From contig CAZLRK010000002.1 of NCBI GenBank assembly GCA_964561845.1, forward strand, positions 1-63,011: DNA of 63,011 bases, given 5' to 3'. Shown in pieces: positions 1 to 63,011 of the stretch. The notes under the pieces were generated by a model. That model was not told where the DNA came from and did no database searches. It saw only the letters and a list, made by a program, of their open reading frames with translations. Both the position numbers and the translations under genes were made by a program. Every line of letters starts with the position of its first letter. Within the stretch, counting starts at the first letter, position 1. The DNA is from an uncultured Desulfobacterales bacterium (GTDB taxonomy: Bacteria > Desulfobacterota > Desulfobacteria > Desulfobacterales > JAUVVS01).

Positions 1-72
1 ACCGAATTTTGAAAGAATTATGATAATATTTAACCATACAAGAAAAGCGGGTTAAGCGCTATCACTTGGATT

Positions 73-351
73 TTATGCCATATCAAGGCTATCTACAATT
101 CCGACAACCACGGCGTCCACAGGAATCAGTCCTTCCCTATCAAATGCCTGCATGGCAGGCGCACCTTGAGTGACAATTACCATCTCTCCGATCCCTGCCC
201 CGATCTCATCGGCAGCCACAAAAATATCGCCTGCCGGAGCCTGATCCTTGCCCAGGGGCTGCACAAAGAGAAGTCTTAATGCGTGAATCTTGTCGTTTTT
301 CTTGGTCGACCAGACATCTCCCACAATTTTACCAAGTATCATAACTTCCAC
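73..351 (-). CDS. Bacterial microcompartment vertex protein, EutN/CcmL/PduN family (BMC-P)
   Basis: 92-aa ORF with family-typical sequence LGKIVGDVWST..LRLLFVQPL..VAADEIGAGIGEMVIV..PVDAVVVGIVD. Same strand as, and downstream of, two other shell genes. Confidence 0.88.
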   Translation of the reverse strand: MEVMILGKIVGDVWSTKKNDKIHALRLLFVQPLGKDQAPAGDIFVAADEIGAGIGEMVIVTQGAPAMQAFDREGLIPVDAVVVGIVDSLDMA

Positions 352-468
352 CTCTAATACCTGAACAGATAAACCCTATTATCCCGCTTTTCTCACAAGT
401 TTGATTTTTTCATTTGCTTAATCATAGGAGAAATTCTTCATGAGAAATGCGGGTTAGATGATCATAGA

Positions 469-771
469 TCACAACCCTTCCTCGGCGTTAATAGCATCTA
501 AGCTGGTTTTAACGGCCGCAACTTCGCCAAAGATACCTATCATAGTCAAATGTTGTGGGCACAGACCCTTGAGGTCAAAGACATGGACATTAGCTGCTTT
601 TTCTGCAATATCAGACGCATAAATCATATCCACCAATCTACCCTGAACAAGTCCTACGGCACTGAAATCTATGACTTCTAATGTCTTTTTGCCGGAAGGA
701 CCCATCCGATTCATTAGAATATTGATGACTCCTTTGCTAGGATGCGTTATTAACTGGATATTCAGTGCCAT
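469..771 (-). CDS. BMC shell protein, PduU/EutS-like (permuted BMC domain)
   Basis: 100-aa ORF. ASDIAEKAANVHVFDL..MIGIFGEVAAVKTSLDAI resembles the PduU/EutS class. It lies between BMC-H and BMC-P genes. Confidence 0.7.
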   Translation of the reverse strand: MALNIQLITHPSKGVINILMNRMGPSGKKTLEVIDFSAVGLVQGRLVDMIYASDIAEKAANVHVFDLKGLCPQHLTMIGIFGEVAAVKTSLDAINAEEGL

Positions 772-800
772 ATATAACCTTTTATAGATTCCAATGGTCG

Positions 801-1001
801 ATAATCAATAATCAGGTAATCGGTTATCAGTAATCGGTAATCGGTATTTGGCCTGTAAGTAAACTTTCCAGCCTGCCGAGTGTTGAGTTCAATGATTAAT
901 CCCACCCTCGGCGGGAATGATAGCTTTTGTTTTCAATATAGCAACCAATAACCGACTACCGGCGACCGATCACCGGTCACCGATCACCGATCACCGATAA
1001 T
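801..1001. repeat. Hairpin element with inverted heptamer arrays: left arm of (GGTAATC)-type units, right arm of (GATCACC)-type units, about 100-nt core
   Basis: Read directly. Left arm 801-846 is ataatcaataatcaggtaatcggttatcagtaatcggtaatcggta. Right arm 951-1001 is accgactaccggcgaccgatcaccggtcaccgatcaccgatcaccgataat. The core is homologous, in reverse orientation, to the core of 13121-13299. Confidence 0.9.
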
Positions 1002-1028
1002 ACTAGTGTTACACAAGAAAAGATGAAA

Positions 1029-1310
1029 CTACTCCTCGGCCTTCGGAATAGTAAACTCGATTTCGCTGTGTGGTCTTGGGATCACGTGGACCGAAACGAG
1101 TTCTCCAACTCGCTCGGCTGCTGCACCACCTGCATCCGTAGCGGCTTTTACTGCACCAACATCGCCGCGCACAAACACAGTAACCAAGCCTCCGCCCACA
1201 AACTCTCTACCCGTAAATTTGACTTTGGCTGCCTTTACCATAGCATCACTCGCCTCAATGGCGCCTACCAAGCCTCTTGTTTCAACCATACCCAACGCTT
1301 GTTCAGCCAT
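1029..1310 (-). CDS. BMC hexamer shell protein (BMC-H, PduA/EutM/CcmK-like)
   Basis: 93-aa [52 protein letters not shown] is a canonical BMC domain. Confidence 0.93.
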
Positions 1311-1357
1311 TCTTCTTTCCTCCTGATTTTAAATTGAGATTTAATTTAAAAAAACCA

Positions 1358-1903
1358 CTACCGCTTCAATCTAAACGCTCTCGCTGTCATTGATTGTTCT
1401 ATAGGTACTTCAATTGTGACAAGAACGGTTTGATCCATTTTTGTCGTCTTTCTAGCCGAAGTAACAGTTGCTTCACCCAACTCTTGCCCCGATCGATCCA
1501 AAGCTATTACATTTTCTCCCTTTTCAGGTAAAGGCAAAAACTCGTACGGCAGTGTTACTGAGGCTTTTGCGTCCGAAATGCTTTCATCTACCACAAAAAT
1601 GGCTTGCCCTGGACAAACATGAATGCAGGTCAGACATCCGATACACTTTTCTTCATCCAGGTAAGGCAAATTGGTGATATCATCTCCCACTGAAATTGCC
1701 TTAGCCTTACAACTTGTTTCACAGGGGTTACAGGGAATATCTTGAATACATTCAATAGTAGCCACTGCGCTCTTACGGCGTCTTGCCTCGGAAGGGATGC
1801 CTGGACTCTTTTTGAGCTCTTCCTCTGAAATATAACCTGTTGTAGATAATCCTTGGGGCATAAGCTTATTCTCATACCCTAATTGAGCGAAAATAATGCT
1901 CAA
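1358..1903 (-). CDS. 4Fe-4S ferredoxin-domain protein, probable electron-transfer subunit of the adjacent flavoprotein
   Basis: CIGCLTCIHVCPGQAIF cluster motif plus an upstream Cys-rich stretch CNPCETSC. The first 14 codons lie inside a repeated hairpin element, so the real start is more likely Met at 1861. Confidence 0.7.
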   Translation of the reverse strand: MSIIFAQLGYENKLMPQGLSTTGYISEEELKKSPGIPSEARRRKSAVATIECIQDIPCNPCETSCKAKAISVGDDITNLPYLDEEKCIGCLTCIHVCPGQAIFVVDESISDAKASVTLPYEFLPLPEKGENVIALDRSGQELGEATVTSARKTTKMDQTVLVTIEVPIEQSMTARAFRLKR

Positions 1904-1994
1904 TTAGGAGTTAATTGTTAATAGGTATTCGTTATTACAATTTGATGATCGTCCCATTAAACGATTAACAAATAACAAATAACGAATAACTCCC
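1878..1994. repeat. Hairpin cctaattgagc-N9-gctcaattagg (1878-1908) plus AATAACG-type inverted arrays; short relative of 14548-14752
   Basis: Perfect 11-bp stem read directly. Adjacent arms are ggagttaattgttaataggtattcgttatt and aacaaataacaaataacgaataactcc. Confidence 0.85.
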
Positions 1995-2002
1995 AATTGG
2001 GG

Positions 2003-3085
2003 TCATATCGCCATGTTTAGTTGTTCTTTTGCAACTCTCCTGGCATCTCCGTGAGTTCCGCTTCGCAATCCTTTCATACTCTGGAGCTGGCTGTCCCGCT
2101 GTTCAAAAAAAGGCTGCTCTTCCAGATAACCAAGGCTGTTAGCGATGGCTAAACCGGCGATTCGGCCTTCGATAATGGCTGTACTTGCCTCTTCAATACC
2201 GGAAGCATCTCCTGCCACATAAATGCCTTCAATCGATGTCTGTTGATTTATATCATGTGCAGGTACATTACCACCCAGATGGGGAACGAAAACCATTTTA
2301 CATCCCGGCATCTGCAGAAGCTGGGTCATGGGATTAAGGCCCACCGCTATGCAGATGGTATCCACATCAAATTTCTTTTCAGTTCCCGGAATCGATTTCC
2401 ATGAATCATCAACTTGAATTATTGTGGCTTTTTCCACCCTATTATCGCCGTTTGCCTCCTTTATTGTATGTGACATCAAGAAGGGCACTCCATAACGAGC
2501 TACCTTGGCAGCATGAACTCCGTAACCACCGATTTTTGGAGCTGCGTCTATAACAGCCGCAACCCTGCAACCGGCCTGAAGCATTTGGTAACTGACCACG
2601 AGGCCTACATTACCTGAACCGACCATAAGTAAATTGTTGCCCGGCCTTGTGCCATGGATGTTTGCTATAGTCTGAGCCGCCCCGGCGCCAATGACCCCCG
2701 GTAAGGTCCATCCAGGAAAGGGGATCATGCTTTCCGAGGCACCTGTGGCCACAAGGGTCTTTTCCGCCTTCACATGCTCAATACGATCATTTACCATTAC
2801 ATTTATAGTTCCATTTTCATAGATACCTAGCACTACCGATTTCAGAGAGACTTCAACGCCTATCTCACGTGCTTCATCCAGAAGGCTGTAACCGATATTA
2901 AATCCGCGTTCACGAGCACGATGTTCTTTTGAGCCGAAAAATTTATGTATCTGTTTGAAAAGCTGGCCTCCGGGTCGATCATTTTCATCAAAGACCACAA
3001 CCTGGACACCGTTTTTGGCAGCCTCAATAGCTGCAGCCAGTCCGGCCGGTCCTGCCCCAATACATATCATCTCACATCTTCTCAA
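2003..3085 (-). CDS. FAD/NAD(P)-binding pyridine nucleotide-disulfide oxidoreductase (SoxA N-terminal / HcnB / OoxA-like)
   Basis: ICIGAGPAGLAAAIEAAKNG dinucleotide fold near the N-terminus, a second GSGNVG fold and a C-terminal GDASG motif. The track start is TTG at 3085; ATG at 3070 is an alternative. Confidence 0.8.
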   Translation of the reverse strand: MRRCEMICIGAGPAGLAAAIEAAKNGVQVVVFDENDRPGGQLFKQIHKFFGSKEHRARERGFNIGYSLLDEAREIGVEVSLKSVVLGIYENGTINVMVNDRIEHVKAEKTLVATGASESMIPFPGWTLPGVIGAGAAQTIANIHGTRPGNNLLMVGSGNVGLVVSYQMLQAGCRVAAVIDAAPKIGGYGVHAAKVARYGVPFLMSHTIKEANGDNRVEKATIIQVDDSWKSIPGTEKKFDVDTICIAVGLNPMTQLLQMPGCKMVFVPHLGGNVPAHDINQQTSIEGIYVAGDASGIEEASTAIIEGRIAGLAIANSLGYLEEQPFFEQRDSQLQSMKGLRSGTHGDARRVAKEQLNMAI

Positions 3086-3100
3086 ATCTCACTCCGATGG

Positions 3101-3406
3101 CTATCTTGGTTCATTGCCTTTCTGAGTCTGAATGACCATTCCTTCTTTAAGAGGTTCCACACAGGTTCGCACGTTGAGCATTCCATCAACAATCATGATG
3201 CAGTCCGTGCACCGTCCTATGGCGCAGAACATTCCTCTGGGTTCGTTTCTTTTTGTCGTATATCGGTGAATCAGCACCCCATTACTTCTCAGGGCCACTG
3301 CAATGGGTTCACCTTCAAAGCCTTCCATTGTTTGACCGTCAAAGGTGAAATGGACTTTCCTGCCTTTCTCAAATTTTCCCAAAATAGGATGCTCATCAAT
3401 CCGCAT
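3101..3406 (-). CDS. Small (2Fe-2S)-binding protein (sarcosine oxidase alpha N-terminal / HcnA-like)
   Basis: 101-aa ORF. FTFDGQTMEGFEGEPIAVAL..MFCAIGRCTDCIMIVDG..VRTCVEP is typical of this small Fe-S subunit family. Confidence 0.72.
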   Translation of the reverse strand: MRIDEHPILGKFEKGRKVHFTFDGQTMEGFEGEPIAVALRSNGVLIHRYTTKRNEPRGMFCAIGRCTDCIMIVDGMLNVRTCVEPLKEGMVIQTQKGNEPR

Positions 3407-3420
3407 GATTAATTATCCCA

Positions 3421-4713
3421 TTAAAAAAAGCCAAACATTTCTGTAAAGGCAAAATTAGTACCGACAAGAGGAGTACCGGTCATAGCACATACTTCCAGGT
3501 TCAACGACCGCAAGTCTTCCCTCTCCATATTTGCTAAAGCAGTCTTACCCGCAGCTTTTGCAAGAAGAACAGCTTCATAAGTCATACCCTGGATATAGTT
3601 TGCTACTCTTTGAGCGGCAGCATCAATATTCAACTTTTTTCTGCGCTCAGGGTCCTGTGTTCCGATGCCAAAGGCACACTTTCCTTCATGGCATCGCAAA
3701 CAAACTACACATCCCATGGCAATCATTGCCCCGGTTCCAATAGCAACGGCATCGGCTCCCAGAGCTAAAGCCTTGGCAACGTCTGAACCGTCCTTAATTC
3801 CGCCCGAGACGATAAGGCTGACTTCATCCTTTACACCCAGCTCTTCCAGGGCTCGAACTCCCTGGACTAAAGCGGGAAGAGTTGGAATGCCAAGGTGTGT
3901 TGATGCGACTACGGGCGCGGCGCCGGTTCCACCTTCGGTGCCGTCAATAACAATTCCGTCAACACCGGTCTTAACGGCAATTTTGACGTCCTCTCTCACA
4001 CGTCCTGCAGCAATTTTACAGAATATGGGGATTTCGTAGTCGGTAACGTCCCTAAGTTCTTGTACCTTCAGGACCATGTCGTCAGCGCCAAATATATCAC
4101 CATGTCGTGGGTGGCTGTGAAGATCAATACCCTCGGGAAGTTGTCTAAAATCTGCAATCTCCTTGGTAATCTTGCTTCCCATCAGATGGCCGGCCAGACC
4201 AGGTTTGGCTCCAATACCGGTGATAACTTCAAGTGCATCCGCAGCTTCTATATTGCTTAGTGAGAAACCCATGCGGCTGGGAGTTATCTGGATAACCTGT
4301 TTATACGAATTGTCACGTTCTTCAGGCAATAACCCACCTTCACCATTATTAATTGAAGTTCCCACAATCTGGGTAGACTTGGCAAGCGCTGTCTTGGCCT
4401 CTTTGCTCAGGGCTCCATAAGACATACCGGAGATCATGATGGGAGTCTCAATGATCAGCGGTTTTTTGGCATATCGTGCTCCGAGGACAGTCTGGGTTTT
4501 ACAATCTTCCCGATAGGTATCTATAGAAAGACGTGAAAGCTGAGAAGGCAAGATTAAAAGATCATCAAAAGTAGGATACTTTTTCGTTGACCCACATCCT
4601 CGGATACGGTGTTTGCCCATTTCAGCCTTATATTTTACTTCAGCGATGGTTTCGGAGTTCCACACACCCCTCTGAACATCTTTGGCCTTGGGCTTTTTTG
4701 TTTTTTCTGTCAT
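3421..4713 (-). CDS. FMN-binding glutamate synthase domain-2 protein (GltB central domain; MgsC-like)
   Basis: 430-aa ORF. PIMISGMSYGALS, GEGG and IDGTEGGTGAAP motifs of the glutamate synthase FMN domain. 4-nt overlap with the upstream gene. Confidence 0.85.
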   Translation of the reverse strand: MTEKTKKPKAKDVQRGVWNSETIAEVKYKAEMGKHRIRGCGSTKKYPTFDDLLILPSQLSRLSIDTYREDCKTQTVLGARYAKKPLIIETPIMISGMSYGALSKEAKTALAKSTQIVGTSINNGEGGLLPEERDNSYKQVIQITPSRMGFSLSNIEAADALEVITGIGAKPGLAGHLMGSKITKEIADFRQLPEGIDLHSHPRHGDIFGADDMVLKVQELRDVTDYEIPIFCKIAAGRVREDVKIAVKTGVDGIVIDGTEGGTGAAPVVASTHLGIPTLPALVQGVRALEELGVKDEVSLIVSGGIKDGSDVAKALALGADAVAIGTGAMIAMGCVVCLRCHEGKCAFGIGTQDPERRKKLNIDAAAQRVANYIQGMTYEAVLLAKAAGKTALANMEREDLRSLNLEVCAMTGTPLVGTNFAFTEMFGFF

Positions 4714-5414
4714 GATTTTGTCCCCGTCTGTTTATGAGTTGGTTTGAACAGAAAGTATTCATGCCGCCCATAGACCTTCGGCACAATACTTCTAAAATCA
4801 TCTGTCCCCTGTTCGATGCCATATTTCTTAAATAGGGTTTCAACCTCCTTTTTTTCTTTGTCCTCGATAGGGATAACGTGCACATTCCCTCCGAGCTTAT
4901 CTTCCACTTCATTATCTAAGACATGAATAATTCCTTTATACATGGATTCACCGATTCCATTGCCGACCTTGCCTATAATGATGATTCGCCCCCCAAGGGT
5001 CATCTTGCCGCTCCATATTCCCACGTCTCCGCATACGATCAGATTGCCGCCCTTCATGCCCCAGCCTGCACGGCTTCCGCTGTGTCCTTTAACCACGATT
5101 GTGCCTCCGGCCATGGAAGGTGCACAATTGCTGCCGGTATTCATCTCTATGATGATTTCACCCGCATCCATATTATCGCCTGTATACCATCCGGTATTGC
5201 CCTTAACCAGGATGGTCGGTCCTTGAAGGAAACCTCCCGTGTAAAAACCGGTGCTGCCTTCCACATGGATTGTTCCCGTGCCTTTTAGGGCTGTGGCGAA
5301 ATTGTGTGCAGAGTGTGGGTTTTTTACTACGATTTCATCATCTTGTTGGATCAGCTCTTTTAGCTTTTTGTTCACATCCCTTGTGCCCATTCCTTTTATA
5401 TCTAAACTGACCAT
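4710..5414 (-). CDS. GXGXG-motif protein (glutamate synthase alpha C-terminal domain; MgsB-like)
   Basis: 234-aa ORF with repeated beta-helix G-x-G motifs (VKGNTGWYTGDNMDAGEIIIEMNTG..VVKGHSGSRAGWGMKGGNLIVCGDVG). Confidence 0.85.
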   Translation of the reverse strand: MVSLDIKGMGTRDVNKKLKELIQQDDEIVVKNPHSAHNFATALKGTGTIHVEGSTGFYTGGFLQGPTILVKGNTGWYTGDNMDAGEIIIEMNTGSNCAPSMAGGTIVVKGHSGSRAGWGMKGGNLIVCGDVGIWSGKMTLGGRIIIIGKVGNGIGESMYKGIIHVLDNEVEDKLGGNVHVIPIEDKEKKEVETLFKKYGIEQGTDDFRSIVPKVYGRHEYFLFKPTHKQTGTKS

Positions 5415-6301
5415 ACCTTTACACCTCCTGGTTCCATCTCCGTGGCATAGACATCGGAGACAATAGGGGTTAAAGAGATCTGCTCCGACCCGAAAAGTAC
5501 AGTGCCGTCATCACCTTCATAAATAACTAGTGGTTTAAAAGCCAACCTATCTCGAAAAGCTCCAATTTGATCACGGGTAGCTACAATGATTGTAAAAATT
5601 CCATCAAATGCGTCGAGTGCCGTATGAAGGGCCCCCTCCAGGTCCTGTCCTTTTTCTTTCATTTCATATGCTATAAAATGTGCAGCCATCTCAGTATCGT
5701 TTGCGGTTTTAAAGCGCACGCCCTTGTTTTCAAGGCTTCTTCTCATGTTAAAGTAGTTGGTAAATTGGCCGTTGTGAACAAGGGAGAGCTCTGGATAAAG
5801 ATAGGACACAAAGGGGTGCGCAAAATTAATATTTTCTACGCTTTCCGTAGCCAGCCGGACGTGTCCTATGCCGTGGCTGCATGTTCCTACCCTGATCTCA
5901 TGGCACTTTATGATATCTTCCGCCGAACCTTGATCTTTATAAACCTTGATCTTTTGGCCGATGGAGTGAACACAGAGCTCGGAATTGGAATCTATGTCCC
6001 AGTGCAGTTTGGTAACCTGGTTTGGGTCCATGTCTATGGTCCCCTCAAAGAAGGTAAAGACGCCTACACCGGCATAGCTTATGGAATTTTTAATTTTACC
6101 GTAAGCCTGGATTAAGTTATGAAGATCTTTTTCGTACGCCGGGTCCGTGATAGAGACGCGAACCTGAATTTCTTCCCGTTGTTCATAGATAGCCATCCCG
6201 GTGGCGTCGCGACCTCGATGGACCAGCTCTTTGAGCATATTTGTCAGGTCGGTTCCAAGAGTATCACTATTTTTGGCAATAAGCCCTGCTATTCCGCACA
6301 T
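5402..6301 (-). CDS. Class II glutamine amidotransferase-like protein (GltB N-terminal domain; MgsA-like)
   Basis: 299-aa ORF starting MCGIAG (Ntn Cys after Met). 13-nt overlap with the downstream gene. Confidence 0.85.
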   Translation of the reverse strand: MCGIAGLIAKNSDTLGTDLTNMLKELVHRGRDATGMAIYEQREEIQVRVSITDPAYEKDLHNLIQAYGKIKNSISYAGVGVFTFFEGTIDMDPNQVTKLHWDIDSNSELCVHSIGQKIKVYKDQGSAEDIIKCHEIRVGTCSHGIGHVRLATESVENINFAHPFVSYLYPELSLVHNGQFTNYFNMRRSLENKGVRFKTANDTEMAAHFIAYEMKEKGQDLEGALHTALDAFDGIFTIIVATRDQIGAFRDRLAFKPLVIYEGDDGTVLFGSEQISLTPIVSDVYATEMEPGGVKVWSV

Positions 6302-6402
6302 GATATTCCTCTAATTTTTAAAAATGATTATAATGAATAGCCAACCGTAGATCTCCGCCGTATATCTACGACAGATGAATAATAGGTTGGCTGGCCTTAT
6401 GC

Positions 6403-7740
6403 CTATAATAGAGCAGAGTACTCTCTAAACTCCCAATCAGTAACATGTGTGCGAAAACGCGCAAGTTCGTCTTCCTTGAGGGCCACAAAAGCCTGAATTA
6501 ATTCCTGACCCATTGCGTCACACAGCACCTTGTCATTTTTTAGTTCTTCCAAAGCATCTCTTAGATAAAATGGAATAGTTTCATATGTGCCCGGTTCCAC
6601 GCCGTAAATGTCTCCCACAGCGTGCTCACCCGGATCAATTTTGTTTTCTATGCCGTCCAGTCCTGCGGCAAAAGCAGCGGCAAAAGCCAGATAAGGATTT
6701 GCAGATGCACAAGGGGCACGGTTTTCGACCCGGGTGGCTTTCCCTCTTTCATCGGGAACACGGCAATATACTGTTCGGTTATCAAGACCCCAGGCCAGAT
6801 AATAAGGTGCAAATGAGTCGGGAACATAGCGCTTGTAAGAATTAATGGTCGGAGCAAGCAGAGCCGACATTCCCTTAGCATGGGCCATCTGGCCTCCTAT
6901 GAAGTACCGCATCAGCTCAGATATTCCGAATTTCCCGTTGGGATCATTGAAAAGGTTTTTACGAGTCTTAGGATCGCTCAATGAAAAATGAATATGGTAG
7001 CCGCTTCCGCCGCCTTCTGTTGTGGGACGGCCCATGAAAGTCAGGTGAAGATTATTCTGGGCGGCAACCTCTTTGCATACATACTTGAAAGTAAAAGATT
7101 GGTCGGCCGTAGTCAAAGCATGGTCGTATTTCCAGTTGATCTCAAACTGACTGGGGAAAAACTCATGGTTGAGATATATAATATCGAGGCCCAGTTGTAA
7201 AAAGGTGTTTTGAAGAGTCCTGAGTAATCCCAGCCGGTCTATTGCAGGATTAAGCTGGTAAACATTACTCAGGTTGGGATTATATAACTCGCCGGGACCG
7301 CTTTCAGAAGGGTTGAAAAGAAAGAACTCAAGTTCTGAGGCTGCAACAGGCCGATAGCCCTTTTCTTCATATTTTTTTAAAATCCTTTGAAGGGCATAAC
7401 GCGGATCAACTCCTATTGGTTTACCCTCTCGAAAAGCGTTGCCGATTAAACGTGCCGTCCTTTCAAGATGCGGCAAAACGGCAAATGTATTTAGATCAGG
7501 CATTATGGTCATGTCCTTCCATTCGATCTCATAACCGCATCCTGTTCCCGGAGCAACGTCGTTGGCCAGGTGTATGCCATAAATTGCCTGGGCAAAGTTG
7601 ATGCCTTCTTCCACCACCTCTTCAAGGCGTTTGGCAGGCAGTATCTTATTCCGGCAAATTCCATAAAGGTCAGGATACTCAATGCGCAAGGTGTCTATGT
7701 TGTCTGCTTTTATCCTTTCCTGAATTTCTTTAATGTCCAT
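6403..7740 (-). CDS. Glutamine synthetase family ligase (GmaS / PuuA-like gamma-glutamyl-amide synthetase candidate)
   Basis: GS fold motifs (ELEFFLF, GSGYHIHFSL, NRTVYCRVP, ENRAPCASANPYLAFAA). Start moved to the Met at 7740, which follows a GGAGG Shine-Dalgarno. The track ORF extends to 7782. Confidence 0.85.
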   Translation of the reverse strand: MDIKEIQERIKADNIDTLRIEYPDLYGICRNKILPAKRLEEVVEEGINFAQAIYGIHLANDVAPGTGCGYEIEWKDMTIMPDLNTFAVLPHLERTARLIGNAFREGKPIGVDPRYALQRILKKYEEKGYRPVAASELEFFLFNPSESGPGELYNPNLSNVYQLNPAIDRLGLLRTLQNTFLQLGLDIIYLNHEFFPSQFEINWKYDHALTTADQSFTFKYVCKEVAAQNNLHLTFMGRPTTEGGGSGYHIHFSLSDPKTRKNLFNDPNGKFGISELMRYFIGGQMAHAKGMSALLAPTINSYKRYVPDSFAPYYLAWGLDNRTVYCRVPDERGKATRVENRAPCASANPYLAFAAAFAAGLDGIENKIDPGEHAVGDIYGVEPGTYETIPFYLRDALEELKNDKVLCDAMGQELIQAFVALKEDELARFRTHVTDWEFREYSALL

Positions 7741-8063
7741 TGTTATTCCTCCTCTTAAAAAAAGTATCTGGATGAAAACCAAAAAACATTTTTAAGTATA
7801 CTTTGTATATTTTATTTCATTAATATTGTCAAGTAAATAATTATTAAAACTGCAAAATTTAGAATAATATCTGTATATATTTATTTAAATAAATATATCA
7901 AATAGTTATTGAGTTGTAAAATGTAATAATTAATTTTTTTTAATTTTAAATTGTAATATTTCTTACATAATTATTGATGCTTTCATAAAAAGTGCAATTT
8001 ACTCGCTCTGTGACCATTTCCGGGGGATCCCTGCTGTATTTTTCAGACATACCTTTATCTCTT

Positions 8064-8091
8064 GATGAATTCGTAAAAAGTCGAATTCATC
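8064..8091. repeat. Perfect 10-bp hairpin gatgaattcg-taaaaagt-cgaattcatc
   Basis: Read directly. It shares the cgtaaaaag motif with the 18401-18560 region. Confidence 0.8.
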
Positions 8092-8093
8092 AC

Positions 8094-8178
8094 GTTTTAG
8101 GTTTTAAGTGTTAGGCTTGAAGTTATGGTATTACAATTATTTACATATACTTAAAACTTAAAACCCTAAACTTAAAAC
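8094..8178. repeat. Hairpin element with inverted octamer arrays (GTTTTAAG/GTTTTAGG type)
   Basis: Left arm gttttaggttttaagtgttagg. Right arm cttaaaacttaaaaccctaaacttaaaac. Confidence 0.85.
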
Positions 8179-8220
8179 AGAAAATTTTTTACTTTTAACG
8201 AAACCGTCAAGTATAACTAT

Positions 8221-8280
8221 CCGATTACTTAATTACCGATCACCGATTACCTATCACCTATCACCGATCACCAATCACCT
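8221..8280. repeat. Single-arm heptamer array (GATCACC/TATCACC/GATTACC units) abutting the livF-like stop codon
   Basis: ccgattacttaattaccgatcaccgattacctatcacctatcaccgatcaccaatcacct, read directly. Confidence 0.85.
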
Positions 8281-8983
8281 ATATGCCAAAGTATGTCTCT
8301 TGAATGTATTTTTCTTGCTTCAATTCTTCGGGTTTACCTTTCATCTTTACTCTGCCTGTTTCTAAAAGATAGATTTCCTCAGCAAGTGTGAGGGCAAAGT
8401 TTACATTCTGTTCGGTGATGATGATGGAAATTCCCTTTCTTTTTTTTAGATCCTTTAGAGCGCTGGATATTTCAGAACATACCAGTGGTGCAAGGCCTAT
8501 AGTTGGTTCATCTACTAATAACAGCTTAGGATTTGACATTAGAGCTCTTGCAAGTGATAACATTTGCTGCTCTCCGCCGCTCTGGGTGCCGGCTTCTTGA
8601 TTATGGCGTTTTTCAAGGACAGGGAACATTTCAAATACCATTTCAAGATTATTTTCTATCTCTTTTTTAGCACAATAGGCTCCAACCAAAAGATTCTCTT
8701 TTACGGTCATGAAGGGAAAGAGGTTTCTTCTTTCCGGGGCATAGCCAATACCTAACCCAACAATTTTTGCAGGGGATAGCCTTCTTAAATCTACACCATC
8801 AAAAACGATTTGACCGATACAATTTGTAAGACCAATAATAGAATCTAGTAATGTCGATTTCCCCGCACCATTGGGGCCAATTATGCTTACAATCTGTCCT
8901 TTTTCCACAGTAAAGGAAACTTTTCTTAAGGAACAGGCCTTTCCATAAAAGACCTCGAGATCTTTGACTTCTAAAAAAGCCAT
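8279..8983 (-). CDS. livF: Branched-chain amino acid (HAAT family) ABC transporter, ATP-binding protein LivF-like
   Basis: Walker A GPNGAGKST, signature SGGEQQML, Walker B LLLVDEP; 234 aa is typical of LivF. Confidence 0.85.
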   Translation of the reverse strand: MAFLEVKDLEVFYGKACSLRKVSFTVEKGQIVSIIGPNGAGKSTLLDSIIGLTNCIGQIVFDGVDLRRLSPAKIVGLGIGYAPERRNLFPFMTVKENLLVGAYCAKKEIENNLEMVFEMFPVLEKRHNQEAGTQSGGEQQMLSLARALMSNPKLLLVDEPTIGLAPLVCSEISSALKDLKKRKGISIIITEQNVNFALTLAEEIYLLETGRVKMKGKPEELKQEKYIQETYFGI

Positions 8984-9010
8984 TATTGCTTTTTCCTCTC
9001 GATATTGGTG

Positions 9011-9754
9011 TTAAACGTCATCGTCTTTTTTCCCCAGGTATGCTTCCTGTACCTTCTCATCCGAAATAACTTCCTCAAAAGACCCCTCGGCAATAGTTTG
9101 ACCAAAAGAAACAACAACAACTCTATCTACTAAAGGGGCTAAAGATCTTAAGTCATGACTTACAATTATGAACGTCAAACCTTCTTCATTTTTCTTTTTT
9201 AAAAGCTCTGATAATTCAGAAATTTCTCCCACCGTCAGCCCGGCAAATACCTCATCAAGCAAGAGTAGTTTTGGTTTGGTGGCTATAGTCCTGGCCAACT
9301 CGAGTCTGCGAAGATTCCCCATGGAAAGCTCATAGGGATACATTGAAAGCTCATCCTCTTGAAAACCGACACTTTTTCCAATTTTTCTTTCTTGTTCACT
9401 CTGGGCGTTCATGGTAATTATGCGTAATATTTCATCCGGCATAATCCCAACTCTGATATTTTCAGTTACTGTCATTTCACTAAAGGGTCTGGGTGTTTGG
9501 TAGGTGCGAGCAATGCCCATTTTTAGCCTTTTATGGGTCGGATACTTTGTAATCTCTTTCCCTTCAAAGAAGATTTCCCCTTCATCTTGCTTGAGTTCAT
9601 TCATGATCATGTTAAAAACTGTAGTCTTTCCGGCGCCATTTGGTCCTATCAAACCAAGAGTCTCTCCTTTTTCCACAAAAAAGCTTAAATCGAAAACGGC
9701 AAAGAGTCCTCCAAATTTTTTAGTAAGTCCTTGCACTTCAAGCAACTTAGCCAT
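9011..9754 (-). CDS. livG: HAAT family ABC transporter, ATP-binding protein LivG-like
   Basis: GPNGAGKTT, LLLLDEV and the C-terminal EAYLG tail typical of LivG. Confidence 0.85.
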   Translation of the reverse strand: MAKLLEVQGLTKKFGGLFAVFDLSFFVEKGETLGLIGPNGAGKTTVFNMIMNELKQDEGEIFFEGKEITKYPTHKRLKMGIARTYQTPRPFSEMTVTENIRVGIMPDEILRIITMNAQSEQERKIGKSVGFQEDELSMYPYELSMGNLRRLELARTIATKPKLLLLDEVFAGLTVGEISELSELLKKKNEEGLTFIIVSHDLRSLAPLVDRVVVVSFGQTIAEGSFEEVISDEKVQEAYLGKKDDDV

Positions 9755-10700
9755 ATTGCCAACCTCTTCTCATCTTCTTTCTAAACCATTTAATTATAGC
9801 CTGGATGATACTGTAAAGACCTTTTGGCGCGTAGTAGTAGACAACTAACGCAATTACTCCATAGAGGAGAAATCGCCACGCGCCTGGAACATAGGGGCGC
9901 AAATACTCTAAGAGAAACGTAAGAAAGTATGCCCCGATAATTGGCCCCACAATGCTCTGCTCACCGCCGATCAGGGCTGCAATGAGTATGGTAAAAAGGA
10001 AATTGATGTCAAACATGTTTCTTGGGGATATGGAGCCCAGATAGTGAGTGTATAAGGCTCCTCCAATGCCTGCTACCAATGCACTCAAAGTGAAGGCAAA
10101 CAACTTCAATTTTGTAGTATTCAAACCAGAACTCTTTACGGCTCCCTCATCCATGCGAATAGCACCCAGAGCAGTTCCCATACCTGACCTTGATATTGCC
10201 CATAATCCTATTGCAATCAGGAACATGAAAAGAAAGGAAACATAATAATTAGGAATTGCGCCTGTAACCAGAAATGGTAATCCTGTAAGGCCTCTGGTTC
10301 CGCCCGTTAATTTCGGCTTCACAACATTCATTAAATGATACGTTACTTCCATAAAGGCGAGCGTGACGAGGGCAAAGTATGTTCCTCTCGTCCTCAAAGC
10401 GGGTAAGAAGAAAAGTATTCCAGCTATCATTGTCACGAGAACAGCCAAAGGAATACTCAGATAGAGCGGCGTGTTCAAATGACTAGTGAGCATAGCTGTT
10501 GTGTAGCCTGCAATGCCGATTAAGAAAGGATGCCCAAAACTTATGTAGCCCGTATATCCCGAGAGAATATCCCAGCTCATGGCAAAAATCGCCAGGAAGT
10601 TAGCAAATATGAATATTCTAAGGTTTCCTGGAGAGGTGAAAGTTGGAATTAGACACATCACTGTCCCAAAAATTAGCCACCATGGTAATGCTTTTCTCAA
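9747..10700 (-). CDS. livM: HAAT family ABC transporter permease LivM-like
   Basis: 317-aa polytopic membrane ORF. GYTGYISFGH motif. Overlaps livG-like by 8 nt. Confidence 0.8.
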   Translation of the reverse strand: MRKALPWWLIFGTVMCLIPTFTSPGNLRIFIFANFLAIFAMSWDILSGYTGYISFGHPFLIGIAGYTTAMLTSHLNTPLYLSIPLAVLVTMIAGILFFLPALRTRGTYFALVTLAFMEVTYHLMNVVKPKLTGGTRGLTGLPFLVTGAIPNYYVSFLFMFLIAIGLWAISRSGMGTALGAIRMDEGAVKSSGLNTTKLKLFAFTLSALVAGIGGALYTHYLGSISPRNMFDINFLFTILIAALIGGEQSIVGPIIGAYFLTFLLEYLRPYVPGAWRFLLYGVIALVVYYYAPKGLYSIIQAIIKWFRKKMRRGWQYG

Positions 10701-10715
10701 GGTATCCCCCTTGTT

Positions 10716-11567
10716 TCAGATCTCTTCCCTTCCAAGTAAGCCCTTCGGGACAATGACAAGAATTATAATGATAAGCAACATCGTGGAAACACCCCTTAAT
10801 TCCGGAGCGATCACCGACGTGGTAATTGTTTCAAGGAATCCGACGATATGGGCTGCCACCAGACTCCCCATGATACTGCCGATTCCTCCTACAATCACGA
10901 CCGCAACGGCGATTATGAGAGGAAACACCCACATGGCCGGGTCCAGCTGAGTATAGGTCGCAAAAAACACACCTGCAATGGCCCCCAATGCCCCGGACAA
11001 AGCCCACGTAACAATATTTATCCTTTGAGGGTCGATTCCTGAAACTACTGCACCCTTCATATCCATAGATACGGCACTAATAGCTCTTCCAAGATGCGTT
11101 TTTCGAACAAAAAGCAGTAAGGATCCTAAAACTACCCAGCTTATAATCATCGCAAGAAATATATTCCACGAAATAGCAACGCCAAATGCACGGGTAACTC
11201 CGGGGATGATGGGCCAGATGGCTCTAGGGGCAGGTGAAAAAATCAGAATGACGGCAGCTTGCATGACCACTGCTAAAATAAGGGTCGAGATTTCCACTGC
11301 AATGGGATTATCCTGAAGACGTCTGACCAAAACTACATAGGTTAATACGCCAAAAGTAACACCGGCTAAGACGGCGCCAAAAAAACTCGGGATCTTTGGG
11401 AGACCTAATTCCTGAGCTAACACATAATAGACATATCCTCCGAGCATAATGTATACACCGTAAGCTAGATTCAGCACCCTCCCAACGCTAAATATCATTG
11501 TAAATCCTACCGCAATTAGTGCATAAAGTCCGCTTATGAGAAAGCTCTGAATTATTATACTGACCAT
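10716..11567 (-). CDS. livH: HAAT family ABC transporter permease LivH-like
   Basis: 283-aa polytopic membrane ORF in standard LivH position. Confidence 0.8.
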   Translation of the reverse strand: MVSIIIQSFLISGLYALIAVGFTMIFSVGRVLNLAYGVYIMLGGYVYYVLAQELGLPKIPSFFGAVLAGVTFGVLTYVVLVRRLQDNPIAVEISTLILAVVMQAAVILIFSPAPRAIWPIIPGVTRAFGVAISWNIFLAMIISWVVLGSLLLFVRKTHLGRAISAVSMDMKGAVVSGIDPQRINIVTWALSGALGAIAGVFFATYTQLDPAMWVFPLIIAVAVVIVGGIGSIMGSLVAAHIVGFLETITTSVIAPELRGVSTMLLIIIILVIVPKGLLGREEI

Positions 11568-11736
11568 CTTATTCTCACGTTTAATTATGTTACATTATTC
11601 CAAAAAGAACAGTTTTCATGGTTGAAAAATGAGTGAAATTTTTAGACAAGATAACAGGAACAAGGGGGTTTTTCTTCCCTTGTTCCTGTCCGGTTGAATG
11701 TAAATATTTACTACTGCCCCTCAAACCCTAAATCGG

Positions 11737-13053
11737 TTACTTCTTTGCCCATTCAGGGACGACAAAATCGCCATTAGCATATTTGGGAGGATAGACACAT
11801 TTTACCGTTCCGTCTGTGTACCACTGAATAACAATAACCGATGGGTGTCCATCTGTGAGGGGTTGAGAAATATCAAATTTTACGTTGTGCGGATATGTTG
11901 CATTGGTTCTGGGCTCAATCTCACCTGGTTTCCAATAACCATACCTGAGCCAGAGCTTGCCATCCTTATAAAGTTTGATATCTTCGTTTTCCATCTCTTT
12001 AACCCAGGCATTCAGGGGCTTAAATCCACCTGCACGCTCAGCTGCATTGACAGCATTGTAAATGCCGTAATAAGCATTAAAGCCATTAAAATGAGGATAT
12101 CGTGGACGGCTCTTGTACTTTGCCTGGTACTTTTTGATGAATTTCTCAGTCCGTGGGTCCATCTCCATCCCCAAAGTAGGTGGCGGCATCAAAGTGGACA
12201 TGCCGCCTCCCATTCCCCCAGTGTCTTTCCAATACTCCATGCCAACTGCAGCAACATTTATACCGGTAATTGGAATAGGAACCTGCAATTTGACATATTG
12301 AGATGTTGGCACTACACATTTAACCGAGGAAATAATATATATAAAATCAGGGTTTGTTTTTGTAATCTTTGAATAAATGGGGCTGAAATCCACAGTATTT
12401 ACGTCATAGACAACGTGATCCAGCATTTCGACACCGGCCTCGGGTAAAATATAATCCTTAATAAATCCATAAACTCCGCCACCATAAGCAGTGTCTTCCT
12501 GCATAATGACACACGTTTTCCAGCCCATCTTCTTCTGGAGAATGTCCTTTGCAAAATCTATATACTGGGTGCCTAAAGCATCATCGGTAGGGACATTCAT
12601 GAAATACATCTTGTGTTTTTCGTAATCCTTCCGGATCATATCTATGATCCCAACGTATGAGGTCCAGGTGTCCAGCGTGGGGGTCCTGTATTCCACCATT
12701 CGTGGTATCCATCCTAATGAAACATCATCTATGCAGCCGGAAATAATAAAATCCACCTTTTGCTTTTCATTAAGATATTCATAGGCCTTAATTCCCTCGG
12801 TTACATCTTGTGCTGTATCAGCTTTTACAAGTTTTATGGGACGGCCTCCTAAAATTCCCCCGGCTTTATTAAACTCTTCAATTGCAATTGCAGCACCCCT
12901 TAAAGTGCTTTTACCGGTATCGCTGTCAAAGGATCCGATAAATCCGATTACCACGGGCTTCTTGGACGAAGAGGCCAGTGTATTACCAGCACAGAGCAAA
13001 AAAATTGAAATTGCTATGACCGTTAAAGAAATTAACCATGTTTTTCTCTTCAT
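11737..13053 (-). CDS. Periplasmic substrate-binding protein of the Liv-type ABC system (Peripla_BP_6-like)
   Basis: Signal-peptide-like N-terminus (KRKTWLISLTVIAISIFLLCAGNTLA) then a type I PBP-like sequence. Start set at the Met preceded by GGAGG (13053); the track ORF extends to 13068. Confidence 0.8.
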   Translation of the reverse strand: MKRKTWLISLTVIAISIFLLCAGNTLASSSKKPVVIGFIGSFDSDTGKSTLRGAAIAIEEFNKAGGILGGRPIKLVKADTAQDVTEGIKAYEYLNEKQKVDFIISGCIDDVSLGWIPRMVEYRTPTLDTWTSYVGIIDMIRKDYEKHKMYFMNVPTDDALGTQYIDFAKDILQKKMGWKTCVIMQEDTAYGGGVYGFIKDYILPEAGVEMLDHVVYDVNTVDFSPIYSKITKTNPDFIYIISSVKCVVPTSQYVKLQVPIPITGINVAAVGMEYWKDTGGMGGGMSTLMPPPTLGMEMDPRTEKFIKKYQAKYKSRPRYPHFNGFNAYYGIYNAVNAAERAGGFKPLNAWVKEMENEDIKLYKDGKLWLRYGYWKPGEIEPRTNATYPHNVKFDISQPLTDGHPSVIVIQWYTDGTVKCVYPPKYANGDFVVPEWAKK

Positions 13054-13120
13054 TTTTGCACCTCCCATTTGAATGTTGGTGTAATAGTTCAGCTATTTTT
13101 CTTAGAATTGTTCTTGTCAG

Positions 13121-13299
13121 GGTTCAGGTGATCAGTGAACGGGTGATCAGGTAATCGGTGATCAAGTGATCGGTTGTTGGTTGCAATATTGAGAACATAA
13201 GCTATCAGATTTTTTAATCATTGAATTCAAAATTCCTCCGATCGAAGCATAACGTTCCAGCTTAACACCGATTACCGGTTACCCGATCACCGATCACTT
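13121..13299. repeat. Hairpin element with inverted heptamer arrays (GGTGATC type); homolog of 801-1001 in opposite orientation
   Basis: Left arm ggttcaggtgatcagtgaacgggtgatcaggtaatcggtgatcaagtgatcgg. Right arm caccgattaccggttacccgatcaccgatcactt. The core cggttgttggttgcaatattgagaacataagctatca..ttaatcattgaa matches the reverse complement of the 801-1001 core. Confidence 0.9.
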
Positions 13300-13674
13300 G
13301 AATCCTAACACCTTTTATCCTGTCAAATATTATTCTTATGGTGAACTATTACATTTTGGTTAATTGATTAATTATTATCTGATACGCCGTCACCATACAT
13401 TGATGCTATGCATGGTTATGTCGATTGCCTGTTTAGGGTTTATCAAAAATTGACTGTTGCGGGAATTGAAAATATTATAAAAATTATGATGGCGCTTAAA
13501 AGTATACCACCATATAATATATACAAATGTGGGATTAAAAATAATTTTTAATTTGAATTTATATGAAGATGTAATTAATTATTCATCAATTGTGTCTATT
13601 TGTAATAATTTATTCAGTTTTTTTTGTCAAGCAAAAAATTGTGTTTTTCTAAAAAATCTTGAAAAGAACCAACA

Positions 13675-14397
13675 TTATCTATGGGAAGCCGCTTTTATAA
13701 AGGCCTTAAACAAACCTTGCATGTAAGGATCATCCGGCATCCACTCAGGATGCCATTGAACCGCTATTCCAAATGGATGTTCAGGCAGTTCGACTGCTTC
13801 CAGGATACCGTCCGGAGCATAACCAACTGCTTTTAAATTGTTACCGGGCTTGCATGTACCCTGGTGGTGTAAGCTGTTGACATTCAACACATGCTTGCCA
13901 AAGATTTCAGTTAGACGACTTTGACTACTCAATTCGACAGTATGAGCGATTTTGTCAAAGGGATAACCAGGAAAGTAGTTATGCTCAATTGCTTCAGGAT
14001 GCTGATCGTTGATATGTGAATAAAGAATAGCGCCAAAAGCTACGTTGATTACCTGAAATCCGCGACAGATTCCTAAAAAGGGCTTTTTTGCTTCAACCAC
14101 ATCGCTAACCAGCTGCAATTCCAGACCATCGCGCTCTTTGTCAACGTTTGAGACTTTTTTATGCTCTTGCCCGCCGTAACGTTTGGTTTCAATATCACCA
14201 CCACCGGTAAACAACACTCCATCTATCGTGCGTAACAACTGTTTTAGTCCATACAAAGAAATCCCCAGAGGTATTAATATCGGCACTGCCCCGGCATGGA
14301 CTAACGCACGTGCATATGTTTTAGGGGTGGCTGCAAAAGTAATGTTATATTCATTGGTCAAGTTGCGAGTAGTTATTCCAATTACAGGAGTAGACAT
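13675..14397 (-). CDS. Gamma-glutamyl-gamma-aminobutyrate hydrolase family protein (PuuD-like, peptidase C26, class I GATase fold)
   Basis: 240-aa ORF. GGGDI, PFLGICRGFQVINVAFG (nucleophile Cys) and VQWHPE motifs. Confidence 0.85.
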   Translation of the reverse strand: MSTPVIGITTRNLTNEYNITFAATPKTYARALVHAGAVPILIPLGISLYGLKQLLRTIDGVLFTGGGDIETKRYGGQEHKKVSNVDKERDGLELQLVSDVVEAKKPFLGICRGFQVINVAFGAILYSHINDQHPEAIEHNYFPGYPFDKIAHTVELSSQSRLTEIFGKHVLNVNSLHHQGTCKPGNNLKAVGYAPDGILEAVELPEHPFGIAVQWHPEWMPDDPYMQGLFKAFIKAASHR

Positions 14398-14547
14398 GAC
14401 GCCTCCTTATTAATAAATATGAAAAGACATGCTCATATGTTTCTTTTATAATCAATTTTATCCTGATGTGTCAAGATGAGAGGATCCTACAGCAATATAC
14501 AAACCTTACTTGCAATCCGGAGCTTTTTTGCATATGGATGTGATAGT

Positions 14548-14752
14548 GGGAGTTATTCGTTATTTGTTATTCAGCCGTCGTAGCCTGCGGCCACTATGGC
14601 GAAGTCGGCTTGGTTAATAGTTTATAAGGAATAAAATCTATTTTTATATTTCATCAATCATAGATTTATAAAATGAGACGATCATCAAATTCTAATAACG
14701 AATAACTATTAACAAGTAACGCCTAATTGAGCATTATTTTCGCTCAATTAGG
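14548..14752. repeat. AATAACG-type inverted-array element ending in hairpin cctaattgagc-N9-gctcaattagg (14722-14752)
   Basis: Arms gggagttattcgttatttgttatt and taataacgaataactattaacaagtaacg. The hairpin is identical to 1878-1908 when each is read in the sense of its downstream gene. Confidence 0.88.
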
Positions 14753-14775
14753 GTTGAAATAAAAGGAGGTAAAAT

Positions 14776-15702
14776 ATGGAAAAGCACAGAATGTCGGTGA
14801 TAGGAATAGGGGCTACAGGCGCGGTTTTGGCTGCAGCCTTGCTCAGTAAATATCCCGAAACATTTCTAATAGGTCATAAACCTGAAACAGGCAACAAACT
14901 TAGGGAAAAGGGCATAAGCATTTCAGGGGTCATCACATATCAGACTGCGGTTAAAAATTATTCCTGCAAAATTGAAGAGCTAAAAGAATTCGATCCAACG
15001 CTAATTTTTATATGCACCAAAACCTTTCACCTTACGCAAATACTTGAAGACCTTAAGAATGTTGTAAAGCCCGGAACAAAAATTGTCTCCACTCAAAATG
15101 GTTTGGGACCGGAAGATCTAGTTGCTGATAAATTCGGTATCGATGCAGCCTTCCGAATGTCCCTCAATTTTGGCGCCTCATTGAAAAGCCCGGGCAAGGT
15201 GGAAACAACATTTTTCAATAGACCTAATCATATTGGATGCTTAACTCAAAATAATCGAGAATCAGGATTACATGTAGCCGAATTGCTTACGGATTGCGGA
15301 TTGGACACAGAGTTTGTCGATGATATCAAATTGTATGTCTGGAAAAAAATGATTATGAAATGTACCATGGCTTCAATATGCGCCGTCACAGACAGAACCA
15401 TTAAAGAAGCCCTGGATTTTCCTCCCACCAGAGAAATAGCTGACGCCTGCTTTAAGGAGGCTCTTGCCGTTGCCAAGGGAGTAGGTTACGATTTTGGGGA
15501 AGATTATCTTGAGCAAGCATTGGGCTACCTTGAAAAAGTCGGCATGCATAAGGATTCCATGTGCTATGATATTGATAATAAAATGCCCACTGAAATCGAT
15601 TTTTTAGGAGGAAAAATTGTAGAATACGGTCGTTCTAAAGGTGTTCCCACACCATTTTATATATCAATGACCAACCTTGTTAAAGCTATGGAGGATAAGT
15701 AA
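14776..15702 (+). CDS. 2-dehydropantoate 2-reductase family protein (PanE/ApbA-like)
   Basis: 308-aa ORF. N-terminal VIGIGATGAVLAAAL Rossmann fold, QNGLG motif and a C-terminal ApbA-like domain. Strong AAGGAGG Shine-Dalgarno. Confidence 0.75.
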   Translation: MEKHRMSVIGIGATGAVLAAALLSKYPETFLIGHKPETGNKLREKGISISGVITYQTAVKNYSCKIEELKEFDPTLIFICTKTFHLTQILEDLKNVVKPGTKIVSTQNGLGPEDLVADKFGIDAAFRMSLNFGASLKSPGKVETTFFNRPNHIGCLTQNNRESGLHVAELLTDCGLDTEFVDDIKLYVWKKMIMKCTMASICAVTDRTIKEALDFPPTREIADACFKEALAVAKGVGYDFGEDYLEQALGYLEKVGMHKDSMCYDIDNKMPTEIDFLGGKIVEYGRSKGVPTPFYISMTNLVKAMEDK

Positions 15703-15759
15703 ACTGTGAACCCTTTAACCCAACTTTTGTGTTAAAAACGAAGCTTTTTATCCAAAATA

Positions 15760-16869
15760 TTACTTATTCCCAAATTTTTTAGCGGTGTAACAATACAAAC
15801 CTTCCCCTGCCCTAATGGGTTTAAAGCACAAATTATCGGATAGGCAAGTTGATTTGCTTGTATCACCGGATTTCCATCTTTTAACCAGGTGTGGTTCTCG
15901 AATAAAAGGTCGGCAAAGGGAAACGTAGTCTGTCAGGCCCGTTTTTACCAGTCGCTCAGCAACGCCGTAAGAACGTATACCCCCTACCAGCACTAATGGA
16001 ACGCTGACTTTTTCTTTGTATCGCTTAGCCGCTTCCAGGTAATAAACTTCCTTCTCTTCAGAGTCTATCTTACCCGGTCTTACGGGGTTCAATTTGCCTG
16101 AATCGGCCGTTCCACCGCTTAGTTCAATAGCATCAATACCGGCCTTTTCGAGCATAGATGAAACCTGAACCAGTTCTTCAACACTTAAGCCGCCTTTTAC
16201 AAAATCCTCTGAATTTATTTTAATTAAAACCGGATACTGATTCCCCACCTTTTCTCTGATGGCTCCAAAAACCTCCATAACGATTCGTGCCCTATTTTCA
16301 ATGTTTCCACCATACTCATCCTTTCTTTTGTTATAAAAGGAGGAGAGAAACTGGCTTAAAAGGTAACCGTGTGCAGCATGGATCTGAACTCCATCGAAAC
16401 CACATTGTTGGCCCCTTTCCGCACCTATTGCGAAACTCTCAACAATATGACAAATCTCATCATGTGTCATTTCCTTGCAAAGACTTTCATCTTTCATATC
16501 TCTATTTGACGGCCCCAGTGGTTTTGTACCTGTTAAATCAGATGCCGCACGCAAACCTGCGTGTGCAAGCTGAAGGACGATTTTGCCCGACTGCCTGTGC
16601 ACAGCTTCGGTCATCTTTTTAAGTTGATATACAAGTTCATCTTTATAAATTCCAAGTTGCCAGGGCCCAGCCTGCCCTTCCCTGCTCACATAGGCATGAC
16701 CGGAAATGATCAGGCCGACACCGCCTTTGGCAAGCTCTTCCATTAGAGAGACAAGTCGGTTGGTGCAAGATCCATCGTCACCCGCCATCCCTTCCCAGGT
16801 TGCTGAACGAACGAAACGATTTTGGATCTTCATGGAATTGATTTTACTCTCTTCAAAAAGGTCTGCCAT
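15760..16869 (-). CDS. NADH:flavin oxidoreductase, Old Yellow Enzyme family
   Basis: 369-aa ORF. FDGVQIHAAHGYLLSQFLS and RxDEYGG motifs. Confidence 0.85.
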   Translation of the reverse strand: MADLFEESKINSMKIQNRFVRSATWEGMAGDDGSCTNRLVSLMEELAKGGVGLIISGHAYVSREGQAGPWQLGIYKDELVYQLKKMTEAVHRQSGKIVLQLAHAGLRAASDLTGTKPLGPSNRDMKDESLCKEMTHDEICHIVESFAIGAERGQQCGFDGVQIHAAHGYLLSQFLSSFYNKRKDEYGGNIENRARIVMEVFGAIREKVGNQYPVLIKINSEDFVKGGLSVEELVQVSSMLEKAGIDAIELSGGTADSGKLNPVRPGKIDSEEKEVYYLEAAKRYKEKVSVPLVLVGGIRSYGVAERLVKTGLTDYVSLCRPFIREPHLVKRWKSGDTSKSTCLSDNLCFKPIRAGEGLYCYTAKKFGNK

Positions 16870-17019
16870 GATACATTCTCCTCATATTGTGGTCGAAACC
16901 GGCATTATCGTTTAATTCGGGTTTAAAAGTAATCGGGAGGTTACTGTGCTATCAAAAAAGCAAATACGAATCTAATTCTGATGTTCTCGTTAAAAATTAA
17001 GTATTTTGTATTCGGAGCA

Positions 17020-17481
17020 TTAAACTTCTAATCCGGGCATGATGGTTCTAAGGATATCTTCCTTTCCTACAATTCCCACAAGTTTCCCTTCATCCACCAC
17101 GGGAATGGTGTGAAAATTTTTATCCACCATAAGGGAAGCCACAGCCTCGATGTTCATATCGGACTGGACGGTGATAGGGTTTGGCGTCATGGCCTGGGAC
17201 ACGGTGATGGCAGCGATTTTTTGAACCTGCTTTTCGATTTGTTTCATTGAGGTCAGTCTAACTAATCCATCCAGAAATGTAAAAAAAGAGGGGATGGGAA
17301 GCTTTTTTTGTTGCGCAATCAGGTCACTCTGACAAAGGATTCCCACCAGCTTTCCCATTTCATCAGTCACGGGGACGCCGTTAATGCGATTTTCCAAAAG
17401 AAGTTTTGTTGCTTGGACAATCTCAGTTTCGGGAGAGGCTGTAATCAGCTCTCTTGTCATGATATCTTTTACTTTGAGCAT
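17020..17481 (-). CDS. CBS domain pair protein
   Basis: 153-aa ORF with two CBS repeats (VKDIMTRELITASP.. and VSQAMTPNPITV..). Confidence 0.85.
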   Translation of the reverse strand: MLKVKDIMTRELITASPETEIVQATKLLLENRINGVPVTDEMGKLVGILCQSDLIAQQKKLPIPSFFTFLDGLVRLTSMKQIEKQVQKIAAITVSQAMTPNPITVQSDMNIEAVASLMVDKNFHTIPVVDEGKLVGIVGKEDILRTIMPGLEV

Positions 17482-17543
17482 GGCACCTCCTGCTATTTTT
17501 ATGACCTATTTTTTTTAACGATATCTGAACTTAAAATGTAGTA

Positions 17544-18179
17544 TCAAAATTGGAGGCAGATCAATGCGTCTTTCATTAAATTAGTATGTGAACGACCATA
17601 ATCATATATGGCTCTCAAAAAACAAACACATTCATCGCAAAAATTCAGACCTCTCCCATCGATTATTGCTCTAACATATCCTCTAAGCCCAAATTTATTA
17701 TATTCTCCTCTGCTCATCGGGCATAATGTTCCGTCCGATGCCTTTTTATAGGAAGTATGATCAGTTAAACCAAAATTATGCCCCACTTCATGCACAGACA
17801 CTTTTAGGGTACGACCAATAAATAAATCATATTCTCTGTCTGAAGTAATTTTTTGAGGGCTCAGTTTTTTAGTAGAAACGACAGCAACATTGTTTCTGGG
17901 ATTTTTCCCGCCAAAAATTGAATTATAAAACTCGTCCTCGGTTTGTAAATCCGCATCGGTTATGCCTAAAGTATGTCCCCCGTATTCTTCATCCAGTATC
18001 ATCGTTAATAGATGAGCATCAACTTTGTCTAAAACAGGGGAGTTATGATGAGATACTCTAAATTCTTTTATTGTTCCCCGGAACGACCCCAAAATCCCTT
18101 TCCCAATCTCTTTAAGACTGCTGTGAGTAATATAGCTGCCGATCCGTACAATATTTAATTTTGAAATGTTTTTCAGCAT
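17544..18179 (-). CDS. Archaemetzincin-like zinc metalloprotease (peptidase M54)
   Basis: VHEVGHNFGLTDH zinc motif followed by Cys pairs (CPMS.., CDECVC), as in AmzA proteins. Confidence 0.65.
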   Translation of the reverse strand: MLKNISKLNIVRIGSYITHSSLKEIGKGILGSFRGTIKEFRVSHHNSPVLDKVDAHLLTMILDEEYGGHTLGITDADLQTEDEFYNSIFGGKNPRNNVAVVSTKKLSPQKITSDREYDLFIGRTLKVSVHEVGHNFGLTDHTSYKKASDGTLCPMSRGEYNKFGLRGYVRAIIDGRGLNFCDECVCFLRAIYDYGRSHTNLMKDALICLQF

Positions 18180-18711
18180 TTTTGTTAAATCCTATTAAAA
18201 AGCATTAATTTTGATCCATCTTGCGTTTAACCATAAAGGATAACAAGTAACCGAAAGTGTACGATATTTCCACCATTTCGTATGTTTTCATAAAAATTGA
18301 ACAAATCCTGTGTTGATTTTACCATAATTTTTGTTTATAGGCAAATCTCTTCTTTTTTCCCGATTGAGTTTATAGATCCGATGCATTTTATTTTTTCAAT
18401 CTTGACGGTCTCGTAAAAAGCCCAACTTCTGCGTTGTGCTGCATTTCGTAATCATTCAACGTACGATAAGTACGCCTCATAATTACAAAATTTGCACGTC
18501 TTGAATTTGAACTTTTTACAAAATCGTCTAAATCGGACTTTTTACAAAGCCATCAATCTTACCTTTACAATATTTTTTGAATCCGGTATTTGACATCCGG
18601 TAATGATATTTAGTATTGTTGCCACTACATAAAAATAGTGCCTGAACGAAAAGTCATGTTCATGCAAAATTCAGGTATAAAATATATGGAAATTAAAGAG
18701 GATAAAATAAT

Positions 18712-19683
18712 ATGAATCACGGAAAACAAAAAGTAACTATCGCAAAAAAGGGTAAGGGGAAAAAGGCAATTTTTACATTAACAGGGCTATTAGTTCTATG
18801 CCTTTTTGTAATCATAGTGATGGCCAAAAATTCCATAAAGCCTGAATATATTACCCTGAATAATGTGGAAAAGAAAATCAGAGGGACCTATTTCATAAAG
18901 ACAAATCAGGCGATTATCAAACATATGTATGAAAACTGGTTGCCTAATGACCTTTTCTGGCCAACTGTTCTGTTGGATAATATGCCCAATTTCCAGATCG
19001 GTGAACTGGAGGTTGTCAGGTATAATATTAGAGTCTTGAGGGATAATCTATCCCGTATGAGAACAACTGATATGCTGGACCCCTATGCTGAGGAGGCATT
19101 CACTTCCCTTTCTAATGATCCATATAAATGGTGGTTTCCCTCTGCTGAAGGCAAATGGAAATTGAGCTATTATAATCTTGAATCTTTCTATCAGAACCTT
19201 TTAACAAAGAAGTCCAATTTTTATCCGAGGGCCGATAATCTAGTTGAACTTCTCAACCAATATACGTCTCTAATGGGCGGGGTAAATACCAGGCTCATTA
19301 ATGCGCCCGCTGATATTAAAAAAACCGTTTCTATTGAAGAACAGAAAGATGGAAGACCTGGAAGCCCCAAACTGGTTGATATTGATATCCCTTGGTACAG
19401 AATAGATGATAATTTTTATTATGCCATGGGCGTTGCTTACGCCCTTTATGAGTCTTTCAGGGCAATAAGAATTGACTTCATGGATGTTCTTGTTGATAAA
19501 AATTCGGTGAAACTTGTGGATAAGATCCTGGAAAATCTTGGGAGGTGTATTTTCGAGCCGTTGATTGTTTTCAATGGAGATCCTGACAGTATCTTTGCCA
19601 ATCACTCTTTGAATCTTTCGGGAGTATTTAATGATGGCAGGCAAAAAATAAACTCCTTAATCGTAGCCCTGAAACAGGGATAA
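18712..19683 (+). CDS. Membrane-anchored conserved hypothetical protein (DUF2333-like by recollection)
   Basis: 323-aa ORF with one N-terminal TM helix (AIFTLTGLLVLCLFVIIVMA). Motifs LFWPTVLLDNMPNFQIGELE..RADNL resemble DUF2333 as I remember it. Confidence 0.45.
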   Translation: MNHGKQKVTIAKKGKGKKAIFTLTGLLVLCLFVIIVMAKNSIKPEYITLNNVEKKIRGTYFIKTNQAIIKHMYENWLPNDLFWPTVLLDNMPNFQIGELEVVRYNIRVLRDNLSRMRTTDMLDPYAEEAFTSLSNDPYKWWFPSAEGKWKLSYYNLESFYQNLLTKKSNFYPRADNLVELLNQYTSLMGGVNTRLINAPADIKKTVSIEEQKDGRPGSPKLVDIDIPWYRIDDNFYYAMGVAYALYESFRAIRIDFMDVLVDKNSVKLVDKILENLGRCIFEPLIVFNGDPDSIFANHSLNLSGVFNDGRQKINSLIVALKQG

Positions 19684-19735
19684 CTTTTTTTCCCAAGAGA
19701 AAATCAGGTTCTTCCATGCACGAGATGTCTATAAT

Positions 19736-20731
19736 TTAAAGGACCGTTCCCATAAGAATCCCTGAGTCGGTGGGACCTCTAAAAGGTATGCGTTGAATTT
19801 CTTTGACTCCGGCCTTGTACATCATTTCTATGAGCTGTGCTTCGTTATAGGATTGGCCCTTAGGGGTGCCGAGAAGCATGTTCAAGGAAAAAAGAGCGGG
19901 AAAAAGCGGACCGTCCATTGTGTTATCCAGGATAAAGTCATGAATGAGTACGGTCCCACCGGGTTCAAGAGAAGAAACCGCTTTCCGGATAATTATCAGG
20001 CAATCTTCAGGGCCTTCGCCATGCAATATGTGAGAAAGCCACGCCACGTCGTAGGTTCCTTTTATCCCTTCTTTAATATAATTTCCTGCCGAAAAATCGA
20101 TCCTGTCTTCCATACCGAATTTTTCTACGATTTTTTCAGCAAAAGGTTTTGTTGTTGCGAGGTCATATACGGTAGCTTTCAGTTCCGGGTTTTTAAGACA
20201 AAAGTGAATCGCATACGTACCTGGGCCACCGCCGATATCGACAAGATGTTTTCTTCCGGTAAGATTGATTGCCGAAGCAACTTCAGGCGCAATGTACATG
20301 GCATTTGCAAACATGCCCATGAGAAAACTTTCACGCCGCTCCTCCTCACTGAAGGATGATCTTTCTCTGATCGGTTTCCCGGTTTTTATGGACTGATCCA
20401 AATGTGCCCAGGAGTCCATAAGATGATGGTGATGCTTTATCATATAACCGATAAAGCGATTTGAATCTTTTGATAAAAACGCCTTAGAGGCTGTCGTGTT
20501 CTGATATGTTTCCCCTTCTTTATTAAGAAGATTCATGGCCGTCAGTGCGTTTAGAAGCATTATAATGGCCCTCTCATCAATATCCGCCTTTTCCGCAATT
20601 TGTTTTCCGGTTAGATATTGGTCGCCGATGACTGTGAAAATGTCAAGTTTTACACCAGCATGAAGGGCACATGTTTGCCAGTAACTGCCGGACAGTTTTA
20701 GTAAAAGACCTGGATTCCATTCCTGAGTCAT
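19736..20731 (-). CDS. Class I SAM-dependent O-methyltransferase (Methyltransf_2 with N-terminal dimerisation/wHTH domain)
   Basis: 331-aa ORF. LVDIGGGPGTYAI SAM motif and plant-type OMT-like layout. Confidence 0.75.
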   Translation of the reverse strand: MTQEWNPGLLLKLSGSYWQTCALHAGVKLDIFTVIGDQYLTGKQIAEKADIDERAIIMLLNALTAMNLLNKEGETYQNTTASKAFLSKDSNRFIGYMIKHHHHLMDSWAHLDQSIKTGKPIRERSSFSEEERRESFLMGMFANAMYIAPEVASAINLTGRKHLVDIGGGPGTYAIHFCLKNPELKATVYDLATTKPFAEKIVEKFGMEDRIDFSAGNYIKEGIKGTYDVAWLSHILHGEGPEDCLIIIRKAVSSLEPGGTVLIHDFILDNTMDGPLFPALFSLNMLLGTPKGQSYNEAQLIEMMYKAGVKEIQRIPFRGPTDSGILMGTVL

Positions 20732-20793
20732 TATCGTTATCCCTCCTTATAAGTAAATTTATAATTTAATGTGTGTTCCTTTGGCTACAAGCA

Positions 20794-21642
20794 TCAACGA
20801 GTCAATTCTGACCTGAATTTCTTCTCCATTATCCGTTCATAAAAAACTGGTGCAAACCGGCTTACCCAGTAACCTATCTTCCCGGTAGCCGTCAGCACTA
20901 CCATGTGCTTACGCCTAACCGCAGCCTTATATATTGCTTCGGCCACATTTTCAGGCGTTTCCTCGCGTCCCAACCTCGACTGGGGATGGCTTGTAACCTT
21001 CCCGTCTCCACCCATGGCACGTTTTTGAAGGTTCGTTTTTACAAATCCCGGGCATACGATCATAACATGGGCGCCTGTCTGCCGGATTTCCGAACGCAAA
21101 GAAGTAAACAAGCCGTGCAACGCATGCTTGCTGGCGCAGTATCCAGTCCTGCCAAGGAGTGGAGCGACCCCTGCAACACTTTCGATAACAATAATCAGGC
21201 CTTGCCGTTCAATCAGGCTTTTGATGGAAGCTTTAGTGCAGTAAAGTGATCCGAAAAAATTAACGTCCATGATCTTTCGGTACACGGAAATTCGCGTATC
21301 AACAAATGCATCCCGCTGGGTAATCCCGGCATTGTTGACAAGTACATCTATACCTCCGAACCGGTTTATAATTTCCTTGATAGCGGACTCGCATTCCGGG
21401 TAGTTTGTGACATCACATTTTATTCCCAGGACATCATTTCCCCCTGCCTCTAGTTCCCGTACCGGGCCTAGTATCCCTTTTTCATCCATGTCTAAAAGGC
21501 CGATTTTTGCGCCGTCCTTTGCGAAGCGCCTGCAAATTGCCAACCCGATACCGCTTGCACCGCCGGTGACAATAACAACCTTGTTTTTAAACTTTGACAT
21601 TTTTTTACTATCCTTGACAGGATTAACAGGATATTTTTTCAA
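20794..21642 (-). CDS. Short-chain dehydrogenase/reductase (SDR)
   Basis: TGGASGIG, NNAG and YCASKHAL catalytic motifs. Confidence 0.88.
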   Translation of the reverse strand: MKKYPVNPVKDSKKMSKFKNKVVIVTGGASGIGLAICRRFAKDGAKIGLLDMDEKGILGPVRELEAGGNDVLGIKCDVTNYPECESAIKEIINRFGGIDVLVNNAGITQRDAFVDTRISVYRKIMDVNFFGSLYCTKASIKSLIERQGLIIVIESVAGVAPLLGRTGYCASKHALHGLFTSLRSEIRQTGAHVMIVCPGFVKTNLQKRAMGGDGKVTSHPQSRLGREETPENVAEAIYKAAVRRKHMVVLTATGKIGYWVSRFAPVFYERIMEKKFRSELTR

Positions 21643-21652
21643 TGATAAACTA

Positions 21653-22567
21653 TTATAATGAAACAGGTAGCGGCCGGCGCGTAAAAATAAATGAAGCTAT
21701 CAGTCCGGCGATGATATGCCATACCCCCCACCATGCGACTATGATGGCCATACCGCCAAGGCCGTCAAAAAAGTTAAAAACCAAAACAAGCCCCAAAGCT
21801 GAGTTCTGAATCCCCACCTCGATGGAGACTGCACGGCAATCCGGTTCGTCAAGCCGTGCAATGCGTCCGGACCAGTATCCTAAATTCAGTGCAATTGCGT
21901 TATGAATAAAAACGACAAGAATAACCAGACCAACAAAGTTAATAAAGTTCTGCCAGTTAGCGGCAAGAGCCCCAAAAACAATAAGAATAAAAAATACCAG
22001 GGAGAATATCTTGAAAGGCTTTCTTACCCTGTCTGCCAGGTTCGGAAAAATACGTGACAGTAAAAGCCCGATTATCAGAGGTATACCCAAAACAATAAAA
22101 ATTGTAATAAAAACATCCATGGGTTTTAGGCTTACCTGGCGTAGGATTTGTGAGGTATGGGGATTAAGGCTCCCCCAAACAGACAGGTTGAGCGGCGTCA
22201 TGAAAATAGCCGCTGCCGTTGATATGGCGGTCATGGTAATAGATATGGCACAGTTCCCTTTTGCGAGGTAAGTCATGATATTGGACAAATTTCCACCCGG
22301 ACAGGCGGCCACCAATATCATGCCCAGCGCCATGGACGGATGCGGTCTTACAATTAACGTCAGTAGAAATGTAAAGGCAGGAAGCAGGATAAACTGTGCT
22401 ACAAGACCTATACACGGCGCTTTAGGGGCTATCAGGATCCGTTTAAAATCTTCAAGCTTGAGATCAAGGGCAACTCCCAGCATCATCAGCCCGATAGCCA
22501 TATTGATAACAAAAAGTCCCTGGGCGTTGAAGTTCAGCCTAACCTGATCGATAGTTACGAGATCCAT
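21653..22567 (-). CDS. Bile acid:sodium symporter (BASS) family transporter
   Basis: 304-aa polytopic ORF. AACPGGNLSN and SIEVGIQNSALG motifs typical of BASS/SBF. Confidence 0.8.
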   Translation of the reverse strand: MDLVTIDQVRLNFNAQGLFVINMAIGLMMLGVALDLKLEDFKRILIAPKAPCIGLVAQFILLPAFTFLLTLIVRPHPSMALGMILVAACPGGNLSNIMTYLAKGNCAISITMTAISTAAAIFMTPLNLSVWGSLNPHTSQILRQVSLKPMDVFITIFIVLGIPLIIGLLLSRIFPNLADRVRKPFKIFSLVFFILIVFGALAANWQNFINFVGLVILVVFIHNAIALNLGYWSGRIARLDEPDCRAVSIEVGIQNSALGLVLVFNFFDGLGGMAIIVAWWGVWHIIAGLIASFIFTRRPLPVSL

Positions 22568-22614
22568 ACTTATTTTTTCCTCCTGATATCCGATCTGCTT
22601 CTGATTTGAGACAG

Positions 22615-22748
22615 TAAATAATAATTAATAATCAATTGATAATAATTAATGGTTAAGTTAGTGTCCTCCTTTCGTCATAAGCACTAACTTAAACTAAGAG
22701 ACATTAATTATTCACAATTAGCAGTTGATTATTAATTATTAAGTTAGC
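22615..22748. repeat. Hairpin element with inverted TAATTAAT-type arrays
   Basis: aataattaataatcaattgataataattaatggttaagttagtg ... cactaacttaaactaag..cagttgattattaattattaagttag, read directly. Confidence 0.8.
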
Positions 22749-22753
22749 GTTTA

Positions 22754-24448
22754 TCATGCCTTGTAACCTCCCAGGTTGGCAAGTGCGACACTGCCCGGAC
22801 TTACCGTCGTGGGATCGGTCATTACATTAATGCATGTAGTCTTATTGGAAGCAAAGGCTTCTTCAAGCGCCGATTTGATGTCTTCCGGTTTTTCCACAAG
22901 AATCCCCTTGCCCCCTAAAGCTTCCACCAGCTTATGATAATTAATATGGCCGATAAGTGTTCCGTTTTCAATGGCATGTCCAATTCTCAATTCCTGGCTG
23001 TGCCGTATCATGCCCCAACCGAGGTCATTGCTGATTACAACGACAATCGGCAGTTCTTTCCGTATGGCGGTTTCAAATTCCATAAAATTAAACCCCACGG
23101 CGCCGTCACCGATAATCAGGCATACCCGTTTGTTGGGGTTTAGCAATTTGGCAGCATTCGCATAAGGTAGTCCTACCCCAAGGCATGCGTAAAGCCCAGA
23201 ATCAATGTAATGGCCCGGCTGAAGCATGGTCCGGGTCATCCCCATCCATACTTGGGTATCGCCGCCGTCAGCTATAACGATATCATCCTGTCGATTCATG
23301 AATTTATCAACTTCATGAGCGAGACGCATGGGATGAATCGGTACATCTTCACTCTCCCGGTCAGGCAGCGCTTGCTCCTTTCCATCCTTTTCCGCCTGTT
23401 TAAGGGGTGAAATCCATTTAGAGAATTTCTCTCTCAGTTCCTCCTTTATATCCCTTTCATCAATAATCTGATTGCATGCCTCCAGCAACCCTCCGGCATC
23501 GCCGGCAATTGCAAGATCAACAGAACGATTCCGTCCGATCTCTTCCGCTTCTATATCGACCTGGATGAGTTTTGCATCAGGGTTGAACAGGTCGCCGAAA
23601 ATATAGTAAAGGCTTATTCTTGCGCCAAGAAGTATCACAAGGTCGGCGCTCGTATTGGCAATCAGGGAGGCCCCTGGTCTTATGGCAAGGGAGGATTCAA
23701 AACATAGAGGATGAGTGTCCGGTATTAAGCCGCGGCCTAAAGCGGAGGTAAATATGGGAATACCTGTCTTCTCGGCAAAATCAATTAATTCTTTTCCTGC
23801 TTCGGCATACCATACGCCGCTGCCGCCGATAACGATAGGCTTTTCCGCCGTCCTGATCATTTCAACGAGCTCCTTTGCCTTTGCAACATCAACCGCTCTT
23901 GATTCAACGACCGTATTCGTCCTTTTAACCTGTTGCTCTTCAACAGATACGTTTAAAACGTCTACTGGCAGCTCCAGATAAACCGGTCCAGGGCGACCGC
24001 TTATTGCCGTGCGATAGGCCAAATCGAAGAATTCCGGAATACGTTCCGGTTTATGGCATACCAGGGCCTTTTTCACCATGGGCTCAATCACCGGGGCCTG
24101 CCGCATATCCTGCAAATCCAGCTTTTCGATGCTGTCAATTCCTACGCATCCCGATATAAGTATCAGGGGAGAATTTGCCATACGCGCATTAGCAACTGGA
24201 GATAACGCATTGGTAAAACCCGGTCCCGCGGTTACCATGGCAATGCCCGGTTTACGGGTTAGCCGTCCGTATGCCTCAGCCATAAATACCGCACTCTGTT
24301 CGTGTCGCGTGTCGAAAAGCTTTACCTGTGTGCCTTCCAGGTATTGATATATCGGTGTAATGTGTCCGCCGCTTAAAGTAAAAATATAGTCGATTCCCTT
24401 TTCAACCAGAGCTTCCGCAGCCAGTTGGCCGCCTGATACCGTTCCCAT
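22754..24448 (-). CDS. Thiamine diphosphate-dependent enzyme (acetolactate synthase large subunit / 2-hydroxyacyl-CoA lyase-like)
   Basis: 564-aa ORF. N-terminal TPP pyrimidine-binding domain (HEQSAVFMAEAYGR..TAGPGFTN) and C-terminal GDGA..NN diphosphate-binding motif. Confidence 0.85.
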   Translation of the reverse strand: MGTVSGGQLAAEALVEKGIDYIFTLSGGHITPIYQYLEGTQVKLFDTRHEQSAVFMAEAYGRLTRKPGIAMVTAGPGFTNALSPVANARMANSPLILISGCVGIDSIEKLDLQDMRQAPVIEPMVKKALVCHKPERIPEFFDLAYRTAISGRPGPVYLELPVDVLNVSVEEQQVKRTNTVVESRAVDVAKAKELVEMIRTAEKPIVIGGSGVWYAEAGKELIDFAEKTGIPIFTSALGRGLIPDTHPLCFESSLAIRPGASLIANTSADLVILLGARISLYYIFGDLFNPDAKLIQVDIEAEEIGRNRSVDLAIAGDAGGLLEACNQIIDERDIKEELREKFSKWISPLKQAEKDGKEQALPDRESEDVPIHPMRLAHEVDKFMNRQDDIVIADGGDTQVWMGMTRTMLQPGHYIDSGLYACLGVGLPYANAAKLLNPNKRVCLIIGDGAVGFNFMEFETAIRKELPIVVVISNDLGWGMIRHSQELRIGHAIENGTLIGHINYHKLVEALGGKGILVEKPEDIKSALEEAFASNKTTCINVMTDPTTVSPGSVALANLGGYKA

Positions 24449-24472
24449 GTACGCCTCCTTTTATTTTTTTCT

Positions 24473-25321
24473 TTACAATTCCATCAACTGACCGCCTGTA
24501 ATATTTACGGCCTGGCCGGTCAGGTAAGATGATGCTTCCGAAGCAAGAAATGCAACCAGGGCCCCGACTTCATCCGGTCCTCCGATACGATTTAACGGAA
24601 TGGTTTTACACATCTCGGCTTCCCGTTCCTCAACGGTGGAACCTAAAAATTGAGCTTCAAGTTCAAATCGCCATTTTTCAAGGTCAGTCATGATCTGCCC
24701 CGGGCAGATCGCATTCACCCGTATATTGTTTCCCGCAAGTTCCAGTGCCATTATTTTTGTCAGCATTATTACACCCGCCTTGGCAACCCCATATGCTCCG
24801 TTAAAAAGCGACGGAACCTTTCCTGCCCTTGACGCCGTGTTGATGATGCAGCCACCTTGCTCCATCATCATTGGAAGAACCGCCCGTGAGACCTTGAACA
24901 CGCTGTGAAGGTTTACGTCTATGGTCTTCATCCAGGCGCTTTCATCATAGCCGTGAAAAGTATTAGGAACACCAAAAGACGCACCCGTATTGTTGCACAG
25001 AATGTCGATACGGTTGAAATGTTTCTTTACGGCTTCAACCATTTTGTTAATCGACTCATTATCCGTAACATCCATCTCAACAGGCAGCGATTTTATCTGG
25101 AACCTCTTTTCTATTTCTAAAACAATGTCATTCATCTCGGAAGTGGTGGCTGTTTTGACAGGATCATCTTCACCGCCCTTCTCTCCGAGATCGGCAATAA
25201 TTATGTTTGCACCGCCTGCTGCCAGTTTCTTTGCAATGGCAAACCCGATCCCTGTCCGTTTTCCTGAACCTGTAATCAATGCGGTTTTGCCTTTAAGGTC
25301 TTTATACATTTTATCCTCCAT
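24473..25321 (-). CDS. Short-chain dehydrogenase/reductase (FabG-like)
   Basis: TGSGKRTGIG, NNTG and YGVAKAG motifs. Confidence 0.85.
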   Translation of the reverse strand: MEDKMYKDLKGKTALITGSGKRTGIGFAIAKKLAAGGANIIIADLGEKGGEDDPVKTATTSEMNDIVLEIEKRFQIKSLPVEMDVTDNESINKMVEAVKKHFNRIDILCNNTGASFGVPNTFHGYDESAWMKTIDVNLHSVFKVSRAVLPMMMEQGGCIINTASRAGKVPSLFNGAYGVAKAGVIMLTKIMALELAGNNIRVNAICPGQIMTDLEKWRFELEAQFLGSTVEEREAEMCKTIPLNRIGGPDEVGALVAFLASEASSYLTGQAVNITGGQLMEL

Positions 25322-25446
25322 AATTAGTAGCCCTCTATAGCAATTCTATATGTAATCGTTTCTATAATACCCTTGAACTCTGCACTTTAAAATTTCTCAA
25401 AATACGTAACATTTTAGCCTTCTGAAAACAATTAGAAATAGCAAGG

Positions 25447-25601
25447 CGTGTAACTGTCTGAGCGTATTAGTGAGAGTTAAGAAAGAACAGGGATGGAATT
25501 GGTGTGTTTCAAGGGCTGAACGGCATTTATAGCTTAGTTGTTATATTTAAAAGACATGCACTGTTCTTTCTTTACACTCACTTATACGCGAGTTTTACAC
25601 G
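25447..25601. repeat. Long imperfect inverted repeat (about 41-44 nt arms, about 70-nt loop)
   Basis: cgtgtaactgtctgagcgtattagtgagagttaagaaagaacag (25447-25490) versus ctgttctttctttacactcacttatacgcgagttttacacg (25561-25601). Confidence 0.85.
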
Positions 25602-25664
25602 GTTTAAAATTTAATTACCTTTGAAGTGGCGCTGTTTCCAAACAGCTAAAGTATTGCCAAAATA

Positions 25665-26324
25665 CTAGTTATACCATTCTACAATTTTATCCATAGATTG
25701 GCGAGTTTTTGCGCGAGGTTCATTTTTGCGATAGCCAAAAGCCACCATACAGGATACTCCGAATTTTTCTAAATCAATACCAAAACTCTTCTCCAATACA
25801 TCGTTAATTTTTTCAACAATAAAACCCTCCATCGGACAGGAATCAATTCCAATCATTGCTGCGGCCGTCATCATATTGGATAAAGAAATATATGTTTGTT
25901 TGCAAGCCCAGTCAAAGATGCTTCTTTCGTTTTCCAAAAGTTTTAAATCAGATTTTTGGAAATTTTCATAAAAAGCGCTTCTGGTTTTTATTACATCTTC
26001 AGATTGCTTCTGCACATTTTTCATGAAATCTTTTACGTATTGACTACCATATTTCATGAAATAGCTTTTGCGAGCCAAAATCACCACAAGATGGCTTGCT
26101 GTTGGAATCTGCTTTTGTCCGCCCCATGTAAACTCTTTTAATTTCTCACGGAGTTCCCTGTTCTGAACAACTAAGAATTTCCAGGGCTCAAACCCGAAAG
26201 AACTAGGAGACAGTCTTCCCGTTTCCAGAATAAAGCTGAAATCTTCAGTTGTTATTTTCTTTTCATCGTTGAATTCTTTACATGCATGCCTGAAGTTAAA
26301 AGCCTCGATTATTCTTTCTTTCAT
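25665..26324 (-). CDS. NAD(P)H nitroreductase family protein
   Basis: FRHACKEF.., RLSPSSFGFEPW and C-terminal GYR..P motifs. Start set at the Met after GGAGG (26324); the track ORF extends to 26342. Confidence 0.8.
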   Translation of the reverse strand: MKERIIEAFNFRHACKEFNDEKKITTEDFSFILETGRLSPSSFGFEPWKFLVVQNRELREKLKEFTWGGQKQIPTASHLVVILARKSYFMKYGSQYVKDFMKNVQKQSEDVIKTRSAFYENFQKSDLKLLENERSIFDWACKQTYISLSNMMTAAAMIGIDSCPMEGFIVEKINDVLEKSFGIDLEKFGVSCMVAFGYRKNEPRAKTRQSMDKIVEWYN

Positions 26325-26413
26325 GATATTCCTCCATCGCAATGTTTTCTATTATTTGTTGTATATCAGTAGCCGTACCTCAATATTTAATAATTGAGAT
26401 ACGACTCTGTTTT

Positions 26414-28792
26414 TTATTCAGGCAGCATTTTTAAATAATATTTCTGATCGTTCATGACACTATTTTCATCCAGCACGAAAGGCCGGTATTTAATTTTACG
26501 CCAAAGCTCTGCCTGATCGTCGAAATGCGGGCTCATAAAGTTTCCGGAGATTCCGGCCGGTATTACCCGAAACGAATTCTTACGATTCGCGAAATCGGTA
26601 ATATAACGTAACGAAGCTCCACTTTTGATATTCCAGAGATTATCCTCATTCATATTATAGGCCTGAGGATTAACTGTCGAGAAACTACCGCCGATTGGAA
26701 AAGGACCGATGTTAAGGAAATGTGCCATTACGGCGGAAGATCTACCAAATGGATGTTTTAGGGTTATAGTGTGAATTTCACCCCATTTCCAGTCTTTTAT
26801 ATTAGAACTCATATTATTCTCCAGATATTCAACAGCCTCCCTGAAACTCAAAGTGATAACATCCTTGAAGTTTTCCCTGGCAGTAGTATCAGGATCATCG
26901 AACCAGTCAGCATTGCCGTGATTAACCAGATTACGCATCGAATTAAACACCATAAATTTATTTTTGATATACTGCTTATACAGCTCGTCACCCAGCCTTT
27001 TCTTAAACGTATTTTTTACTATGAAATTTATGGTAGCATGGAAGATTGTCGGTGCAACCTGATTGGCGCTGGCAACCATATCCCAGTTTTCGAGTACAGT
27101 TAACGACTGCTGCTCATTATCGGATAATTTGACGACTCGCATTGCTTCAAGAAAAAGAGGAACCCATTCTCTAGCCAGTACAACAAAATAATCGCCCTGT
27201 ATCTTCTTAAAATCATCAACTCCAAGTTTATCTTTGGCGGTCAGCATTTCTTTAATTCTGACATAACGGTCCGGCATGGCGTAATAATGCGATATGGAAT
27301 GGGGATAGTCATCGCTTACATGTTTGTTATTAGCGGTAGCTATCCAACCTCTTTCCGGATTTCTCATATGAGGCTGCTGATCTGTCGGTACATAACCCTG
27401 CCATTCGTACTGCCCATCCCAGCCGGGAACAGGCAGGGAGCCTGAGAAACCATTGCGGATTGGAATAGCAACCGCCGCCCAGAAACCGATATTGCCTTTG
27501 TCATCGGCATAAACCCAATTCTGACCAGGACATTTAAAATGTTCAGCCGCCTTTTCAATATCATAAATATCTTTCGCGACATTCAAGTCGTGAAAAGCCT
27601 TGACTTTTAATTGTTCATAAGCTGTCCAGCGCATAGCCAGGGCAGTGCCTTCAGGTTCTTTGTAGTCATTAACAGAATTAATTATCGGACCGTGGCGTGT
27701 CAGCTTGATTGTTAAGTTTACTTCCTGACCACCTTTGATCTTGATAGTCTCGTTTTTTACTCTCATATTTTCCCATTTTCCTTTATACAGATACTGGTCA
27801 GGATTATTAGGATTGATTTTCTCAATATAAAAATCAGCGTCATCCGCCATGACGTTGGTAAAACCCCAAGCTACATGTTGATTGGCGCCTATTACAGCAA
27901 ATGGATTACCGGGTATGTAGCACCCTGACACATTCAGAGACGGTGTTATAATGTGCGCCTCGTACCAGATTCCGGGAATACCGTGACCCAGATGTGGATC
28001 GTTGGCCATAATGGGTTGCCCGGTTATTGACTTTTTCCCTGAGATAACCCAGCTATTGCTCGCTCCACCGCCAACTGTTCCCAGATAACTTCTGGCCAGA
28101 TTGAGAGTCTTCAAGAAATTAAGAGCAGCCGTCCCTTCGGGGAGGATCGTTGGATACCCTTTCGGATAAGATGGAAAAATCTGAGATGCCAATTTATGTC
28201 CGACTTTTCTAACAACAGCGGCGTTCAGCATTTCATGATCAAAAGCGCCGTTGAGGTCCCAGGCCATATAGTAATGGACTGCCGCGGCATCAGTATAATC
28301 CCAGGGTTCCGGCTGATATCCCAGGATCTTAAACTCTATAGGTAAAGTCCCTTTATGGTTTTTCAGGTAATAATTAACACCATCCGTATAAGCTTTCATG
28401 GCGACTAATACTTCATCCGGGTATTCTTCGACAATCTCTTCCACCGTTTTGTTTGCGGTAATGGTTCTGAACAGTTTATCAACTGGAACCAGAGATTTTC
28501 CTAGAACTTCGGCCAGTTTTCCCCTGGCTGCCCGTCGAACGATATCCATATGGAACAAACGATCTTGTGCCATACTATATCCCAGAGCATAAAAGCCGTC
28601 TTGATCAGTTTTGGCATATATATGCGGCATTCCATATGAGTCACGAATGATCTCCACCTCCCGTGCTAATCCCGGAACAGTAATTTTTCCATCATAATCA
28701 GGCAAGGTTGATCTGAGATAGCCGTAAATCCCAGCCAAACTGATTGCAATCACACCTACAACAATCCCAAGAATCCATTTTATGACTTTCAT
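26414..28792 (-). CDS. Penicillin acylase family Ntn-hydrolase (acyl-homoserine-lactone acylase-like)
   Basis: 792-aa ORF with N-terminal signal/anchor. DRLFHMD and GGASNSW (Ser nucleophile after the spacer) are typical of PvdQ/QuiP/PGA relatives. Confidence 0.85.
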   Translation of the reverse strand: MKVIKWILGIVVGVIAISLAGIYGYLRSTLPDYDGKITVPGLAREVEIIRDSYGMPHIYAKTDQDGFYALGYSMAQDRLFHMDIVRRAARGKLAEVLGKSLVPVDKLFRTITANKTVEEIVEEYPDEVLVAMKAYTDGVNYYLKNHKGTLPIEFKILGYQPEPWDYTDAAAVHYYMAWDLNGAFDHEMLNAAVVRKVGHKLASQIFPSYPKGYPTILPEGTAALNFLKTLNLARSYLGTVGGGASNSWVISGKKSITGQPIMANDPHLGHGIPGIWYEAHIITPSLNVSGCYIPGNPFAVIGANQHVAWGFTNVMADDADFYIEKINPNNPDQYLYKGKWENMRVKNETIKIKGGQEVNLTIKLTRHGPIINSVNDYKEPEGTALAMRWTAYEQLKVKAFHDLNVAKDIYDIEKAAEHFKCPGQNWVYADDKGNIGFWAAVAIPIRNGFSGSLPVPGWDGQYEWQGYVPTDQQPHMRNPERGWIATANNKHVSDDYPHSISHYYAMPDRYVRIKEMLTAKDKLGVDDFKKIQGDYFVVLAREWVPLFLEAMRVVKLSDNEQQSLTVLENWDMVASANQVAPTIFHATINFIVKNTFKKRLGDELYKQYIKNKFMVFNSMRNLVNHGNADWFDDPDTTARENFKDVITLSFREAVEYLENNMSSNIKDWKWGEIHTITLKHPFGRSSAVMAHFLNIGPFPIGGSFSTVNPQAYNMNEDNLWNIKSGASLRYITDFANRKNSFRVIPAGISGNFMSPHFDDQAELWRKIKYRPFVLDENSVMNDQKYYLKMLPE

Positions 28793-28811
28793 TTTTTCCC
28801 CTTATTATAAG

Positions 28812-29717
28812 TTACCATACACCAGTAATTAAACTCACACCAACTGCAACTATAACAGCCGCACCTACTCGTTGTTGCCAGGGCCGTTCCCCAAGCAAAA
28901 AAGTTCCAATCAAAGCTGCAATAATTACGCTCGATTCGCGAAGAGCTGAAACGGCGGCCATCGGAGCAAATTTAACAGCGTAAATGACAATGCCATACGC
29001 AAACATAGAACTTATGCCGGTGCCGGTAAAATGCTTCCATTCGCGTCGCAACAAAGATATTATCCTACCTCTACGCCGATAAAAAGCAAACAAGACAACC
29101 GGGAACTCAAGGAAAAACAACCAAGCAATATAGCCGAAAGGACTACCAGACAAGCGAACGCCAATTCCATCTGTAACTGTATATCCTGCAATGATCGTCC
29201 CGGTGCCTATTGCAATAAAAAGAGCTGCCGGGTTATTCTTCAGCGGTGACTCCTGAAGAAATGCGATACTAGCTATACCCGCAGAAGCAACTGACACTCC
29301 AATATAAGACGGTAGTGACAATATCTCATTCCCAAATATGGCAGCGCCAATTGCAACCAGCACGGGTGCGAGCCCGCGAGCAAGAGGATAAACCTGACTC
29401 AGATCACCAAATCGATACATCTGGAAAAGAAATGCGTAATAGATATAATGAAATAGCGTAGACAAGCCGATAGCCGGCCAGCTTGCCATATCCGGAGTAG
29501 ACACGATAGGGATGACCAGAGCCCCTGTCAAGGATTGAGCAAATGCGACGGCGGAGATAACGAGCAGCCTATCCGAAGCTGTTTTTACCAGCGCATTCCA
29601 TCCTGCATGAAGAAAAGCCGCTGACAAAACCAGTATCGCAATTTCAATTGTCACCGTGATACTCCTAATTTGAGACCTTTGAAAAATGCTTCCCGCCAAA
29701 GCGGGATTCAAGTTCAA
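28812..29717 (-). CDS. EamA/DMT family transporter
   Basis: About 10-TM ORF with two EamA-like halves. Start uncertain. Confidence 0.75.
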   Translation of the reverse strand: MNLNPALAGSIFQRSQIRSITVTIEIAILVLSAAFLHAGWNALVKTASDRLLVISAVAFAQSLTGALVIPIVSTPDMASWPAIGLSTLFHYIYYAFLFQMYRFGDLSQVYPLARGLAPVLVAIGAAIFGNEILSLPSYIGVSVASAGIASIAFLQESPLKNNPAALFIAIGTGTIIAGYTVTDGIGVRLSGSPFGYIAWLFFLEFPVVLFAFYRRRGRIISLLRREWKHFTGTGISSMFAYGIVIYAVKFAPMAAVSALRESSVIIAALIGTFLLGERPWQQRVGAAVIVAVGVSLITGVW

Positions 29718-29754
29718 AACAGGCGATCCGCCTCAGACGGCTTAACTCTTACCA

Positions 29755-31428
29755 TCATTTTAATGATTCCATCCCATATACCCAGTCAAAGGTGCCACCA
29801 GTGAGCGTTTTAACCCGCTTGAAGCCATTCATGGCCATAATACGATTTCCGAGATAAGAGCGCAACCCTTGAGCGCAGTAAAGGATTGTTTCATTCTCTG
29901 GGTCCAACTCTCCCAGGCGGCTGCGCAAGTCGTCAACGGGAATGTGGATTGCCCCCGATAAAATTCCCGTTTTTCCCACTTCCTGTCGCGTGCGGAGATC
30001 TACAAGGGCAAAAGAGTCTCCCCTCTCCATTTTTTCCTTAAGCTCATGGGGGGTGATGGGATTCCAATCACCTTGAAAATAATTTTGACCCACGGCCCCG
30101 GCAATCACCACTGGGTCACGGGCGCCGGAGTAAGGCGGAGCATAGGCAAGATCCAGATGGAGCAGATCCTCCAGACTCATACTGTTGTAGATGGCAGTGG
30201 CAATAACATCAATACGTTTATCCACTCCCTCTTTGCCGATGATTTGGGTCCCGAGTAGCCTACCACTGTTGCGGTCCGATACGGTCTTAATAGAAAGAGG
30301 TTTACTCCCGGGGTAGTAGCCGGCATGGTGGCCAGGATGCACGTAAGTGACTAGTGGGGTAAATCCCTCTTTAAGAGCGTCCTTTTCCGTCAAACCGGTC
30401 TTGGCCACGGTGAGGTCAAATACCTTCACAATAACCGTGCCCGTAAAACCCTTAATGGCCAAACGGCGGCCCATTGCATTAGCTCCCGCAGCACGTCCCT
30501 GTTTGTTAGCTGCCGAACCCATAGGGGTAAGCGTGGGTTTGCCGGTTATCAGGTTTATGGTTTCGATGCAGTCGCCGGCGGCAAAAATATCCGGATCACT
30601 GGTTTGCATGAACTCGTTGACTTTTATTCCGCCTGTTGTACCAATCTCTAAACCCGCTGGCTTTGCAAGGTCAGTATTGGGTCGAATTCCCATGGCCAGC
30701 AAAACCAGATCTACGGGAATCTCTCTGCCTTTATCTGTGATGACAAGGGCATGCCCGTCACGCTGCTCAATGGCTTTAAGTCCCTCAGAGAGACGAAGAT
30801 CGACACCCTTGCGCTGCACGTGCTGTCGAACCATCTCTGCCATCTCCCAATCCATAAAGGTCAGAAGCTGCGGAGCAAACTCCACCACCGTTGTTTTGAT
30901 GCCTTTCAACACAAGATTCTCCATGACCTCCACACCGATGAGTCCACCCCCGACCACCACGGCGCTTCGAGGGTTTTTTGCCTCTAGATACTCAAAGATC
31001 CGGTCGGTGTCTTCAAGGGTTTTGAGCGTGAAGACAAAGGGGAGCTCTGTGCCAGGTAAAGGCGGGATAATTGCATGAGAACCGGGGGCCAGGATGAGGC
31101 GGTCATAGGACTCCTCTTCTGTCTCTCCTGTGTCGAGTTTCTTGACGATGACTTGCTTACGCGCCCTATCGATGCTGAGAACTTCGGTTCTAGTGCGGGC
31201 GTCCACCTTGAAACGACGACGGAAGAACTTGGCGGTAGTAATAAGGAGGTCGTCTCTCTTTTTGATCACCCCGGAGAGATAGTAAGGGAGGCCACAATTA
31301 GCATAAGATATATCTGGCCCCTTTTCGTACATGATGATCTCAACATCCTCGCTGCAGCGGCGTGCCTTGGCTGCAGCCGAAGCCCCACCAGCAACTCCTC
31401 CCACAATAACCAGTTTGTTTACCTTCAT
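29755..31428 (-). CDS. CoA-disulfide reductase / NADH oxidase family flavoprotein with C-terminal rhodanese domain
   Basis: VIVGGVAGGASAA, redox Cys in SYANCGLPYY and C-terminal rhodanese with YCAQGLRS active-site loop. Confidence 0.88.
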   Translation of the reverse strand: MKVNKLVIVGGVAGGASAAAKARRCSEDVEIIMYEKGPDISYANCGLPYYLSGVIKKRDDLLITTAKFFRRRFKVDARTRTEVLSIDRARKQVIVKKLDTGETEEESYDRLILAPGSHAIIPPLPGTELPFVFTLKTLEDTDRIFEYLEAKNPRSAVVVGGGLIGVEVMENLVLKGIKTTVVEFAPQLLTFMDWEMAEMVRQHVQRKGVDLRLSEGLKAIEQRDGHALVITDKGREIPVDLVLLAMGIRPNTDLAKPAGLEIGTTGGIKVNEFMQTSDPDIFAAGDCIETINLITGKPTLTPMGSAANKQGRAAGANAMGRRLAIKGFTGTVIVKVFDLTVAKTGLTEKDALKEGFTPLVTYVHPGHHAGYYPGSKPLSIKTVSDRNSGRLLGTQIIGKEGVDKRIDVIATAIYNSMSLEDLLHLDLAYAPPYSGARDPVVIAGAVGQNYFQGDWNPITPHELKEKMERGDSFALVDLRTRQEVGKTGILSGAIHIPVDDLRSRLGELDPENETILYCAQGLRSYLGNRIMAMNGFKRVKTLTGGTFDWVYGMESLK

Positions 31429-31471
31429 AGGAAGTATCCTCTCCTCTCTCTTGTCATTTCACCTTATTACA

Positions 31472-31783
31472 AACAATAACATTCCGAATAACCAAAGCGG
31501 GCTTTATTGTCAATATCGATTTTTTGTGGTGAAATTGAGATTTTAGGCAAATTCGAGTCTGCCGTCGGATTTGCCTGCGGCTGGATTTTTTTTAAAGGTA
31601 GGCTTCAATCGGATAATCGTAACGATCAGATGCGTGGTTCGCGATATAGGGAGATTCGCTGAAAACCAAATTAAAATGCTACAGGAGGAGTGTTTCAACA
31701 AATCAATAGATGCCTTAACCCATTGTTTTTTATCTAAATTTATTTTAATGAATTTTCTTGACATAAGGATTATAGAATGTCCC
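31472..31783 (+). repeat. R-family mosaic repeat, copy R1 (modules B-C1-D; the D 3-prime half is diverged)
   Basis: Aligns by eye to 61308-61618. Shares gggctttattgtcaatatcgatttttt..gaaattgagattttaggcaaattcga..ggataatcgtaacgatcagatgcgtggttcg.gatatagggagattcgc and ends ..cttgacataaggattatagaatgtccc. Confidence 0.9.
31485..31513 (-). promoter_or_regulatory. Candidate sigma-70 promoter inside R1 module B (TTGACA-17-TATTCG) facing the CoADR operon
   Basis: Minus strand reads TTGACAataaagcccgctttggtTATTCG, about 55 nt upstream of the 31428 start, which has a GGAGAGG Shine-Dalgarno. Confidence 0.4.
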
Positions 31784-31908
31784 GTTTTCCGCTCTGCCAG
31801 TATCCGACCCTGCTTAACGGCCACAGCTTGGGCTCGCGGTTTTTTCGGGTTTACGGTACTGATGTTGGCGCCGGTCAAAATCAAATCAGCTTTCAGATCG
31901 ATTAGCAT
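31784..31908 (-). pseudogene. N-terminal remnant (about 40 codons) of an amidohydrolase-family gene, cut at the R1 border
   Basis: MLIDLKADLILTGANISTVNPKKPRAQAVAVKQGRILA is a typical Amidohydro_3 N-terminus. The rest of track ORF 31543-31908 is read-through into the repeat. Confidence 0.65.
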
Positions 31909-32016
31909 CTATTTACTCCCATCAGCATTCAAAATTCATTCGCCTTGGTTAACAAGCCATACGTTGTATGATTTCGGTAGATTTGTGACAGACAAAAGTG
32001 AGGCTCGATCCCCACA

Positions 32017-33003
32017 TCATCGCAGATGGCAGGCGGCATAGTGCGTCGCTCCAACTTCTATCATTGGCGGCTGCTCCTCACGGCAAACCCGCACAGCGTG
32101 GGGACAGCGGGTCCGAAAGGGACAGCCGGACGGTGGATTTTCGGGGTTGGGGATGTCCCCCTTTAGTATCGTTCGCTCCACTGCCGCTTTAGGATTCGGA
32201 ATCGGGATAGCTGACAACAAGGCTTTCGTGTAAGGATGGCGGGGATCACGATATATGCGTTGACTCGGCGCTATTTCTACGATTTTCCCCAGATACATGA
32301 TCGCTACCCGATCGGAGATGTGCTCAACAACGGCCAAATCATGCGAGATAAACAGATAGGACATTTGAAATTCGTCTTGTAATTTTGCCAGCAGATTTAT
32401 GATTTGGGCCTGAATGGAAACATCCAAGGCTGAAACCGGTTCATCGGCAATAATCAATTTGGGATTTAGGTTGAGTACCCGTGCAATACCGATGCGCTGG
32501 CGCTGTCCTCCGCTGAATTCATGTGGAAAACGCCTACTGTAAATAGGTTCCAGACCCACTTTTTCCAGCATCTCGGAAATCCTGTTCGAACGATCATTTT
32601 TTGACCCGATGTTGTGGACCTTTAATGGCTCACCGACGATATCCCCCACGGTCATCCTCGGATTTAGTGAGGCAAACGGGTCCTGAAAGATCATTTGAAC
32701 ATTTCGACGAAATTGTTTTATTTCTTGTTTTTCAAACTTCGCTACATCCTTGTCCTCAAAGTTGATCACACCCGCGGTCGGCTCGATGAGTCTCAAAATA
32801 GCTCGTCCGGTTGTCGTTTTACCACAACCTGATTCACCTACCAGGCCCAGGGTTTCGCCCTTTTGCAGCGAAAAACTAACGCCGCCGACCGCATGCACAA
32901 AACGCTGCGTCTGAAAGAAGCGTGTCTTTTTCAGGGGAAAACTTTTCACTAAATTTTTGACATCTAATAAAATATTATTCATTGTGCGCCTCGACGAAGA
33001 CAA
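32017..33003 (-). CDS. Oligopeptide/dipeptide ABC transporter ATP-binding protein (OppF/DppF-like)
   Basis: [17 protein letters not shown] and C-terminal oligopeptide-type extension with CPF..RCP Cys motif. Confidence 0.88.
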
Positions 33004-34019
33004 GCAACCAGATGGCCGACTTCAATTTCTCTCAGCTGCGGTCTTTCATTTCGACACCGATCGATCATTTCGAGACAGCGATCCGCAAATTTGCAGCCCC
33101 GAATGTTCAGATACGGGGCCGGAACAACACCTTTGATTTCTTCTAAAAACTTTTCTTTGCGACCCAGAACCGGCAGAGATTGCATCAACGCAATGGTATA
33201 GGGATGGCCCGGCCTTTCAAAAAGATCTTCAACATCGGCTTCTTCTACTTTTTCCCCGGCATACATCACCACCACGCGTTGGGCACTTTTGGCAATGATA
33301 CCAAGATCGTGGGTAATCAAAATCATCGCCATTCCAAATTTCTCTTTTAAGCGCAGAATGAGATCCAGGATCTGCGCTTGGATCGTGACATCCAAGGCGG
33401 TCGTAGGCTCATCGGCAATTAAAACACTTGGATTGCATCCTAAAGCCATGGCGATCATGGCGCGTTGGCGCATACCGCCGCTCAACTCGTGTGGATATGA
33501 TTTCAAGATTCTATGGGGGGAAGGTATCTCGCAGGCGGCGAGAATGTCTATCGATCGTTGTCTGGCTTTTTTTTTCGGCAATTTTTGATGAAGGGTAAAC
33601 ACCTTTGACAGCTGAAAGCCGATGGTAAATAGCGGATTCAGCGAGGTCATGGGTTCCTGGAAGATCATAGAAATCCGGTTACCCCTGATTTCTCTCATCT
33701 TACGCATCGGGAGTTCCAGGAGATTTTGGCCCTCAAAATGAATTGCACCGGATTCGATTGCCCCAGGTGGGATCGGTATCAGGCGCAGGATGGACAAGGC
33801 GCTGACACTTTTCCCGCACCCGGATTCACCCACGACACCCAGCGTTTCGCCTGGGTAAACGTTATAGCTCACACCGTCAACGGCTTTGGCTATTCCATCC
33901 GCGGTGTGAAAATGGATTCGGAGATCCTTTACGGATAGAACGGATTCATTTCTTCTATTTATGTCAACCATTTGTAATAAATAAACCTTAAAAATTAGGC
34001 CGTTGCCTGGCGAAGACAT
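32979..34019 (-). CDS. Oligopeptide/dipeptide ABC transporter ATP-binding protein (OppD/DppD-like)
   Basis: [26 protein letters not shown] and C-terminal C..RC motif. The ATG is 1 nt after the upstream gene stop. Confidence 0.88.
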
Positions 34020-34020
34020 G

Positions 34021-34923
34021 TCAGGCTTTCTGGAACCGCCATCTAATTTTCGGATCCAACGCTTCTCTGATGCCGTCGCCGACCAGATTGAATGCCAAAA
34101 CAGTAAAAAAGATAGCCGCCCCTGAAAACGTTGATATCCACCATTGTTTCATAAAAAACTCGCGCCCGTCACTGACCATCACCCCCCAATCCGCTGTCGG
34201 TGGCTGCGTTCCGAGCCCCAAGAATCCCAATGCGGCAATTGCTAAAATAATGTACCCCATATCCAAAGTCGCTTGTACAATAATCGGCGACAAACAATTG
34301 GGCAGAATGTGACGAAACATGATTCGCCAACGCGAGGCACCGATAGCTCTTGCCGATTCAACGAACTGCATCTCTTTAAGCGATATGACCTGGCTACGCA
34401 TCAGGCGTGTGTACCAGGGCCACCACGGCAATGAGATAGCTATCAATGCATTTATCAGGCTTGGGCCAAGCGAAGCGACAATGGCAATGGCCAGGAGCAG
34501 CGATGGAAAGGCAAGAATCATATCTGCAAAGCGCATGACAACTTCATCTATCTTTCCGCCGAAAAATCCGGCAATCAATCCCAGCGGAACACCGATGGCA
34601 ACCACAATCATCACAACCACCATCGCAGCTTTTAATGAAATACGTGCACCAAAAAAAATGCGGCTTAAAATATCCCGTCCCAAATTATCTGTGCCGAGAG
34701 GGTGCTTGAAAGAGGGTGCGACCAGTCTTTCATTAAGATTCGAGAGACCTTTTCCTTGTTCCGGATAGGGTGCAAAATAAGGTGCGCAAACGGCGGTTAT
34801 TGTTAGGCCGAATATAACGACCAATCCAAAAGTTGTCAGAGGATTATTCAATATGAGGTTAATACTCCTGAATAGCTCTCTGCTTTTTCTTCTTTGTCGC
34901 CGCTGCACTTGATTATTTTTCAT
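34021..34923 (-). CDS. Peptide ABC transporter permease (DppC/OppC-like)
   Basis: 300-aa ORF. N-terminal OppC_N-like region (PLGTDNLGRDILSR) and BPD_transp_1 core. Confidence 0.85.
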   Translation of the reverse strand: MKNNQVQRRQRRKSRELFRSINLILNNPLTTFGLVVIFGLTITAVCAPYFAPYPEQGKGLSNLNERLVAPSFKHPLGTDNLGRDILSRIFFGARISLKAAMVVVMIVVAIGVPLGLIAGFFGGKIDEVVMRFADMILAFPSLLLAIAIVASLGPSLINALIAISLPWWPWYTRLMRSQVISLKEMQFVESARAIGASRWRIMFRHILPNCLSPIIVQATLDMGYIILAIAALGFLGLGTQPPTADWGVMVSDGREFFMKQWWISTFSGAAIFFTVLAFNLVGDGIREALDPKIRWRFQKA

Positions 34924-34937
34924 ATTCAGATTCTTTA

Positions 34938-35957
34938 TTATTCAAGCCGTATTCGTGGATCAACGAGCGCTATGAGAACATCGACAATTAAATTCACCAC
35001 CACATAAAAAAAAGCCATCAGCAAGGTGACCCCCATAATAACCGGATAGTCATTGAGTAGAATGGCGTTTGTTATATATTTGCCGATACCCGGCCAGAAA
35101 AAAATGAGTTCAATATAAAAGGTTCCTATCAGCATGGCGGCAAAACACAGACCTGCAGTCGTTAAGGTGGGCGCAAGGGCATTTCTTAGTCCCTGAACGA
35201 AAAGGATTTCTTTTTCCGAAACGCCTACGGATCGTGCCGTTGTGATGTAATCCTCACGTAGCACCTCAAGCATGGTGGAGCGGGTCATGCGTGCAATCAG
35301 CCCTGTCGAGTAGGCAGCCAGTGTCATCGTCGGTAGTATTAAATGCCAAACAGCATCTTTCAAGGCCGGCCAATTGCCCGTCACCAATGCATCGATGGTA
35401 TAAAATCCCGTAATCTTCTCAATGGGATTTACCAGGCCGACAACGGTGTCGAGGCGTCCGCCGATGGGCAAAATGCCCAACAACCGAAAAAAAATAATCT
35501 GCAAGATCATGGCCAGCCAAAAGGACGGTAAAGATATGCTCGCTACGGCAAATAGGCGGTTGAAATGATCAATGGCTGTATTTTCTTTTTTGGCAGAGAT
35601 AACCCCCAAAGGAATTCCGACGAACAATGCCACCATGATCGCACCGAACATCAATTCCAGAGAGGCGGGCAGATGATCCATGATACCGACCATCACCGGT
35701 CTGTGGGTCCGCAGAGATTCACCTAAATTTCCTTGGGTAAGGTCTCTCAGATAATACAAGAATTGGACGTAAAGGGGTTGATCAAGCCCCAGCTGGGTTC
35801 GGACCATTTCGACTTGTTCGGCTTTGGCCCGGGGCCCCAAATAGAGTGCCGCCGGATCCCCAGGGACAACCCGCGAGAGAATAAAAGTGATGGCACACAG
35901 TCCTAAGAGGACAAAAATGAGCCACGTGGCGCGTCTGAGAATAAATCGAAGCATCAA
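34938..35957 (-). CDS. Peptide ABC transporter permease (DppB/OppB-like)
   Basis: 339-aa ORF. The MLRFILRR.. N-terminus and EDYI.TAR..G motif are typical of DppB. Confidence 0.85.
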   Translation of the reverse strand: MMLRFILRRATWLIFVLLGLCAITFILSRVVPGDPAALYLGPRAKAEQVEMVRTQLGLDQPLYVQFLYYLRDLTQGNLGESLRTHRPVMVGIMDHLPASLELMFGAIMVALFVGIPLGVISAKKENTAIDHFNRLFAVASISLPSFWLAMILQIIFFRLLGILPIGGRLDTVVGLVNPIEKITGFYTIDALVTGNWPALKDAVWHLILPTMTLAAYSTGLIARMTRSTMLEVLREDYITTARSVGVSEKEILFVQGLRNALAPTLTTAGLCFAAMLIGTFYIELIFFWPGIGKYITNAILLNDYPVIMGVTLLMAFFYVVVNLIVDVLIALVDPRIRLE

Positions 35958-36407
35958 ATTGAGCCCGTTTGATATCTTAACTTATTGTAATTATTAATTA
36001 CTATCATAGTCTTTCTGGAAAGTAACTCAATACGACTCTGAAAAATGAAGAAAATAAGAGAATTTAAGAGATTGATGGCATAGAACCGCAAAAAGTAACC
36101 CAAGACCTCAAAATTCTGTTTGAAGGTAAGAATTCCTATCATTTCAAGTATTTTATTCGAGTTTGTGTTGTGATGGTTTTGCTGTCGATCGAGAACTCAG
36201 CGAAAAACCGGCTAAGATCAATATCTATAGCAAAGCCATCGGTATCAGTCAACACGAGATTCCCGCGCACAACACGTTTCACACACTCCGCCAACGCTTG
36301 GGGCCGGATTGAACAGGCTCAAATTAGGGACGGTTCAGGCAAGCAAAGAATTCTGGTGCCTGTTTACGGATAATTAATAAAATATGCCAATTGTGCAACC
36401 GCAAAAT

Positions 36408-36435
36408 GGAGGTGATGGATAACGCCACCACCTCC
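36408..36435 (-). terminator. Intrinsic-terminator-like hairpin just after the substrate-binding-protein gene
   Basis: Minus strand reads GGAGGTG-gtggcgttatccat-CACCTCC followed by ATTTTG, 9 nt after the stop at 36444. It may attenuate read-through into the permease genes. Confidence 0.5.
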
Positions 36436-36443
36436 ATTGAGTT

Positions 36444-38012
36444 TTATTCTTTGTACATGTAGTACCAGAAAGGTACCCGGGGATAATTCGGGTTTAACAC
36501 TAATCCCTTCAGTTCTTTGCGCTTGAAAACGGGACGCAGAACATCAAACAGAAAAATAGATGGTGCATCTTCAACCAACATCTTTTGGGCTTTGGAATAA
36601 AGCGCCCTTGCGATCGCACCGTCTGGGGTTGAGTAGGCGGCAAGTATCGTTTTATCAAACTCCGGGTTTTTATAGTAGGCGAAGTTCCAGTAGGGTTTCT
36701 TCTCAACATGCCATAGGCTATAAAGGGTTTCGTATGGATCACTGAAGCTCGGCCACCACAACAAGGCCGCCATATGATGGGCCTTTTCCGGTCCGCCCTT
36801 CATCATGTCCCATTGCGCCGTCCATATCATTGGTCGGATCTCCACATCGATGCCTATTTTTGCAAGGCCCTCTTTGAGTAGGGGGGCGAAGGTTTTTTCC
36901 GTCGCATTTTCGGATGCATACGTAAAGAGAATTTTTTCCTTTATGCCATTGGGATAACCGGCTTCCGCCATGAGTTTTTTAGCTTTTTTTAAATTATATG
37001 TGTACTGCAACAGAGATTCATCATGACCGAATTGTCCAAACGGGATCGGGCCCACCGCCTGTCTCCCGAGTCCACCCCGGGCAACCTCGATCATGCTTTC
37101 GTATGGTACGGCATAGGAAACCGCCTGTCTGATATTTTTATTGTCGAATGGAAATTTTTGGGTGTTTAAATGAATTGCATAGTTCATGAAGCTCGGACCC
37201 ACAGGCCGCTCACAACATTCTTTTTCATCAAACGTTTTCATGGATTCTATGGGTATTCGATTACCCAGATCTGCAACACCGGACTCGATCATCTGTTCCT
37301 GGATCGCGCTTTCTTTCACAATTTTAACAACAATTGTTTCTATAAAAGGTTCCTTCCAGCCTCTCCAATAGTCATCAAATTTTTTAAATACAATCTCTTC
37401 ATCGGGCTTATAGCTTTCAAGAACATAGGGACCACACCCGGCTTCCTTTCCCTCCTCAAACCATTTTCGATCATTTTTGACCGCTTTGGGGCTGATGATC
37501 CAAGCCGCATTGGCTGAAGCAATAATGCGATCAAACGGTGCCGGATGCTTCAAGACGAACTGAACCGTGTAATCATTGAGCACGTTGATCTGCTTGAGCG
37601 GCCCAAAAATGAAGGCGGCGCCTTTGCCTAGCTTTACGGTTCGGTCGATGGAATCCTTAACTGCTTGTGCGGTGAGCATGCCGCCATCATGAAACTTTAC
37701 ACCCTTTCTGAGGTAAAAGGTCCACTTTAAGCCATCGTCGCTAGCCTCCCACCTTTCGGCCAGGCCCGGTTCAAAGGGTTTAGCGCTGTCCGGCGGCGTC
37801 ACCCAAATCAGAGGTTCATAAACGTTGGGCATGTAAACAGATTCCGTCGAATAGCTGGCACTGGGGTCCCAAGTGGTGATGCTGTCCGTAGACGCAAATA
37901 CCAGAATATCCTTGGGCAACTTCGCCGCAAGGCCTGCAGACGCTGCAAATGTCGTCAAGACAAAAGCTGCCAAAAAAATGAAAATCGCTTGGGGTAAGCA
38001 TATTTTTCGCAT
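36444..38012 (-). CDS. ABC transporter substrate-binding protein, family 5 (DppA/OppA-like)
   Basis: 522-aa ORF with signal peptide and SBP_bac_5-like sequence. Confidence 0.85.
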   Translation of the reverse strand: MRKICLPQAIFIFLAAFVLTTFAASAGLAAKLPKDILVFASTDSITTWDPSASYSTESVYMPNVYEPLIWVTPPDSAKPFEPGLAERWEASDDGLKWTFYLRKGVKFHDGGMLTAQAVKDSIDRTVKLGKGAAFIFGPLKQINVLNDYTVQFVLKHPAPFDRIIASANAAWIISPKAVKNDRKWFEEGKEAGCGPYVLESYKPDEEIVFKKFDDYWRGWKEPFIETIVVKIVKESAIQEQMIESGVADLGNRIPIESMKTFDEKECCERPVGPSFMNYAIHLNTQKFPFDNKNIRQAVSYAVPYESMIEVARGGLGRQAVGPIPFGQFGHDESLLQYTYNLKKAKKLMAEAGYPNGIKEKILFTYASENATEKTFAPLLKEGLAKIGIDVEIRPMIWTAQWDMMKGGPEKAHHMAALLWWPSFSDPYETLYSLWHVEKKPYWNFAYYKNPEFDKTILAAYSTPDGAIARALYSKAQKMLVEDAPSIFLFDVLRPVFKRKELKGLVLNPNYPRVPFWYYMYKE

Positions 38013-38135
38013 TGTATTTCTCCTTTCTGATTAATTTTGGATGGTTATAAAAAATGGGCATCCGAATGGCAACCCTTGGTACCATTTGAAAAAACATCTA
38101 TATCTGTATCGAATCACCTCCTTTAGCTTCGCAAA

Positions 38136-39434
38136 TCATACGGTTTTCGCCTTGGAACACCAATCGAGCGTCGTAAGCGCAATCACTGTCGTAACCAACG
38201 GTAACGTATCTAAATCGACGTACTCATCTGTACCGTGTTCGTTGTCTCCGTCTGGTCCAAAAGTGATCGCCGGAAAACCGAAATAGGCGGAAAACCGCGT
38301 ATCCAGGCCGGCCGGAGAGCCGAATAGTTCCACCTTTTGTTGGCACACCGATTCAACGTTGCGCATTACAGTTTTGATAAAAACATTTTCCGGGTCTTGA
38401 TACCAGGGGTCTGTTTGCCAACCGAACCATTCCACAACCGGTGGGTGGTCTTGCAACCAAGAATCGTTCTGTGCCGTCACATGGATTACGTCTTCAACAA
38501 TCTGTTTCACCTTGGTCATGTTCTCACCGGGAATAAATGATATGCGGACTTCCATTTCTGCAAATCCGGCTACGGTTGAGGGCCAATCACCGGCTTTGAA
38601 GGTACCTATGTTTAGGTGACAGGAACGACCGTCGACCTTTTCATACAATGGGAATTTCAACTCAACCGCACGCTGCGCATCCAGTACCTCAAGCGCTTGA
38701 TAGATTTTCAGCATTTTACCGATGGCGTTTACGCCCACATGGGCCCGCCCGGCATGAGCCGTTTTACCCATCAGCTTAACCCGAAAGTAGAGAATCCCGC
38801 TATGGCTGATCACCGGCACCATATAAGGCTCGGAAATCAGCATGGCATCGGCCGTGTATCCGTCCATCAGACAGGCCAGCGTGCCGCCACCGCCGCCGGC
38901 TTCCTCTTCTATGACACTTTGTAAAATAACGGTTCCTTCCGGCCTATGACCAACAGATAGCAAAGCCTTCAAAGCATAAAGATTGGCGACCAGGCCTGAT
39001 TTCATATCCAGTGCACCACGACCAAAAAGATAATGGTCTTCAATATAACCTTCCCAGGGATCATGACGCCATTGTTCAACAGGCTCGGGCGAAACGACAT
39101 CTATGTGACCATTTAAAATAAGCGATTTCTTTTCAGAATCACCTTTGAGAATCCCGATAACATTTGGGCGCCCCTCAAACGTCAAACCGCTCTCTACATA
39201 GGCGGGATGCTTGGCAACTCGTTTTTTATCGGCTTCAAACGTGTGTACCGCCAGATCTAAGCTTTCGTATTGACGCCTTATGAAATCTTGCGCCGGCCCC
39301 TCGTCGCCAACCACACTGGGTATACGAATAAGCTCGATGAGGGTATCGATCATTTCGTTGTGTAAGTTATCGACCGTTTCCTGGATCTCAGATCTCAATT
39401 TCGAATTCATTGCCGTCTCATGACCCTTAGACAA
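38136..39434 (-). CDS. M20 family metallopeptidase / ArgE-DapE-type deacylase
   Basis: 432-aa ORF. LNGHIDVV, RGALDMKSG and EEE.GG motifs. Confidence 0.85.
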   Translation of the reverse strand: MSKGHETAMNSKLRSEIQETVDNLHNEMIDTLIELIRIPSVVGDEGPAQDFIRRQYESLDLAVHTFEADKKRVAKHPAYVESGLTFEGRPNVIGILKGDSEKKSLILNGHIDVVSPEPVEQWRHDPWEGYIEDHYLFGRGALDMKSGLVANLYALKALLSVGHRPEGTVILQSVIEEEAGGGGGTLACLMDGYTADAMLISEPYMVPVISHSGILYFRVKLMGKTAHAGRAHVGVNAIGKMLKIYQALEVLDAQRAVELKFPLYEKVDGRSCHLNIGTFKAGDWPSTVAGFAEMEVRISFIPGENMTKVKQIVEDVIHVTAQNDSWLQDHPPVVEWFGWQTDPWYQDPENVFIKTVMRNVESVCQQKVELFGSPAGLDTRFSAYFGFPAITFGPDGDNEHGTDEYVDLDTLPLVTTVIALTTLDWCSKAKTV

Positions 39435-39452
39435 GTTGTCTCTATTTTTGAC

Positions 39453-39791
39453 TCATATCTCGATATCTGGCAATTGCATTGACTGGCGACCATAAATATA
39501 AAAAACGATACCCCGCGGCAGGTTTTTTTTTAAGATTTCCCGGGTGATGTGATCCTTTTGTTCTTGTACCAATCTGACGATCAACATCATCCTGCCCCTG
39601 GATTTGTCTCGAAAAATTTCATGCGTTTCGATTGCTTCCTTAAAGGGGGAGAGGAAGGTCAGGATCGCTTCGAATTCAGCGTCCATATTGTTCTCGACCG
39701 TCTTCTCTAAAATTAAATAACTGTAAGCCGGATCAAGCTGTTGCTTGATTTCAGCAAAACTGGAAAAATTTTCAGAATTGCCCATGCCCAC
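39453..39791 (-). CDS. Hypothetical protein (112 aa), first gene downstream of the sigma-54 promoter
   Basis: ORF only; no family recognised. Confidence 0.45.
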   Translation of the reverse strand: MGMGNSENFSSFAEIKQQLDPAYSYLILEKTVENNMDAEFEAILTFLSPFKEAIETHEIFRDKSRGRMMLIVRLVQEQKDHITREILKKNLPRGIVFYIYGRQSMQLPDIEI

Positions 39792-39887
39792 TTAAACCTT
39801 TCCTCCGCAGCTGGATCCGTTTATGAATCTGGAGATAAGTTATAGCTTTTGAATAAATGGTGAAACACGTGAATCATATACGTAGAA

Positions 39888-39902
39888 GCAAAATGCGGGC
39901 CA
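39888..39902 (-). promoter_or_regulatory. Sigma-54 (-24/-12) promoter candidate
   Basis: Minus strand reads TGGCCCgcattTTGCt, with correct GG-N10-GC spacing, about 97 nt upstream of the 39791 start. The EBP gene is immediately upstream. Confidence 0.65.
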
Positions 39903-39977
39903 ACGGGGGATAGGAAAAATATTTCTTTTTATTTCAATAGATTATCATGACAGCGGCTGTGGTAAATATTTTAGTGC

Positions 39978-40118
39978 GATGCAATATTGCATCATTATTT
40001 TATTTAACTTATTGGAAGTATTTAAAAAATCAAATGATCTGATATTGCATCAGATCGGCGTTTTTCAATTATATACGAAATCAACAAGTTATACTTGTAT
40101 CCGATGCATACATGCATC
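39978..40118. promoter_or_regulatory. Three palindromic upstream activator sites of type GATGCA-N4-TGCATC
   Basis: GATGCAATATTGCATC (39978-39993), gatctgatattgcatcagatc (40036-40056) and GATGCATACATGCATC (40103-40118), 75-215 nt upstream of the -24/-12 element. Confidence 0.6.
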
Positions 40119-40123
40119 AATAA

Positions 40124-41860
40124 TTACGTTAAGCCGTATTTGTGCAGTTTGCGCACCACCGTGGATTGGTTAATGTTTAAATATCTGGCCATTTCGCGGG
40201 TCGATTTGTGGCGCTCTGCAGCCTGTTTTAGAAGCTCTCTTTCAAATGCGGATAGTTTCTCGGGCAGGCTAATGCTATTTCTGTTTTCGTCGACCCATGT
40301 TTTCAGGGATTGTGTCGTTGCGCTGAGTTTACGTGTGAGTGCTTGGTCCAGCAAGTCAGTTTCGCTTGTCACAACCGCCATTTTTAGGGCGTTTTTCAAT
40401 TCGCGCACATTTCCAGGAAAAGTGTAACCTTGCAGTTTATCCATTGTACGGGCGGAAATTCGCCTCCGCATGTTGTATCTACGGTTGTATTTAGATAAAT
40501 AATAGTTAACCAGCTCAAAAACATCGTCCGGCCGCCGTCGAAGGGGGGGAATCTGAATCGTAAATGTGTTAAGACGATAAAATAAATCCTGCCGGAATTT
40601 CCGCCTTTTCACATGCGCCTCCAAATCACGATTGGTAGCGGCAATGATGATACAATCCACTTTGTGAGATTTGACACCGCCAAGACGCAAAATTTCATGA
40701 TCATCCAGGTATTTGAGAAGCTTTGCCTGAAGAACAAGGGGTAGGTCCCCAATTTCATCCAACAGAAGCGTTCCTTCATGTGCCAGTTCAAAGAGCCCTA
40801 TTTTGCCTTGTTCGCGCGCACCCGTAAATGCACCCCTTTCGTATCCAAAGAGTTCGGCCTCCAAAAGGCTTTCAGGTAGGGCAGCACAATTAATCTGAAT
40901 GAATGGTTTCCGGTTGCGTTGACTATTTTTATGGATAAATTTGGCAAGAAGCCCTTTGCCAGTTCCCGATTCGCCTAGAATGAGGATATTGGTGGCTTCC
41001 ATTTTAGCCAATTTCAATGCAAACTTCAGAACTTGCCGCATGGCTTTGCTTTCAGCCATGATTTCCTGCTCTTTCAAATTCAAAAGACTCAGTTCCGCCA
41101 GTTCGTCTTTGAATTTTTCGGTCGCCATACGCTCCTGCTCCAGTTCTTCTCTGACCTGGTTCAATTGGGTCATGTCACGCGCATTAACCACGATAAAATC
41201 TATGTTTCCGTCATCATCAAAAACCGGTGTTCCCGTAATCAAACCGGTCGATCTTTCATCCCAGTCCAATACAATGCTGACTTGCCGTTTAGCTTTGAGA
41301 ACTTCAGGAACAATCGACCGTTCGAGAATTCCCATTTCAACGACTTCGGCATAGCTTTTGCCAATCATATCTTTGGCTTTTATATTGTTGGCTATTTCAG
41401 CAGCCTTATTGATGCTGATAACCCTTCCTTCGCCGTCATAAAACCAAATAATGTCTGAAGAATATTGAAAAATAGAATTGAGTTGTCTATTCAAACGTTT
41501 ATAGGATGCCAACTTTCTGGCGGAATCCTCGAACTGCTGCATTTTCTGAAAATTACTCACCGTTCCACTTATCTTACCGCTTTGTAAAATGGCGGTGACA
41601 TTAACCACGAGTTTGACGTTTTTCCCGTGAATATGATGGCCGAGTTGAGGTCGACCTGTTTTCAGACATTTGATGACGAGCTGGCCGGTTAACGGCAAAA
41701 TATCAAGAATGTATACACCTGTAACTTTTCCTGGGTTCAGGCTCAATATCTTTGCCGCATAGGGATTGATTGAGGCGATGCATCCCTGATCGTCGGTTGC
41801 AATGACCCCGTTACTCGTCGAATTAAATATAGCTTCATATGTAATTCGTTTGTTTTGCAT
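40124..41860 (-). CDS. Sigma-54-dependent transcriptional activator with PAS sensor domains (NtrC/Fis family EBP)
   Basis: PAS regions, AAA+ core (GESGTGKG, GAFTGA, ELFGYERGAFTGA context) and C-terminal Fis-type HTH. The track ORF begins at 41947 inside repeat R2, so I prefer the Met at 41860 (MQNKRITYEAIF). Confidence 0.85.
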   Translation of the reverse strand: MQNKRITYEAIFNSTSNGVIATDDQGCIASINPYAAKILSLNPGKVTGVYILDILPLTGQLVIKCLKTGRPQLGHHIHGKNVKLVVNVTAILQSGKISGTVSNFQKMQQFEDSARKLASYKRLNRQLNSIFQYSSDIIWFYDGEGRVISINKAAEIANNIKAKDMIGKSYAEVVEMGILERSIVPEVLKAKRQVSIVLDWDERSTGLITGTPVFDDDGNIDFIVVNARDMTQLNQVREELEQERMATEKFKDELAELSLLNLKEQEIMAESKAMRQVLKFALKLAKMEATNILILGESGTGKGLLAKFIHKNSQRNRKPFIQINCAALPESLLEAELFGYERGAFTGAREQGKIGLFELAHEGTLLLDEIGDLPLVLQAKLLKYLDDHEILRLGGVKSHKVDCIIIAATNRDLEAHVKRRKFRQDLFYRLNTFTIQIPPLRRRPDDVFELVNYYLSKYNRRYNMRRRISARTMDKLQGYTFPGNVRELKNALKMAVVTSETDLLDQALTRKLSATTQSLKTWVDENRNSISLPEKLSAFERELLKQAAERHKSTREMARYLNINQSTVVRKLHKYGLT

Positions 41861-41934
41861 TTCTCTTGACCCTTGCTCCGTTCCTGGCTCATCGTTTCGC
41901 ATTCGAGCAGCCATTTTCCGACAATTGCCACATG

Positions 41935-42395
41935 AAAGATAAGACATTGCTTTTTCAGTGCGAATAAAGCGAAAATGATGAATTGTGTATAGGCTTCAGC
42001 TTCAGCACAACATATTGAAGCACCCATTTGCACAAACAATAACCTTCTGTATAACCAAAACGGGCTTTATTGTCAATATCGATTATTTGCGTTGGAATTG
42101 AGATTTTATGCAAATTCGAGTACTTCTTGGCGGATTAACCATCCCGATAAACTACATCGGGACAAGCATCTATACACTGAGTATTTCGAGGGTTAAAATT
42201 TGAGCCTGTTGACAAATCCCGCTCATCGGGGACACAGAAATTGGGCAAAAGGGGATATTTTTCAAAGGTCTCAAATAGTTATTAAACTATAAGGAGAAGT
42301 ACGCCCGGAAATTAGCTGTTTTTCTACCTTATTGATTTAATTCGTTTAATGGAATTGTGAACTTTATGCTTGACAGAGGTAACATGGGATGTCCC
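41935..42395 (+). repeat. R-family mosaic repeat, copy R2 (modules A-B-C3-D 3-prime half)
   Basis: Module A aligns with 61205-61310 and module B with 61311-61390. The 3-prime end ctataaggagaagtacgcccgg..cttattgatttaa..tgcttgacagaggtaacatgggatgtccc matches the R consensus. Confidence 0.9.
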
Positions 42396-42507
42396 CAATA
42401 GCTTTACCCATATATCAAAGATCATCTACACTAGGCTTCTTAACCAATTGATAGAGAACGCCTTAGCAGAGTCGTTCTCTATCCTTGAAGGTTATGCCAG
42501 TTACTAT

Positions 42508-42798
42508 TTATCTGGCGTCTTTTAAAAAACCGCTGGCATATTTGTGAAGTACACTTCCAATTAATGTTTGATAAGGAATGCCTTCCCTTGCAGCTCTTCT
42601 TTGTATAGCGGAAAGGTCATTTTCCGAAATTCTTATGTTGATCTTACGGTTCTTTTTCATAGTATTACGGGCTATTGTTTGGTAATCAGGCTGCGATTTT
42701 GAAGGTTTTAGCTTTCCGTTTTCATATGCCTCTAAGATTTCTTTTTCATATTCATCAAGGATTATTTTTTTTTGCTTTTTAACCATTTTCTCCTCCAA
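42508..42798 (-). CDS. BrnA-like / CopG-type antitoxin
   Basis: 96-aa ORF. EKEILEAYENGKLKP..INIRISENDLSAIQRRAAREGIPYQTLIGSVLHKYASG is typical of BrnA-family antitoxins. Overlaps the toxin gene. Confidence 0.75.
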   Translation of the reverse strand: MEEKMVKKQKKIILDEYEKEILEAYENGKLKPSKSQPDYQTIARNTMKKNRKINIRISENDLSAIQRRAAREGIPYQTLIGSVLHKYASGFLKDAR

Positions 42799-43108
42799 GG
42801 TATTTCTTGGTTGCCTTCCTACTAGGAATAATCGTTTTAAAAAAATACTCGTTTTTATCTATAACACATGGAACTAAATATGCATATCCATCCACATCAA
42901 TTATTAGTATTTTTTGATTCGGATACCGCTTCTTATTGGGATGATCTGTTTCAATAATTGTAGCTCCTGATGCAACTCTTTGTACTATTTCTTCGAATGT
43001 AATTCCTCTTTCCTCGGCTAGAACTTCATTTTTTTCGGTATTCCATTTAAAGATTTTCATAACTATACGATATGGCATTATAGAGACAATGTCAATAATT
43101 TGTTTCAA
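42779..43108 (-). CDS. BrnT-like toxin (DUF497-type)
   Basis: FKWNTEKNEVLAEERGITFEEI.. is a BrnT-like N-terminus. The likely true start is Met at 43060 (MKIFKWN). Confidence 0.65.
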   Translation of the reverse strand: MKQIIDIVSIMPYRIVMKIFKWNTEKNEVLAEERGITFEEIVQRVASGATIIETDHPNKKRYPNQKILIIDVDGYAYLVPCVIDKNEYFFKTIIPSRKATKKYLGGENG

Positions 43109-43140
43109 TTTTTATGGCATAATGATTTAATCAACTACAC

Positions 43141-43242
43141 GGCGATATAGGGAGATTCGCCGAAAGCTTTTCAAAAAAACTATAAGGGAAAGTGCGCCCG
43201 GAATTTAACCGTTTTTATATCTTATTGATTTAACTCTGTTTT
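43141..43242 (+). repeat. R-family repeat, copy R3 (module D fragment, 3-prime truncated)
   Basis: gcgatatagggagattcgccgaaagcttttcaaaaaaactataagggaaagtgcgcccggaatttaaccgtttttatatcttattgatttaactctgtttt. The complete version is at 50737-50882. Confidence 0.9.
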
Positions 43243-43324
43243 GGGCCAGCTCGTATCCAATGCTGTTTCCAATAATGCCGGCACCAATAACAATGGCATC
43301 ATATTTTTTTTCAGTCACTTTCAT
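43243..43324 (-). pseudogene. 27-codon N-terminal stump of a FAD-dependent oxidoreductase (DadA/SoxB-type dinucleotide fold)
   Basis: Minus strand has AAGGAAA Shine-Dalgarno, then ATG MKVTEKKYDAIVIGAGIIGNSIGYELA, ending exactly at the duplication border 43242/43243. Confidence 0.7.
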
Positions 43325-43412
43325 TTTCCTTACTTAATTCCTACTTTTTTGCAATTTTTGGGTATATTCAATTAAAAAAATGCTCATGCCTGATGTGGAA
43401 AATTTCAACTTG

Positions 43413-44276
43413 TTATTTTTTCATTATTTCGAGAAACTTAGCTTCTTCGCCATCAACCATATGATAACAATACTTGTCCTCGTCGGGAAAGGAGACCTCT
43501 TTAACTTCCTTGACATACTCTTTCATGGCATCTGTTATGATTTCGGCCACATTGCAGTATTTTTTCACAAATTTAGGTGTAAAGGCCTGGAACTGGCCGA
43601 TAAGGTCGCTGACAATCAGAAGCTGACCATCACAGTGCGGACCTGCACCAATACTTAACACCGGGATATCAAGTGTTTCCCAGATATATTTGGTAACCTC
43701 TGGAGGCACGCCTTCCACCAGCAGCATTTTTGCCCCGGCCGCCTGGACAGCCAACGCATCCTCAACAACCAGCTTGGCAGCTTCAGCAGTACGTCCCTGG
43801 GCTTTGTGGCCGCCTAACTGACCAGAGGATTGTGGTGTCAATCCAATGTGACCCACCACAACCACACCTGCCTCATCAATGGCCTTGATCCGGCTCGCAA
43901 TACGCACTCCGCCTTCCAGTTTGATAGCATCAACGTCAGCCTCTTTCAGGAATCGAATAGCGTTTGCTACAGCATCCTCGTCAGAAGTCTGGTAACTGCC
44001 TAAAGGCATATCTCCAACCACAAAAGCACTCCTGGCACCCCGCCGAACTGCCTCAGAATGCACAATGCACTGATCCATGGTCACTGGTATGGTGCTGTTA
44101 TAGCCGTAAACACACATTCCAAGAGAATCTCCTACAAGAAGCATCTCCAAGCCTGCTGCCTCGGCAAACTGGGCAGTAGGGTAATCATAGGAGGTTAACC
44201 AAGATATCTTTTCTCCATTCTCTTTCATCTTGTAAAGATCAAACAAACTTTTCTTTTTAGACATTTTTTTCTCCAT
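43413..44276 (-). CDS. panB: 3-methyl-2-oxobutanoate hydroxymethyltransferase (ketopantoate hydroxymethyltransferase)
   Basis: 287-aa ORF. LTSYDYPTAQFAEAAG..LLVGDSLGM..VVGDMPLGSYQ..AIKLEGG are hallmark PanB motifs. Confidence 0.88.
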   Translation of the reverse strand: MEKKMSKKKSLFDLYKMKENGEKISWLTSYDYPTAQFAEAAGLEMLLVGDSLGMCVYGYNSTIPVTMDQCIVHSEAVRRGARSAFVVGDMPLGSYQTSDEDAVANAIRFLKEADVDAIKLEGGVRIASRIKAIDEAGVVVVGHIGLTPQSSGQLGGHKAQGRTAEAAKLVVEDALAVQAAGAKMLLVEGVPPEVTKYIWETLDIPVLSIGAGPHCDGQLLIVSDLIGQFQAFTPKFVKKYCNVAEIITDAMKEYVKEVKEVSFPDEDKYCYHMVDGEEAKFLEIMKK

Positions 44277-44318
44277 TCATTTTAATAATATTTATATTTT
44301 TCTGTTTAAATCCTACAA

Positions 44319-45632
44319 TTAATTATGCAGTAATTGTGCATATTCAGTCTTAAATTTTTCCCACCCTTCAAAATCACTGACTGCATTGGCGATCCTTTCT
44401 ACACCTTCTTTGAGTGTATTCAGATCAGATGCCAGGGAGAGTCTTATATAATGTTCATCTTCACATTCCAGGGAACCGAAACTGGCCCTGTCAACTGTGG
44501 CTACACCATGATGATAAATGGCAAATAATTGAAACATGCTTGACGGTTGCACAGGATTAAGCCCTTTTTCTTTGAGTTCTTTGTAATGATCTATAATACC
44601 AAGTTCCTGACAAGCACCACCGATATTCGGGAAGGCATAAAAGGCACCGCCAGGCTTCATACACTGAATACCCGGAATATCATTGAGTGCTTTAATTACA
44701 ACATTTCTCCGATTTTCAAATTCAGCCGTCCGCTGACCTACAATCGCATCGTTCTCTTTATCATCAAGGGCCTGCTGTGCAGCTGCCTGTATAAAAGGGG
44801 GTACGCAGGAATACGTATTAATGTTCCACTGTTTGAAAAGTCTTGCCTCTTCAACACTGGGAAGAACAGCATATCCTATGCGCCATCCTGTCATTGCGAA
44901 AGTCTTGGAATGACTATTGAGAAGAATCGTATGTGAGGTCACCAAGGGATTGGAAAGAATACTGATATGATCACGTCCTTCAAAAACAATCTTTTCGTAA
45001 ACTTCATCTGATAAAATTCTGAACTGCGGATGGGCATTTTCTTTTGCAAGTTTGGCAATCAAGTCAAGGTCTTCCCTGGTAAACATGCCACCGGTTGGGT
45101 TGGAAGGAGAATTAAGAATAATCAATTTAGTTTTTTTTGATATTAACGGTTTCAAATCCTCCACGTCAAACCTGAAGCCTTTTTCTTCTTTTAATGTCAT
45201 GGGGCGGGGAATTGCTTTGACATATTTTATCCAGGATTCATAAATAGGGAACCCCGGGTTGGGATAAATTACCTCATCTTCTTTATCCACATAGGTAAGC
45301 AGGCTGTAACTGATGGGTGGTTTGCCGCCGCAGGTGACAACCACCTGATCAGGATGGATACTGACATTGTGGGTCTTCTCAATTGTTCCTGCAATTGACT
45401 TGCGCAAAGACAAAAGGCCTTGGGGGTCACAATAATTGGCATTCCCGGTTTCAATATTTTTAATGGCTGCGGCATTAATATTTGATGCGCTGTTAAAATC
45501 AGGTTCTCCAAGATTCAATCGGATGACAGATTTCCCCTGATCTTCAGCGCGACGGATATCATCACCAACCTTAAAGGCTGTCTCACTTCCTAAGTTTTCC
45601 ATTCGCCTGGCAATAAGTTTCGTGTTAAACAT
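44319..45632 (-). CDS. Pyridoxal-phosphate-dependent aminotransferase, class I/II
   Basis: 437-aa ORF. NLGEPDF, NPSNPTG and SHSKTFAMTGWRIGY (PLP Lys) motifs. Confidence 0.85.
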   Translation of the reverse strand: MFNTKLIARRMENLGSETAFKVGDDIRRAEDQGKSVIRLNLGEPDFNSASNINAAAIKNIETGNANYCDPQGLLSLRKSIAGTIEKTHNVSIHPDQVVVTCGGKPPISYSLLTYVDKEDEVIYPNPGFPIYESWIKYVKAIPRPMTLKEEKGFRFDVEDLKPLISKKTKLIILNSPSNPTGGMFTREDLDLIAKLAKENAHPQFRILSDEVYEKIVFEGRDHISILSNPLVTSHTILLNSHSKTFAMTGWRIGYAVLPSVEEARLFKQWNINTYSCVPPFIQAAAQQALDDKENDAIVGQRTAEFENRRNVVIKALNDIPGIQCMKPGGAFYAFPNIGGACQELGIIDHYKELKEKGLNPVQPSSMFQLFAIYHHGVATVDRASFGSLECEDEHYIRLSLASDLNTLKEGVERIANAVSDFEGWEKFKTEYAQLLHN

Positions 45633-45717
45633 CGTTGTGTTCCTAATCCTTTAAATTTTTTATTACGCGGTGTTAAAGTTATATCATATCCTGATCTTAC
45701 CTAATATTTGATATAGT

Positions 45718-45732
45718 TCAAGATGTATGCCA
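45718..45732 (-). promoter_or_regulatory. Weak sigma-54 promoter candidate upstream of the aminotransferase-panB operon
   Basis: Minus strand reads TGGCATacatcTTGAa. The -24 element is good, but the -12 element is TTGA instead of TTGC. About 86 nt upstream of the 45632 start; the EBP gene is adjacent. Confidence 0.35.
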
Positions 45733-45882
45733 TAGGGGAATATTGCATAACTGCTTGATTTTTTTAAAACTATTTGTTTTGCGAAAAAATGAGATTTATG
45801 TTTCTTCTGGGGTGATTTCTCCCCAAGCTTAACCGACCAATTGATGGTATCGTACTTAGGGCCTGATCAATCAACGGATAAG

Positions 45883-45906
45883 AAAAAATGGGGAGAGAAT
45901 ACCCCA
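45883..45906 (-). terminator. Intrinsic terminator after the second EBP gene
   Basis: Minus strand reads TGGGGtattctctCCCCA followed by TTTTTT, 24 nt after the stop at 45930. Confidence 0.6.
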
Positions 45907-45929
45907 TTATGGGGAGAGGTTGCTATGCT

Positions 45930-47699
45930 TTAAGGAGAGAGCAGTTGATGCCGCTTTATTTTTGTAAACAAAGTTTTTCTATCTATTCCCAATAATTGTG
46001 CAACTTTGCCACGCTTCCATTGATTCTGGTTAAGCGATTCAAAGATAATACGCTTCTCATAGACATCCAAAAGGTTTTTCAATTTATTGGACTCATTGCC
46101 ATTAAATTCAGGGATATTAACAGGAGATCCCTTATCGTGGAGCAGATTATCGTCGATAAGATCAATCTCATTTAAAGTCACATATCTTAAAATAGTGTTC
46201 TGCAATTCTCTTACATTGCCGGGCCAATGGTAATTCAATAGAGTTTTCATGACAACTTGAGGGATATCTTTTTTTTGATCTTCCTGCTTATATTTATTCA
46301 AGAAGTAATCAATTAATAAGGGAATGTCCTCTTTCCGATCTTTCAATTGAGGCAGATAAATTGAAAGCACATGAATCCGATAAAAAAAATCCTGACGGAT
46401 CTTTCCTGTTTTCACATCTTCTTTTAAGTTTCTATTGGTAGCTGCAACAATCCTAACGTTGGATTTTTTAATTTTGGTGCTTCCTACCGGACTATATCCC
46501 TTTCCATCCAGGACCCTTAAGAGTTTAACCTGAAGCGACAGGCTGATTTCACCCAACTCATCCAGAAAAAGCGTCCCTTTGTTAGCTGTATCAAGATATC
46601 CTGCTTTTTCCCTATCCGCACCGGTAAATGCGCCCTTGACATGGCCAAAAAATTCATTTTCCAGAAGATACTCCGAAAAGGCCCCGCAATTGACCGGAAC
46701 AAAGGGTTTGTTACTACGCTCGCTGAGATTATGAATCGCTTTGGCCACTAGTTCTTTGCCGGTACCGGATTCGCCATAAATAATCACATTGGTATCAGTT
46801 GATGCGGCCTTTAATATCAACTCATAGACTTTTTGCATGCCCTCACTTTTTCCAATCATATCACCAAAACGGTACCGGTCCTTGATGCTGGATCTAAGCC
46901 TTTCATTCTCCCTTCTAAGCTCAAGCTCTGTCACTTTTTGGGCTGTAAAATCATTTACATAGCCTTCGAGGGCAACCAGTTTTCCAGACTCATCAAAGAC
47001 GCCACTTCCCTGTTCCCATACCCATTTATAATTATCATTGGTTGTGATGAGTCGATAAAATAATTCAAAAGTTGTTTTTGATTTCACAGCTGCATCAATA
47101 GTTTCTCTGACCTTTTTTTGATCTTCCGGATGTACTCGTTCACTGAACCGGTTGATTGAGTTTCCCTGCAGGTATCCACTGTCATACCCAATTAGATCCA
47201 TACTTCCTTTACTGACAAATTCAAGGGTCCAGTGTCTGTCATTGAGGATTCTATAGGCCATTCCCGGCAAATTATTCATCAGGGTGGAAAGCCTTCTTTC
47301 ACTTTCTCTCAGAGCGATTTCCGACATATACCTGGACGTGGTTTCTTCAAGAATTATTATGCTTCCAACTGTTGTATCATTCTGGCGGATCACTCTGGCG
47401 ATTAAATTATAATACTGTTGCTTGTACTGCTGGGAATCGGTTGCAGATAATATACAGTTTTCAAGATATATAACGTTTGCAGATTCTGTTGATCGCTGAT
47501 AAATTTCAGAGAGACCGGATTCGGCAATTTTTGGAAATCGATTAAATAGGTTTGATCCAAGAATAACTTCCGCTGTTACATTGGTTATCTCCTCCATTGT
47601 CTTATTCCAGAGTTGCACCTTGAAATCAAGATTTAACATGAGAACACCGATCGGCATTTTTTTGATAATTTCTTTGGAATTTATTTTTTTTAATACCAT
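45930..47699 (-). CDS. Sigma-54-dependent transcriptional activator with two PAS domains
   Basis: 589-aa ORF. AAA+ core (GESGTGKE, GAFTGA) and C-terminal HTH (VAQLLGIDRKTLFTKIKR). Confidence 0.88.
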   Translation of the reverse strand: MVLKKINSKEIIKKMPIGVLMLNLDFKVQLWNKTMEEITNVTAEVILGSNLFNRFPKIAESGLSEIYQRSTESANVIYLENCILSATDSQQYKQQYYNLIARVIRQNDTTVGSIIILEETTSRYMSEIALRESERRLSTLMNNLPGMAYRILNDRHWTLEFVSKGSMDLIGYDSGYLQGNSINRFSERVHPEDQKKVRETIDAAVKSKTTFELFYRLITTNDNYKWVWEQGSGVFDESGKLVALEGYVNDFTAQKVTELELRRENERLRSSIKDRYRFGDMIGKSEGMQKVYELILKAASTDTNVIIYGESGTGKELVAKAIHNLSERSNKPFVPVNCGAFSEYLLENEFFGHVKGAFTGADREKAGYLDTANKGTLFLDELGEISLSLQVKLLRVLDGKGYSPVGSTKIKKSNVRIVAATNRNLKEDVKTGKIRQDFFYRIHVLSIYLPQLKDRKEDIPLLIDYFLNKYKQEDQKKDIPQVVMKTLLNYHWPGNVRELQNTILRYVTLNEIDLIDDNLLHDKGSPVNIPEFNGNESNKLKNLLDVYEKRIIFESLNQNQWKRGKVAQLLGIDRKTLFTKIKRHQLLSP

Positions 47700-48366
47700 T
47701 TAATTTCTTTTTAAGACCTATTTGAATCAATCGTATCATCTATTACATAAAATATCTAAAACACTGGTTCAATTGTGTCAACCAAAGAAAGAAACACAAA
47801 TATAAAAGTTGCTTATTATGAAATGTATAAAACATAAAAAAAATATTTAATTTGAAACTGATTTCCTCATGAGCAATGGTATCATCGGTGACTGTCAAGA
47901 TTTTCAAAATAGTCAGGACTGGCAAAAGTATTGGTGACCGACCGGCATCAGTCCATGGGTGGGAACTACGTGTAAAACTCGATTTTATAAAAATCTTCCA
48001 CCACTACATATGGGTGCGCCACGAGGGCGTAGGATACCAGCGGATGAAAGTTCCGCCCGAGAAAATTATCGGTTCATCCCGGTAGCTACCCAGACAGTGG
48101 GATAGGGAAACCTTCCTGCTGAAGCTCTGGGGACAAATGTAAGCCTTTAAAGTAACTACCTGAAATAACAGATAGCATTCACTTAGGGTAAAATCCTTAG
48201 TTTTTTGTGTTGAAAGTGTTGAATGTGAGATCTTTCATAGTTTTCATGACAAAAAGCATCTTCCTTATTTAAATTGAAAAAGGAATGATCTAATTTTATT
48301 TTCATCACTTACCATCTCGTTTTCAGCATTTTCAAACCCGAGATTAAAATAAAATTAAGATGTTTG

Positions 48367-48888
48367 TCACAGTTCTAATTCTTCTTTGATCACCCAAGTG
48401 ATTTGTTCTTGGGTAAGATCGTTACAATCGATTCTTAAATCAGCATATTTGGAATAAAGCTCAAATCTTTCCTTAATCAAATTCTCAAAACTCTGATCGT
48501 CTCGTTTCGCAATACCACGTGTATCAAAATCTTGAATTCGTTTTCTAACCGTATCCGAAGTCACATCCAAAAAGATCACAACACCATCTTCTCGCAGATG
48601 TTCCATTGCTTTGGAACTGTATGCAGCGCTTCCACCGGTTGCAATTACGTGTTTTTTTAAATTGAGTGATACCAGCACATCCTCTTCAATTTGACGCAAT
48701 TGCAAATAACCATCCGCATCCATTATTTCTTGGAGTGTTCTGCCCTGTGAAGTTTGAATATTAATATCGGTATCAACAAACGATTTTGCCAAATATTTAG
48801 CCAAATACACCCCTACTGTACTTTTTCCAGCTCCGGGCATTCCAATGAGAATTATATTGGATTTTTGTAATGTGCTTTTTGATATCAT
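48367..48888 (-). CDS. Shikimate kinase family protein
   Basis: 173-aa ORF. IILIGMPGAGKSTVG P-loop, DTD and GGS motifs of AroK/AroL-type kinases. Confidence 0.75.
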   Translation of the reverse strand: MISKSTLQKSNIILIGMPGAGKSTVGVYLAKYLAKSFVDTDINIQTSQGRTLQEIMDADGYLQLRQIEEDVLVSLNLKKHVIATGGSAAYSSKAMEHLREDGVVIFLDVTSDTVRKRIQDFDTRGIAKRDDQSFENLIKERFELYSKYADLRIDCNDLTQEQITWVIKEELEL

Positions 48889-49279
48889 ATAATACCTATA
48901 TGATTAGATTTTATTCATTTCAGCTTTAAAATTTTTCGCAACCCCATGTAAAATATGAGTTTTCGATCAATATCAAAGTTAGAAAAAGCTTCGTTATTAT
49001 GTCAAAACGACGTTGCAACATATGCTAAAAGATGAAAAATGGCAATAGGTCTGATTGCTGAAATATTACATTCCAGCTGGATATTCGACATAAGAGGCAT
49101 TTTTTTTTAAAAAAAAATTATAATCTACAAATTTTCATTCTGTATAACTATTTTGTTCCGGGTTCGCACAGATAATTCTCAACCATTGCCGGTTTCACCA
49201 TGCCTCAAACAACAATAAATAATTTTGATGTTTATCAGACCCGTAATCCCAAGGCAAATGCATACTATTACCCCGGCAG

Positions 49280-49516
49280 TTAAATAGACGATCCCGCATA
49301 AGTAATTTTTGGATGCTTGAAATAATTTTTTATTCTAACTGGTAATTTTCTAAGATGCGATATCGCTTTTTGCTTCAGTTGCACCTTTGTCCTCGCTGGC
49401 ACTCCTGAATGAATCCCAATTTTCAAATCACAATTCAAGTACTCATCTGGATTTAATTCCGGTGAGTAGGCTGGCAAGTGGAATACTTCTATCTGGCTTT
49501 TATGTTCCTTAGCCAA
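49280..49516 (-). pseudogene. C-terminal fragment of an IS630-family DDE transposase
   Basis: IEVFHLPAYSPELNPDEYLNCDLK is the IS630/Tc1 catalytic-E region. There is an in-frame stop immediately upstream, and the fragment abuts the R4 border at 49531. Confidence 0.75.
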
Positions 49517-49530
49517 TTTTTAACCAACTT

Positions 49531-49991
49531 AAAGATAAGACATTGCTTTTTCAGTGCGAATAAAGCGAAAATGATGAATTGTGTATAGGCTTCAGCTTCA
49601 GCACAACATATTGAAGCACCCATTTGCACAAACAATAACCTTCTGTATAACCAAAACGGGCTTTATTGTCAATATCGATTATTTGCGTTGGAATTGAGAT
49701 TTTATGCAAATTCGAGTACTTCTTGGCGGATTAACCATCCCGATAAACTACATCGGGACAAGCATCTATACACTGAGTATTTCGAGGGTTAAAATTTGAG
49801 CCTGTTGACAAATCCCGCTCATCGGGGACACAGAAATTGGGCAAAAGGGGATATTTTTCAAAGGTCTCAAATAGTTATTAAACTATAAGGAGAAGTACGC
49901 CCGGAAATTAGCTGTTTTTCTACCTTATTGATTTAATTCGTTTAATGGAATTGTGAACTTTATGCTTGACAGAGGTAACATGGGATGTCCC
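49531..49991 (+). repeat. R-family mosaic repeat, copy R4 (identical to R2)
   Basis: Part of the duplication. Confidence 0.9.
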
Positions 49992-50103
49992 CAATAGCTT
50001 TACCCATATATCAAAGATCATCTACACTAGGCTTCTTAACCAATTGATAGAGAACGCCTTAGCAGAGTCGTTCTCTATCCTTGAAGGTTATGCCAGTTAC
50101 TAT

Positions 50104-50394
50104 TTATCTGGCGTCTTTTAAAAAACCGCTGGCATATTTGTGAAGTACACTTCCAATTAATGTTTGATAAGGAATGCCTTCCCTTGCAGCTCTTCTTTGT
50201 ATAGCGGAAAGGTCATTTTCCGAAATTCTTATGTTGATCTTACGGTTCTTTTTCATAGTATTACGGGCTATTGTTTGGTAATCAGGCTGCGATTTTGAAG
50301 GTTTTAGCTTTCCGTTTTCATATGCCTCTAAGATTTCTTTTTCATATTCATCAAGGATTATTTTTTTTTGCTTTTTAACCATTTTCTCCTCCAA
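50104..50394 (-). CDS. BrnA-like / CopG-type antitoxin (second identical copy)
   Basis: Protein identical to the 42508-42798 product. Confidence 0.75.
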   Translation of the reverse strand: MEEKMVKKQKKIILDEYEKEILEAYENGKLKPSKSQPDYQTIARNTMKKNRKINIRISENDLSAIQRRAAREGIPYQTLIGSVLHKYASGFLKDAR

Positions 50395-50704
50395 GGTATT
50401 TCTTGGTTGCCTTCCTACTAGGAATAATCGTTTTAAAAAAATACTCGTTTTTATCTATAACACATGGAACTAAATATGCATATCCATCCACATCAATTAT
50501 TAGTATTTTTTGATTCGGATACCGCTTCTTATTGGGATGATCTGTTTCAATAATTGTAGCTCCTGATGCAACTCTTTGTACTATTTCTTCGAATGTAATT
50601 CCTCTTTCCTCGGCTAGAACTTCATTTTTTTCGGTATTCCATTTAAAGATTTTCATAACTATACGATATGGCATTATAGAGACAATGTCAATAATTTGTT
50701 TCAA
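50375..50704 (-). CDS. BrnT-like toxin (second identical copy)
   Basis: Protein identical to the 42779-43108 product. Likely true start at 50656. Confidence 0.65.
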   Translation of the reverse strand: MKQIIDIVSIMPYRIVMKIFKWNTEKNEVLAEERGITFEEIVQRVASGATIIETDHPNKKRYPNQKILIIDVDGYAYLVPCVIDKNEYFFKTIIPSRKATKKYLGGENG

Positions 50705-50736
50705 TTTTTATGGCATAATGATTTAATCAACTACAC

Positions 50737-50882
50737 GGCGATATAGGGAGATTCGCCGAAAGCTTTTCAAAAAAACTATAAGGGAAAGTGCGCCCGGAAT
50801 TTAACCGTTTTTATATCTTATTGATTTAACTCTGTTTTTGAAATTATGAACTTTATGCTTGACAGGTAATATAGGATGTCCC
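50737..50882 (+). repeat. R-family repeat, copy R5 (module D from gcgatataggg to the gatgtccc terminus)
   Basis: Continues past the duplication border: ..ctctgtttttgaaattatgaactttatgcttgacaggtaatataggatgtccc. Confidence 0.9.
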
Positions 50883-50927
50883 GTAATACCCGCAAACAAA
50901 ATAGTAATAGGGGATGTCTTCCAAGAA

Positions 50928-51857
50928 TTACGGCTTTTTCCAAGTTTGCCTAAGTAATTTTGTCGGAGGATTATCTGTTCTAAATTGCCAGGCCCATGAC
51001 TGTGGTCCGGATAAACATGCAATCATAGCCAGTGTATGATACGGACGTCTTATCATCTTGCCTGCTAATCTTGCCGTAAACACATGATTTATTAACAAGG
51101 CTTTTCTAAACTGTTTTAACCAGTATTCAGAGGTAAGGTGATAGTCATATGTGCCATCGGCTTCTTTTTCAAGTTCAAATATATCTTCTGCACAATGTTC
51201 AAGTTGACCTTTAATAGGATAGTACCCTCCAAAAGCTTTATTTAAGAGACTATAATGAAATTGGTCTGAATCCCTTGGAAATGAAAAAGGGATTTTTAAA
51301 ACATCTTGAGGATTGGGTTTTTTATTGAAATGAATGGTAGTGGTTACAAACCTACCGGTTTCTGAAGATGGATTTAAAATTCTACAGCATATCCCAAATA
51401 ATTCTCTATATATTTCATCTTGCCTGCCTGAAATGACATCTTGGGGCTGTACAAAATGCTCGATTGAGCCGTTAGCTACAATACCATCAAACTGATTATC
51501 CCATTTTCCAGGGATATCTCTATAATTCATTAAATAAACCTCAAGTTCTTTTCTTTTACATAGATTAACTTGTGGTTGTGAGATAGTAATTCCAACACCG
51601 ATGGCCCCCCTTTCACGAACTATTTCCAATAAAGTTCCATTACCACAACCAATATCTAAGATACGCGATCCCTTACGACAGTTGACTTCATCCAATAGGT
51701 AATTCCCCTGTGCAAGCTGAGCATCTTTATAAGATCTGTTGATATCTCCTTCATATATACCTTCCGAGTAATCCTCAATACCTCCTGTAACTGCTAAATC
51801 CAACAGATCATAACAAGAAATCACTGTTTGTGAATTTTTACTTTGGAAACTCATCAT
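50928..51857 (-). CDS. Class I SAM-dependent methyltransferase (cyclopropane-fatty-acyl-phospholipid synthase-like)
   Basis: 309-aa ORF. ILDIGCGNGTL SAM motif and CMAS-like flanking sequence (FDGIVANGSIEHF). Confidence 0.75.
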   Translation of the reverse strand: MMSFQSKNSQTVISCYDLLDLAVTGGIEDYSEGIYEGDINRSYKDAQLAQGNYLLDEVNCRKGSRILDIGCGNGTLLEIVRERGAIGVGITISQPQVNLCKRKELEVYLMNYRDIPGKWDNQFDGIVANGSIEHFVQPQDVISGRQDEIYRELFGICCRILNPSSETGRFVTTTIHFNKKPNPQDVLKIPFSFPRDSDQFHYSLLNKAFGGYYPIKGQLEHCAEDIFELEKEADGTYDYHLTSEYWLKQFRKALLINHVFTARLAGKMIRRPYHTLAMIACLSGPQSWAWQFRTDNPPTKLLRQTWKKP

Positions 51858-51883
51858 TTTATGTACGTCTCTTGATTAAGGAT

Positions 51884-52045
51884 CTCGGGGACACAGAAAT
51901 TGGGCAAAAGGGGGCGTTTTCAAAGGTCTCAAGGGATGTTTAGTGGCCGCACTTAGTTGTGGTATACTGGATAATCGTAACGATCAGATGCGTGGTTCGC
52001 GATATAGGGAGATTCGCCGAAAATTTTTCAAAAAAACTATGAAGA
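51884..52045 (+). repeat. R-family repeat, copy R6 (C3 fragment + C2 fragment + 5-prime half of D)
   Basis: ctcggggacacagaaattgggcaaaaggggg..caaaggtctcaa (as in 42226-42275), then tagtggccgcacttagttgtggtatactggataatcgtaacgatcagatgcgtggttcgcgatatagggagattcgccgaaaa. Confidence 0.85.
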
Positions 52046-52235
52046 AAGCCTATTTGAGGCTTCAGGAGCTATCTTTCTACTTCAAAGAATCAATAACGGA
52101 CAGCATAAATCCTTTTTTCGAATTTAGATGTTCTGAGTCACAAAATCTGGCCGAGAATTTTTGCCCGGACTTGGAATTCCGGTTTGGGCAACAGCCCGTG
52201 GAGACCTGACCCCCCTTTGCCATTTCCCCCCGCGA

Positions 52236-52997
52236 CTATCGTCTCTCTCGGGACCGTCTGTGAATTCCCTTCGACTCGTTCTTGAGCAGCAGGCGCGGCT
52301 CGCCGCCACCAGGGGGCAAGATAATCTTGCTCTCCGAAGCGACCCATACAAAACGTGACTGCGATTTACTCCCCTTGTAGGCGGGGACCCGGAAACGGCG
52401 CACATGGAAGCTGCAACTCATCAAGAGCCGCTCAAATTTCTTGCTCGGCTCAGCCGACCACACAGCCAGACACCCCTGTTCGCGAAGCGCGCAGCGACAG
52501 GCCCGAATTCCTTCACGACCGTACAGACGGCGGTTCGATGAATCGGTCATCACGCTGGGACCATTATCGATATCCAGCAGGATCGCATCGAATCTGCCCT
52601 TGGAACGTGAGATAAGCTCGACGATATCGCCCGTCTTGAGGTCAACTCGTTCGTCCCCCAGCGGCTGGCTGTTGAGTTCCCCGAAAAACTCACGATTCCA
52701 TTCGACTACAGCACCCAACAGTTCACCCACCACCACTTGGGCGTGGGGGCTGAGCATATCAAGAGCCTGGCGCAAGGTATAGCCCATACCCAAGCCGCCG
52801 ATGAGTATGCTGGGCGCTTTGCGGCCAGCCAGATGCTCACAACCCAGCCGCGCCAGCTCCAGTTCTGACTCATGTTGGCGACTGTGCATCAAATCCTGAC
52901 CGTTGATCTTGATCGAGAAATCACGGCCATGCTGATAAAGCACCATCTCGCCTCCGTCCGGTGTCCGGGCTGTAGCTATTCTTACTCTCGGTTTCAT
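52236..52997 (-). CDS. Spermidine synthase-like (PABS fold) methyltransferase-family protein, GC-rich foreign gene
   Basis: 253-aa ORF. ILIGGLGMGYTLR, FDAILLDIDNGP and LREQGCLAVWS motifs. The local base composition is visibly much more GC-rich than its flanks. Confidence 0.7.
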   Translation of the reverse strand: MKPRVRIATARTPDGGEMVLYQHGRDFSIKINGQDLMHSRQHESELELARLGCEHLAGRKAPSILIGGLGMGYTLRQALDMLSPHAQVVVGELLGAVVEWNREFFGELNSQPLGDERVDLKTGDIVELISRSKGRFDAILLDIDNGPSVMTDSSNRRLYGREGIRACRCALREQGCLAVWSAEPSKKFERLLMSCSFHVRRFRVPAYKGSKSQSRFVWVASESKIILPPGGGEPRLLLKNESKGIHRRSRERR

Positions 52998-53074
52998 GGT
53001 GGCATCCTAGTAGTGACAAGTGGCAACTGGCAGAGATACCGGAGTCGCGTTCCGGTTGTTGGGGAAATATGGGT

Positions 53075-53334
53075 TCAGGTCTGCTTTTGACCCTTATTAA
53101 TATTGTCTTGTATTTTCCCTATCTGTTTTCTAATTTTTTTGTCATATTTTTTAAGCCTCGAAACTCTTCTTATTATGCTGCTTACAGTGCTGTATGCTTT
53201 GATATTAAACAGTTCACTAATGTTGTTAAGGTTTTCGCCTCGTATTTGACGTAATAGATAAACTTCAATATTTCGTGGTTCATTAAAATTCCCGCGTCTT
53301 GTTATCAATAATTCATTAAACGATACGTGATGAG
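53075..53334 (-). pseudogene. C-terminal fragment of a gene with a DnaA-C-like HTH domain, as found at the C-terminus of some IS200-like transposase-related proteins
   Basis: PRNIEVYLLRQIRGENLNNISELFNIKAYSTVSSIIRRVSRL. The N-terminal 24 codons of track ORF 53075-53404 are translated IS inverted-repeat sequence. Confidence 0.55.
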
Positions 53335-54834
53335 TGCCAAGACATCGATGACCCGGAAGTGCCAGGACATCGATTACCTTAAGGGTCAATTTGTGCCAAC
53401 ACATCGCTGACCCTATTCGTTTCTAATTGTATCTGATACTCTTGTTTATAACTAAAGACAAGGAGGGTATCAGATGGAACAAGATCTTCGTAAAAAAGCT
53501 ATAAACCTTTATCTGAAAGGAGAAACACCAAAATACATATATTCGGAGCTTAACCGTTCAAAAAACTGGTTCTTCAAGTGGCTGAAGCGTTATCAAACCG
53601 GTGATCCGGACTGGTACAAGGACAAGTCCCGAACACCCAAAAGGCAACCTACAGCGATTGGCGAAATTGACAGAGAACGAATCATTTCTGTTCGAACTCG
53701 TCTTGAATCGCAGAAATTTGCTCAGATCGGTACCCCAGCAATCAAGTGGGAACTTTCGAAGTCAGGCTATGGATTTCCATCCGATCGTATGATTAATCGA
53801 GTCCTAAAAAGAGAAGGACTGATTAAAAAAAACTTCGTATATTCCCAAAGGTGTTGAATATCCGTATTTTAAAGAGCCGCTTGGCTATAATAATATTCAT
53901 CAGGCCGATCTTGTCGGGCCAAGGTATATAAAAAACGACGGTAAATTTTACTCATTCAATATGATGGATCTGTTTAGCCATCAGGTTTACATTGAATCGC
54001 AAAGAACCAAGCAGGATCGCCAGGTCGCCTCCAGCCTTTTAAGATGCTGGAAAGCAATCGGGCTGCCGGATTATTTGCAACTTGACAACGAGCTTTGTTT
54101 TCGGGGTAGCAACCGGCATCCCAGATCACCCGGTATAGTAATAAGGCTTTGTCTTTACTTTGGCGTGCAACCGGTCTTTATTCCAATTGCAGAGCCCTGG
54201 CGAAACGGTGCTATTGAAAAATTCAATGACACCTACAACAAAAAGTTTTTCCGACAGCAATGGTTTCCAAGCTATTCAACGCTAAAGCGGCAAAGTAAAT
54301 ATTTTTAACGGTTTCACAATAAACACCATCGATACAGCTACTTAAAGGGTAAAACGCCGTTGGAAATGATACAAAGCAATTGATTTGAGCCGTTTCGAAT
54401 AGGAGCGAATACAAAACTTCCCGAGCTTGATACTGTTCCTGATGGCAATATTATTCTCATTCGATTTATTCGAAGTAATCGAATACTCGACGTGTTCGGA
54501 GAAAAATTTAAAGTTTCAAAGAGCCTGGTATATTCTTACGTCAAAGCGGTGATTGTCACAGAGATACACAGACTACAGTTATACCTTGCCGAAGAACTGG
54601 TCGATTCATTTGACTACCAGTTGACCACTGGAAATTGAAGTTATTTTACCAACTATAGGTTATGCTTGGAACCCGCAAAAAATCATCACGTGCTCCGACG
54701 AGCTTCTTTATGGGCCCATTCTCGCACGTGATAATTTTTCGCTCACGCTGTACAAAAAACTATCTTTAATTTTTCCGGGTCACCGATGTCTTGGCATTTT
54801 TTACTGTTAGACTTGGGTCATCGATGTCCTGGCA
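53335..54834 (+). mobile_element. Decayed IS element (about 1.5 kb) with 20-bp terminal inverted repeats and extra subterminal repeat copies; rve/DDE transposase
   Basis: TIRs are tgccaagacatcgatgaccc (53335-53354) and gggtcatcgatgtcctggca (54815-54834). Internal copies lie at 53360-53378, 53394-53413 and 54777-54796. Confidence 0.8.
53474..54638 (+). pseudogene. IS transposase (HTH + integrase-core DDE domain) broken into at least three frames
   Basis: Frame 1, 53474-53857, carries the HTH. The integrase core HQADLVGP..LQLDNE..WRNGAIEKFN continues in another frame (track ORF 53961-54308). The tail RFHNKHHRYSYLKGKTP and IRFIRSNRILDVFGEKF lie in further frames. Confidence 0.75.
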
Positions 54835-55000
54835 TTTGACAGATACGCTATAATATTCACACACTGCTGAAAGTATTGTATCAGATATCGGAGCCAGACT
54901 TTTTGATTACAATGTTATTATATAATGTCCCATATAACACGATCACAGAGGCAAAAGAGAAATTTCAGTTCCCGAGGTTTCCCGGAGTCGTCTACGGAAA

Positions 55001-56137
55001 TCAGATCATCTTTTTGTTTATCCATTCCTTGAAAAAAACATCATTAAACCGGATCTTTTTACCTTCTACATCTATGATATTTTTTTTTGTAAGCAAACTA
55101 ATGGATTTTTGTATTGATCCCGGGGTTCCCAATTCATTTTCAGATATAAAATTTTTTGAAAATATCAAGTGTTCGGGCGACTTTACAATAGCTTTGAGAA
55201 GCAGTCTCTGATGCAACGATAAACCGTCCCACACAGCAATATAGTTGGCTGATTGCTCGATAATGATATTATTCAAAACAGCATCTATATCTTCTTTTTT
55301 TACTTCTTTTGCCGGCAAACATCTGTTCCACAAGTGGTGGCACAGGTACTGCACATTATATGGCACATTCTCGCTTTTTTCCAGAACAGTATCGATAATC
55401 TTTTCTTTGATTTCTACGGGACCTTTTGAAAATTGCTTTTTTACAAACCTCAGCATCTTCTCAGGTGCTATTTTATGCAGATTCATGATATCGCCTAATT
55501 TATAAAACGCCCTGTTCGGATCCGAAGCCATGCTGTAAAGTAAATGGCGCTTACTGCCGGCAAAAAGATAAGCAACGTTATGATGGTGTTGAAAACAGGC
55601 CCTCATTAATTTTTCCAGTCTTTCACCATCGAGATTAATAATCTCCTGAAATTCATCAAAAACAACGACAAAATTATTATTGCGCTTCTCGGCGATCTTT
55701 TGCGGCGCGTCCAAAACTTCCACAAGCGAATCCAGTAGCTCTTTTTCCCTCAATTTAACATCGATCTCGATTGAAGGCAGCCCATCATCGCCTAAAATGA
55801 TTTTGGGCCTTACTTTGGGAAATAGATCTTTTATAAAATCGGATATTTTTTCTACTCTGGTTTTACTCGATCGAACGATACCTTTAGCGTAAGCTTCCAG
55901 TAGCTCACGAACAGAAGCCACCTTGTAAAAATCCATATAAAAGACGAATAGTCCCTTATTTTTAAGAAGTTCGAGGGCATTTACAATAAGAGATGTTTTA
56001 CCGTAACGTCGCGGTGAAATTAAAAAAATATTATGTCCGCCTCGAAGTTCAGTTGTTAACCGCTCAATTTCAGCGGTCCTGTCGGTGAAATTCTCACCGG
56101 TTACCACTTCACCGTAATAAAATGGATTCAGTTTCAT
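55001..56137 (-). CDS. AAA-type ATPase (archaeal-ATPase / ATPase_2-like, probable C-terminal wHTH)
   Basis: 378-aa ORF. FTDRTAEIERL..ISPRRYGKTSL P-loop and VVFDEFQ Walker B. Confidence 0.7.
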   Translation of the reverse strand: MKLNPFYYGEVVTGENFTDRTAEIERLTTELRGGHNIFLISPRRYGKTSLIVNALELLKNKGLFVFYMDFYKVASVRELLEAYAKGIVRSSKTRVEKISDFIKDLFPKVRPKIILGDDGLPSIEIDVKLREKELLDSLVEVLDAPQKIAEKRNNNFVVVFDEFQEIINLDGERLEKLMRACFQHHHNVAYLFAGSKRHLLYSMASDPNRAFYKLGDIMNLHKIAPEKMLRFVKKQFSKGPVEIKEKIIDTVLEKSENVPYNVQYLCHHLWNRCLPAKEVKKEDIDAVLNNIIIEQSANYIAVWDGLSLHQRLLLKAIVKSPEHLIFSKNFISENELGTPGSIQKSISLLTKKNIIDVEGKKIRFNDVFFKEWINKKMI

Positions 56138-56321
56138 GCCCCACGCCCAATTATTCCTTTAAGAATTATTCTTATAGGCATAATTCCATAAGACATAACA
56201 AAAGTCAACCTATTTTTATTTAGCACATAAGTTCCCAAAAAGAACTCCTCAGAAACCTCCCTTAGCTCGATAAACAACATCGAGGCCATTGCGGATTTCT
56301 GGAGGGATCCGCCGCGGCGGA

Positions 56322-56583
56322 GGCCGGTAATTTATTCCGCCTGGCGAGGCTGAACTTTTCAATCTGGATATGGGATGATTAGTGGTCGCACTTAGTTGTG
56401 GCATGCTGGATAATCGTAACGATCAGATGCGTGGTTCGTGATATAGGGAGATTCGCCGAAAATTTTTCAAAAAACTATAAGGAGAAGTGCGTCCAAAAAT
56501 TAGCCGTTCTTCTATCTTATTGATTTAACACGTTTATTGAAAAGATGAATTTTATGCTTGACAGAGGTAATATGGGATGTCCC
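56322..56583 (+). repeat. R-family repeat, copy R7 (modules C2-D, full length)
   Basis: Nearly identical to 62573-62813. About 85-90 percent identical by eye to 59444-59704. Confidence 0.92.
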
Positions 56584-56982
56584 GGATTATCACTAGCCCA
56601 AAGGGATAGAAGTTCTATGCTGAATTAAAGCGACAGGTCTACAAGATATTTTCATTTTATTTTCTTAAATGATAATCGATCATTTATGTAGATTGATATA
56701 ACAACTCTGGCGATTGACCGCAAAAAATGATAGGGGCTTTTGTAGTACAATTGATTTTTATTTGTCATAGGCATTATAGTATTTATAGGGGTATTTATTT
56801 TTTCTTTTTATTATAATTAGTTATATGTGTGGTTGTGTGAATTTTATTTCATATTCACATGTTTTTTTCTATTAGGCCACTTCTCAAATCTATCAATTAT
56901 TCCGTCAGGTATTGCCTTAGAACATATAACTGGCAACCCTAATTCATCCTTTATTTTTTGAACTAGTTCTTCTTGGCTCAAC

Positions 56983-57780
56983 TCATAAATCAATATCTCC
57001 CTTGTTAATTATGATTTCTTTTTGTGATTTCGAGAGTTTTTTAATTTTTTGTTCCATCTTTAACGCCGACGATTTGCTCCCTATTTTTTTTTGAAACACC
57101 AACTCGAGAGGGCCCCTGCCACGAAGATATTTCGCGCCCTGTTTTACCATTTTCTGATGTTTTTCAAAACGCCTGGTAACATCATTTGATATACCTGTAT
57201 ACAGTGTACCATCGTGGCATCTGATCATGTATAAATACCACTCGGCTTTCTCCGCTTCCAACTGCGCCACCCATAGTTTTAAAGCTTTCCTAACTTTTTG
57301 ATCTATAAAGGAAAAAATATGTTGAACAGTATCGCGGGAACTAGAACGTGTATGGCCAGCCACCTTTGTAACCTCGAACTTTAACTGGTCATGAAATTCG
57401 TAATATTTGCCGTATAAAGATGCGTTTCTTAACAGACGATTACCTCCCCTACTATGGAAACCGCTGCTTTCCAACCGGGCCCTTCTTGACAAAAGCCCTT
57501 CAACACACTGGGAATCAGAATAAATATGGAGTTTCTCCGACTCGGAAATGGTTGATCCAATACAATATTCTTCCAAAGCCCACAAAACTGTTTGGACCTC
57601 AAGTTTTGTAGAAGAAGTGTCTTCAAATCTTTTTAACACCAGAATTTCGTTCAGTTCCGATATTTTAATCAGGTTTGATGGGGTTTTAATAAACGATTCA
57701 GGAACGATAAGATAACCGCCCACACCAACTTTGAGTCCAGGATTCAAACTTGCATCGGTAAAGAGAGAATAATTGTTCAT
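56983..57780 (-). CDS. Fusion protein: RNase H (type 1)-like domain + GIY-YIG nuclease domain
   Basis: N-terminus has FTDAS.. / ..KLEVQTVLWALE / IYSDSQ / VAGH / FID (DEDD-H pattern). C-terminus has WYLYMIRCHDGTLYTGISNDVTRRFEKHQ..GAKYLRGRGPLELVF (GIY-YIG). Confidence 0.7.
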   Translation of the reverse strand: MNNYSLFTDASLNPGLKVGVGGYLIVPESFIKTPSNLIKISELNEILVLKRFEDTSSTKLEVQTVLWALEEYCIGSTISESEKLHIYSDSQCVEGLLSRRARLESSGFHSRGGNRLLRNASLYGKYYEFHDQLKFEVTKVAGHTRSSSRDTVQHIFSFIDQKVRKALKLWVAQLEAEKAEWYLYMIRCHDGTLYTGISNDVTRRFEKHQKMVKQGAKYLRGRGPLELVFQKKIGSKSSALKMEQKIKKLSKSQKEIIINKGDIDL

Positions 57781-57799
57781 TAATAAGAGGATTTACGGT

Positions 57800-57994
57800 T
57801 CAGACGCGTATTTCCTTAACACGCCCAACCTCGCCGCTTTCCAAACGGACTTTAATGCCGTGGGGGTGATGGGGAGATTTTGTCAAAATGTCTTTCACTA
57901 TACCTTTAGTGAGATTTCCCGATCGTTGGTCTTTTTTTAATACAATCAAAACCGGCAACCCGGGTTTTATATTCACACGAGTTGTACTATTCAT
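57800..57994 (-). CDS. YwbE-family small protein (DUF2196)
   Basis: 64-aa ORF. IKPGLPVLIVLKKDQRSGNLTKGIVKDILTKSPHHPHGIKVRLESGEVGRVKEI matches the YwbE family as I remember it. Confidence 0.7.
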   Translation of the reverse strand: MNSTTRVNIKPGLPVLIVLKKDQRSGNLTKGIVKDILTKSPHHPHGIKVRLESGEVGRVKEIRV

Positions 57995-58060
57995 AATTTA
58001 CCTCATGTAAGATATGGTATAGTCCAGATACATAGGTGACATTATAGTTTTGATACATTA

Positions 58061-58411
58061 TTATTTTTTCGTTTTATAGCGATTGGGTTCATCGAAATAC
58101 GTAATATCCGCATATCCAGCGTAAATTTTTCCGGAATGTTTAACTCCTGAAGGGATGTAATATCTATCACCTTTGGTATAGGTTTCCTTTTTTCCACCAA
58201 TCGTCAGGTCAATCTTGCCCTCCAAAACGATACCGATCTGGGCAGCATGAGAATGTTCCGGTAATTCAACATCCTTTTCGAATTCCATAAAAATTATTTG
58301 ATGAGTATCGGATTGAGAAAGATATGCTTTTATTCCTTCTAACGGTATATCAGCTTCAGGAAGATTTTTGATAGGATCTGGAAATACTTCTGACATTGAA
58401 ACTCCTTTCAT
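58061..58411 (-). CDS. Cupin domain protein
   Basis: 116-aa ORF. LPEHSHAAQIGIVLEGK..GDRYYIPSGVKHSG is a cupin metal-site pattern. Confidence 0.8.
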   Translation of the reverse strand: MKGVSMSEVFPDPIKNLPEADIPLEGIKAYLSQSDTHQIIFMEFEKDVELPEHSHAAQIGIVLEGKIDLTIGGKKETYTKGDRYYIPSGVKHSGKIYAGYADITYFDEPNRYKTKK

Positions 58412-58582
58412 TCATTGAGTATAACTTTTGGATAATCCGCTTGTAACCTTTCCACTGCATTTCGAAAAATAGATGAAGTTCTGTTCTTGCACGAAATGTA
58501 AGAAAAGTGCAGAGGCACAAGTCGATGTTCATTCTATCGTTATCTTTGTTCTTTTTTTTCTTGAAGAATACTAACCTGTTTA

Positions 58583-59212
58583 TCAATTAGGGAATACTAC
58601 TACACGATATTGTTCATGATCAACAATTCCATATTCAATCTGATCTGGATCCCATGTAACATTATTCGTCTCGTACAGTGATCGTGAAAAGCAAAATATG
58701 CCTGGATTCTTAGAACAAAAACGTTCCATCTTTCTATATATCTTCCCTGCGTCACTCCAACCACGATTGATTTCCTTTTTCTGTGGGAAAAAATTAACGT
58801 CCATCCCACCTCCTTGACAATGACTTAGAAAGTGCCCTCTTTCTTTACCATGATAATGATGGGTAAAATCTGGTATAAAGCCAGCCTGACGGTTTTCATC
58901 TCGGGCATCTGTCGTTGATTGAGATAAACCAAAGAAACAAACGACGCGTTCGTAATTGTAATCAAAAAGACATTGATAGTGACCATCTGAGAATTCTAGA
59001 ATTTCATTAGATGTCTGGATCATTTCATTGTACGCATCTATCCACACATTCGAAAGTTCATTCAGAACCCATGCCTCAATTTCTTCTTTTCTACATTCAG
59101 TTTTTGCACGAGAGTAAAGCATATCATAATCAATATTACTTAGTTGGATTATACCTGAAGCAACTGCTTCATCGATTTCTCTCCATAGATTCGTCGTATC
59201 CGTCATCAGCAC
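58583..59212 (-). CDS. Hypothetical protein with a NucA / DNA-RNA non-specific endonuclease-like beta-beta-alpha-Me motif
   Basis: ERGHFLSHCQGGGMDVNFFPQKKEINRGWSDAGKIYRKME parallels the DRGH..N..PQ..N.G.W..E active-site pattern. No signal peptide is visible. Confidence 0.5.
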   Translation of the reverse strand: MLMTDTTNLWREIDEAVASGIIQLSNIDYDMLYSRAKTECRKEEIEAWVLNELSNVWIDAYNEMIQTSNEILEFSDGHYQCLFDYNYERVVCFFGLSQSTTDARDENRQAGFIPDFTHHYHGKERGHFLSHCQGGGMDVNFFPQKKEINRGWSDAGKIYRKMERFCSKNPGIFCFSRSLYETNNVTWDPDQIEYGIVDHEQYRVVVFPN

Positions 59213-59443
59213 GATTTTTTTAAAGTTGAACTGATATTCCTTGTCAGAAGATAGTGAGTGATCGGAATTTTTCCGGAACGAGCGGGAAAATACGGAAAAA
59301 ATTCTGCCCGAATGGAAAAATACGGCATTTTCTTTTTTACAGTTAGTCTTAACATGAAAAACGGCAGGTTACAAATGTTTATGGATAGGAAGCAACTTTC
59401 TTCTTGTATAATTTGCAGACGAATCTCTGAAAGGACAATACCG

Positions 59444-59704
59444 GGCCGGTAATTTATTCCGCCTGGCGAGGCTGAACTTTTCAATCTGGATATGGGATGA
59501 TTAGTGGCAGCTTTAGTTGTGGCATATTGGATAATTGTAACGATCAGATGCGTGGTTTGCGATATGGAGAGATTCGCCGAAAAATAGTCAGTAAACTATA
59601 AGGAGAAGTATGCCCAAAAACTAGCCGTTCTTTTATCTTATTGATTTAGCACGCTTATTAAGATTATGAACTTTATGCTTGACAGAGGTAATATGGGATG
59701 TCCC
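59444..59704 (+). repeat. R-family repeat, copy R8 (modules C2-D)
   Basis: ggccggtaatttattccgcctggcgaggctgaacttttcaatctggatatgggatgattagtgg.. to ..tgcttgacagaggtaatatgggatgtccc. Confidence 0.92.
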
Positions 59705-59751
59705 ATATGATCAAATCATTAATATGTCATAATATTAAAATTCACCTGTAC

Positions 59752-61059
59752 TTAGCTTTTGGGATTCAAATTCTTCAGACGAATCGTGGCCGCATAGCGA
59801 TGGGCGTCCATACCTTCGTATTTTGCTTGCGTCTCAGCGTACTTGGCCAACTTCAGCGAAGCTTGCAGGGTTGTCTCCATGTGAGTGATGACTTTCAAAA
59901 ACATTCCGACCCAAAGACCTCCCGTATAGCGAGCTGCCTCACCTGTGGGCAGGGTATGGTTGGGCCCGGCAATTTTATCGGCAAAAACTTCAGCCGTATT
60001 TTCACCTATAAACGCGGAGCCGTAGTGTTTGAGCATGGTCAAGGCCTGCCTCGGTTTGGTGGTATGAATCTCAAGGTGCTCAGGCGCGTATTCATTGGCA
60101 TATCGTGCTGCATGATTTAAGTTATCTACGACAACAACCACTCCTTTGTTTTCCCATGAGGCCCGGGCCACTTCTTCGGTCGTTCTTTGCTTTAGCTGGC
60201 GCTCAATTTCATCCATAGTTTGCCTGGCCAAGGATTCGGATACGGTTACAAGACAACCCCGGGCATTGGGATCGTGCTCACATTGAGCCAAGAGATCTGC
60301 CGCCAAGTAATCGGCCCTGGCGGATTCGTCGGCAATAATCAGCACTTCGCTGGGACCGGCGAGAAAATCGATTCCGACGGCTCCGAAGACCTGTCGCTTT
60401 GCCTCTGTGACAAATTGATTACCGGGGCCGACAATCAGATCCACGCGGGAAATAGATTCTGTCCCATAAGCCAATGCTCCAATTGCCTGGATTCCTCCAA
60501 GACAGTAAATTTCATCCACTTCCATTTTATGCATTGTATAAAGTATTCCGGGATTAATAGCCCCTTGACTTCCCGGTGGGCTGCAGGCAACGACTCGGCC
60601 GACACCGGCGACTTTTGCCGGAATGACCGACATTACAGCCGCCGTCAAGCAAGGATATCTACCTGCCGGAACGTAGCAACCACAAGAATCAACCGGAATA
60701 ATTCGATGGCCCATCTTCATACCCGAACCTATTTCTTTGTCAAACTCAACCATGCTCTTTTTCTGGGCCTGAGCAAAAGCAGTAACCTGGGAAATGGCAA
60801 AGTCAAGCTCCTCGATTACTTTTACCGGAAGTTCTTTCTTGGCCTTAGCCGCCTGATCAGGCGTGATCCTGAAGGAGGGAGGATCATAATTATCAAATTT
60901 TTTCTCGTAGTAGCGAAGTGCGCTATCTCCTCTTTGTTTTACCTCGGCAAGAATGGAGCGCACCGTCTCTTGAAGTTGGGTAACATCTTCCTCGGCCACG
61001 GGTTTCGCACTTTTTATCTCTCTGTAATACATATGATTAGCATCCTTATTTTTAGGCAA
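59752..61059 (-). CDS. Histidinol dehydrogenase family protein (HisD or a HisD-like paralog)
   Basis: 435-aa ORF. GPGNQFVTEAKRQVFGAVGIDFLAGPSEVLIIAD..DLLAQCEHD..EYAPEHLEI are HisD family motifs. No other his genes lie nearby. Confidence 0.8.
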   Translation of the reverse strand: MPKNKDANHMYYREIKSAKPVAEEDVTQLQETVRSILAEVKQRGDSALRYYEKKFDNYDPPSFRITPDQAAKAKKELPVKVIEELDFAISQVTAFAQAQKKSMVEFDKEIGSGMKMGHRIIPVDSCGCYVPAGRYPCLTAAVMSVIPAKVAGVGRVVACSPPGSQGAINPGILYTMHKMEVDEIYCLGGIQAIGALAYGTESISRVDLIVGPGNQFVTEAKRQVFGAVGIDFLAGPSEVLIIADESARADYLAADLLAQCEHDPNARGCLVTVSESLARQTMDEIERQLKQRTTEEVARASWENKGVVVVVDNLNHAARYANEYAPEHLEIHTTKPRQALTMLKHYGSAFIGENTAEVFADKIAGPNHTLPTGEAARYTGGLWVGMFLKVITHMETTLQASLKLAKYAETQAKYEGMDAHRYAATIRLKNLNPKS

Positions 61060-61165
61060 TCTTGTCTGCCGCAGTACTTTGGCATATTATATATTTTAGG
61101 CATTCTTTTAATTACCCGGAATTTGTTTTAAAAGAAAACATCGCTTTTAACCCTTGGGCTTCGGC

Positions 61166-61297
61166 TTATCCGGACCAGGAAAATTCGTCCACTATTTCTT
61201 TGTCAAAGATGAGGCATTGCTTTTTCAACGCGGATAAAGCAAAAATGGCGAATAGTGAATATGCTTCTGCTACAGCACTACATATTGAAGCATCCAT
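61166..61297 (-). CDS. Candidate 43-codon small ORF in R9 module A (MDASICSAVAEAYSLFAIFALSALKKQCLIFDKEIVDEFSWSG)
   Basis: ATG lies about 20 nt downstream of the module-B promoter-like motif. Homologous frame in R2/R4 is MGASICCAEAEAYTQFIIFALFALKKQCLIF. About half of the codon differences are synonymous. No clear Shine-Dalgarno. Confidence 0.3.
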   Translation of the reverse strand: MDASICSAVAEAYSLFAIFALSALKKQCLIFDKEIVDEFSWSG

Positions 61298-61618
61298 CAA
61301 TACATACAATAACATTCCGAATAACCAAAGCGGGCTTTATTGTCAATATCGATTTTTTGCGGTGAAATTGAGATTTTAGGCAAATTCGAATCCGCCGCCG
61401 GATTTGGCTGTGGCTGGATTTTTTTTAAAGGTAGGTTTCAATTGGATAATCGTAACGGTCAGATGCGTGGTTCGTGATATAGGGAAATTCGCCGATAATT
61501 TTTCCATAAACTATAAGGAGAAGTGCGCTTAAAATTAGTTGTTCTTGTATCTTATTGATTTTACACGCTTATTGAAACTTTGAACTTTATACTTGACAGA
61601 GGAAATATAGGATGTCCC
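61205..61618 (+). repeat. R-family mosaic repeat, copy R9 (modules A-B-C1-D, most complete)
   Basis: Aligns to R2 (A, B), R1 (B, C1, D) and R7 (D). Confidence 0.92.
61318..61346 (-). promoter_or_regulatory. Candidate sigma-70 promoter in R9 module B (TTGACA-17-TATTCG) facing the small ORF and the hisD-family gene
   Basis: Same motif as in R1 (31485-31513) and R2 (42048-42076, TTGACA-17-TATACA). An overlapping plus-strand TTGTCA-17-TGAAAT lies at 61340-61368. Confidence 0.4.
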
Positions 61619-61703
61619 CGAGTTCACACTGTGCCTTAATTCACGATTCAAGCTTTGATACCGATATCCAATCCCGATCTGTTCCTTGAATTCCTGATTA
61701 CAC

Positions 61704-62066
61704 TTATAAAGGAAGAATACGGGCTCGCAATTTTTTTTGGTCAATAGTGACTATCGCACCATCTTTGAGGTGCTTCTCAAACTGGTGAAGCGCTGAAACC
61801 ACAAGCAAGTATAGGTGTTCGGGAGTCACATCTTGGGTACGAACTTGAATTACACTTGGACAATCAGCTTTGGTAGCAGCAAGTATGGTTCCAAAATCCA
61901 GATCATGCGTGAAAACGACATATCCATTGGACCTGGCATATTCCAGAATTTCATAATCCGGAGCGTCTGGTCGGCCGATACTGGACCAGTGGGTTGCTTC
62001 CAAACCCGCTTCCTTTAGTACGGACACCCACTTCGGGGAAAGATTCATGTCTATTAATAGCTTCAT
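61704..62066 (-). CDS. PIN-like toxin candidate (DUF5615 / Mut7-C-like)
   Basis: 120-aa ORF. MKLLIDMNLSP.W...L......H......PD.EIL..A......V.T.D.DF pattern. 4-nt overlap with the DUF433 gene. Confidence 0.65.
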   Translation of the reverse strand: MKLLIDMNLSPKWVSVLKEAGLEATHWSSIGRPDAPDYEILEYARSNGYVVFTHDLDFGTILAATKADCPSVIQVRTQDVTPEHLYLLVVSALHQFEKHLKDGAIVTIDQKKLRARILPL

Positions 62067-62299
62067 GCCGATGTCGAAACGAGTGGAACGTCTATTTCTT
62101 CAACACGCCATGCGGCGTAAGAGAGTGCCTCGTCAATGTCTTTAGCTTCCAGATAGGAATACAATTTCAAAATTTCCTCCTTGGTGTGTCCCGAGGCAAC
62201 AAGGCCGACTATCATCCCTACAGTTACACGCATGCCACGAATGCAGGGTTTCCCTCCCATGATATCGGGATCGAAGGTAATTCTGTTTAACGGTATCAT
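62063..62299 (-). CDS. DUF433-family antitoxin-like protein
   Basis: 78-aa ORF. ITFDPDIMGGKPCIRGMRVTVGMIVGLVASGHTKEEIL..Y..L...DI.EAL.YA is typical of DUF433. Confidence 0.75.
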   Translation of the reverse strand: MIPLNRITFDPDIMGGKPCIRGMRVTVGMIVGLVASGHTKEEILKLYSYLEAKDIDEALSYAAWRVEEIDVPLVSTSA

Positions 62300-62572
62300 T
62301 TTAGACCTCCACTGATAATTTTTTTTGCCCTGAAGTAATTATACTGTGTCACGCCTCTTACTGCAAGTTTTTCTTTTTTGGAATACCTTTTGGAATAATT
62401 TCCGTGACGTGGTTATCCGAGTTGGTATCGACTTGTCAAATGCCAACTTTCATGAAAAATGGACGGAACAATTTGCAGTATCGATTAAGGTATATAACCC
62501 CCTAATAAACCATTTTACATTTTCGGCGAGAAGGTCCGACAAACGATGTCGGTGCCATATGGCACAAATATA

Positions 62573-62813
62573 GGCGGGACTGAACTTTTCAATCTGGATA
62601 TGGGATGATTAGTGGTCGCACTTAGTTGTGGCATGCTGGATAATCGTAACGATCAGATGCGTGGTTCGTGATATAGGGAGATTCGCCGAAAATTTTTCAA
62701 AAAACTATAAGGAGAAGTGCGTCCAAAAATTAGCCGTTCTTCTATCTTATTGATTTAACACGTTTATTGAAAAGATAAATTTTATGCTTGACAGAGATAT
62801 TATAGGATGTCCC
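62573..62813 (+). repeat. R-family repeat, copy R10 (modules C2-D)
   Basis: Nearly identical to R7 except close to the 3-prime terminus (..gacagagatattataggatgtccc). Confidence 0.92.
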
Positions 62814-63011
62814 TAATAGCACTGATAGCATAACCCTGGCATGAGGGGCTGGAAAAAGCTTAAGACAACCTTGGATACTATACAAAAATATCGTTTTTAG
62901 GTAGCCTACACAAAAGAGAAAAAATCGCTCGCTTTTACCAGTCCACCTCAATGCCCTTGATACTATTGAAGGCCTCCTCCTAAGATATGATATAGTATAG
63001 TTTGCCCTACA

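Follow-up and report, generated by a model that had tools for sequence, protein, structure and literature searches.

Glutamine synthetase-like and glutamate synthase-like genes adjoin MIC6-type microcompartment shell genes in an uncultured Desulfobacterales bacterium and its relatives

The window, i.e., the whole 63,011-nt stretch of DNA analyzed here, began with ten co-directional genes on the minus strand. The first-pass annotation had described these genes as a same-direction string with short gaps or overlaps, and the open reading frame list and the Pfam and NCBIfam searches bore this out; all ten genes were present with the stated domains. The spacings along the string were -13, -4, 14, 15, ~100 to 140, 47, 257, and ~120 nt, and the 257-nt gap and the ~120-nt gap were located among the shell genes. 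In the direction of transcription, the features were as follows.

7741..8278, minus strand: AT-rich spacer, 538 nt, 5' of the ligase gene; probable site of the promoter for the enzyme and shell genes (sequence)
6403..7740, minus strand: glutamine synthetase (GS)-like ATP-dependent ligase, 445 aa (PF00120, 362 bits)
5402..6301, minus strand: class-II (Ntn) glutamine amidotransferase-like subunit, 299 aa, GlxB/MgsA-like (GATase_6/7)
4710..5414, minus strand: GXGXG-domain subunit, 234 aa, GlxC/MgsB-like (PF01493, 77.6 bits)
3421..4713, minus strand: FMN-binding glutamate synthase-domain subunit, 430 aa, GlxD/MgsC-like (PF01645, 341 bits)
3101..3406, minus strand: Fer2_4 [2Fe-2S] subunit, 101 aa, like HcnA or the SoxA N-terminus (PF13510, 101 bits)
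2003..3085, minus strand: FAD/NAD(P) Pyr_redox_2 subunit, 355 to 360 aa (PF07992, 116 bits)
1358..1861, minus strand: ferredoxin-domain protein (Fer4 family), 167 aa, 2x[4Fe-4S] plus a ~60-aa C-terminal domain
1029..1310, minus strand: BMC-H hexamer shell protein, 93 aa (PF00936, 94.6 bits; EutM-like, 130 bits)
469..771, minus strand: GrpU-type permuted BMC-H shell protein, 100 aa (Pfam, 34.7 bits; PDB 4OLO and 4OLP)
73..351, minus strand: BMC-P pentamer (vertex) shell protein, 89 to 92 aa (PF03319, 94.6 bits)
1..72, no strand: non-coding tail 3' of BMC-P; reproducible assembly break (edge comparison)

A TTG at 7782 was rejected as the start of the ligase gene; the ATG at 7740, which was located 7 nt downstream of a strong Shine-Dalgarno sequence (AAGAGGAGG), gave the 445-aa protein. 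The best σ70-like hexamer pair in the upstream spacer (7920 to 7892, minus strand, 10/12 matches, with TG) was a consensus match only, and the number of σ70-like sites did not exceed that in shuffled sequences. No σ54-type site was found in the spacer (7741..8278). A 7/21-nt tandem repeat was present at 8221 to 8282.

The BMC-H protein was 83 to 96% identical among relatives. In the case of the 100-aa shell protein, the earlier label of PduU/EutS-like was right about the fold class but not about the subtype, because the only significant PDB matches were the GrpU structures 4OLO and 4OLP and the sequence GLCPQH aligned with the CPQ motif. A pore Fe-S cluster was predicted for this protein, which had 167 homolog clusters at an E value of ≤1e-10 and whose ortholog B1H13_00910 was classed as the GrpU-type BMC-Hp of MIC6 (PMC8217296). 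MIC6 is a shell set that was catalogued in 2021 from three loci, with its function unassigned (Sutter et al. 2021, PMC8217296). The first-pass annotation knew of no described bacterial microcompartment (BMC) locus type built around these enzymes; the locus type is already in the catalogue as MIC6, although the catalogue text and HMM table name neither the ligase nor the glutamate synthase-domain genes (PMC8217296).

The window contained the 5' half of a MIC6-type locus (10 of ~21 locus genes), with the copy cut after BMC-P. The BMC-P stop codon was located at base 73, and the 72 nt remaining to the edge were AT-rich and non-coding. Longer public contigs from this population (L001 and L004) extended the tail to 137 nt, which was also AT-rich and non-coding; the conserved PduS N-terminus was encoded in neither the 72-nt tail nor the 137-nt version. 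Each of the 20 contigs indexed for this population broke ≤137 nt past BMC-P, and a tblastn search revealed none of the remaining ~11 locus-type genes elsewhere in the window. The string had been expected to continue off the left edge; the locus did continue in every relative, and in this organism its continuation is only putative.

The locus was compared in species-level, close-clade genomes with at least 3.4 kb of sequence past the FMN gene. The first-pass annotation had raised the possibility that clusters in relatives never lie near shell genes; in 37 of the 38 related Desulfobacterota loci, the enzyme block was followed by BMC-H, GrpU, and BMC-P, with BMC-P kept at the same position in 37 loci. 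This adjacency spanned Desulfobacterales, Desulfarculia, and other Thermodesulfobacteriota, with FMN-subunit identities down to 77%, and was far beyond chance. In this conserved cluster of marine sulfate-reducing bacteria, a BMC locus incorporates the ligase, a split glutamate synthase-like enzyme, and a multi-subunit flavin/iron-sulfur dehydrogenase.

The full loci (L066, L067, L071, L075, and L077 to L079) were located on one strand with short gaps, in the order ligase, amidotransferase, GXGXG, FMN, Fer2_4, Pyr_redox_2, Fer4, BMC-H, GrpU, BMC-P, PduS, BMC-Ts, EutJ, a ~270-aa protein, BMC-Tdp, BMC-H, BFD/A3, DAO, BMC-Tdp, RpiR, and AldDh. The BMC-T set consisted of one PduT-type protein with a pore Cys (BMC-Ts) and two CcmP-like proteins (BMC-Tdp). 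DAO was a SoxB/proline dehydrogenase-like flavoprotein, and the BFD protein was of the BFD/SoxA-A3 type. AldDh, an acylating aldehyde dehydrogenase (529 bits on NF011927; cutoff, 403), carried an N-terminal amphipathic helix resembling an encapsulation peptide, and similar helices were found on the BFD/A3 extension and at the N-terminus of the ~270-aa protein. Thus, the SoxB-like dehydrogenase, BMC-T, and acylating aldehyde dehydrogenase anticipated from the window were all present in the same operon-like string of relatives; the phosphotransacylase that was also anticipated was absent from every locus. Encapsulation peptide-like or BMC-specific extensions, which the first-pass annotation had proposed to look for on the enzymes, were not found on the ligase or on the amidotransferase, GXGXG, and FMN proteins when orthologs were compared, so the physical tie of these four proteins to the organelle was only putative.

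In shell-less D. curvatus, SAR324, and others, the ligase, the trio, Fer2_4, a fused Pyr_redox_2-BFD-A3 protein, and DAO (with or without Fer4) were contiguous, which indicated that the shell block splits a pre-existing enzyme unit. The shell genes were therefore not appended, as had been proposed, but interrupted the enzyme module, with Pyr_redox_2/Fer4 on one side and BFD-A3/DAO on the other. In the Desulfobacula loci L052 and L054, the order was permuted and shell genes were interleaved with enzyme genes, and in L060 the AldDh gene with the encapsulation peptide-like helix was directly 3' of the FMN gene. A nitrogen operon running from the ligase gene to Fer4 might simply be the neighbor of an unrelated MIC6 operon that has a different signature enzyme, and the lack of encapsulation peptide-like extensions on the ligase and trio, their omission from MIC6 in the catalogue (PMC8217296), and the two larger gaps among the window's shell genes fit this idea. 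We considered it highly improbable, given that the adjacency persisted in 37/38 loci and down to 77% identity, that the Desulfobacula genes were interleaved despite their permuted order, and that the window sequence contained no convincing terminator between the Fer4 and BMC-H genes. In addition, the shell block divided the dehydrogenase (Fer2_4, Pyr_redox_2, and Fer4 upstream; BFD/A3 and DAO downstream), the subunits of which were contiguous in shell-less relatives, with two parts fused as one protein.

The Fer2_4 protein matched SoxA residues 10 to 99, adjoined Pyr_redox_2-BFD and DAO in shell-less relatives, and was assigned to the multi-subunit dehydrogenase. The Pyr_redox_2 subunit corresponded to the central portion of SoxA (positions 168 to 498 of the NCBIfam soxA model) or to the leading portion of HcnB/OoxA; its best PDB matches were 2GAG_A (SoxA) and 1Y56_A, and it also matched PH1363. 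This subunit had no BFD/A3 tail in the window, whereas the shell-less orthologs were 465 to 490 aa in length with BFD and A3 fused. The Fer4 protein matched only generic ferredoxin in the PDB. A separate Fer4 gene was found in 41 of 56 loci and was confined to BMC-linked loci, and in SAR324-type relatives the Fer4 domain was fused to DAO. The DAO protein of relatives had a C-terminal 4xCys tail that matched the catalogue description (PMC8217296). Its best PDB match (187 bits) was the beta subunit of L-proline dehydrogenase from P. horikoshii, 1Y56_B; glycine oxidase, DMGDH, and SoxB came next. A GCV_T/folate domain was absent from every locus examined. The subunit set was that of opine oxidase, HcnABC, and archaeal PDH1. 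The DAO-family enzymes with these partners, namely SoxAB, PDH1, and opine oxidase, act on secondary amines.

The ligase fell short of the cutoffs for all NCBIfam GS families, with 329 bits versus 429 for GlnA and 320 bits versus 470 for GSIII/GmaS; against the gamma-glutamylputrescine synthetase model it scored 269 bits (cutoff, 650). The Glu-flap Glu and the Asp50' ammonium-binding motif are held to be essential in GS, but the ligase had neither: in the window protein and all orthologs with a readable motif, Glu was replaced by Phe (DSFAPY), and the Asp50' motif was also lost in the window protein and in orthologs with a readable motif. GmaS shows residue losses of the same kind (PMC7948447). 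However, the strictly conserved catalytic Asp177 of GmaS was Asn in the ligase, and the motif at that place was NHEFF in the window and ~46 orthologs, compared to DHEDA in GmaS and HHEVA in GS. Because the ligase was thus not a GmaS, it was solely the loss of ammonium-site residues that pointed to amine ligation. The predicted function was that of a gamma-glutamyl-amine synthetase, not a glutamine synthetase. Counting against this prediction, its best solved relatives by score were type-I GS (265 bits), and the GmaS structures scored 221 and 202 bits.

The ligase and the amidotransferase were 32% and 34% identical over their full lengths to Rhizobium etli GlnT and GlxB, and the GXGXG and FMN subunits were 29% and 47% identical to GlxC and GlxD; the R. 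etli glnT/glxBCD homologs adjoin soxBDAG and purU. The first-pass annotation had recognized a GmaS/MgsABC architecture here, and this held as homology but not as orthology, given the missed GmaS/GSIII cutoff, the Asn for Asp177, and an FMN subunit that retained its [3Fe-4S] cysteines. The amidotransferase began with MCGI, and the Met-Cys-Gly start indicated that the Cys1 nucleophile, conserved in 49 orthologs, is present. Its gene overlapped the GXGXG gene by 13 nt, which in turn overlapped the FMN gene by 4 nt. For the FMN subunit, the sole solved relatives were GltS FMN domains, and the BMC-linked proteins formed one clade. The glutamate synthase-type [3Fe-4S] ligands, G-C-VVCLR-C-HEGK-C (C-x5-C-x4-C), were found in all 56 orthologs; in contrast, the corresponding place in R. 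etli GlxD is occupied by an insertion that contains no Cys, and MgsC, the one biochemically understood N-alkylglutamate synthase, lacks these cysteines. The FMN subunit thus differed from MgsC precisely at a cofactor site, and it might be part of a genuine glutamate synthase.

Such a synthase would suit a scheme in which direct deamination by the encapsulated DAO complex releases ammonia from a primary amine or amino acid and leaves an aldehyde or keto acid. A dedicated GS-GOGAT pair, formed by the ligase and trio, would then trap the ammonia as glutamate. The dehydrogenase electrons would drive the GS-GOGAT pair via Fer2_4, Pyr_redox_2, and Fer4, with no gamma-glutamyl-amide or N-alkylglutamate intermediate. 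The [3Fe-4S] ligands and Cys1, as in a real GOGAT, the true GS enzymes as top solved relatives of the ligase, the position of the three electron-transfer genes directly 3' of the FMN gene, the large NAD-GDH that followed the D. curvatus module, and the RidA (imine deaminase) at the locus end in L071 and L075 were consistent with this scheme. We judged it unlikely because the ligase had lost both ammonium-site features in every readable ortholog and missed all NCBIfam GS cutoffs, because the DAO relatives SoxAB, PDH1, and opine oxidase (structure match and family knowledge) use secondary amines, and because a housekeeping-type GS-GOGAT would not be expected to show shell linkage in 37/38 genomes.

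Upstream of the spacer, the window contained a transporter that was a candidate for the substrate importer.

8279..13068, minus strand: HAAT (Liv)-type ABC transporter with two ATPases, two permeases, and a Peripla_BP_6 binding protein

Only some loci (L010, L013, L016, L019, L023, L026, L028, L032, and L071) had a HAAT transporter conserved upstream of the enzyme block, and the shell-less SAR324 module contained a similar one; the binding protein was too distant from solved structures for a ligand to be named. Amino acids and amides are the main cargo of the HAAT family, which would fit the import of an intact secondary amine and its cleavage in the shell by the DAO complex, with the ligase and trio merely processing the glutamine, glutamate, or amine product. 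Candidates would be proline/hydroxyproline, sarcosine, and opine- or Amadori-type N-alkyl glutamine or glutamate. The L-proline dehydrogenase 1Y56_B as the closest solved DAO relative, the subunit set of opine oxidase, HcnABC, and archaeal PDH1, the RpiR/SIS regulator, typically a sugar-derivative sensor, and the CN_hydrolase (omega-amidase-like) and amidohydrolase genes beside some loci also agreed with this idea. It seemed quite improbable, since an ATP-dependent ligase that has no ammonium site would have no clear job, no partners of the dehydrogenase were more tightly conserved than the ligase and trio, with or without a shell, and proline yields P5C/glutamate semialdehyde, for which the known route does not involve an acylating AldDh of the EutE/PduP type.

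The explanation that we favored, at somewhat better than even, was an ATP-dependent amine metabolosome that converts a primary amine to an aldehyde via gamma-glutamyl and N-alkylglutamate intermediates. From the gene content, by homology and synteny, we infer the following steps. The amine would be imported by the HAAT-type transporter, and the ligase, with its ammonium-site residues lost, would form a gamma-glutamyl-amide. The trio would then move the amine nitrogen and alkyl group onto a 2-oxoglutarate/glutamate skeleton, yielding N-alkylglutamate; because the [3Fe-4S] site was kept, unlike that of canonical N-methylglutamate synthase, the FMN subunit is probably glutamate synthase-like and would need two electrons. 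Next, the five-part dehydrogenase (Fer2_4, Pyr_redox_2, Fer4, BFD/SoxA-A3, and DAO), which is of the archaeal proline dehydrogenase/HcnABC/opine oxidase type and has no folate-binding domain, would oxidize the N-alkyl bond and release glutamate and free aldehyde. Its electrons could return to the trio or leave via PduS and the PduT-type/GrpU-type Fe-S pores. Finally, the encapsulated EutE/PduP-type acylating aldehyde dehydrogenase would convert the aldehyde to acyl-CoA within the shell. The net reaction of the amine-to-aldehyde portion would be amine + 2-oxoglutarate + ATP -> aldehyde + glutamate. The identity of the substrate, and hence the formaldehyde named in the first-pass annotation, is putative.

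The encapsulation peptide-like helices on BFD/A3, the ~270-aa protein, and AldDh suggested that the aldehyde is probably both formed and consumed within the shell, and the lack of such helices on the ligase and trio suggested that ligation and synthesis may occur outside of it. Several findings counted against the amine metabolosome: a phosphotransacylase and an alcohol dehydrogenase, which would recycle CoA/NAD, were absent from the full loci, BMC-linked and shell-less loci did not fall into cleanly separate groups in the ligase tree, and the FMN subunit may, as noted above, be a true glutamate synthase. In addition, RpiR/SIS regulators usually sense phosphosugars, a poor obvious fit with a simple alkylamine. 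The DAO, BMC-T, and AldDh genes of relatives provided strong comparative support for the earlier proposal of an enclosed aldehyde-releasing oxidation. Overall, that proposal was supported in part; the appended shell, the novelty of the locus type, GmaS/MgsABC orthology, the phosphotransacylase, and the left-edge continuation were the parts that failed or required revision. For MIC6, the cluster pointed to an enclosed amine -> aldehyde -> acyl-CoA pathway.

A possible accessory enzyme was encoded upstream of the transporter.

13675..14397, minus strand: Peptidase_C26/PuuD-like gamma-glutamyl hydrolase, 240 aa (PF07722, 189 bits)

This protein scored 116 bits on the NCBIfam PuuD model, under the cutoff of 266. 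Its gene was not conserved with the locus and was missing upstream in L010; in L060, a GATase1/C26-like gene was located after the AldDh genes.

Ten head-to-tail genes were found by ORF listing on the minus strand between positions 73 and 7782, which confirmed the ten co-directional genes described in the first-pass annotation, and Pfam and NCBIfam searches recovered all of the domains named there. The genes of this string, and the transporter genes upstream of it, were as follows.

Ligase-to-shell string and upstream transporter genes
Gene 1, minus strand: GS-like ligase (PF00120, 362 bits)
Gene 2, minus strand: class-II amidotransferase
Gene 3, minus strand: GXGXG protein
Gene 4, minus strand: glutamate-synthase FMN-domain protein (PF01645, 341 bits)
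Gene 5, minus strand: Fer2_4 [2Fe-2S] protein
Gene 6, minus strand: Pyr_redox_2 flavoprotein (best curated match, the middle of the sarcosine-oxidase alpha subunit)
Gene 7, minus strand: 2x[4Fe-4S] ferredoxin-domain protein
1029-1310, minus strand: BMC-H (PF00936, 94.6 bits)
469-771, minus strand: permuted BMC protein, GrpU-type (PF00936, 34.7 bits)
73-351, minus strand: BMC-P (PF03319, 94.6 bits)
8279-13068: HAAT-type ABC-transporter genes, upstream of the ligase gene

The window therefore holds a BMC locus, in that PF00936 and PF03319 genes are clustered in it. The only structural matches of the permuted shell protein (469-771) were two GrpU crystal structures, with which the Fe-S-binding CPQ motif aligned. 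The ligase gene starts with the ATG at 7740, just behind a strong Shine-Dalgarno sequence. Because a 538-nt AT-rich spacer precedes this gene, the ligase-to-shell string is probably transcribed from a promoter distinct from that of the HAAT-type transporter genes. No sigma-54 promoter was found upstream of the ligase gene, an Rfam search found no riboswitch or other Rfam family near the operon, and consensus scans for terminators and promoters returned counts near the shuffled expectation, which were uninformative. At the far end of the spacer from the ligase gene, directly following the stop codon of the ABC-transporter ATPase gene, was a tandem repeat (8221-8282) that reads as 6.4 copies of the 7-nt unit ACCGATC or, alternatively, as 2.9 copies of a 21-nt period.

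To survey linkage, we searched a single genome of each species with the FMN subunit; because the query was an enzyme and not a shell component, the test of linkage was unbiased. The survey yielded 56 loci, nearly all from Desulfobacterales and other Thermodesulfobacteriota. Among close-clade loci with at least 3.4 kb of sequence after the FMN gene (n = 38), BMC-H, GrpU, and BMC-P followed in the same order in 37, and thus the neighborhood of enzyme cluster and shell genes recurred in relatives. The sole exception, locus L060, was nested in the same clade and carried an encapsulation-peptide acylating aldehyde dehydrogenase (AldDh) gene directly behind the FMN gene. In two Desulfobacula genomes, the gene order was permuted, and shell and enzyme genes were interleaved. 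This interleaving, the near-complete linkage, and the division of the dehydrogenase genes by the shell block exclude, for practical purposes, the idea that enzyme and shell genes are adjacent by chance. The shell genes had been described as appended to the enzyme operon, but the shell block was embedded within the enzyme module.

Longer contigs from relatives revealed the rest of the locus. Behind BMC-P were genes for PduS, a PduT-type BMC-T, EutJ, a protein of ~270 aa with an encapsulation-peptide-like N-terminus, a CcmP-like BMC-T, and a second BMC-H; next were a BFD/SoxA-A3 protein, a DAO-family flavoprotein, a second CcmP-like BMC-T, an RpiR/SIS regulator, and one or two AldDh proteins. 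The AldDh was of the EutE/PduP acylating type (NF011927, 529 bits versus a cutoff of 403). The SoxB-like dehydrogenase and the AldDh that had been predicted for the remainder of the locus were thus encoded in relatives, as were the anticipated BMC-T proteins (one PduT-type and two CcmP-like). The phosphotransacylase predicted along with them was absent from every locus examined. Specifically, neither a phosphotransacylase (PF06130, PF01515) nor an alcohol dehydrogenase family was present in any full locus, which leaves the canonical metabolosome core incomplete, with one or two AldDh genes as its sole enzyme.

The flanks outside the ligase-to-AldDh block differed among species. RidA is a family of imine/enamine deaminases, and CN_hydrolase belongs to the nitrilase/omega-amidase superfamily. 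Behind the AldDh genes, RidA was found in two loci, CN_hydrolase in one, and Amidohydro_3 on both flanks in another (variable flank positions in relatives' loci: L071, 21176-21338; L075, 17223-18755; L077, 1-1473 and 19884-21335), and RidA fits the imine chemistry of DAO-type oxidation. One locus of the survey, L013 (CAVWAT010000015.1), is labelled "uncultured Alphaproteobacteria bacterium"; its FMN subunit was 88% identical to those of Desulfobacterales loci, with which it grouped in the tree, and a mistake in the taxonomic label or in the binning is probable.

Around 12 catalogued BMC types have no assigned function, and MIC6 is one of these. The MIC6 entry in the catalogue of Sutter, Melnicki, Schulz, Woyke & Kerfeld (2021, Nat Commun 12:3809, Supplementary Data 2; PMC8217296) holds three loci from anaerobic Deltaproteobacteria (Desulfobacteraceae), and the function is listed as unknown. 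The shell consists of two BMC-H, one BMC-P, two CcmP-like BMC-Tdp, a PduT-type BMC-Ts, and a GrpU-type BMC-Hp; the accessory proteins are PduS, EutJ, an AldDh with an N-terminal encapsulation peptide, a pfam04324 [2Fe-2S] protein, and a pfam01266 oxidoreductase with a C-terminal 4xCys extension (PMC8217296). In the catalogue example, a 99-aa GrpU-like protein is followed by a 92-aa BMC-P (PMC8217296). The shell set and downstream enzymes of the relatives matched this entry feature for feature, gene sizes and order agreed with catalogue tags B1H13_00910, _00915, _00925, _00940, and _00955, and the 4xCys tail, pore motifs, and encapsulation peptide were confirmed in the relatives' loci. The window, whose closest genomes are Desulfobacterales, contained the GrpU-type BMC-Hp, BMC-H, and BMC-P of MIC6 and ended 72 nt past BMC-P; the remaining markers (PduS, BMC-Ts, two BMC-Tdp, pfam04324, pfam01266-4xCys, and the encapsulation-peptide AldDh) were in the orthologous loci L010, L035, L066, L067, L071, L075, and L077.

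The locus had been put forward as a new BMC type; the type itself has been catalogued since 2021, but the enzyme link is absent from the catalogue text and HMM table. These contain no PF01645, PF01493, GATase, PF13510, PF07992, or Fer4, and list PF00120 for MIC2 only (PMC8217296). Compared with the three catalogued loci, we found at least 37 species-level loci, in which the ligase-to-Fer4 genes were constant members. A full-text literature search found no paper that joins a microcompartment with N-methylglutamate or gamma-glutamylation pathways, and none on these pathways for MIC6 or in reports of Desulfobacterota BMCs. Thus, it appears that the locus type was already known and that the enzyme link and the functional proposal are new. 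The range of MIC6 is extended from three known loci to dozens of Desulfobacterota species that live in marine sediments and oxygen-minimum zones or as worm symbionts, and the type gains a concrete, testable signature: a GS-like ligase, a split Fe-S glutamate-synthase-like enzyme, and a PDH1/HcnABC-type dehydrogenase.

The string had been expected to continue past the left edge of the window. This is what was observed in relatives, but the window itself is cut behind BMC-P. The BMC-P gene stops at base 73. Past it, no coding sequence follows, neither over the 72 nt left in the window nor over the 137 nt that longer contigs from this population provide. The window thus contained only the first three shell genes, and none of the PduS, BMC-Ts, BMC-Tdp, pfam04324, pfam01266, or AldDh genes. 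All 20 indexed public contigs of the population (from an exact-protein index, representing many JGI and ENA samples) ended within 137 nt past BMC-P; two of them, L001 (10700-10836) and L004 (3431-3567), stopped at the identical base, and L007 and L009 stopped within 1 nt of it. In all relatives, PduS starts 0 to 30 nt behind BMC-P. The shared contig ends and the close spacing of PduS in relatives suggest that a repeat, mobile element, or strain-variable junction splits or truncates the locus in the window organism. The tail behind BMC-P did not encode a PduS start, and the terminal sequence had no second copy inside the window and did not fold significantly (z = -0.19). When the metagenome collection was scanned for exact matches to the terminal 39-mer and to the BMC-P gene end, nothing was returned that would allow leftward extension, and no other parts of the locus were found elsewhere in the window. 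A PduS-homolog search for the second half of the locus, including contigs P0135, P0131, P0140, and P0147, returned only complete loci of other species, the closest of which shared ~74% DNA identity with the window.

The ligase and the trio of amidotransferase, GXGXG, and FMN subunits were compared with the N-methylglutamate cluster of Rhizobium etli pRetIE4803a (glxBCD-glnT-soxBDAG-purU). Identities were 32% for the ligase and GlnT, 34% for GlxB, 29% for GlxC, and 47% for GlxD, and the trio alignments spanned 93 to 98% of the length. As in the N-methylglutamate pathway of methylamine oxidation (gmaS, mgsABC, which is equivalent to glxBCD, and the soxBDAG-like mgdABCD), three separate homologous proteins sat beside a GS-like ligase, near a SoxA/SoxB-related dehydrogenase, and Cys1 of the amidotransferase was present. 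Thus, the GmaS/MgsABC architecture assigned in the first-pass annotation held for the four-gene set (29 to 47% full-length identity), but the proteins are a distinct variant rather than gmaS/mgsABC proper, as judged from an Asn at the Asp177 position of the ligase, a sub-cutoff family score, and the retention of a [3Fe-4S] site.

In the ligase, the catalytic Glu of the Glu-flap was replaced with Phe in the window and in every ortholog with a readable motif, the Asp50' motif was lost, and the "FDGSS" motif was not conserved. RhGmaS has Trp300 and Ala48' at the ammonium-site positions of GS (PMC7948447). The ligase therefore resembled GmaS in having lost the ammonium-site residues of GS (Asp50' and the Glu-flap Glu), a loss that speaks against ammonia being its substrate. 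An ordinary GS-GOGAT pair was rejected on the grounds of the missing residues. In GmaS homologs, catalytic Asp177 (RhGmaS numbering) is strictly conserved (PMC7948447). The ligase had Asn at this position ("LNHEFF" versus "NDHEDA" in R. etli GlnT), and Glu186 was conserved. The Asn of "NHEFF" was invariant in ~46 orthologs with a readable motif, as opposed to "DHEDA" in GmaS and "HHEVA" in GS. The ligase scored below the cutoff of every curated GS family, including TIGR03105 ("type III glutamate-ammonia ligase," GmaS; 320.5 bits versus 469.6) and TIGR00653 (GlnA; 328.7 bits versus 429.15), and it also lacked the Glu-flap residue of GlnA. Judging from these motifs and scores, the ligase is a separate clade of its own and is predicted to take an amine.

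The C-x5-C-x4-C motif, which supplies the [3Fe-4S] ligands in true glutamate synthase, was present in the FMN subunit of the window and in 56 of 56 orthologs. In this the FMN subunit differed from R. etli GlxD/MgsC, the one reference MgsC compared, which has a 16-residue Cys-free insertion at the ligand position. Classical N-methylglutamate synthase chemistry is redox-neutral. The retained ligands suggest that the reaction of the trio may take or give electrons through Fe-S partners. The same Fe-S site agrees with a rival explanation, in which a true GS-GOGAT pair recaptures ammonia from direct deamination in the shell; we consider this unlikely because the ligase lacks the ammonium-site residues. 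Two enzyme clades thus differ from their characterized kin at catalytic or cofactor residues, namely, the "NHEFF," Glu-flap-Phe ligase and the MgsC-like FMN protein that keeps a [3Fe-4S] site.

We then considered the putative dehydrogenase. The closest solved relatives of the DAO protein were the L-proline dehydrogenase of Pyrococcus horikoshii (1Y56_B, 187 bits) and SoxB, and those of the Pyr_redox_2 protein were 1Y56_A and SoxA. The parts of an HcnABC/opine oxidase/PDH1-type enzyme were all accounted for, with Fer2_4 and Pyr_redox_2 in the window and BFD/A3 and DAO in relatives' loci only; in shell-less relatives, BFD/A3 and DAO were contiguous with Fer2_4 and the Pyr_redox_2 part. Enzymes of the PDH1, HcnABC, and OoxAB/NoxAB types oxidize C-N bonds of secondary amines or glycine. 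Like P. horikoshii PDH1 (1Y56), HcnABC, and OoxAB/NoxAB, the complex would combine a DAO flavoprotein, Pyr_redox_2 (plus BFD), and a small Fer2_4 protein, with or without a ferredoxin. Unlike those enzymes, it had Pyr_redox_2 and BFD/A3 as separate genes with shell genes between them, a BFD/A3 protein with a ~110- to 140-aa extension bearing an encapsulation-peptide-like helix, a DAO protein with a 4xCys tail, and a link to the ligase and the glutamate-synthase-like trio. An imported secondary amine (proline, sarcosine, or an opine- or Amadori-type compound) would agree with the nearest structure of DAO and with the RpiR/SIS regulator, but it leaves no role for the ligase, and we regard it as a rather improbable substrate.

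No ~1,000-aa SoxA of the kind in MgdABCD or heterotetrameric sarcosine oxidase was found; SoxA-like fragments (Fer2_4, Pyr_redox_2, and BFD/A3) and a SoxB-like DAO were found in its place. The GCV_T folate-binding domain, SoxD, and SoxG were absent from the window and from every relative examined. In sarcosine oxidase and N-methylglutamate dehydrogenase, the folate domain passes a one-carbon unit to tetrahydrofolate. Because no locus encoded this domain, a free aldehyde is the expected product, and a free aldehyde is the classical rationale for a protein shell. The locus further differed from the N-methylglutamate pathway in having no purU or folate-linked genes, in its strictly anaerobic hosts, and in that the aldehyde is predicted to go to an acylating AldDh inside a protein shell. 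The canonical N-methylglutamate pathway was ruled out, as three defining features were tested and failed.

The known signature enzymes of BMCs, which form aldehydes, are B12 lyases, glycyl-radical enzymes, aldolases, and an aminotransferase. Like EUT, PDU, and GRM loci, the relatives' loci encoded an EutE/PduP-family AldDh with an N-terminal encapsulation peptide, BMC-H, BMC-P, and BMC-T proteins, PduS with PduT, and EutJ, and, like GRM loci, they encoded GrpU. Unlike EUT, PDU, and GRM loci, they encoded no B12-dependent lyase, glycyl-radical enzyme, or aldolase, and the candidate aldehyde-generating enzyme was a flavin/Fe-S dehydrogenase.

Loci with the enzyme genes and no shell genes were found in Desulfobacter curvatus, SAR324, and some unclassified Proteobacteria, and their FMN subunits were 72 to 76% identical. 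In these loci, the ligase and trio were followed by Fer2_4, a single Pyr_redox_2-BFD-A3 protein (465 to 490 aa), and DAO, which was fused to a 2x[4Fe-4S] domain in the SAR324 group. In BMC-linked loci, the ferredoxin was a free-standing gene, Pyr_redox_2 (~360 aa) and BFD/A3 were separate genes with the shell block between them, BFD/A3 had gained an N-terminal extension of ~110 to 140 aa with an amphipathic helix of the encapsulation-peptide kind, and DAO had gained a Cys-rich 4xCys tail. The ligase and trio had the same lengths as their shell-less orthologs and no encapsulation-peptide-like helices. In the FMN-subunit tree, all BMC-linked loci formed one clade, with D. curvatus as sister and the SAR324 group basal; the ligase tree was less clean. 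The single clade fits one recruitment of the shell into a pathway that would have existed beforehand. The module with and without a shell offers a natural comparison pair, and the cultivated, shell-less D. curvatus is a practical experimental control.

Directly behind the module in D. curvatus DSM 3379 was a gene for a 1,042-aa NAD-glutamate dehydrogenase (L065, 14254-17382), which fits nitrogen leaving the pathway via glutamate. In a shell-less proteobacterial locus, L059, there were two tandem amidotransferase-GXGXG-FMN trios (8381-11281 and 11321-14219). Trio 1 had the [3Fe-4S] Cys motif and trio 2, which was 49% identical, did not, so that Fe-S-containing and MgsC-like forms coexist in one operon.

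In its main thrust, the first-pass proposal of an amine metabolosome is probably correct. In the pathway that we propose, an amine would be imported and converted by the ligase to a gamma-glutamyl-amide. The trio would then form an N-alkylglutamate, probably by reductive condensation on 2-oxoglutarate given the Fe-S site. Within the shell, a complex of Fer2_4, Pyr_redox_2, Fer4, BFD/A3, and DAO would oxidize the N-alkylglutamate to glutamate and an aldehyde, which AldDh would convert to acyl-CoA, and the electrons would pass back to the synthase or out via PduS, PduT, and GrpU. The encapsulation-peptide search that had been recommended found helices of this kind on BFD/A3, the ~270-aa protein, and AldDh of relatives, and none on the ligase and trio; from this distribution, we confidently place only the aldehyde-forming and aldehyde-consuming steps inside the shell, as a prediction from protein termini. 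A short motif, (I/V)(S/T)P(A/L)A.DL(I/A)(K/R)E, was shared by the BFD/A3 N-terminus (e.g., 15443-15580 in relative L066) and the C-terminus of the ~270-aa protein (e.g., L066, 14250-14309), and it may be a common shell- or partner-binding element. The C-terminus of the ~270-aa protein also weakly matched TIGR02536, a hypothetical family of EUT loci. If confirmed, the pathway would be a new route of anaerobic amine carbon and nitrogen turnover in sulfate reducers and a model of electron transfer through shell proteins. It provides a specific, testable hypothesis for a BMC type that is widespread in marine sulfate reducers and was catalogued without a function.

None of the clues examined pointed to a substrate: the transporter binding protein had only remote solved relatives, there was no riboswitch, the flanks were variable, and the internal RpiR/SIS regulator was no obvious match to a simple alkylamine, as such regulators usually sense phosphosugars. 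The ferredoxin protein gave generic matches only. Just upstream of the transporter genes was a PuuD-like Peptidase_C26 gene of the gamma-glutamyl hydrolase family (13675-14397, minus strand), which hints at gamma-glutamylated intermediates; it was not conserved with the locus (it was absent in relative L010). A GATase1/C26-like gene was located behind the AldDh genes of L060 (15049-15789).

A further, joint reading, to which we assign a low probability, is that MIC6 would be a redox-wired organelle in which strictly anaerobic marine sulfate reducers oxidize small primary amines (methylamine and ethylamine are possible substrates) independently of B12, glycyl radicals, oxygen, and folate. In the same doubtful reading, a cytosolic ligase and an Fe-S "alkylamine glutamate synthase" would make N-alkylglutamate, and the encapsulated dehydrogenase would free formaldehyde or acetaldehyde. 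Its last element, as speculative as the others, is that the synthase would be driven by two electrons that recross the shell via the Fe-S pores of PduT and GrpU. If true, MIC6 would be the first metabolosome with a dehydrogenase as its signature enzyme and the first example of electrons completing a circuit across a BMC shell. With methylamine as the substrate, the locus would also provide a direct genetic handle on whether sulfate reducers and methanogens compete for the "non-competitive" methylamines of marine sediments.

Elsewhere in the window, domains D1 to D4 of a group II intron (RF02003) matched 48038-48170 on the plus strand with 58.4 bits, over the gathering score, and no long plus-strand ORF adjoined the match among ORFs of at least 150 aa. 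A direct duplication of ~1.3 kb (~41928-43269 and ~49524-50865; spacing, 7,596 nt) was 99 to 100% identical in the parts reported. Its two copies flank the group II intron fragment along with genes for an aminotransferase and a sigma-54 activator; either a segmental duplication or a composite element could account for it.

What the first reader, a model, noticed from the sequence alone, without database searches (positions are those of the whole stretch)
41935..62813. Co-oriented modular repeats delimit a 21-kb array of unrelated gene cassettes: integron-like organisation with non-attC repeats
Nine R-family copies (R2-R10) lie between 41.9 and 62.8 kb, all in the same orientation, and all intervening genes are on the minus strand. 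Successive intervals carry a DUF433/PIN-like TA pair; a small ORF plus an orphan hisD-family gene; a NucA-like nuclease, cupin, YwbE and RNase H-GIY-YIG fusion; an ATPase, a decayed IS and a GC-rich SpeE-like gene; a CMAS-like methyltransferase; and a BrnTA-like pair present twice. One larger segment carries sigma-54 EBP, aminotransferase, panB and aroK-like genes. The conserved module D (about 190 bp) always ends in ..TGCTTGACAG(A)GGTAATATRGGATGTCCC. In R7, R8 and R10 a 10-nt direct repeat ATATGGGATG occurs near both ends. Upstream modules (A, B, C1, C2, C3) are shuffled between copies. R7 and R10 are almost identical, which indicates recent exchange. Strict co-orientation, small single-function cassettes, TA modules, compositional heterogeneity and truncated genes at repeat borders resemble a sedentary integron or pdif-module array. 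However, the repeats are 2-4 times longer than attC and lack the R/L box pattern, and no recombinase is in the window. This could be an undescribed cassette-shuffling system or a structured RNA-bearing element.
Basis: partly seen in the sequence, partly recalled or inferred. Interest (0 to 1): 0.8.

Follow-up and report, generated by a model that had tools for sequence, protein, structure and literature searches.

The report
Orphaned right ends of IS110 transposon
The co-oriented repeats are leftover right-hand ends, including the guide-RNA region, of a widespread RNA-guided IS110-family insertion sequence that has lost its transposase gene here; they are not the recombination sites of a new integron-like gene-cassette system.

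Summary
The repeats are real: ten copies, all on the + strand, nine of them between 42.3 and 62.8 kb. They are not an unknown kind of repeat. The terminal motif CTTGACA-N15-GGATGT|CCC occurs in more than 120 metagenome loci. In 41 of these, a 420-428 aa IS110-family DEDD transposase lies on the same strand and stops about 300 nt upstream. The R family is therefore the 3' non-coding region plus right end of that insertion sequence. This region encodes a structured RNA: helices covary, and one 9-nt guide segment matches each copy's own left flank (0 of 20,000 permutations reach the observed match). Joining right end to left end would create a TTGACA-N17-TATATA promoter. The window holds no transposase, no left end, no integrase and no attC-like site. 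Only two copies keep both RNA loops; the others are truncated from the 5' side. The two rearrangements seen have breakpoints inside repeats or genes, not at repeat termini. The array is best read as a variable chromosomal region littered with dead right-end remnants and reshuffled by homologous recombination. Two things remain unexplained: only right-end pieces survive, and all ten point the same way.

The parts
62511..62810 (+). R10: complete 3' non-coding region (NCR) plus right end (RE) of the IS110-family element, without transposase. Last bases are GT (core); the flank starts with CCC.
   Evidence: NCR profile positions 4-323 of 323, E=2.5e-48. Aligns from the transposase stop codon of L142/L004/L119 onward.
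56264..56580 (+). R7: NCR plus RE lacking the first ~25 nt. Keeps both guide loops. TTGACA at 56558-56563. ATATGGGATG at 56368-56377 and 56570-56579.
   Evidence: Profile positions 26-323, E=1.1e-48. 92.8% identical to the NCR of the full element L142. Sequence read.
59420..59701 (+). R8: NCR plus RE, 5'-truncated inside the first (target-loop) hairpin.
   Evidence: Profile positions 54-323, E=2.7e-44; alignment A4.
61444..61615 (+). R9: 5'-truncated copy starting in the 3' side of the donor loop, preceded by module A.
   Evidence: Profile positions 143-323.
31609..31780 (+). R1: same left junction as R9 (module A + profile position ~141), but with a right end of a different subfamily (GAATGT type). 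Lies outside the array, next to ordinary metabolic genes.
   Evidence: The terminus resembles L080/L082/L052.
50746..50879 (+). R5: 5'-truncated copy (last ~140 nt) with an intact terminus.
   Evidence: Profile positions 182-323.
43150..43241 (+). R3: duplicate of the R5 start, cut at the boundary of the 1308-bp duplication (43242).
   Evidence: Profile positions 182-279.
42284..42392 (+). R2b: last ~110 nt of the element, preceded by a MITE fragment (module B).
   Evidence: Profile positions 215-323.
49880..49988 (+). R4b: exact duplicate of R2b.
51931..52043 (+). R6: internal NCR fragment, truncated on both sides and preceded by module B.
   Evidence: Profile positions 107-213.
41935..43242 (.). 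First copy of a 1308-bp, 100% identical segmental duplication (second copy 49531-50838) that brackets 6.3 kb (panB, aminotransferase, EBP, aroK). Its boundaries lie inside a gene start and inside the NCR, not at a repeat terminus.
   Evidence: Contigs L136 and L140 break exactly at 49531.
49531..50838 (.). Second copy of the 1308-bp duplication.
61205..61440 (.). Module A: a copy of the upstream region and first codons of the EBP gene 40124-41947 (other copies at 41935-42121 and 31468-31607). Not derived from the IS.
   Evidence: No match in IS loci.
42172..42281 (.). Module B: right end of a separate MITE with terminal inverted repeats (second fragment at 51885-51932).
   Evidence: The complete MITE, with inverted ends TGAGACCTTTG.AAAA / TTTTCAAAGGTCTCA, lies inside the NCR of L082.

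Best explanation
The R repeats are transposase-less remnants of one family of IS110-type insertion sequences. These elements use a DEDD transposase guided by a bridge/seek RNA.

The full element is about 1.8 kb. Its layout is: left flank ...NNNNNAAC-GT | left end TATATAT... (~145 nt) - transposase (420-428 aa) - ~310-nt non-coding region (NCR) encoding the guide RNA - right end ...CTTGACA-N15-GGAT-GT | CCC... The GT dinucleotide is the crossover core. CCC is the part of the target read by the invariant guide segment GGGAC. In a circular form, the right-end TTGACA plus the left-end TATATA would make a junction promoter.

The window holds ten right-side pieces: NCR plus right end, mostly cut from the 5' side. 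It has no left end and no transposase. Only R10 and R7 still contain both RNA loops, so most copies are dead.

The 'modules' are three things: nested truncations of the NCR, a nested MITE, and a copied gene-upstream segment. The 'cassettes' are blocks of an ordinary variable chromosomal region (toxin-antitoxin pairs, IS and intron debris, foreign-looking genes). The dispersed, co-oriented remnants provide homology for duplication and deletion, as shown by the 1308-bp duplication, the near-identity of R7 and R10, and contig L010.

Shown here: identity of the repeats, architecture of the full element, RNA structure, and guide-flank matching. Inferred: circle formation and the junction promoter, the origin of the truncations, and the role of homologous recombination.
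For: - The terminal motif is found in more than 120 metagenome loci and in 5 genome contigs, mostly from Desulfobacterales-type MAGs.
- ORF clustering finds one shared protein family on the motif strand, ending ~290 nt upstream. It carries PF01548 DEDD_Tnp_IS110 and PF02371. Forty-one loci carry it.
- The protein search gives more than 5,300 relatives. The few that carry a source name are called 'transposase' or 'IS110 family transposase', and most sit on 1.7-2 kb contigs.
- A profile of 27 transposase-linked NCRs hits the window ten times, E from 1e-48 to 8e-9, all on the + strand. R7 is 92.8% identical to the NCR of the complete element L142.
- Covariation in the NCR: 97.1% of cells paired; 36 cells with changes on both sides against 7.2 in shuffles (0/500); slid controls give at most 11.
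- The 9-nt guide segment matches each copy's own left flank: 74 of 91 positions against 49.9 +/- 4.1, with 0 of 20,000 permutations reaching the observed value. L142 gives CACGAACGT in both guide and flank.
- The left junction ACGT|TATATAT is seen in 18 of 20 full-length copies examined, plus L142.
- The window has no transposase (tblastn), no left end (nhmmer), no integrase and no attC-like site.
- Breakpoints of the duplication and of the L010 junction are internal to repeats or genes.
- Most window copies are at least as similar to external copies as to other window copies (only R7 and R10 pair with each other), as expected for separate insertions.
- Published background: seekRNA and NCR position (PMC11187229); junction promoters and a transposase-less RNA module, MITEPpu9 (PMC12288879).
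Against: - Random decay of 1.8-kb elements should also leave transposase and left-end fragments, but none is found against ten right-side pieces.
- All copies share one orientation, yet the family shows no orientation bias relative to GC skew (33:29) or to neighbouring gene strand (45:42). With about six independent lineages, chance gives roughly 0.03.
- Density is high: ten remnants in 31 kb, against none besides the complete element in 17.6 kb around a full copy in L143.
- The rest of the host genome and the DNA beyond 63011 cannot be seen, because the window is the whole contig.
- All related contigs are at least 99.8% identical, so the absence of cassette polymorphism is a weak test.
Confidence: 0.8

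Rival explanations
1. Origin variant. The solo copies were made as partial copies by the transposition machinery itself, not by later deletion. The right end is transferred to a new GT|CCC site, and copying or joining on the left side is incomplete. This gives a fixed 3' end and a variable 5' end, as in LINE 5' truncation.
For: - Only right-side remnants exist in the window.
- Right-end-anchored copies of 25-300 nt are common in other metagenomes. They are often preceded within 10-25 nt by a target-like xxACGTCCCC site.
- GTCCC recurs within 87 nt to the right of the end in 20 of 110 loci, against about 7 expected, often together with a copy of the flank and a 2-45-nt piece of the right end.
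- A preprint reports top-strand-only, sequential transfer with separate left and right junction formation, and 'partial transposition', for an IS110 element (bioRxiv 10.1101/2025.10.25.684509).
Against: - The metagenome search was anchored on the right-end motif, so 3'-truncated copies could not be found there.
- The flank copies are similar but rarely identical.
- In the window only R10 has a flank-like repeat on its left (CCCTAATA).
- The left junctions show no common sequence.
- There is no experimental evidence for this family.
Confidence: 0.3
2. The R termini act as recombination sites for an IS110-type recombinase encoded elsewhere, so gene blocks between R copies are excised and captured as cassettes. 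This would be an RNA-guided analogue of an integron.
For: - The arrangement is co-oriented and regularly interspersed. Each R terminus keeps half of a donor site and half of a target site.
- Contig L010 joins block X to block A through an R7/R10 hybrid, as a circle or tandem copy would.
- The gene blocks differ in base composition.
Against: - The L010 crossover lies inside the 197-nt identical core, not at GT, and may be an assembly chimera.
- The boundaries of the 1308-bp duplication lie inside a gene and inside the NCR.
- Most copies lack the RNA loops, and hybrid sites match only half of each guide loop.
- R1 lies among housekeeping genes.
- No block polymorphism appears in 36 related contigs.
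Confidence: 0.07
3. The solo copies are kept because they do something for the host or for the element. Possible roles: orphan guide-RNA genes used in trans, decoys for the transposase, or regulatory or terminator elements for the neighbouring genes.
For: - R10 and R7 keep both loops. In R7 both core positions changed together (LTG CAACAT, RTG GGGAT).
- There is a precedent for an abundant small RNA module associated with an IS110 element (Ssr9, PMC12288879).
Against: - Eight of ten copies lack one or both loops.
- No promoter-like or terminator-like site recurs in the copies.
- Single-sequence folding is not more stable than shuffled sequence (z about +0.65).
- All copies are antisense to their neighbouring genes.
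Confidence: 0.05
4. An ordinary MITE with terminal inverted repeats and target-site duplications.
For: Short, non-coding, multi-copy and intergenic. One real TIR-MITE (module B) is nested in two copies.
Against: - The R copies have no inverted terminal repeat.
- No locus carries the end motif on both strands.
- The left ends are variable.
- The homology is to an IS110-type element, which has no terminal inverted repeats.
Confidence: 0.02

Closest known systems
IS110/IS1111-family insertion sequences with bridge RNA / seekRNA (IS621, ISEc11, ISEc21)
   Same: - DEDD transposase with PF01548 and PF02371.
[quoted passage not shown]
- A core dinucleotide at both junctions, no terminal inverted repeats, and a sequence-specific target.
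- A promoter that would be assembled across the circle junction.
   Different: The transposase is 420-428 aa, which is the size of the IS110 subgroup, yet the NCR lies downstream as in IS1111-type elements (PMC11187229 notes such exceptions). The guide layout and the target (7 nt + GT + CCC) were inferred here and have not been tested. In the window only the NCR/right-end part is present.
MITEPpu9 / ssr9 module of ISPpu9 (Pseudomonas putida)
   Same: A transposase-less RNA-bearing module derived from the downstream part of an IS110-family element, present as solo copies in the chromosome.
   Different: MITEPpu9 has its own left and right boxes (A'/B') and forms minicircles (PMC12288879). The window copies have no detectable left end and start at many different positions.
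Integron cassette arrays / CALINs, and IS1111-attC elements that insert into attC sites
   Same: Co-oriented repeats between small, unrelated, co-oriented gene blocks, including toxin-antitoxin pairs. IS110/IS1111 relatives are known to target attC sites.
   Different: There are no attC core sites and no IntI. The repeats are IS ends, not hairpin recombination sites. The flanks of the repeats share only CCC.
5'-truncated copies of non-LTR retrotransposons (analogy only)
   Same: Fixed 3' end and variable 5' end, sometimes with a short duplication of the target.
   Different: This is a DNA element with a DEDD recombinase. No reverse transcription is involved, and the mechanism here is unknown.

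Membership tests
IS110/IS1111-family insertion sequence (as a remnant of one) | DEDD (RuvC-like) transposase with PF01548 plus C-terminal PF02371, next to the repeat | tested here: met
   Met in 41 related loci on the same strand, ~300 nt upstream of the terminus. Absent from the window itself (tblastn), so the window copies are non-autonomous remnants.
IS110/IS1111-family insertion sequence (as a remnant of one) | Long non-coding region encoding a structured RNA | tested here: met
   Four helices, 97.1% of cells paired, 36 cells with changes on both sides against 7.2 in shuffles (0/500); slid controls give at most 11.
IS110/IS1111-family insertion sequence (as a remnant of one) | RNA segments that match the target flank and covary with it | tested here: met
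   Left guide against own left flank: 74 of 91 matches against 49.9 +/- 4.1, with 0 of 20,000 permutations reaching this. The right guide GGGAC equals the reverse complement of GTCCC and is invariant. Donor-side matches (ATAAGGGATG to the right end; TAAC to GTTA) were seen but not tested statistically.
IS110/IS1111-family insertion sequence (as a remnant of one) | Same core dinucleotide at both junctions, no terminal inverted repeats, specific target | tested here: met
   Left junction ..ACGT|TATATAT and right junction ..GGATGT|CCC in full copies. Intact ACGTCCCC sites are seen in flanks.
IS110/IS1111-family insertion sequence (as a remnant of one) | Circular intermediate with a junction promoter | not testable with these tools
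   At sequence level only: joining right end to left end gives TTGACA-17 nt-TATATA.
IS1111 subgroup specifically | Transposase of 330-350 aa with clear subterminal inverted repeats | tested here: not met
   The transposase is 420-428 aa. Only a weak ACATCC/GGATGT inverted match was seen by eye. The downstream NCR is IS1111-like (PMC11187229).
Integron / CALIN | attC sites: RYYYAAC ... GTTRRRY inverted core sites 50-150 nt apart at cassette borders | tested here: not met
   No such pair on either strand in 41.9-63 kb. This is a crude pattern test, not the IntegronFinder covariance model. Single-strand folds are no better than shuffles.
Integron / CALIN | IntI tyrosine recombinase and attI next to the array | tested here: inconclusive
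   None among the ORFs scanned in the window. The contig ends 200 nt after R10.
MITE | Terminal inverted repeats and target-site duplication | tested here: not met
   No inverted partner of the end motif in any locus. The left ends are variable.
pdif / Xer modules | 28-bp XerC-spacer-XerD sites in alternating orientation | tested here: not met
   The terminus is not palindromic (only GACA..TGTC), and all copies are in direct orientation.
MITEPpu9-like mobile RNA module | Own copies of both IS end boxes flanking the RNA gene | tested here: not met
   The left-end profile finds nothing in the window (best E=0.63, and not near any R copy).

The most novel reading that the evidence does not exclude
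Bridge-RNA IS110 elements of this family regularly make right-end-anchored partial copies by one-ended strand transfer to GT|CCC sites. Clusters of such co-oriented orphan ends, some still encoding the guide RNA, then drive block duplication, deletion and capture in variable chromosomal regions. This would be a natural by-product of RNA-guided recombination that has not been described.
Probability: 0.2. Interest if true: 0.6.

Novelty: new member of a known kind. Interest (0 to 1): 0.3.

Why it matters
The result removes a candidate 'new integron-like system' and replaces it with a concrete annotation. The repeats belong to a large, environmentally widespread IS110 subfamily in which a 428-aa transposase precedes a downstream guide RNA. 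Its ends, core (GT), target rule (7 nt + GT + CCC) and guide segments can be read directly from natural copies, which may be of use for work on bridge-RNA recombinases.

The excess of right-end-only copies, here and in other metagenomes, is a cheap natural data set. It bears on the open question of whether IS110 elements move by double-strand exchange or by single-strand, stepwise transfer.

Tried and rejected
- Structured RNA from single-sequence folding: R7 folds no better than shuffles on either strand. Structure became visible only with the alignment of many copies.
- Rfam: there is no family for the repeats at gathering score or at E<=1.
- Sigma-70 promoter within the repeat: TTGACA has no -10 box at the right distance inside the element. 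It fits only as half of a junction promoter.
- Promoter for a downstream gene: neighbouring genes to the right are 45 on the minus strand and 42 on the plus strand.
- IS200/IS605 omega-RNA, IS91/ISCR rolling-circle end, group II intron fragment, Tn7/CAST end and tRNA-linked integrative element were all considered. They were dropped once the linked protein proved to be an IS110 DEDD transposase.
- Exact 7-mer search for flank matches in the NCR gave no signal. The guide was found only after alignment.
- Left-end remnants next to R7, R8 and R10: similarities seen by eye were not supported by the left-end profile.
- Replication-strand bias as the cause of co-orientation: IS110 bias is reported in the literature (PMC3971601), but this family shows none relative to GC skew.
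- Cassette polymorphism: two look-ups listed 16 and 20 contigs, all with the same arrangement apart from L010.


Full report
**1. The observation**

Self-comparison of the window shows a repeat family with all copies in direct orientation. The terminal 12-mer ATRGGATGTCCC occurs eight times, always on the + strand, against 0.55 expected. A profile built later, only from foreign transposase-linked copies, finds exactly ten hits, all on the + strand: one at 31.6 kb and nine between 42.3 and 62.8 kb. The copies share a sharply defined right boundary and start at different points on the left.

Two of the nine array copies, and the second BrnTA pair, exist because 41935-43242 is repeated with 100% identity at 49531-50838. 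However, minus-strand orientation holds for nearly the whole contig, including glutamate synthase, glnA and the Liv and Opp transporter operons. The window is the complete contig (ENA ERZ23499040, scaffold_406), so nothing to its right can be read.

**2. What the repeat is**

The end motif was searched in public collections. It occurs in five contigs from species-representative genomes, mostly Desulfobacterales-type MAGs.

Some loci share only the last ~35 nt with the window copies, and many matches lie near contig ends. Neighbouring genes to the right are on either strand (45 minus, 42 plus), so the motif is not a promoter for a conserved downstream gene.

All ORFs around the motif were then clustered. 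This gave one dominant family: a 401-428 aa protein on the motif strand that ends about 290 nt upstream of the motif. It carries PF01548 (DEDD_Tnp_IS110) and PF02371, and 41 loci contain it. The protein has more than 5,300 relatives at E<=1e-30. The few with a source name are called 'transposase' or 'IS110 family transposase', and most lie on contigs of 1.7-2 kb, as expected for a multi-copy element of that length.

The R family is therefore the 3' non-coding region (NCR, ~310 nt) plus right end of an IS110-family insertion sequence. R7 is 92.8% identical to the NCR of the complete element L142, and R10 aligns from the transposase stop codon to the end.

**3. Architecture of the full element**

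In 18 of 20 full-length copies examined, plus L142, the left junction reads ...ACGT|TATATAT. About 145 nt of left end then precede the transposase ATG. The right junction reads ...CTTGACA-N15-GGATGT|CCC.

The only bases common to both junctions are GT, which is thus the crossover core. Intact ACGTCCCC sites are seen in several flanks. Joining right end to left end, as in the circular intermediates known for this family (PMC12288879; PMC11187229), would give TTGACA, a 17-nt spacer and TATATA, which is a near-consensus promoter. This explains why the repeat 'always ends' in TTGACAG.GGTAATATRGGATGT. The CCC belongs to the target, not to the element.

**4. The RNA**

Single-sequence folding of R7 gives no signal (z about +0.65), and Rfam has no matching family. 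An alignment of 27 transposase-linked NCRs plus R7, R8 and R10 shows four helices with 97.1% of cells paired. Thirty-six cells have compensatory changes, against 7.2 in column shuffles (0 of 500 reach the observed value) and at most 11 when partners are slid.

Around the first hairpin, the 5' side carries a 9-nt segment ending in GT, and the 3' side carries GGGAC, the reverse complement of GTCCC. The 9-nt segment equals the left flank of the same copy:
- AAACAACGT in L048
- CACGAACGT in L091 and L142
- TATGGACGT in L095
- AAGAGCGT in L119
- GTGGCTGT in L130

Overall there are 74 matches of 91, against 49.9 +/- 4.1 when flanks are permuted; 0 of 20,000 permutations reach the observed value. This is the behaviour of the target-binding loop of a bridge RNA / seekRNA (PMC11187229; Durrant et al. 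2024, cited from my own knowledge).

Around the second, strongly covarying hairpin lie CTGGATAAGGGATGAT, which resembles the right end ATATAGGATGT, and ..TAAC, the reverse complement of GTTA (core plus first bases of the left end). It is exact in R7 and R8. I did not test the donor side statistically.

**5. State of the window copies**

The window has no transposase remnant (tblastn) and no left end (nhmmer, best E 0.63 and not near any R copy). It has no integrase and no intact transposase; only decayed DDE fragments are present.

On the 323-position NCR profile, the copies cover the following ranges:

| Copy | Profile positions |
|---|---|
| R10 | 4-323 |
| R7 | 26-323 |
| R8 | 54-323 |
| R9 | 143-323 |
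| R1 | 141-323 |
| R5 | 182-323 |
| R2b / R4b | 215-323 |
| R6 | 107-213 |
| R3 | 182-279 |

Only R10 and R7 keep both loops. The 'shuffled modules' resolve into three things:
- nested truncations of the NCR;
- module B, the end of an unrelated MITE with inverted termini, which sits complete inside the NCR of L082;
- module A, a copy of the upstream region and first codons of the EBP gene at 40124-41947.

R1 is a chimera of an R9-like left part and a right end of another subfamily.

**6. Is it a cassette system?**

There is not a single RYYYAAC...GTTRRRY pair 45-150 nt apart on either strand in 41.9-63 kb. Beyond CCC, the flanks of the copies share nothing.

Two rearrangements are visible.
- The 1308-bp duplication brackets 6.3 kb. 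Its boundaries lie 12 nt inside the EBP gene and 44 nt before an R terminus.
- Contig L010 joins block X (207-aa ORF, cupin, DUF2196, RNase H-GIY-YIG) through an R7/R10 hybrid to block A (DUF433-PIN). The hybrid is R7-type next to the GT terminus and R10-type on the far side, so the crossover lies within the 197-nt identical core. This is homologous recombination or an assembly chimera, not exchange at the terminus.

The look-ups for two genes of the region listed 16 and 20 contigs. All those shown have the same arrangement at 99.8% identity or more. This population therefore shows no cassette polymorphism, but the test is weak.

**7. What remains odd**

- Only right-side pieces survive: ten, against no left-end or transposase fragment.
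- All ten share one orientation. The ten copies reduce to about six lineages (R1/R9, R7/R10, R2b/R4b and R3/R5 are pairs), so chance alone gives about 0.03.
- IS110 orientation bias is reported in the literature (PMC3971601). This family shows none relative to GC skew (33:29) or to neighbouring gene strand.
- Most window copies are at least as close to foreign copies as to another window copy. For example, R8 is closest to L142 (89%), and R9 to L004/L005 (88%). This fits separate insertions rather than local copying, except for R7/R10.
- In other metagenomes, right-end-anchored copies of 25-300 nt are common and are often preceded within 10-25 nt by a target-like ..ACGTCCCC site.
- GTCCC recurs within 87 nt to the right of the end in 20 of 110 loci, against about 7 expected. 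It often comes with a copy of the flank and a short piece of the right end, as in L003, L050, L106 and L128.
- A preprint reports that an IS110 element transfers only the top strand, in two separate steps, with 'partial transposition' possible (bioRxiv 10.1101/2025.10.25.684509).

One-ended transfer of the right end to a new GT|CCC site is therefore a plausible source of such copies. I rate it at about 0.3. The metagenome sample was anchored on the right-end motif, which biases it towards this result.

A 17.6-kb stretch around a full copy on a 131-kb contig has no solo copies, so dense arrays are not a general property of the family.

**8. Verdict**

The element is a member of a known kind: an IS110-family, RNA-guided insertion sequence, present here only as transposase-less right-end remnants in a variable chromosomal region.

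The closest described case of a transposase-less RNA module of such an element is MITEPpu9/ssr9 (PMC12288879). Unlike that module, the window copies have no left end.

The finding is of modest interest. Its main value is a clean annotation of a large environmental IS110 subfamily, with readable guide rules, and a lead on right-end-only copies.

Noticed in passing
window 41935-43242 and 49531-50838: A 1308-bp, 100% identical direct duplication brackets 6.3 kb (panB, aminotransferase, sigma-54 EBP, group II intron fragment, aroK, IS630-like DDE fragment). This is the structure left by a Campbell-type insertion or a partial tandem duplication. Several contigs from other samples break exactly at 49531.
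   Followed up: partly
window 48038-48170 (+): Group II intron D1-D4 fragment (Rfam RF02003, 58.4 bits). It is antisense to the neighbouring genes and has no intron-encoded protein.
   Followed up: no
window 42172-42281 and 51885-51932; L082 oriented 1190-1345: A separate MITE with inverted ends TGAGACCTTTG.AAAA / TTTTCAAAGGTCTCA. It is complete inside the NCR of an IS copy in L082, and only its right end is present in two window copies. It seems to insert into the NCR of this IS family at nearly the same place.
   Followed up: partly
window 31468-31607, 41935-42121, 61205-61440: Module A: the upstream region and first codons of the EBP gene 40124-41947 are copied upstream of hisD and of the pyridine-nucleotide-disulfide oxidoreductase/rhodanese gene. 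Each copy lies to the left of an R copy, directly adjoining it at R1 and R9. It contains a terminator-like hairpin and T-run on the + strand.
   Followed up: partly
window 56273-56281 and ~56300-56310 (R7): In R7 both guide segments have the core changed in step: left guide CAACAT instead of ..ACGT, and right guide GGGAT instead of GGGAC. This would retarget the RNA from a GT core to an AT core, or it may be coincidence.
   Followed up: no
right flanks of L003, L035, L050, L077, L106, L128 and others: Tandem mini-duplications of the form GT-CCCC-N(5-25)-[2-45 nt of right end]-GT-CCCC-N, with the flank repeated. GTCCC recurs within 87 nt in 20 of 110 loci, against about 7 expected.
   Followed up: partly
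L005 (oriented 231-275): One solo right end abuts the 3' half of a tRNA gene (..GGAGGTTCAAATCCTCTCGCTCCGACCA).
   Followed up: no
L054, L108, L145 right flanks: Several IS copies sit immediately upstream of the same conserved sequence (GT|CCCGA.AGCGCCGG..AAAACCGG), followed by a 110-aa ORF and a reverse-transcriptase (RVT_1) ORF. This subfamily may target a retroelement.
   Followed up: no
window 933-1013, 8221-8283, 13268-13312: Tandem heptamer repeats (CCGATCA-like) in intergenic regions.
   Followed up: no
window 1876-1958 and 14672-14754: An 83-nt inverted repeat pair, 94% complementary and 12.7 kb apart, unrelated to the R family.
   Followed up: no
window 56983-57780 (-): A single ORF fuses an RNase H-like domain with a GIY-YIG nuclease domain. 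It sits next to cupin and DUF2196 genes in a block flanked by R7 and R8.
   Followed up: no
window 62488-62500 and 62811-62820: R10 is flanked by similar short sequences (CCCCCTAATAAAC on the left, CCCTAATAGCAC on the right). It is the only window copy with a flank-like repeat on its left.
   Followed up: partly
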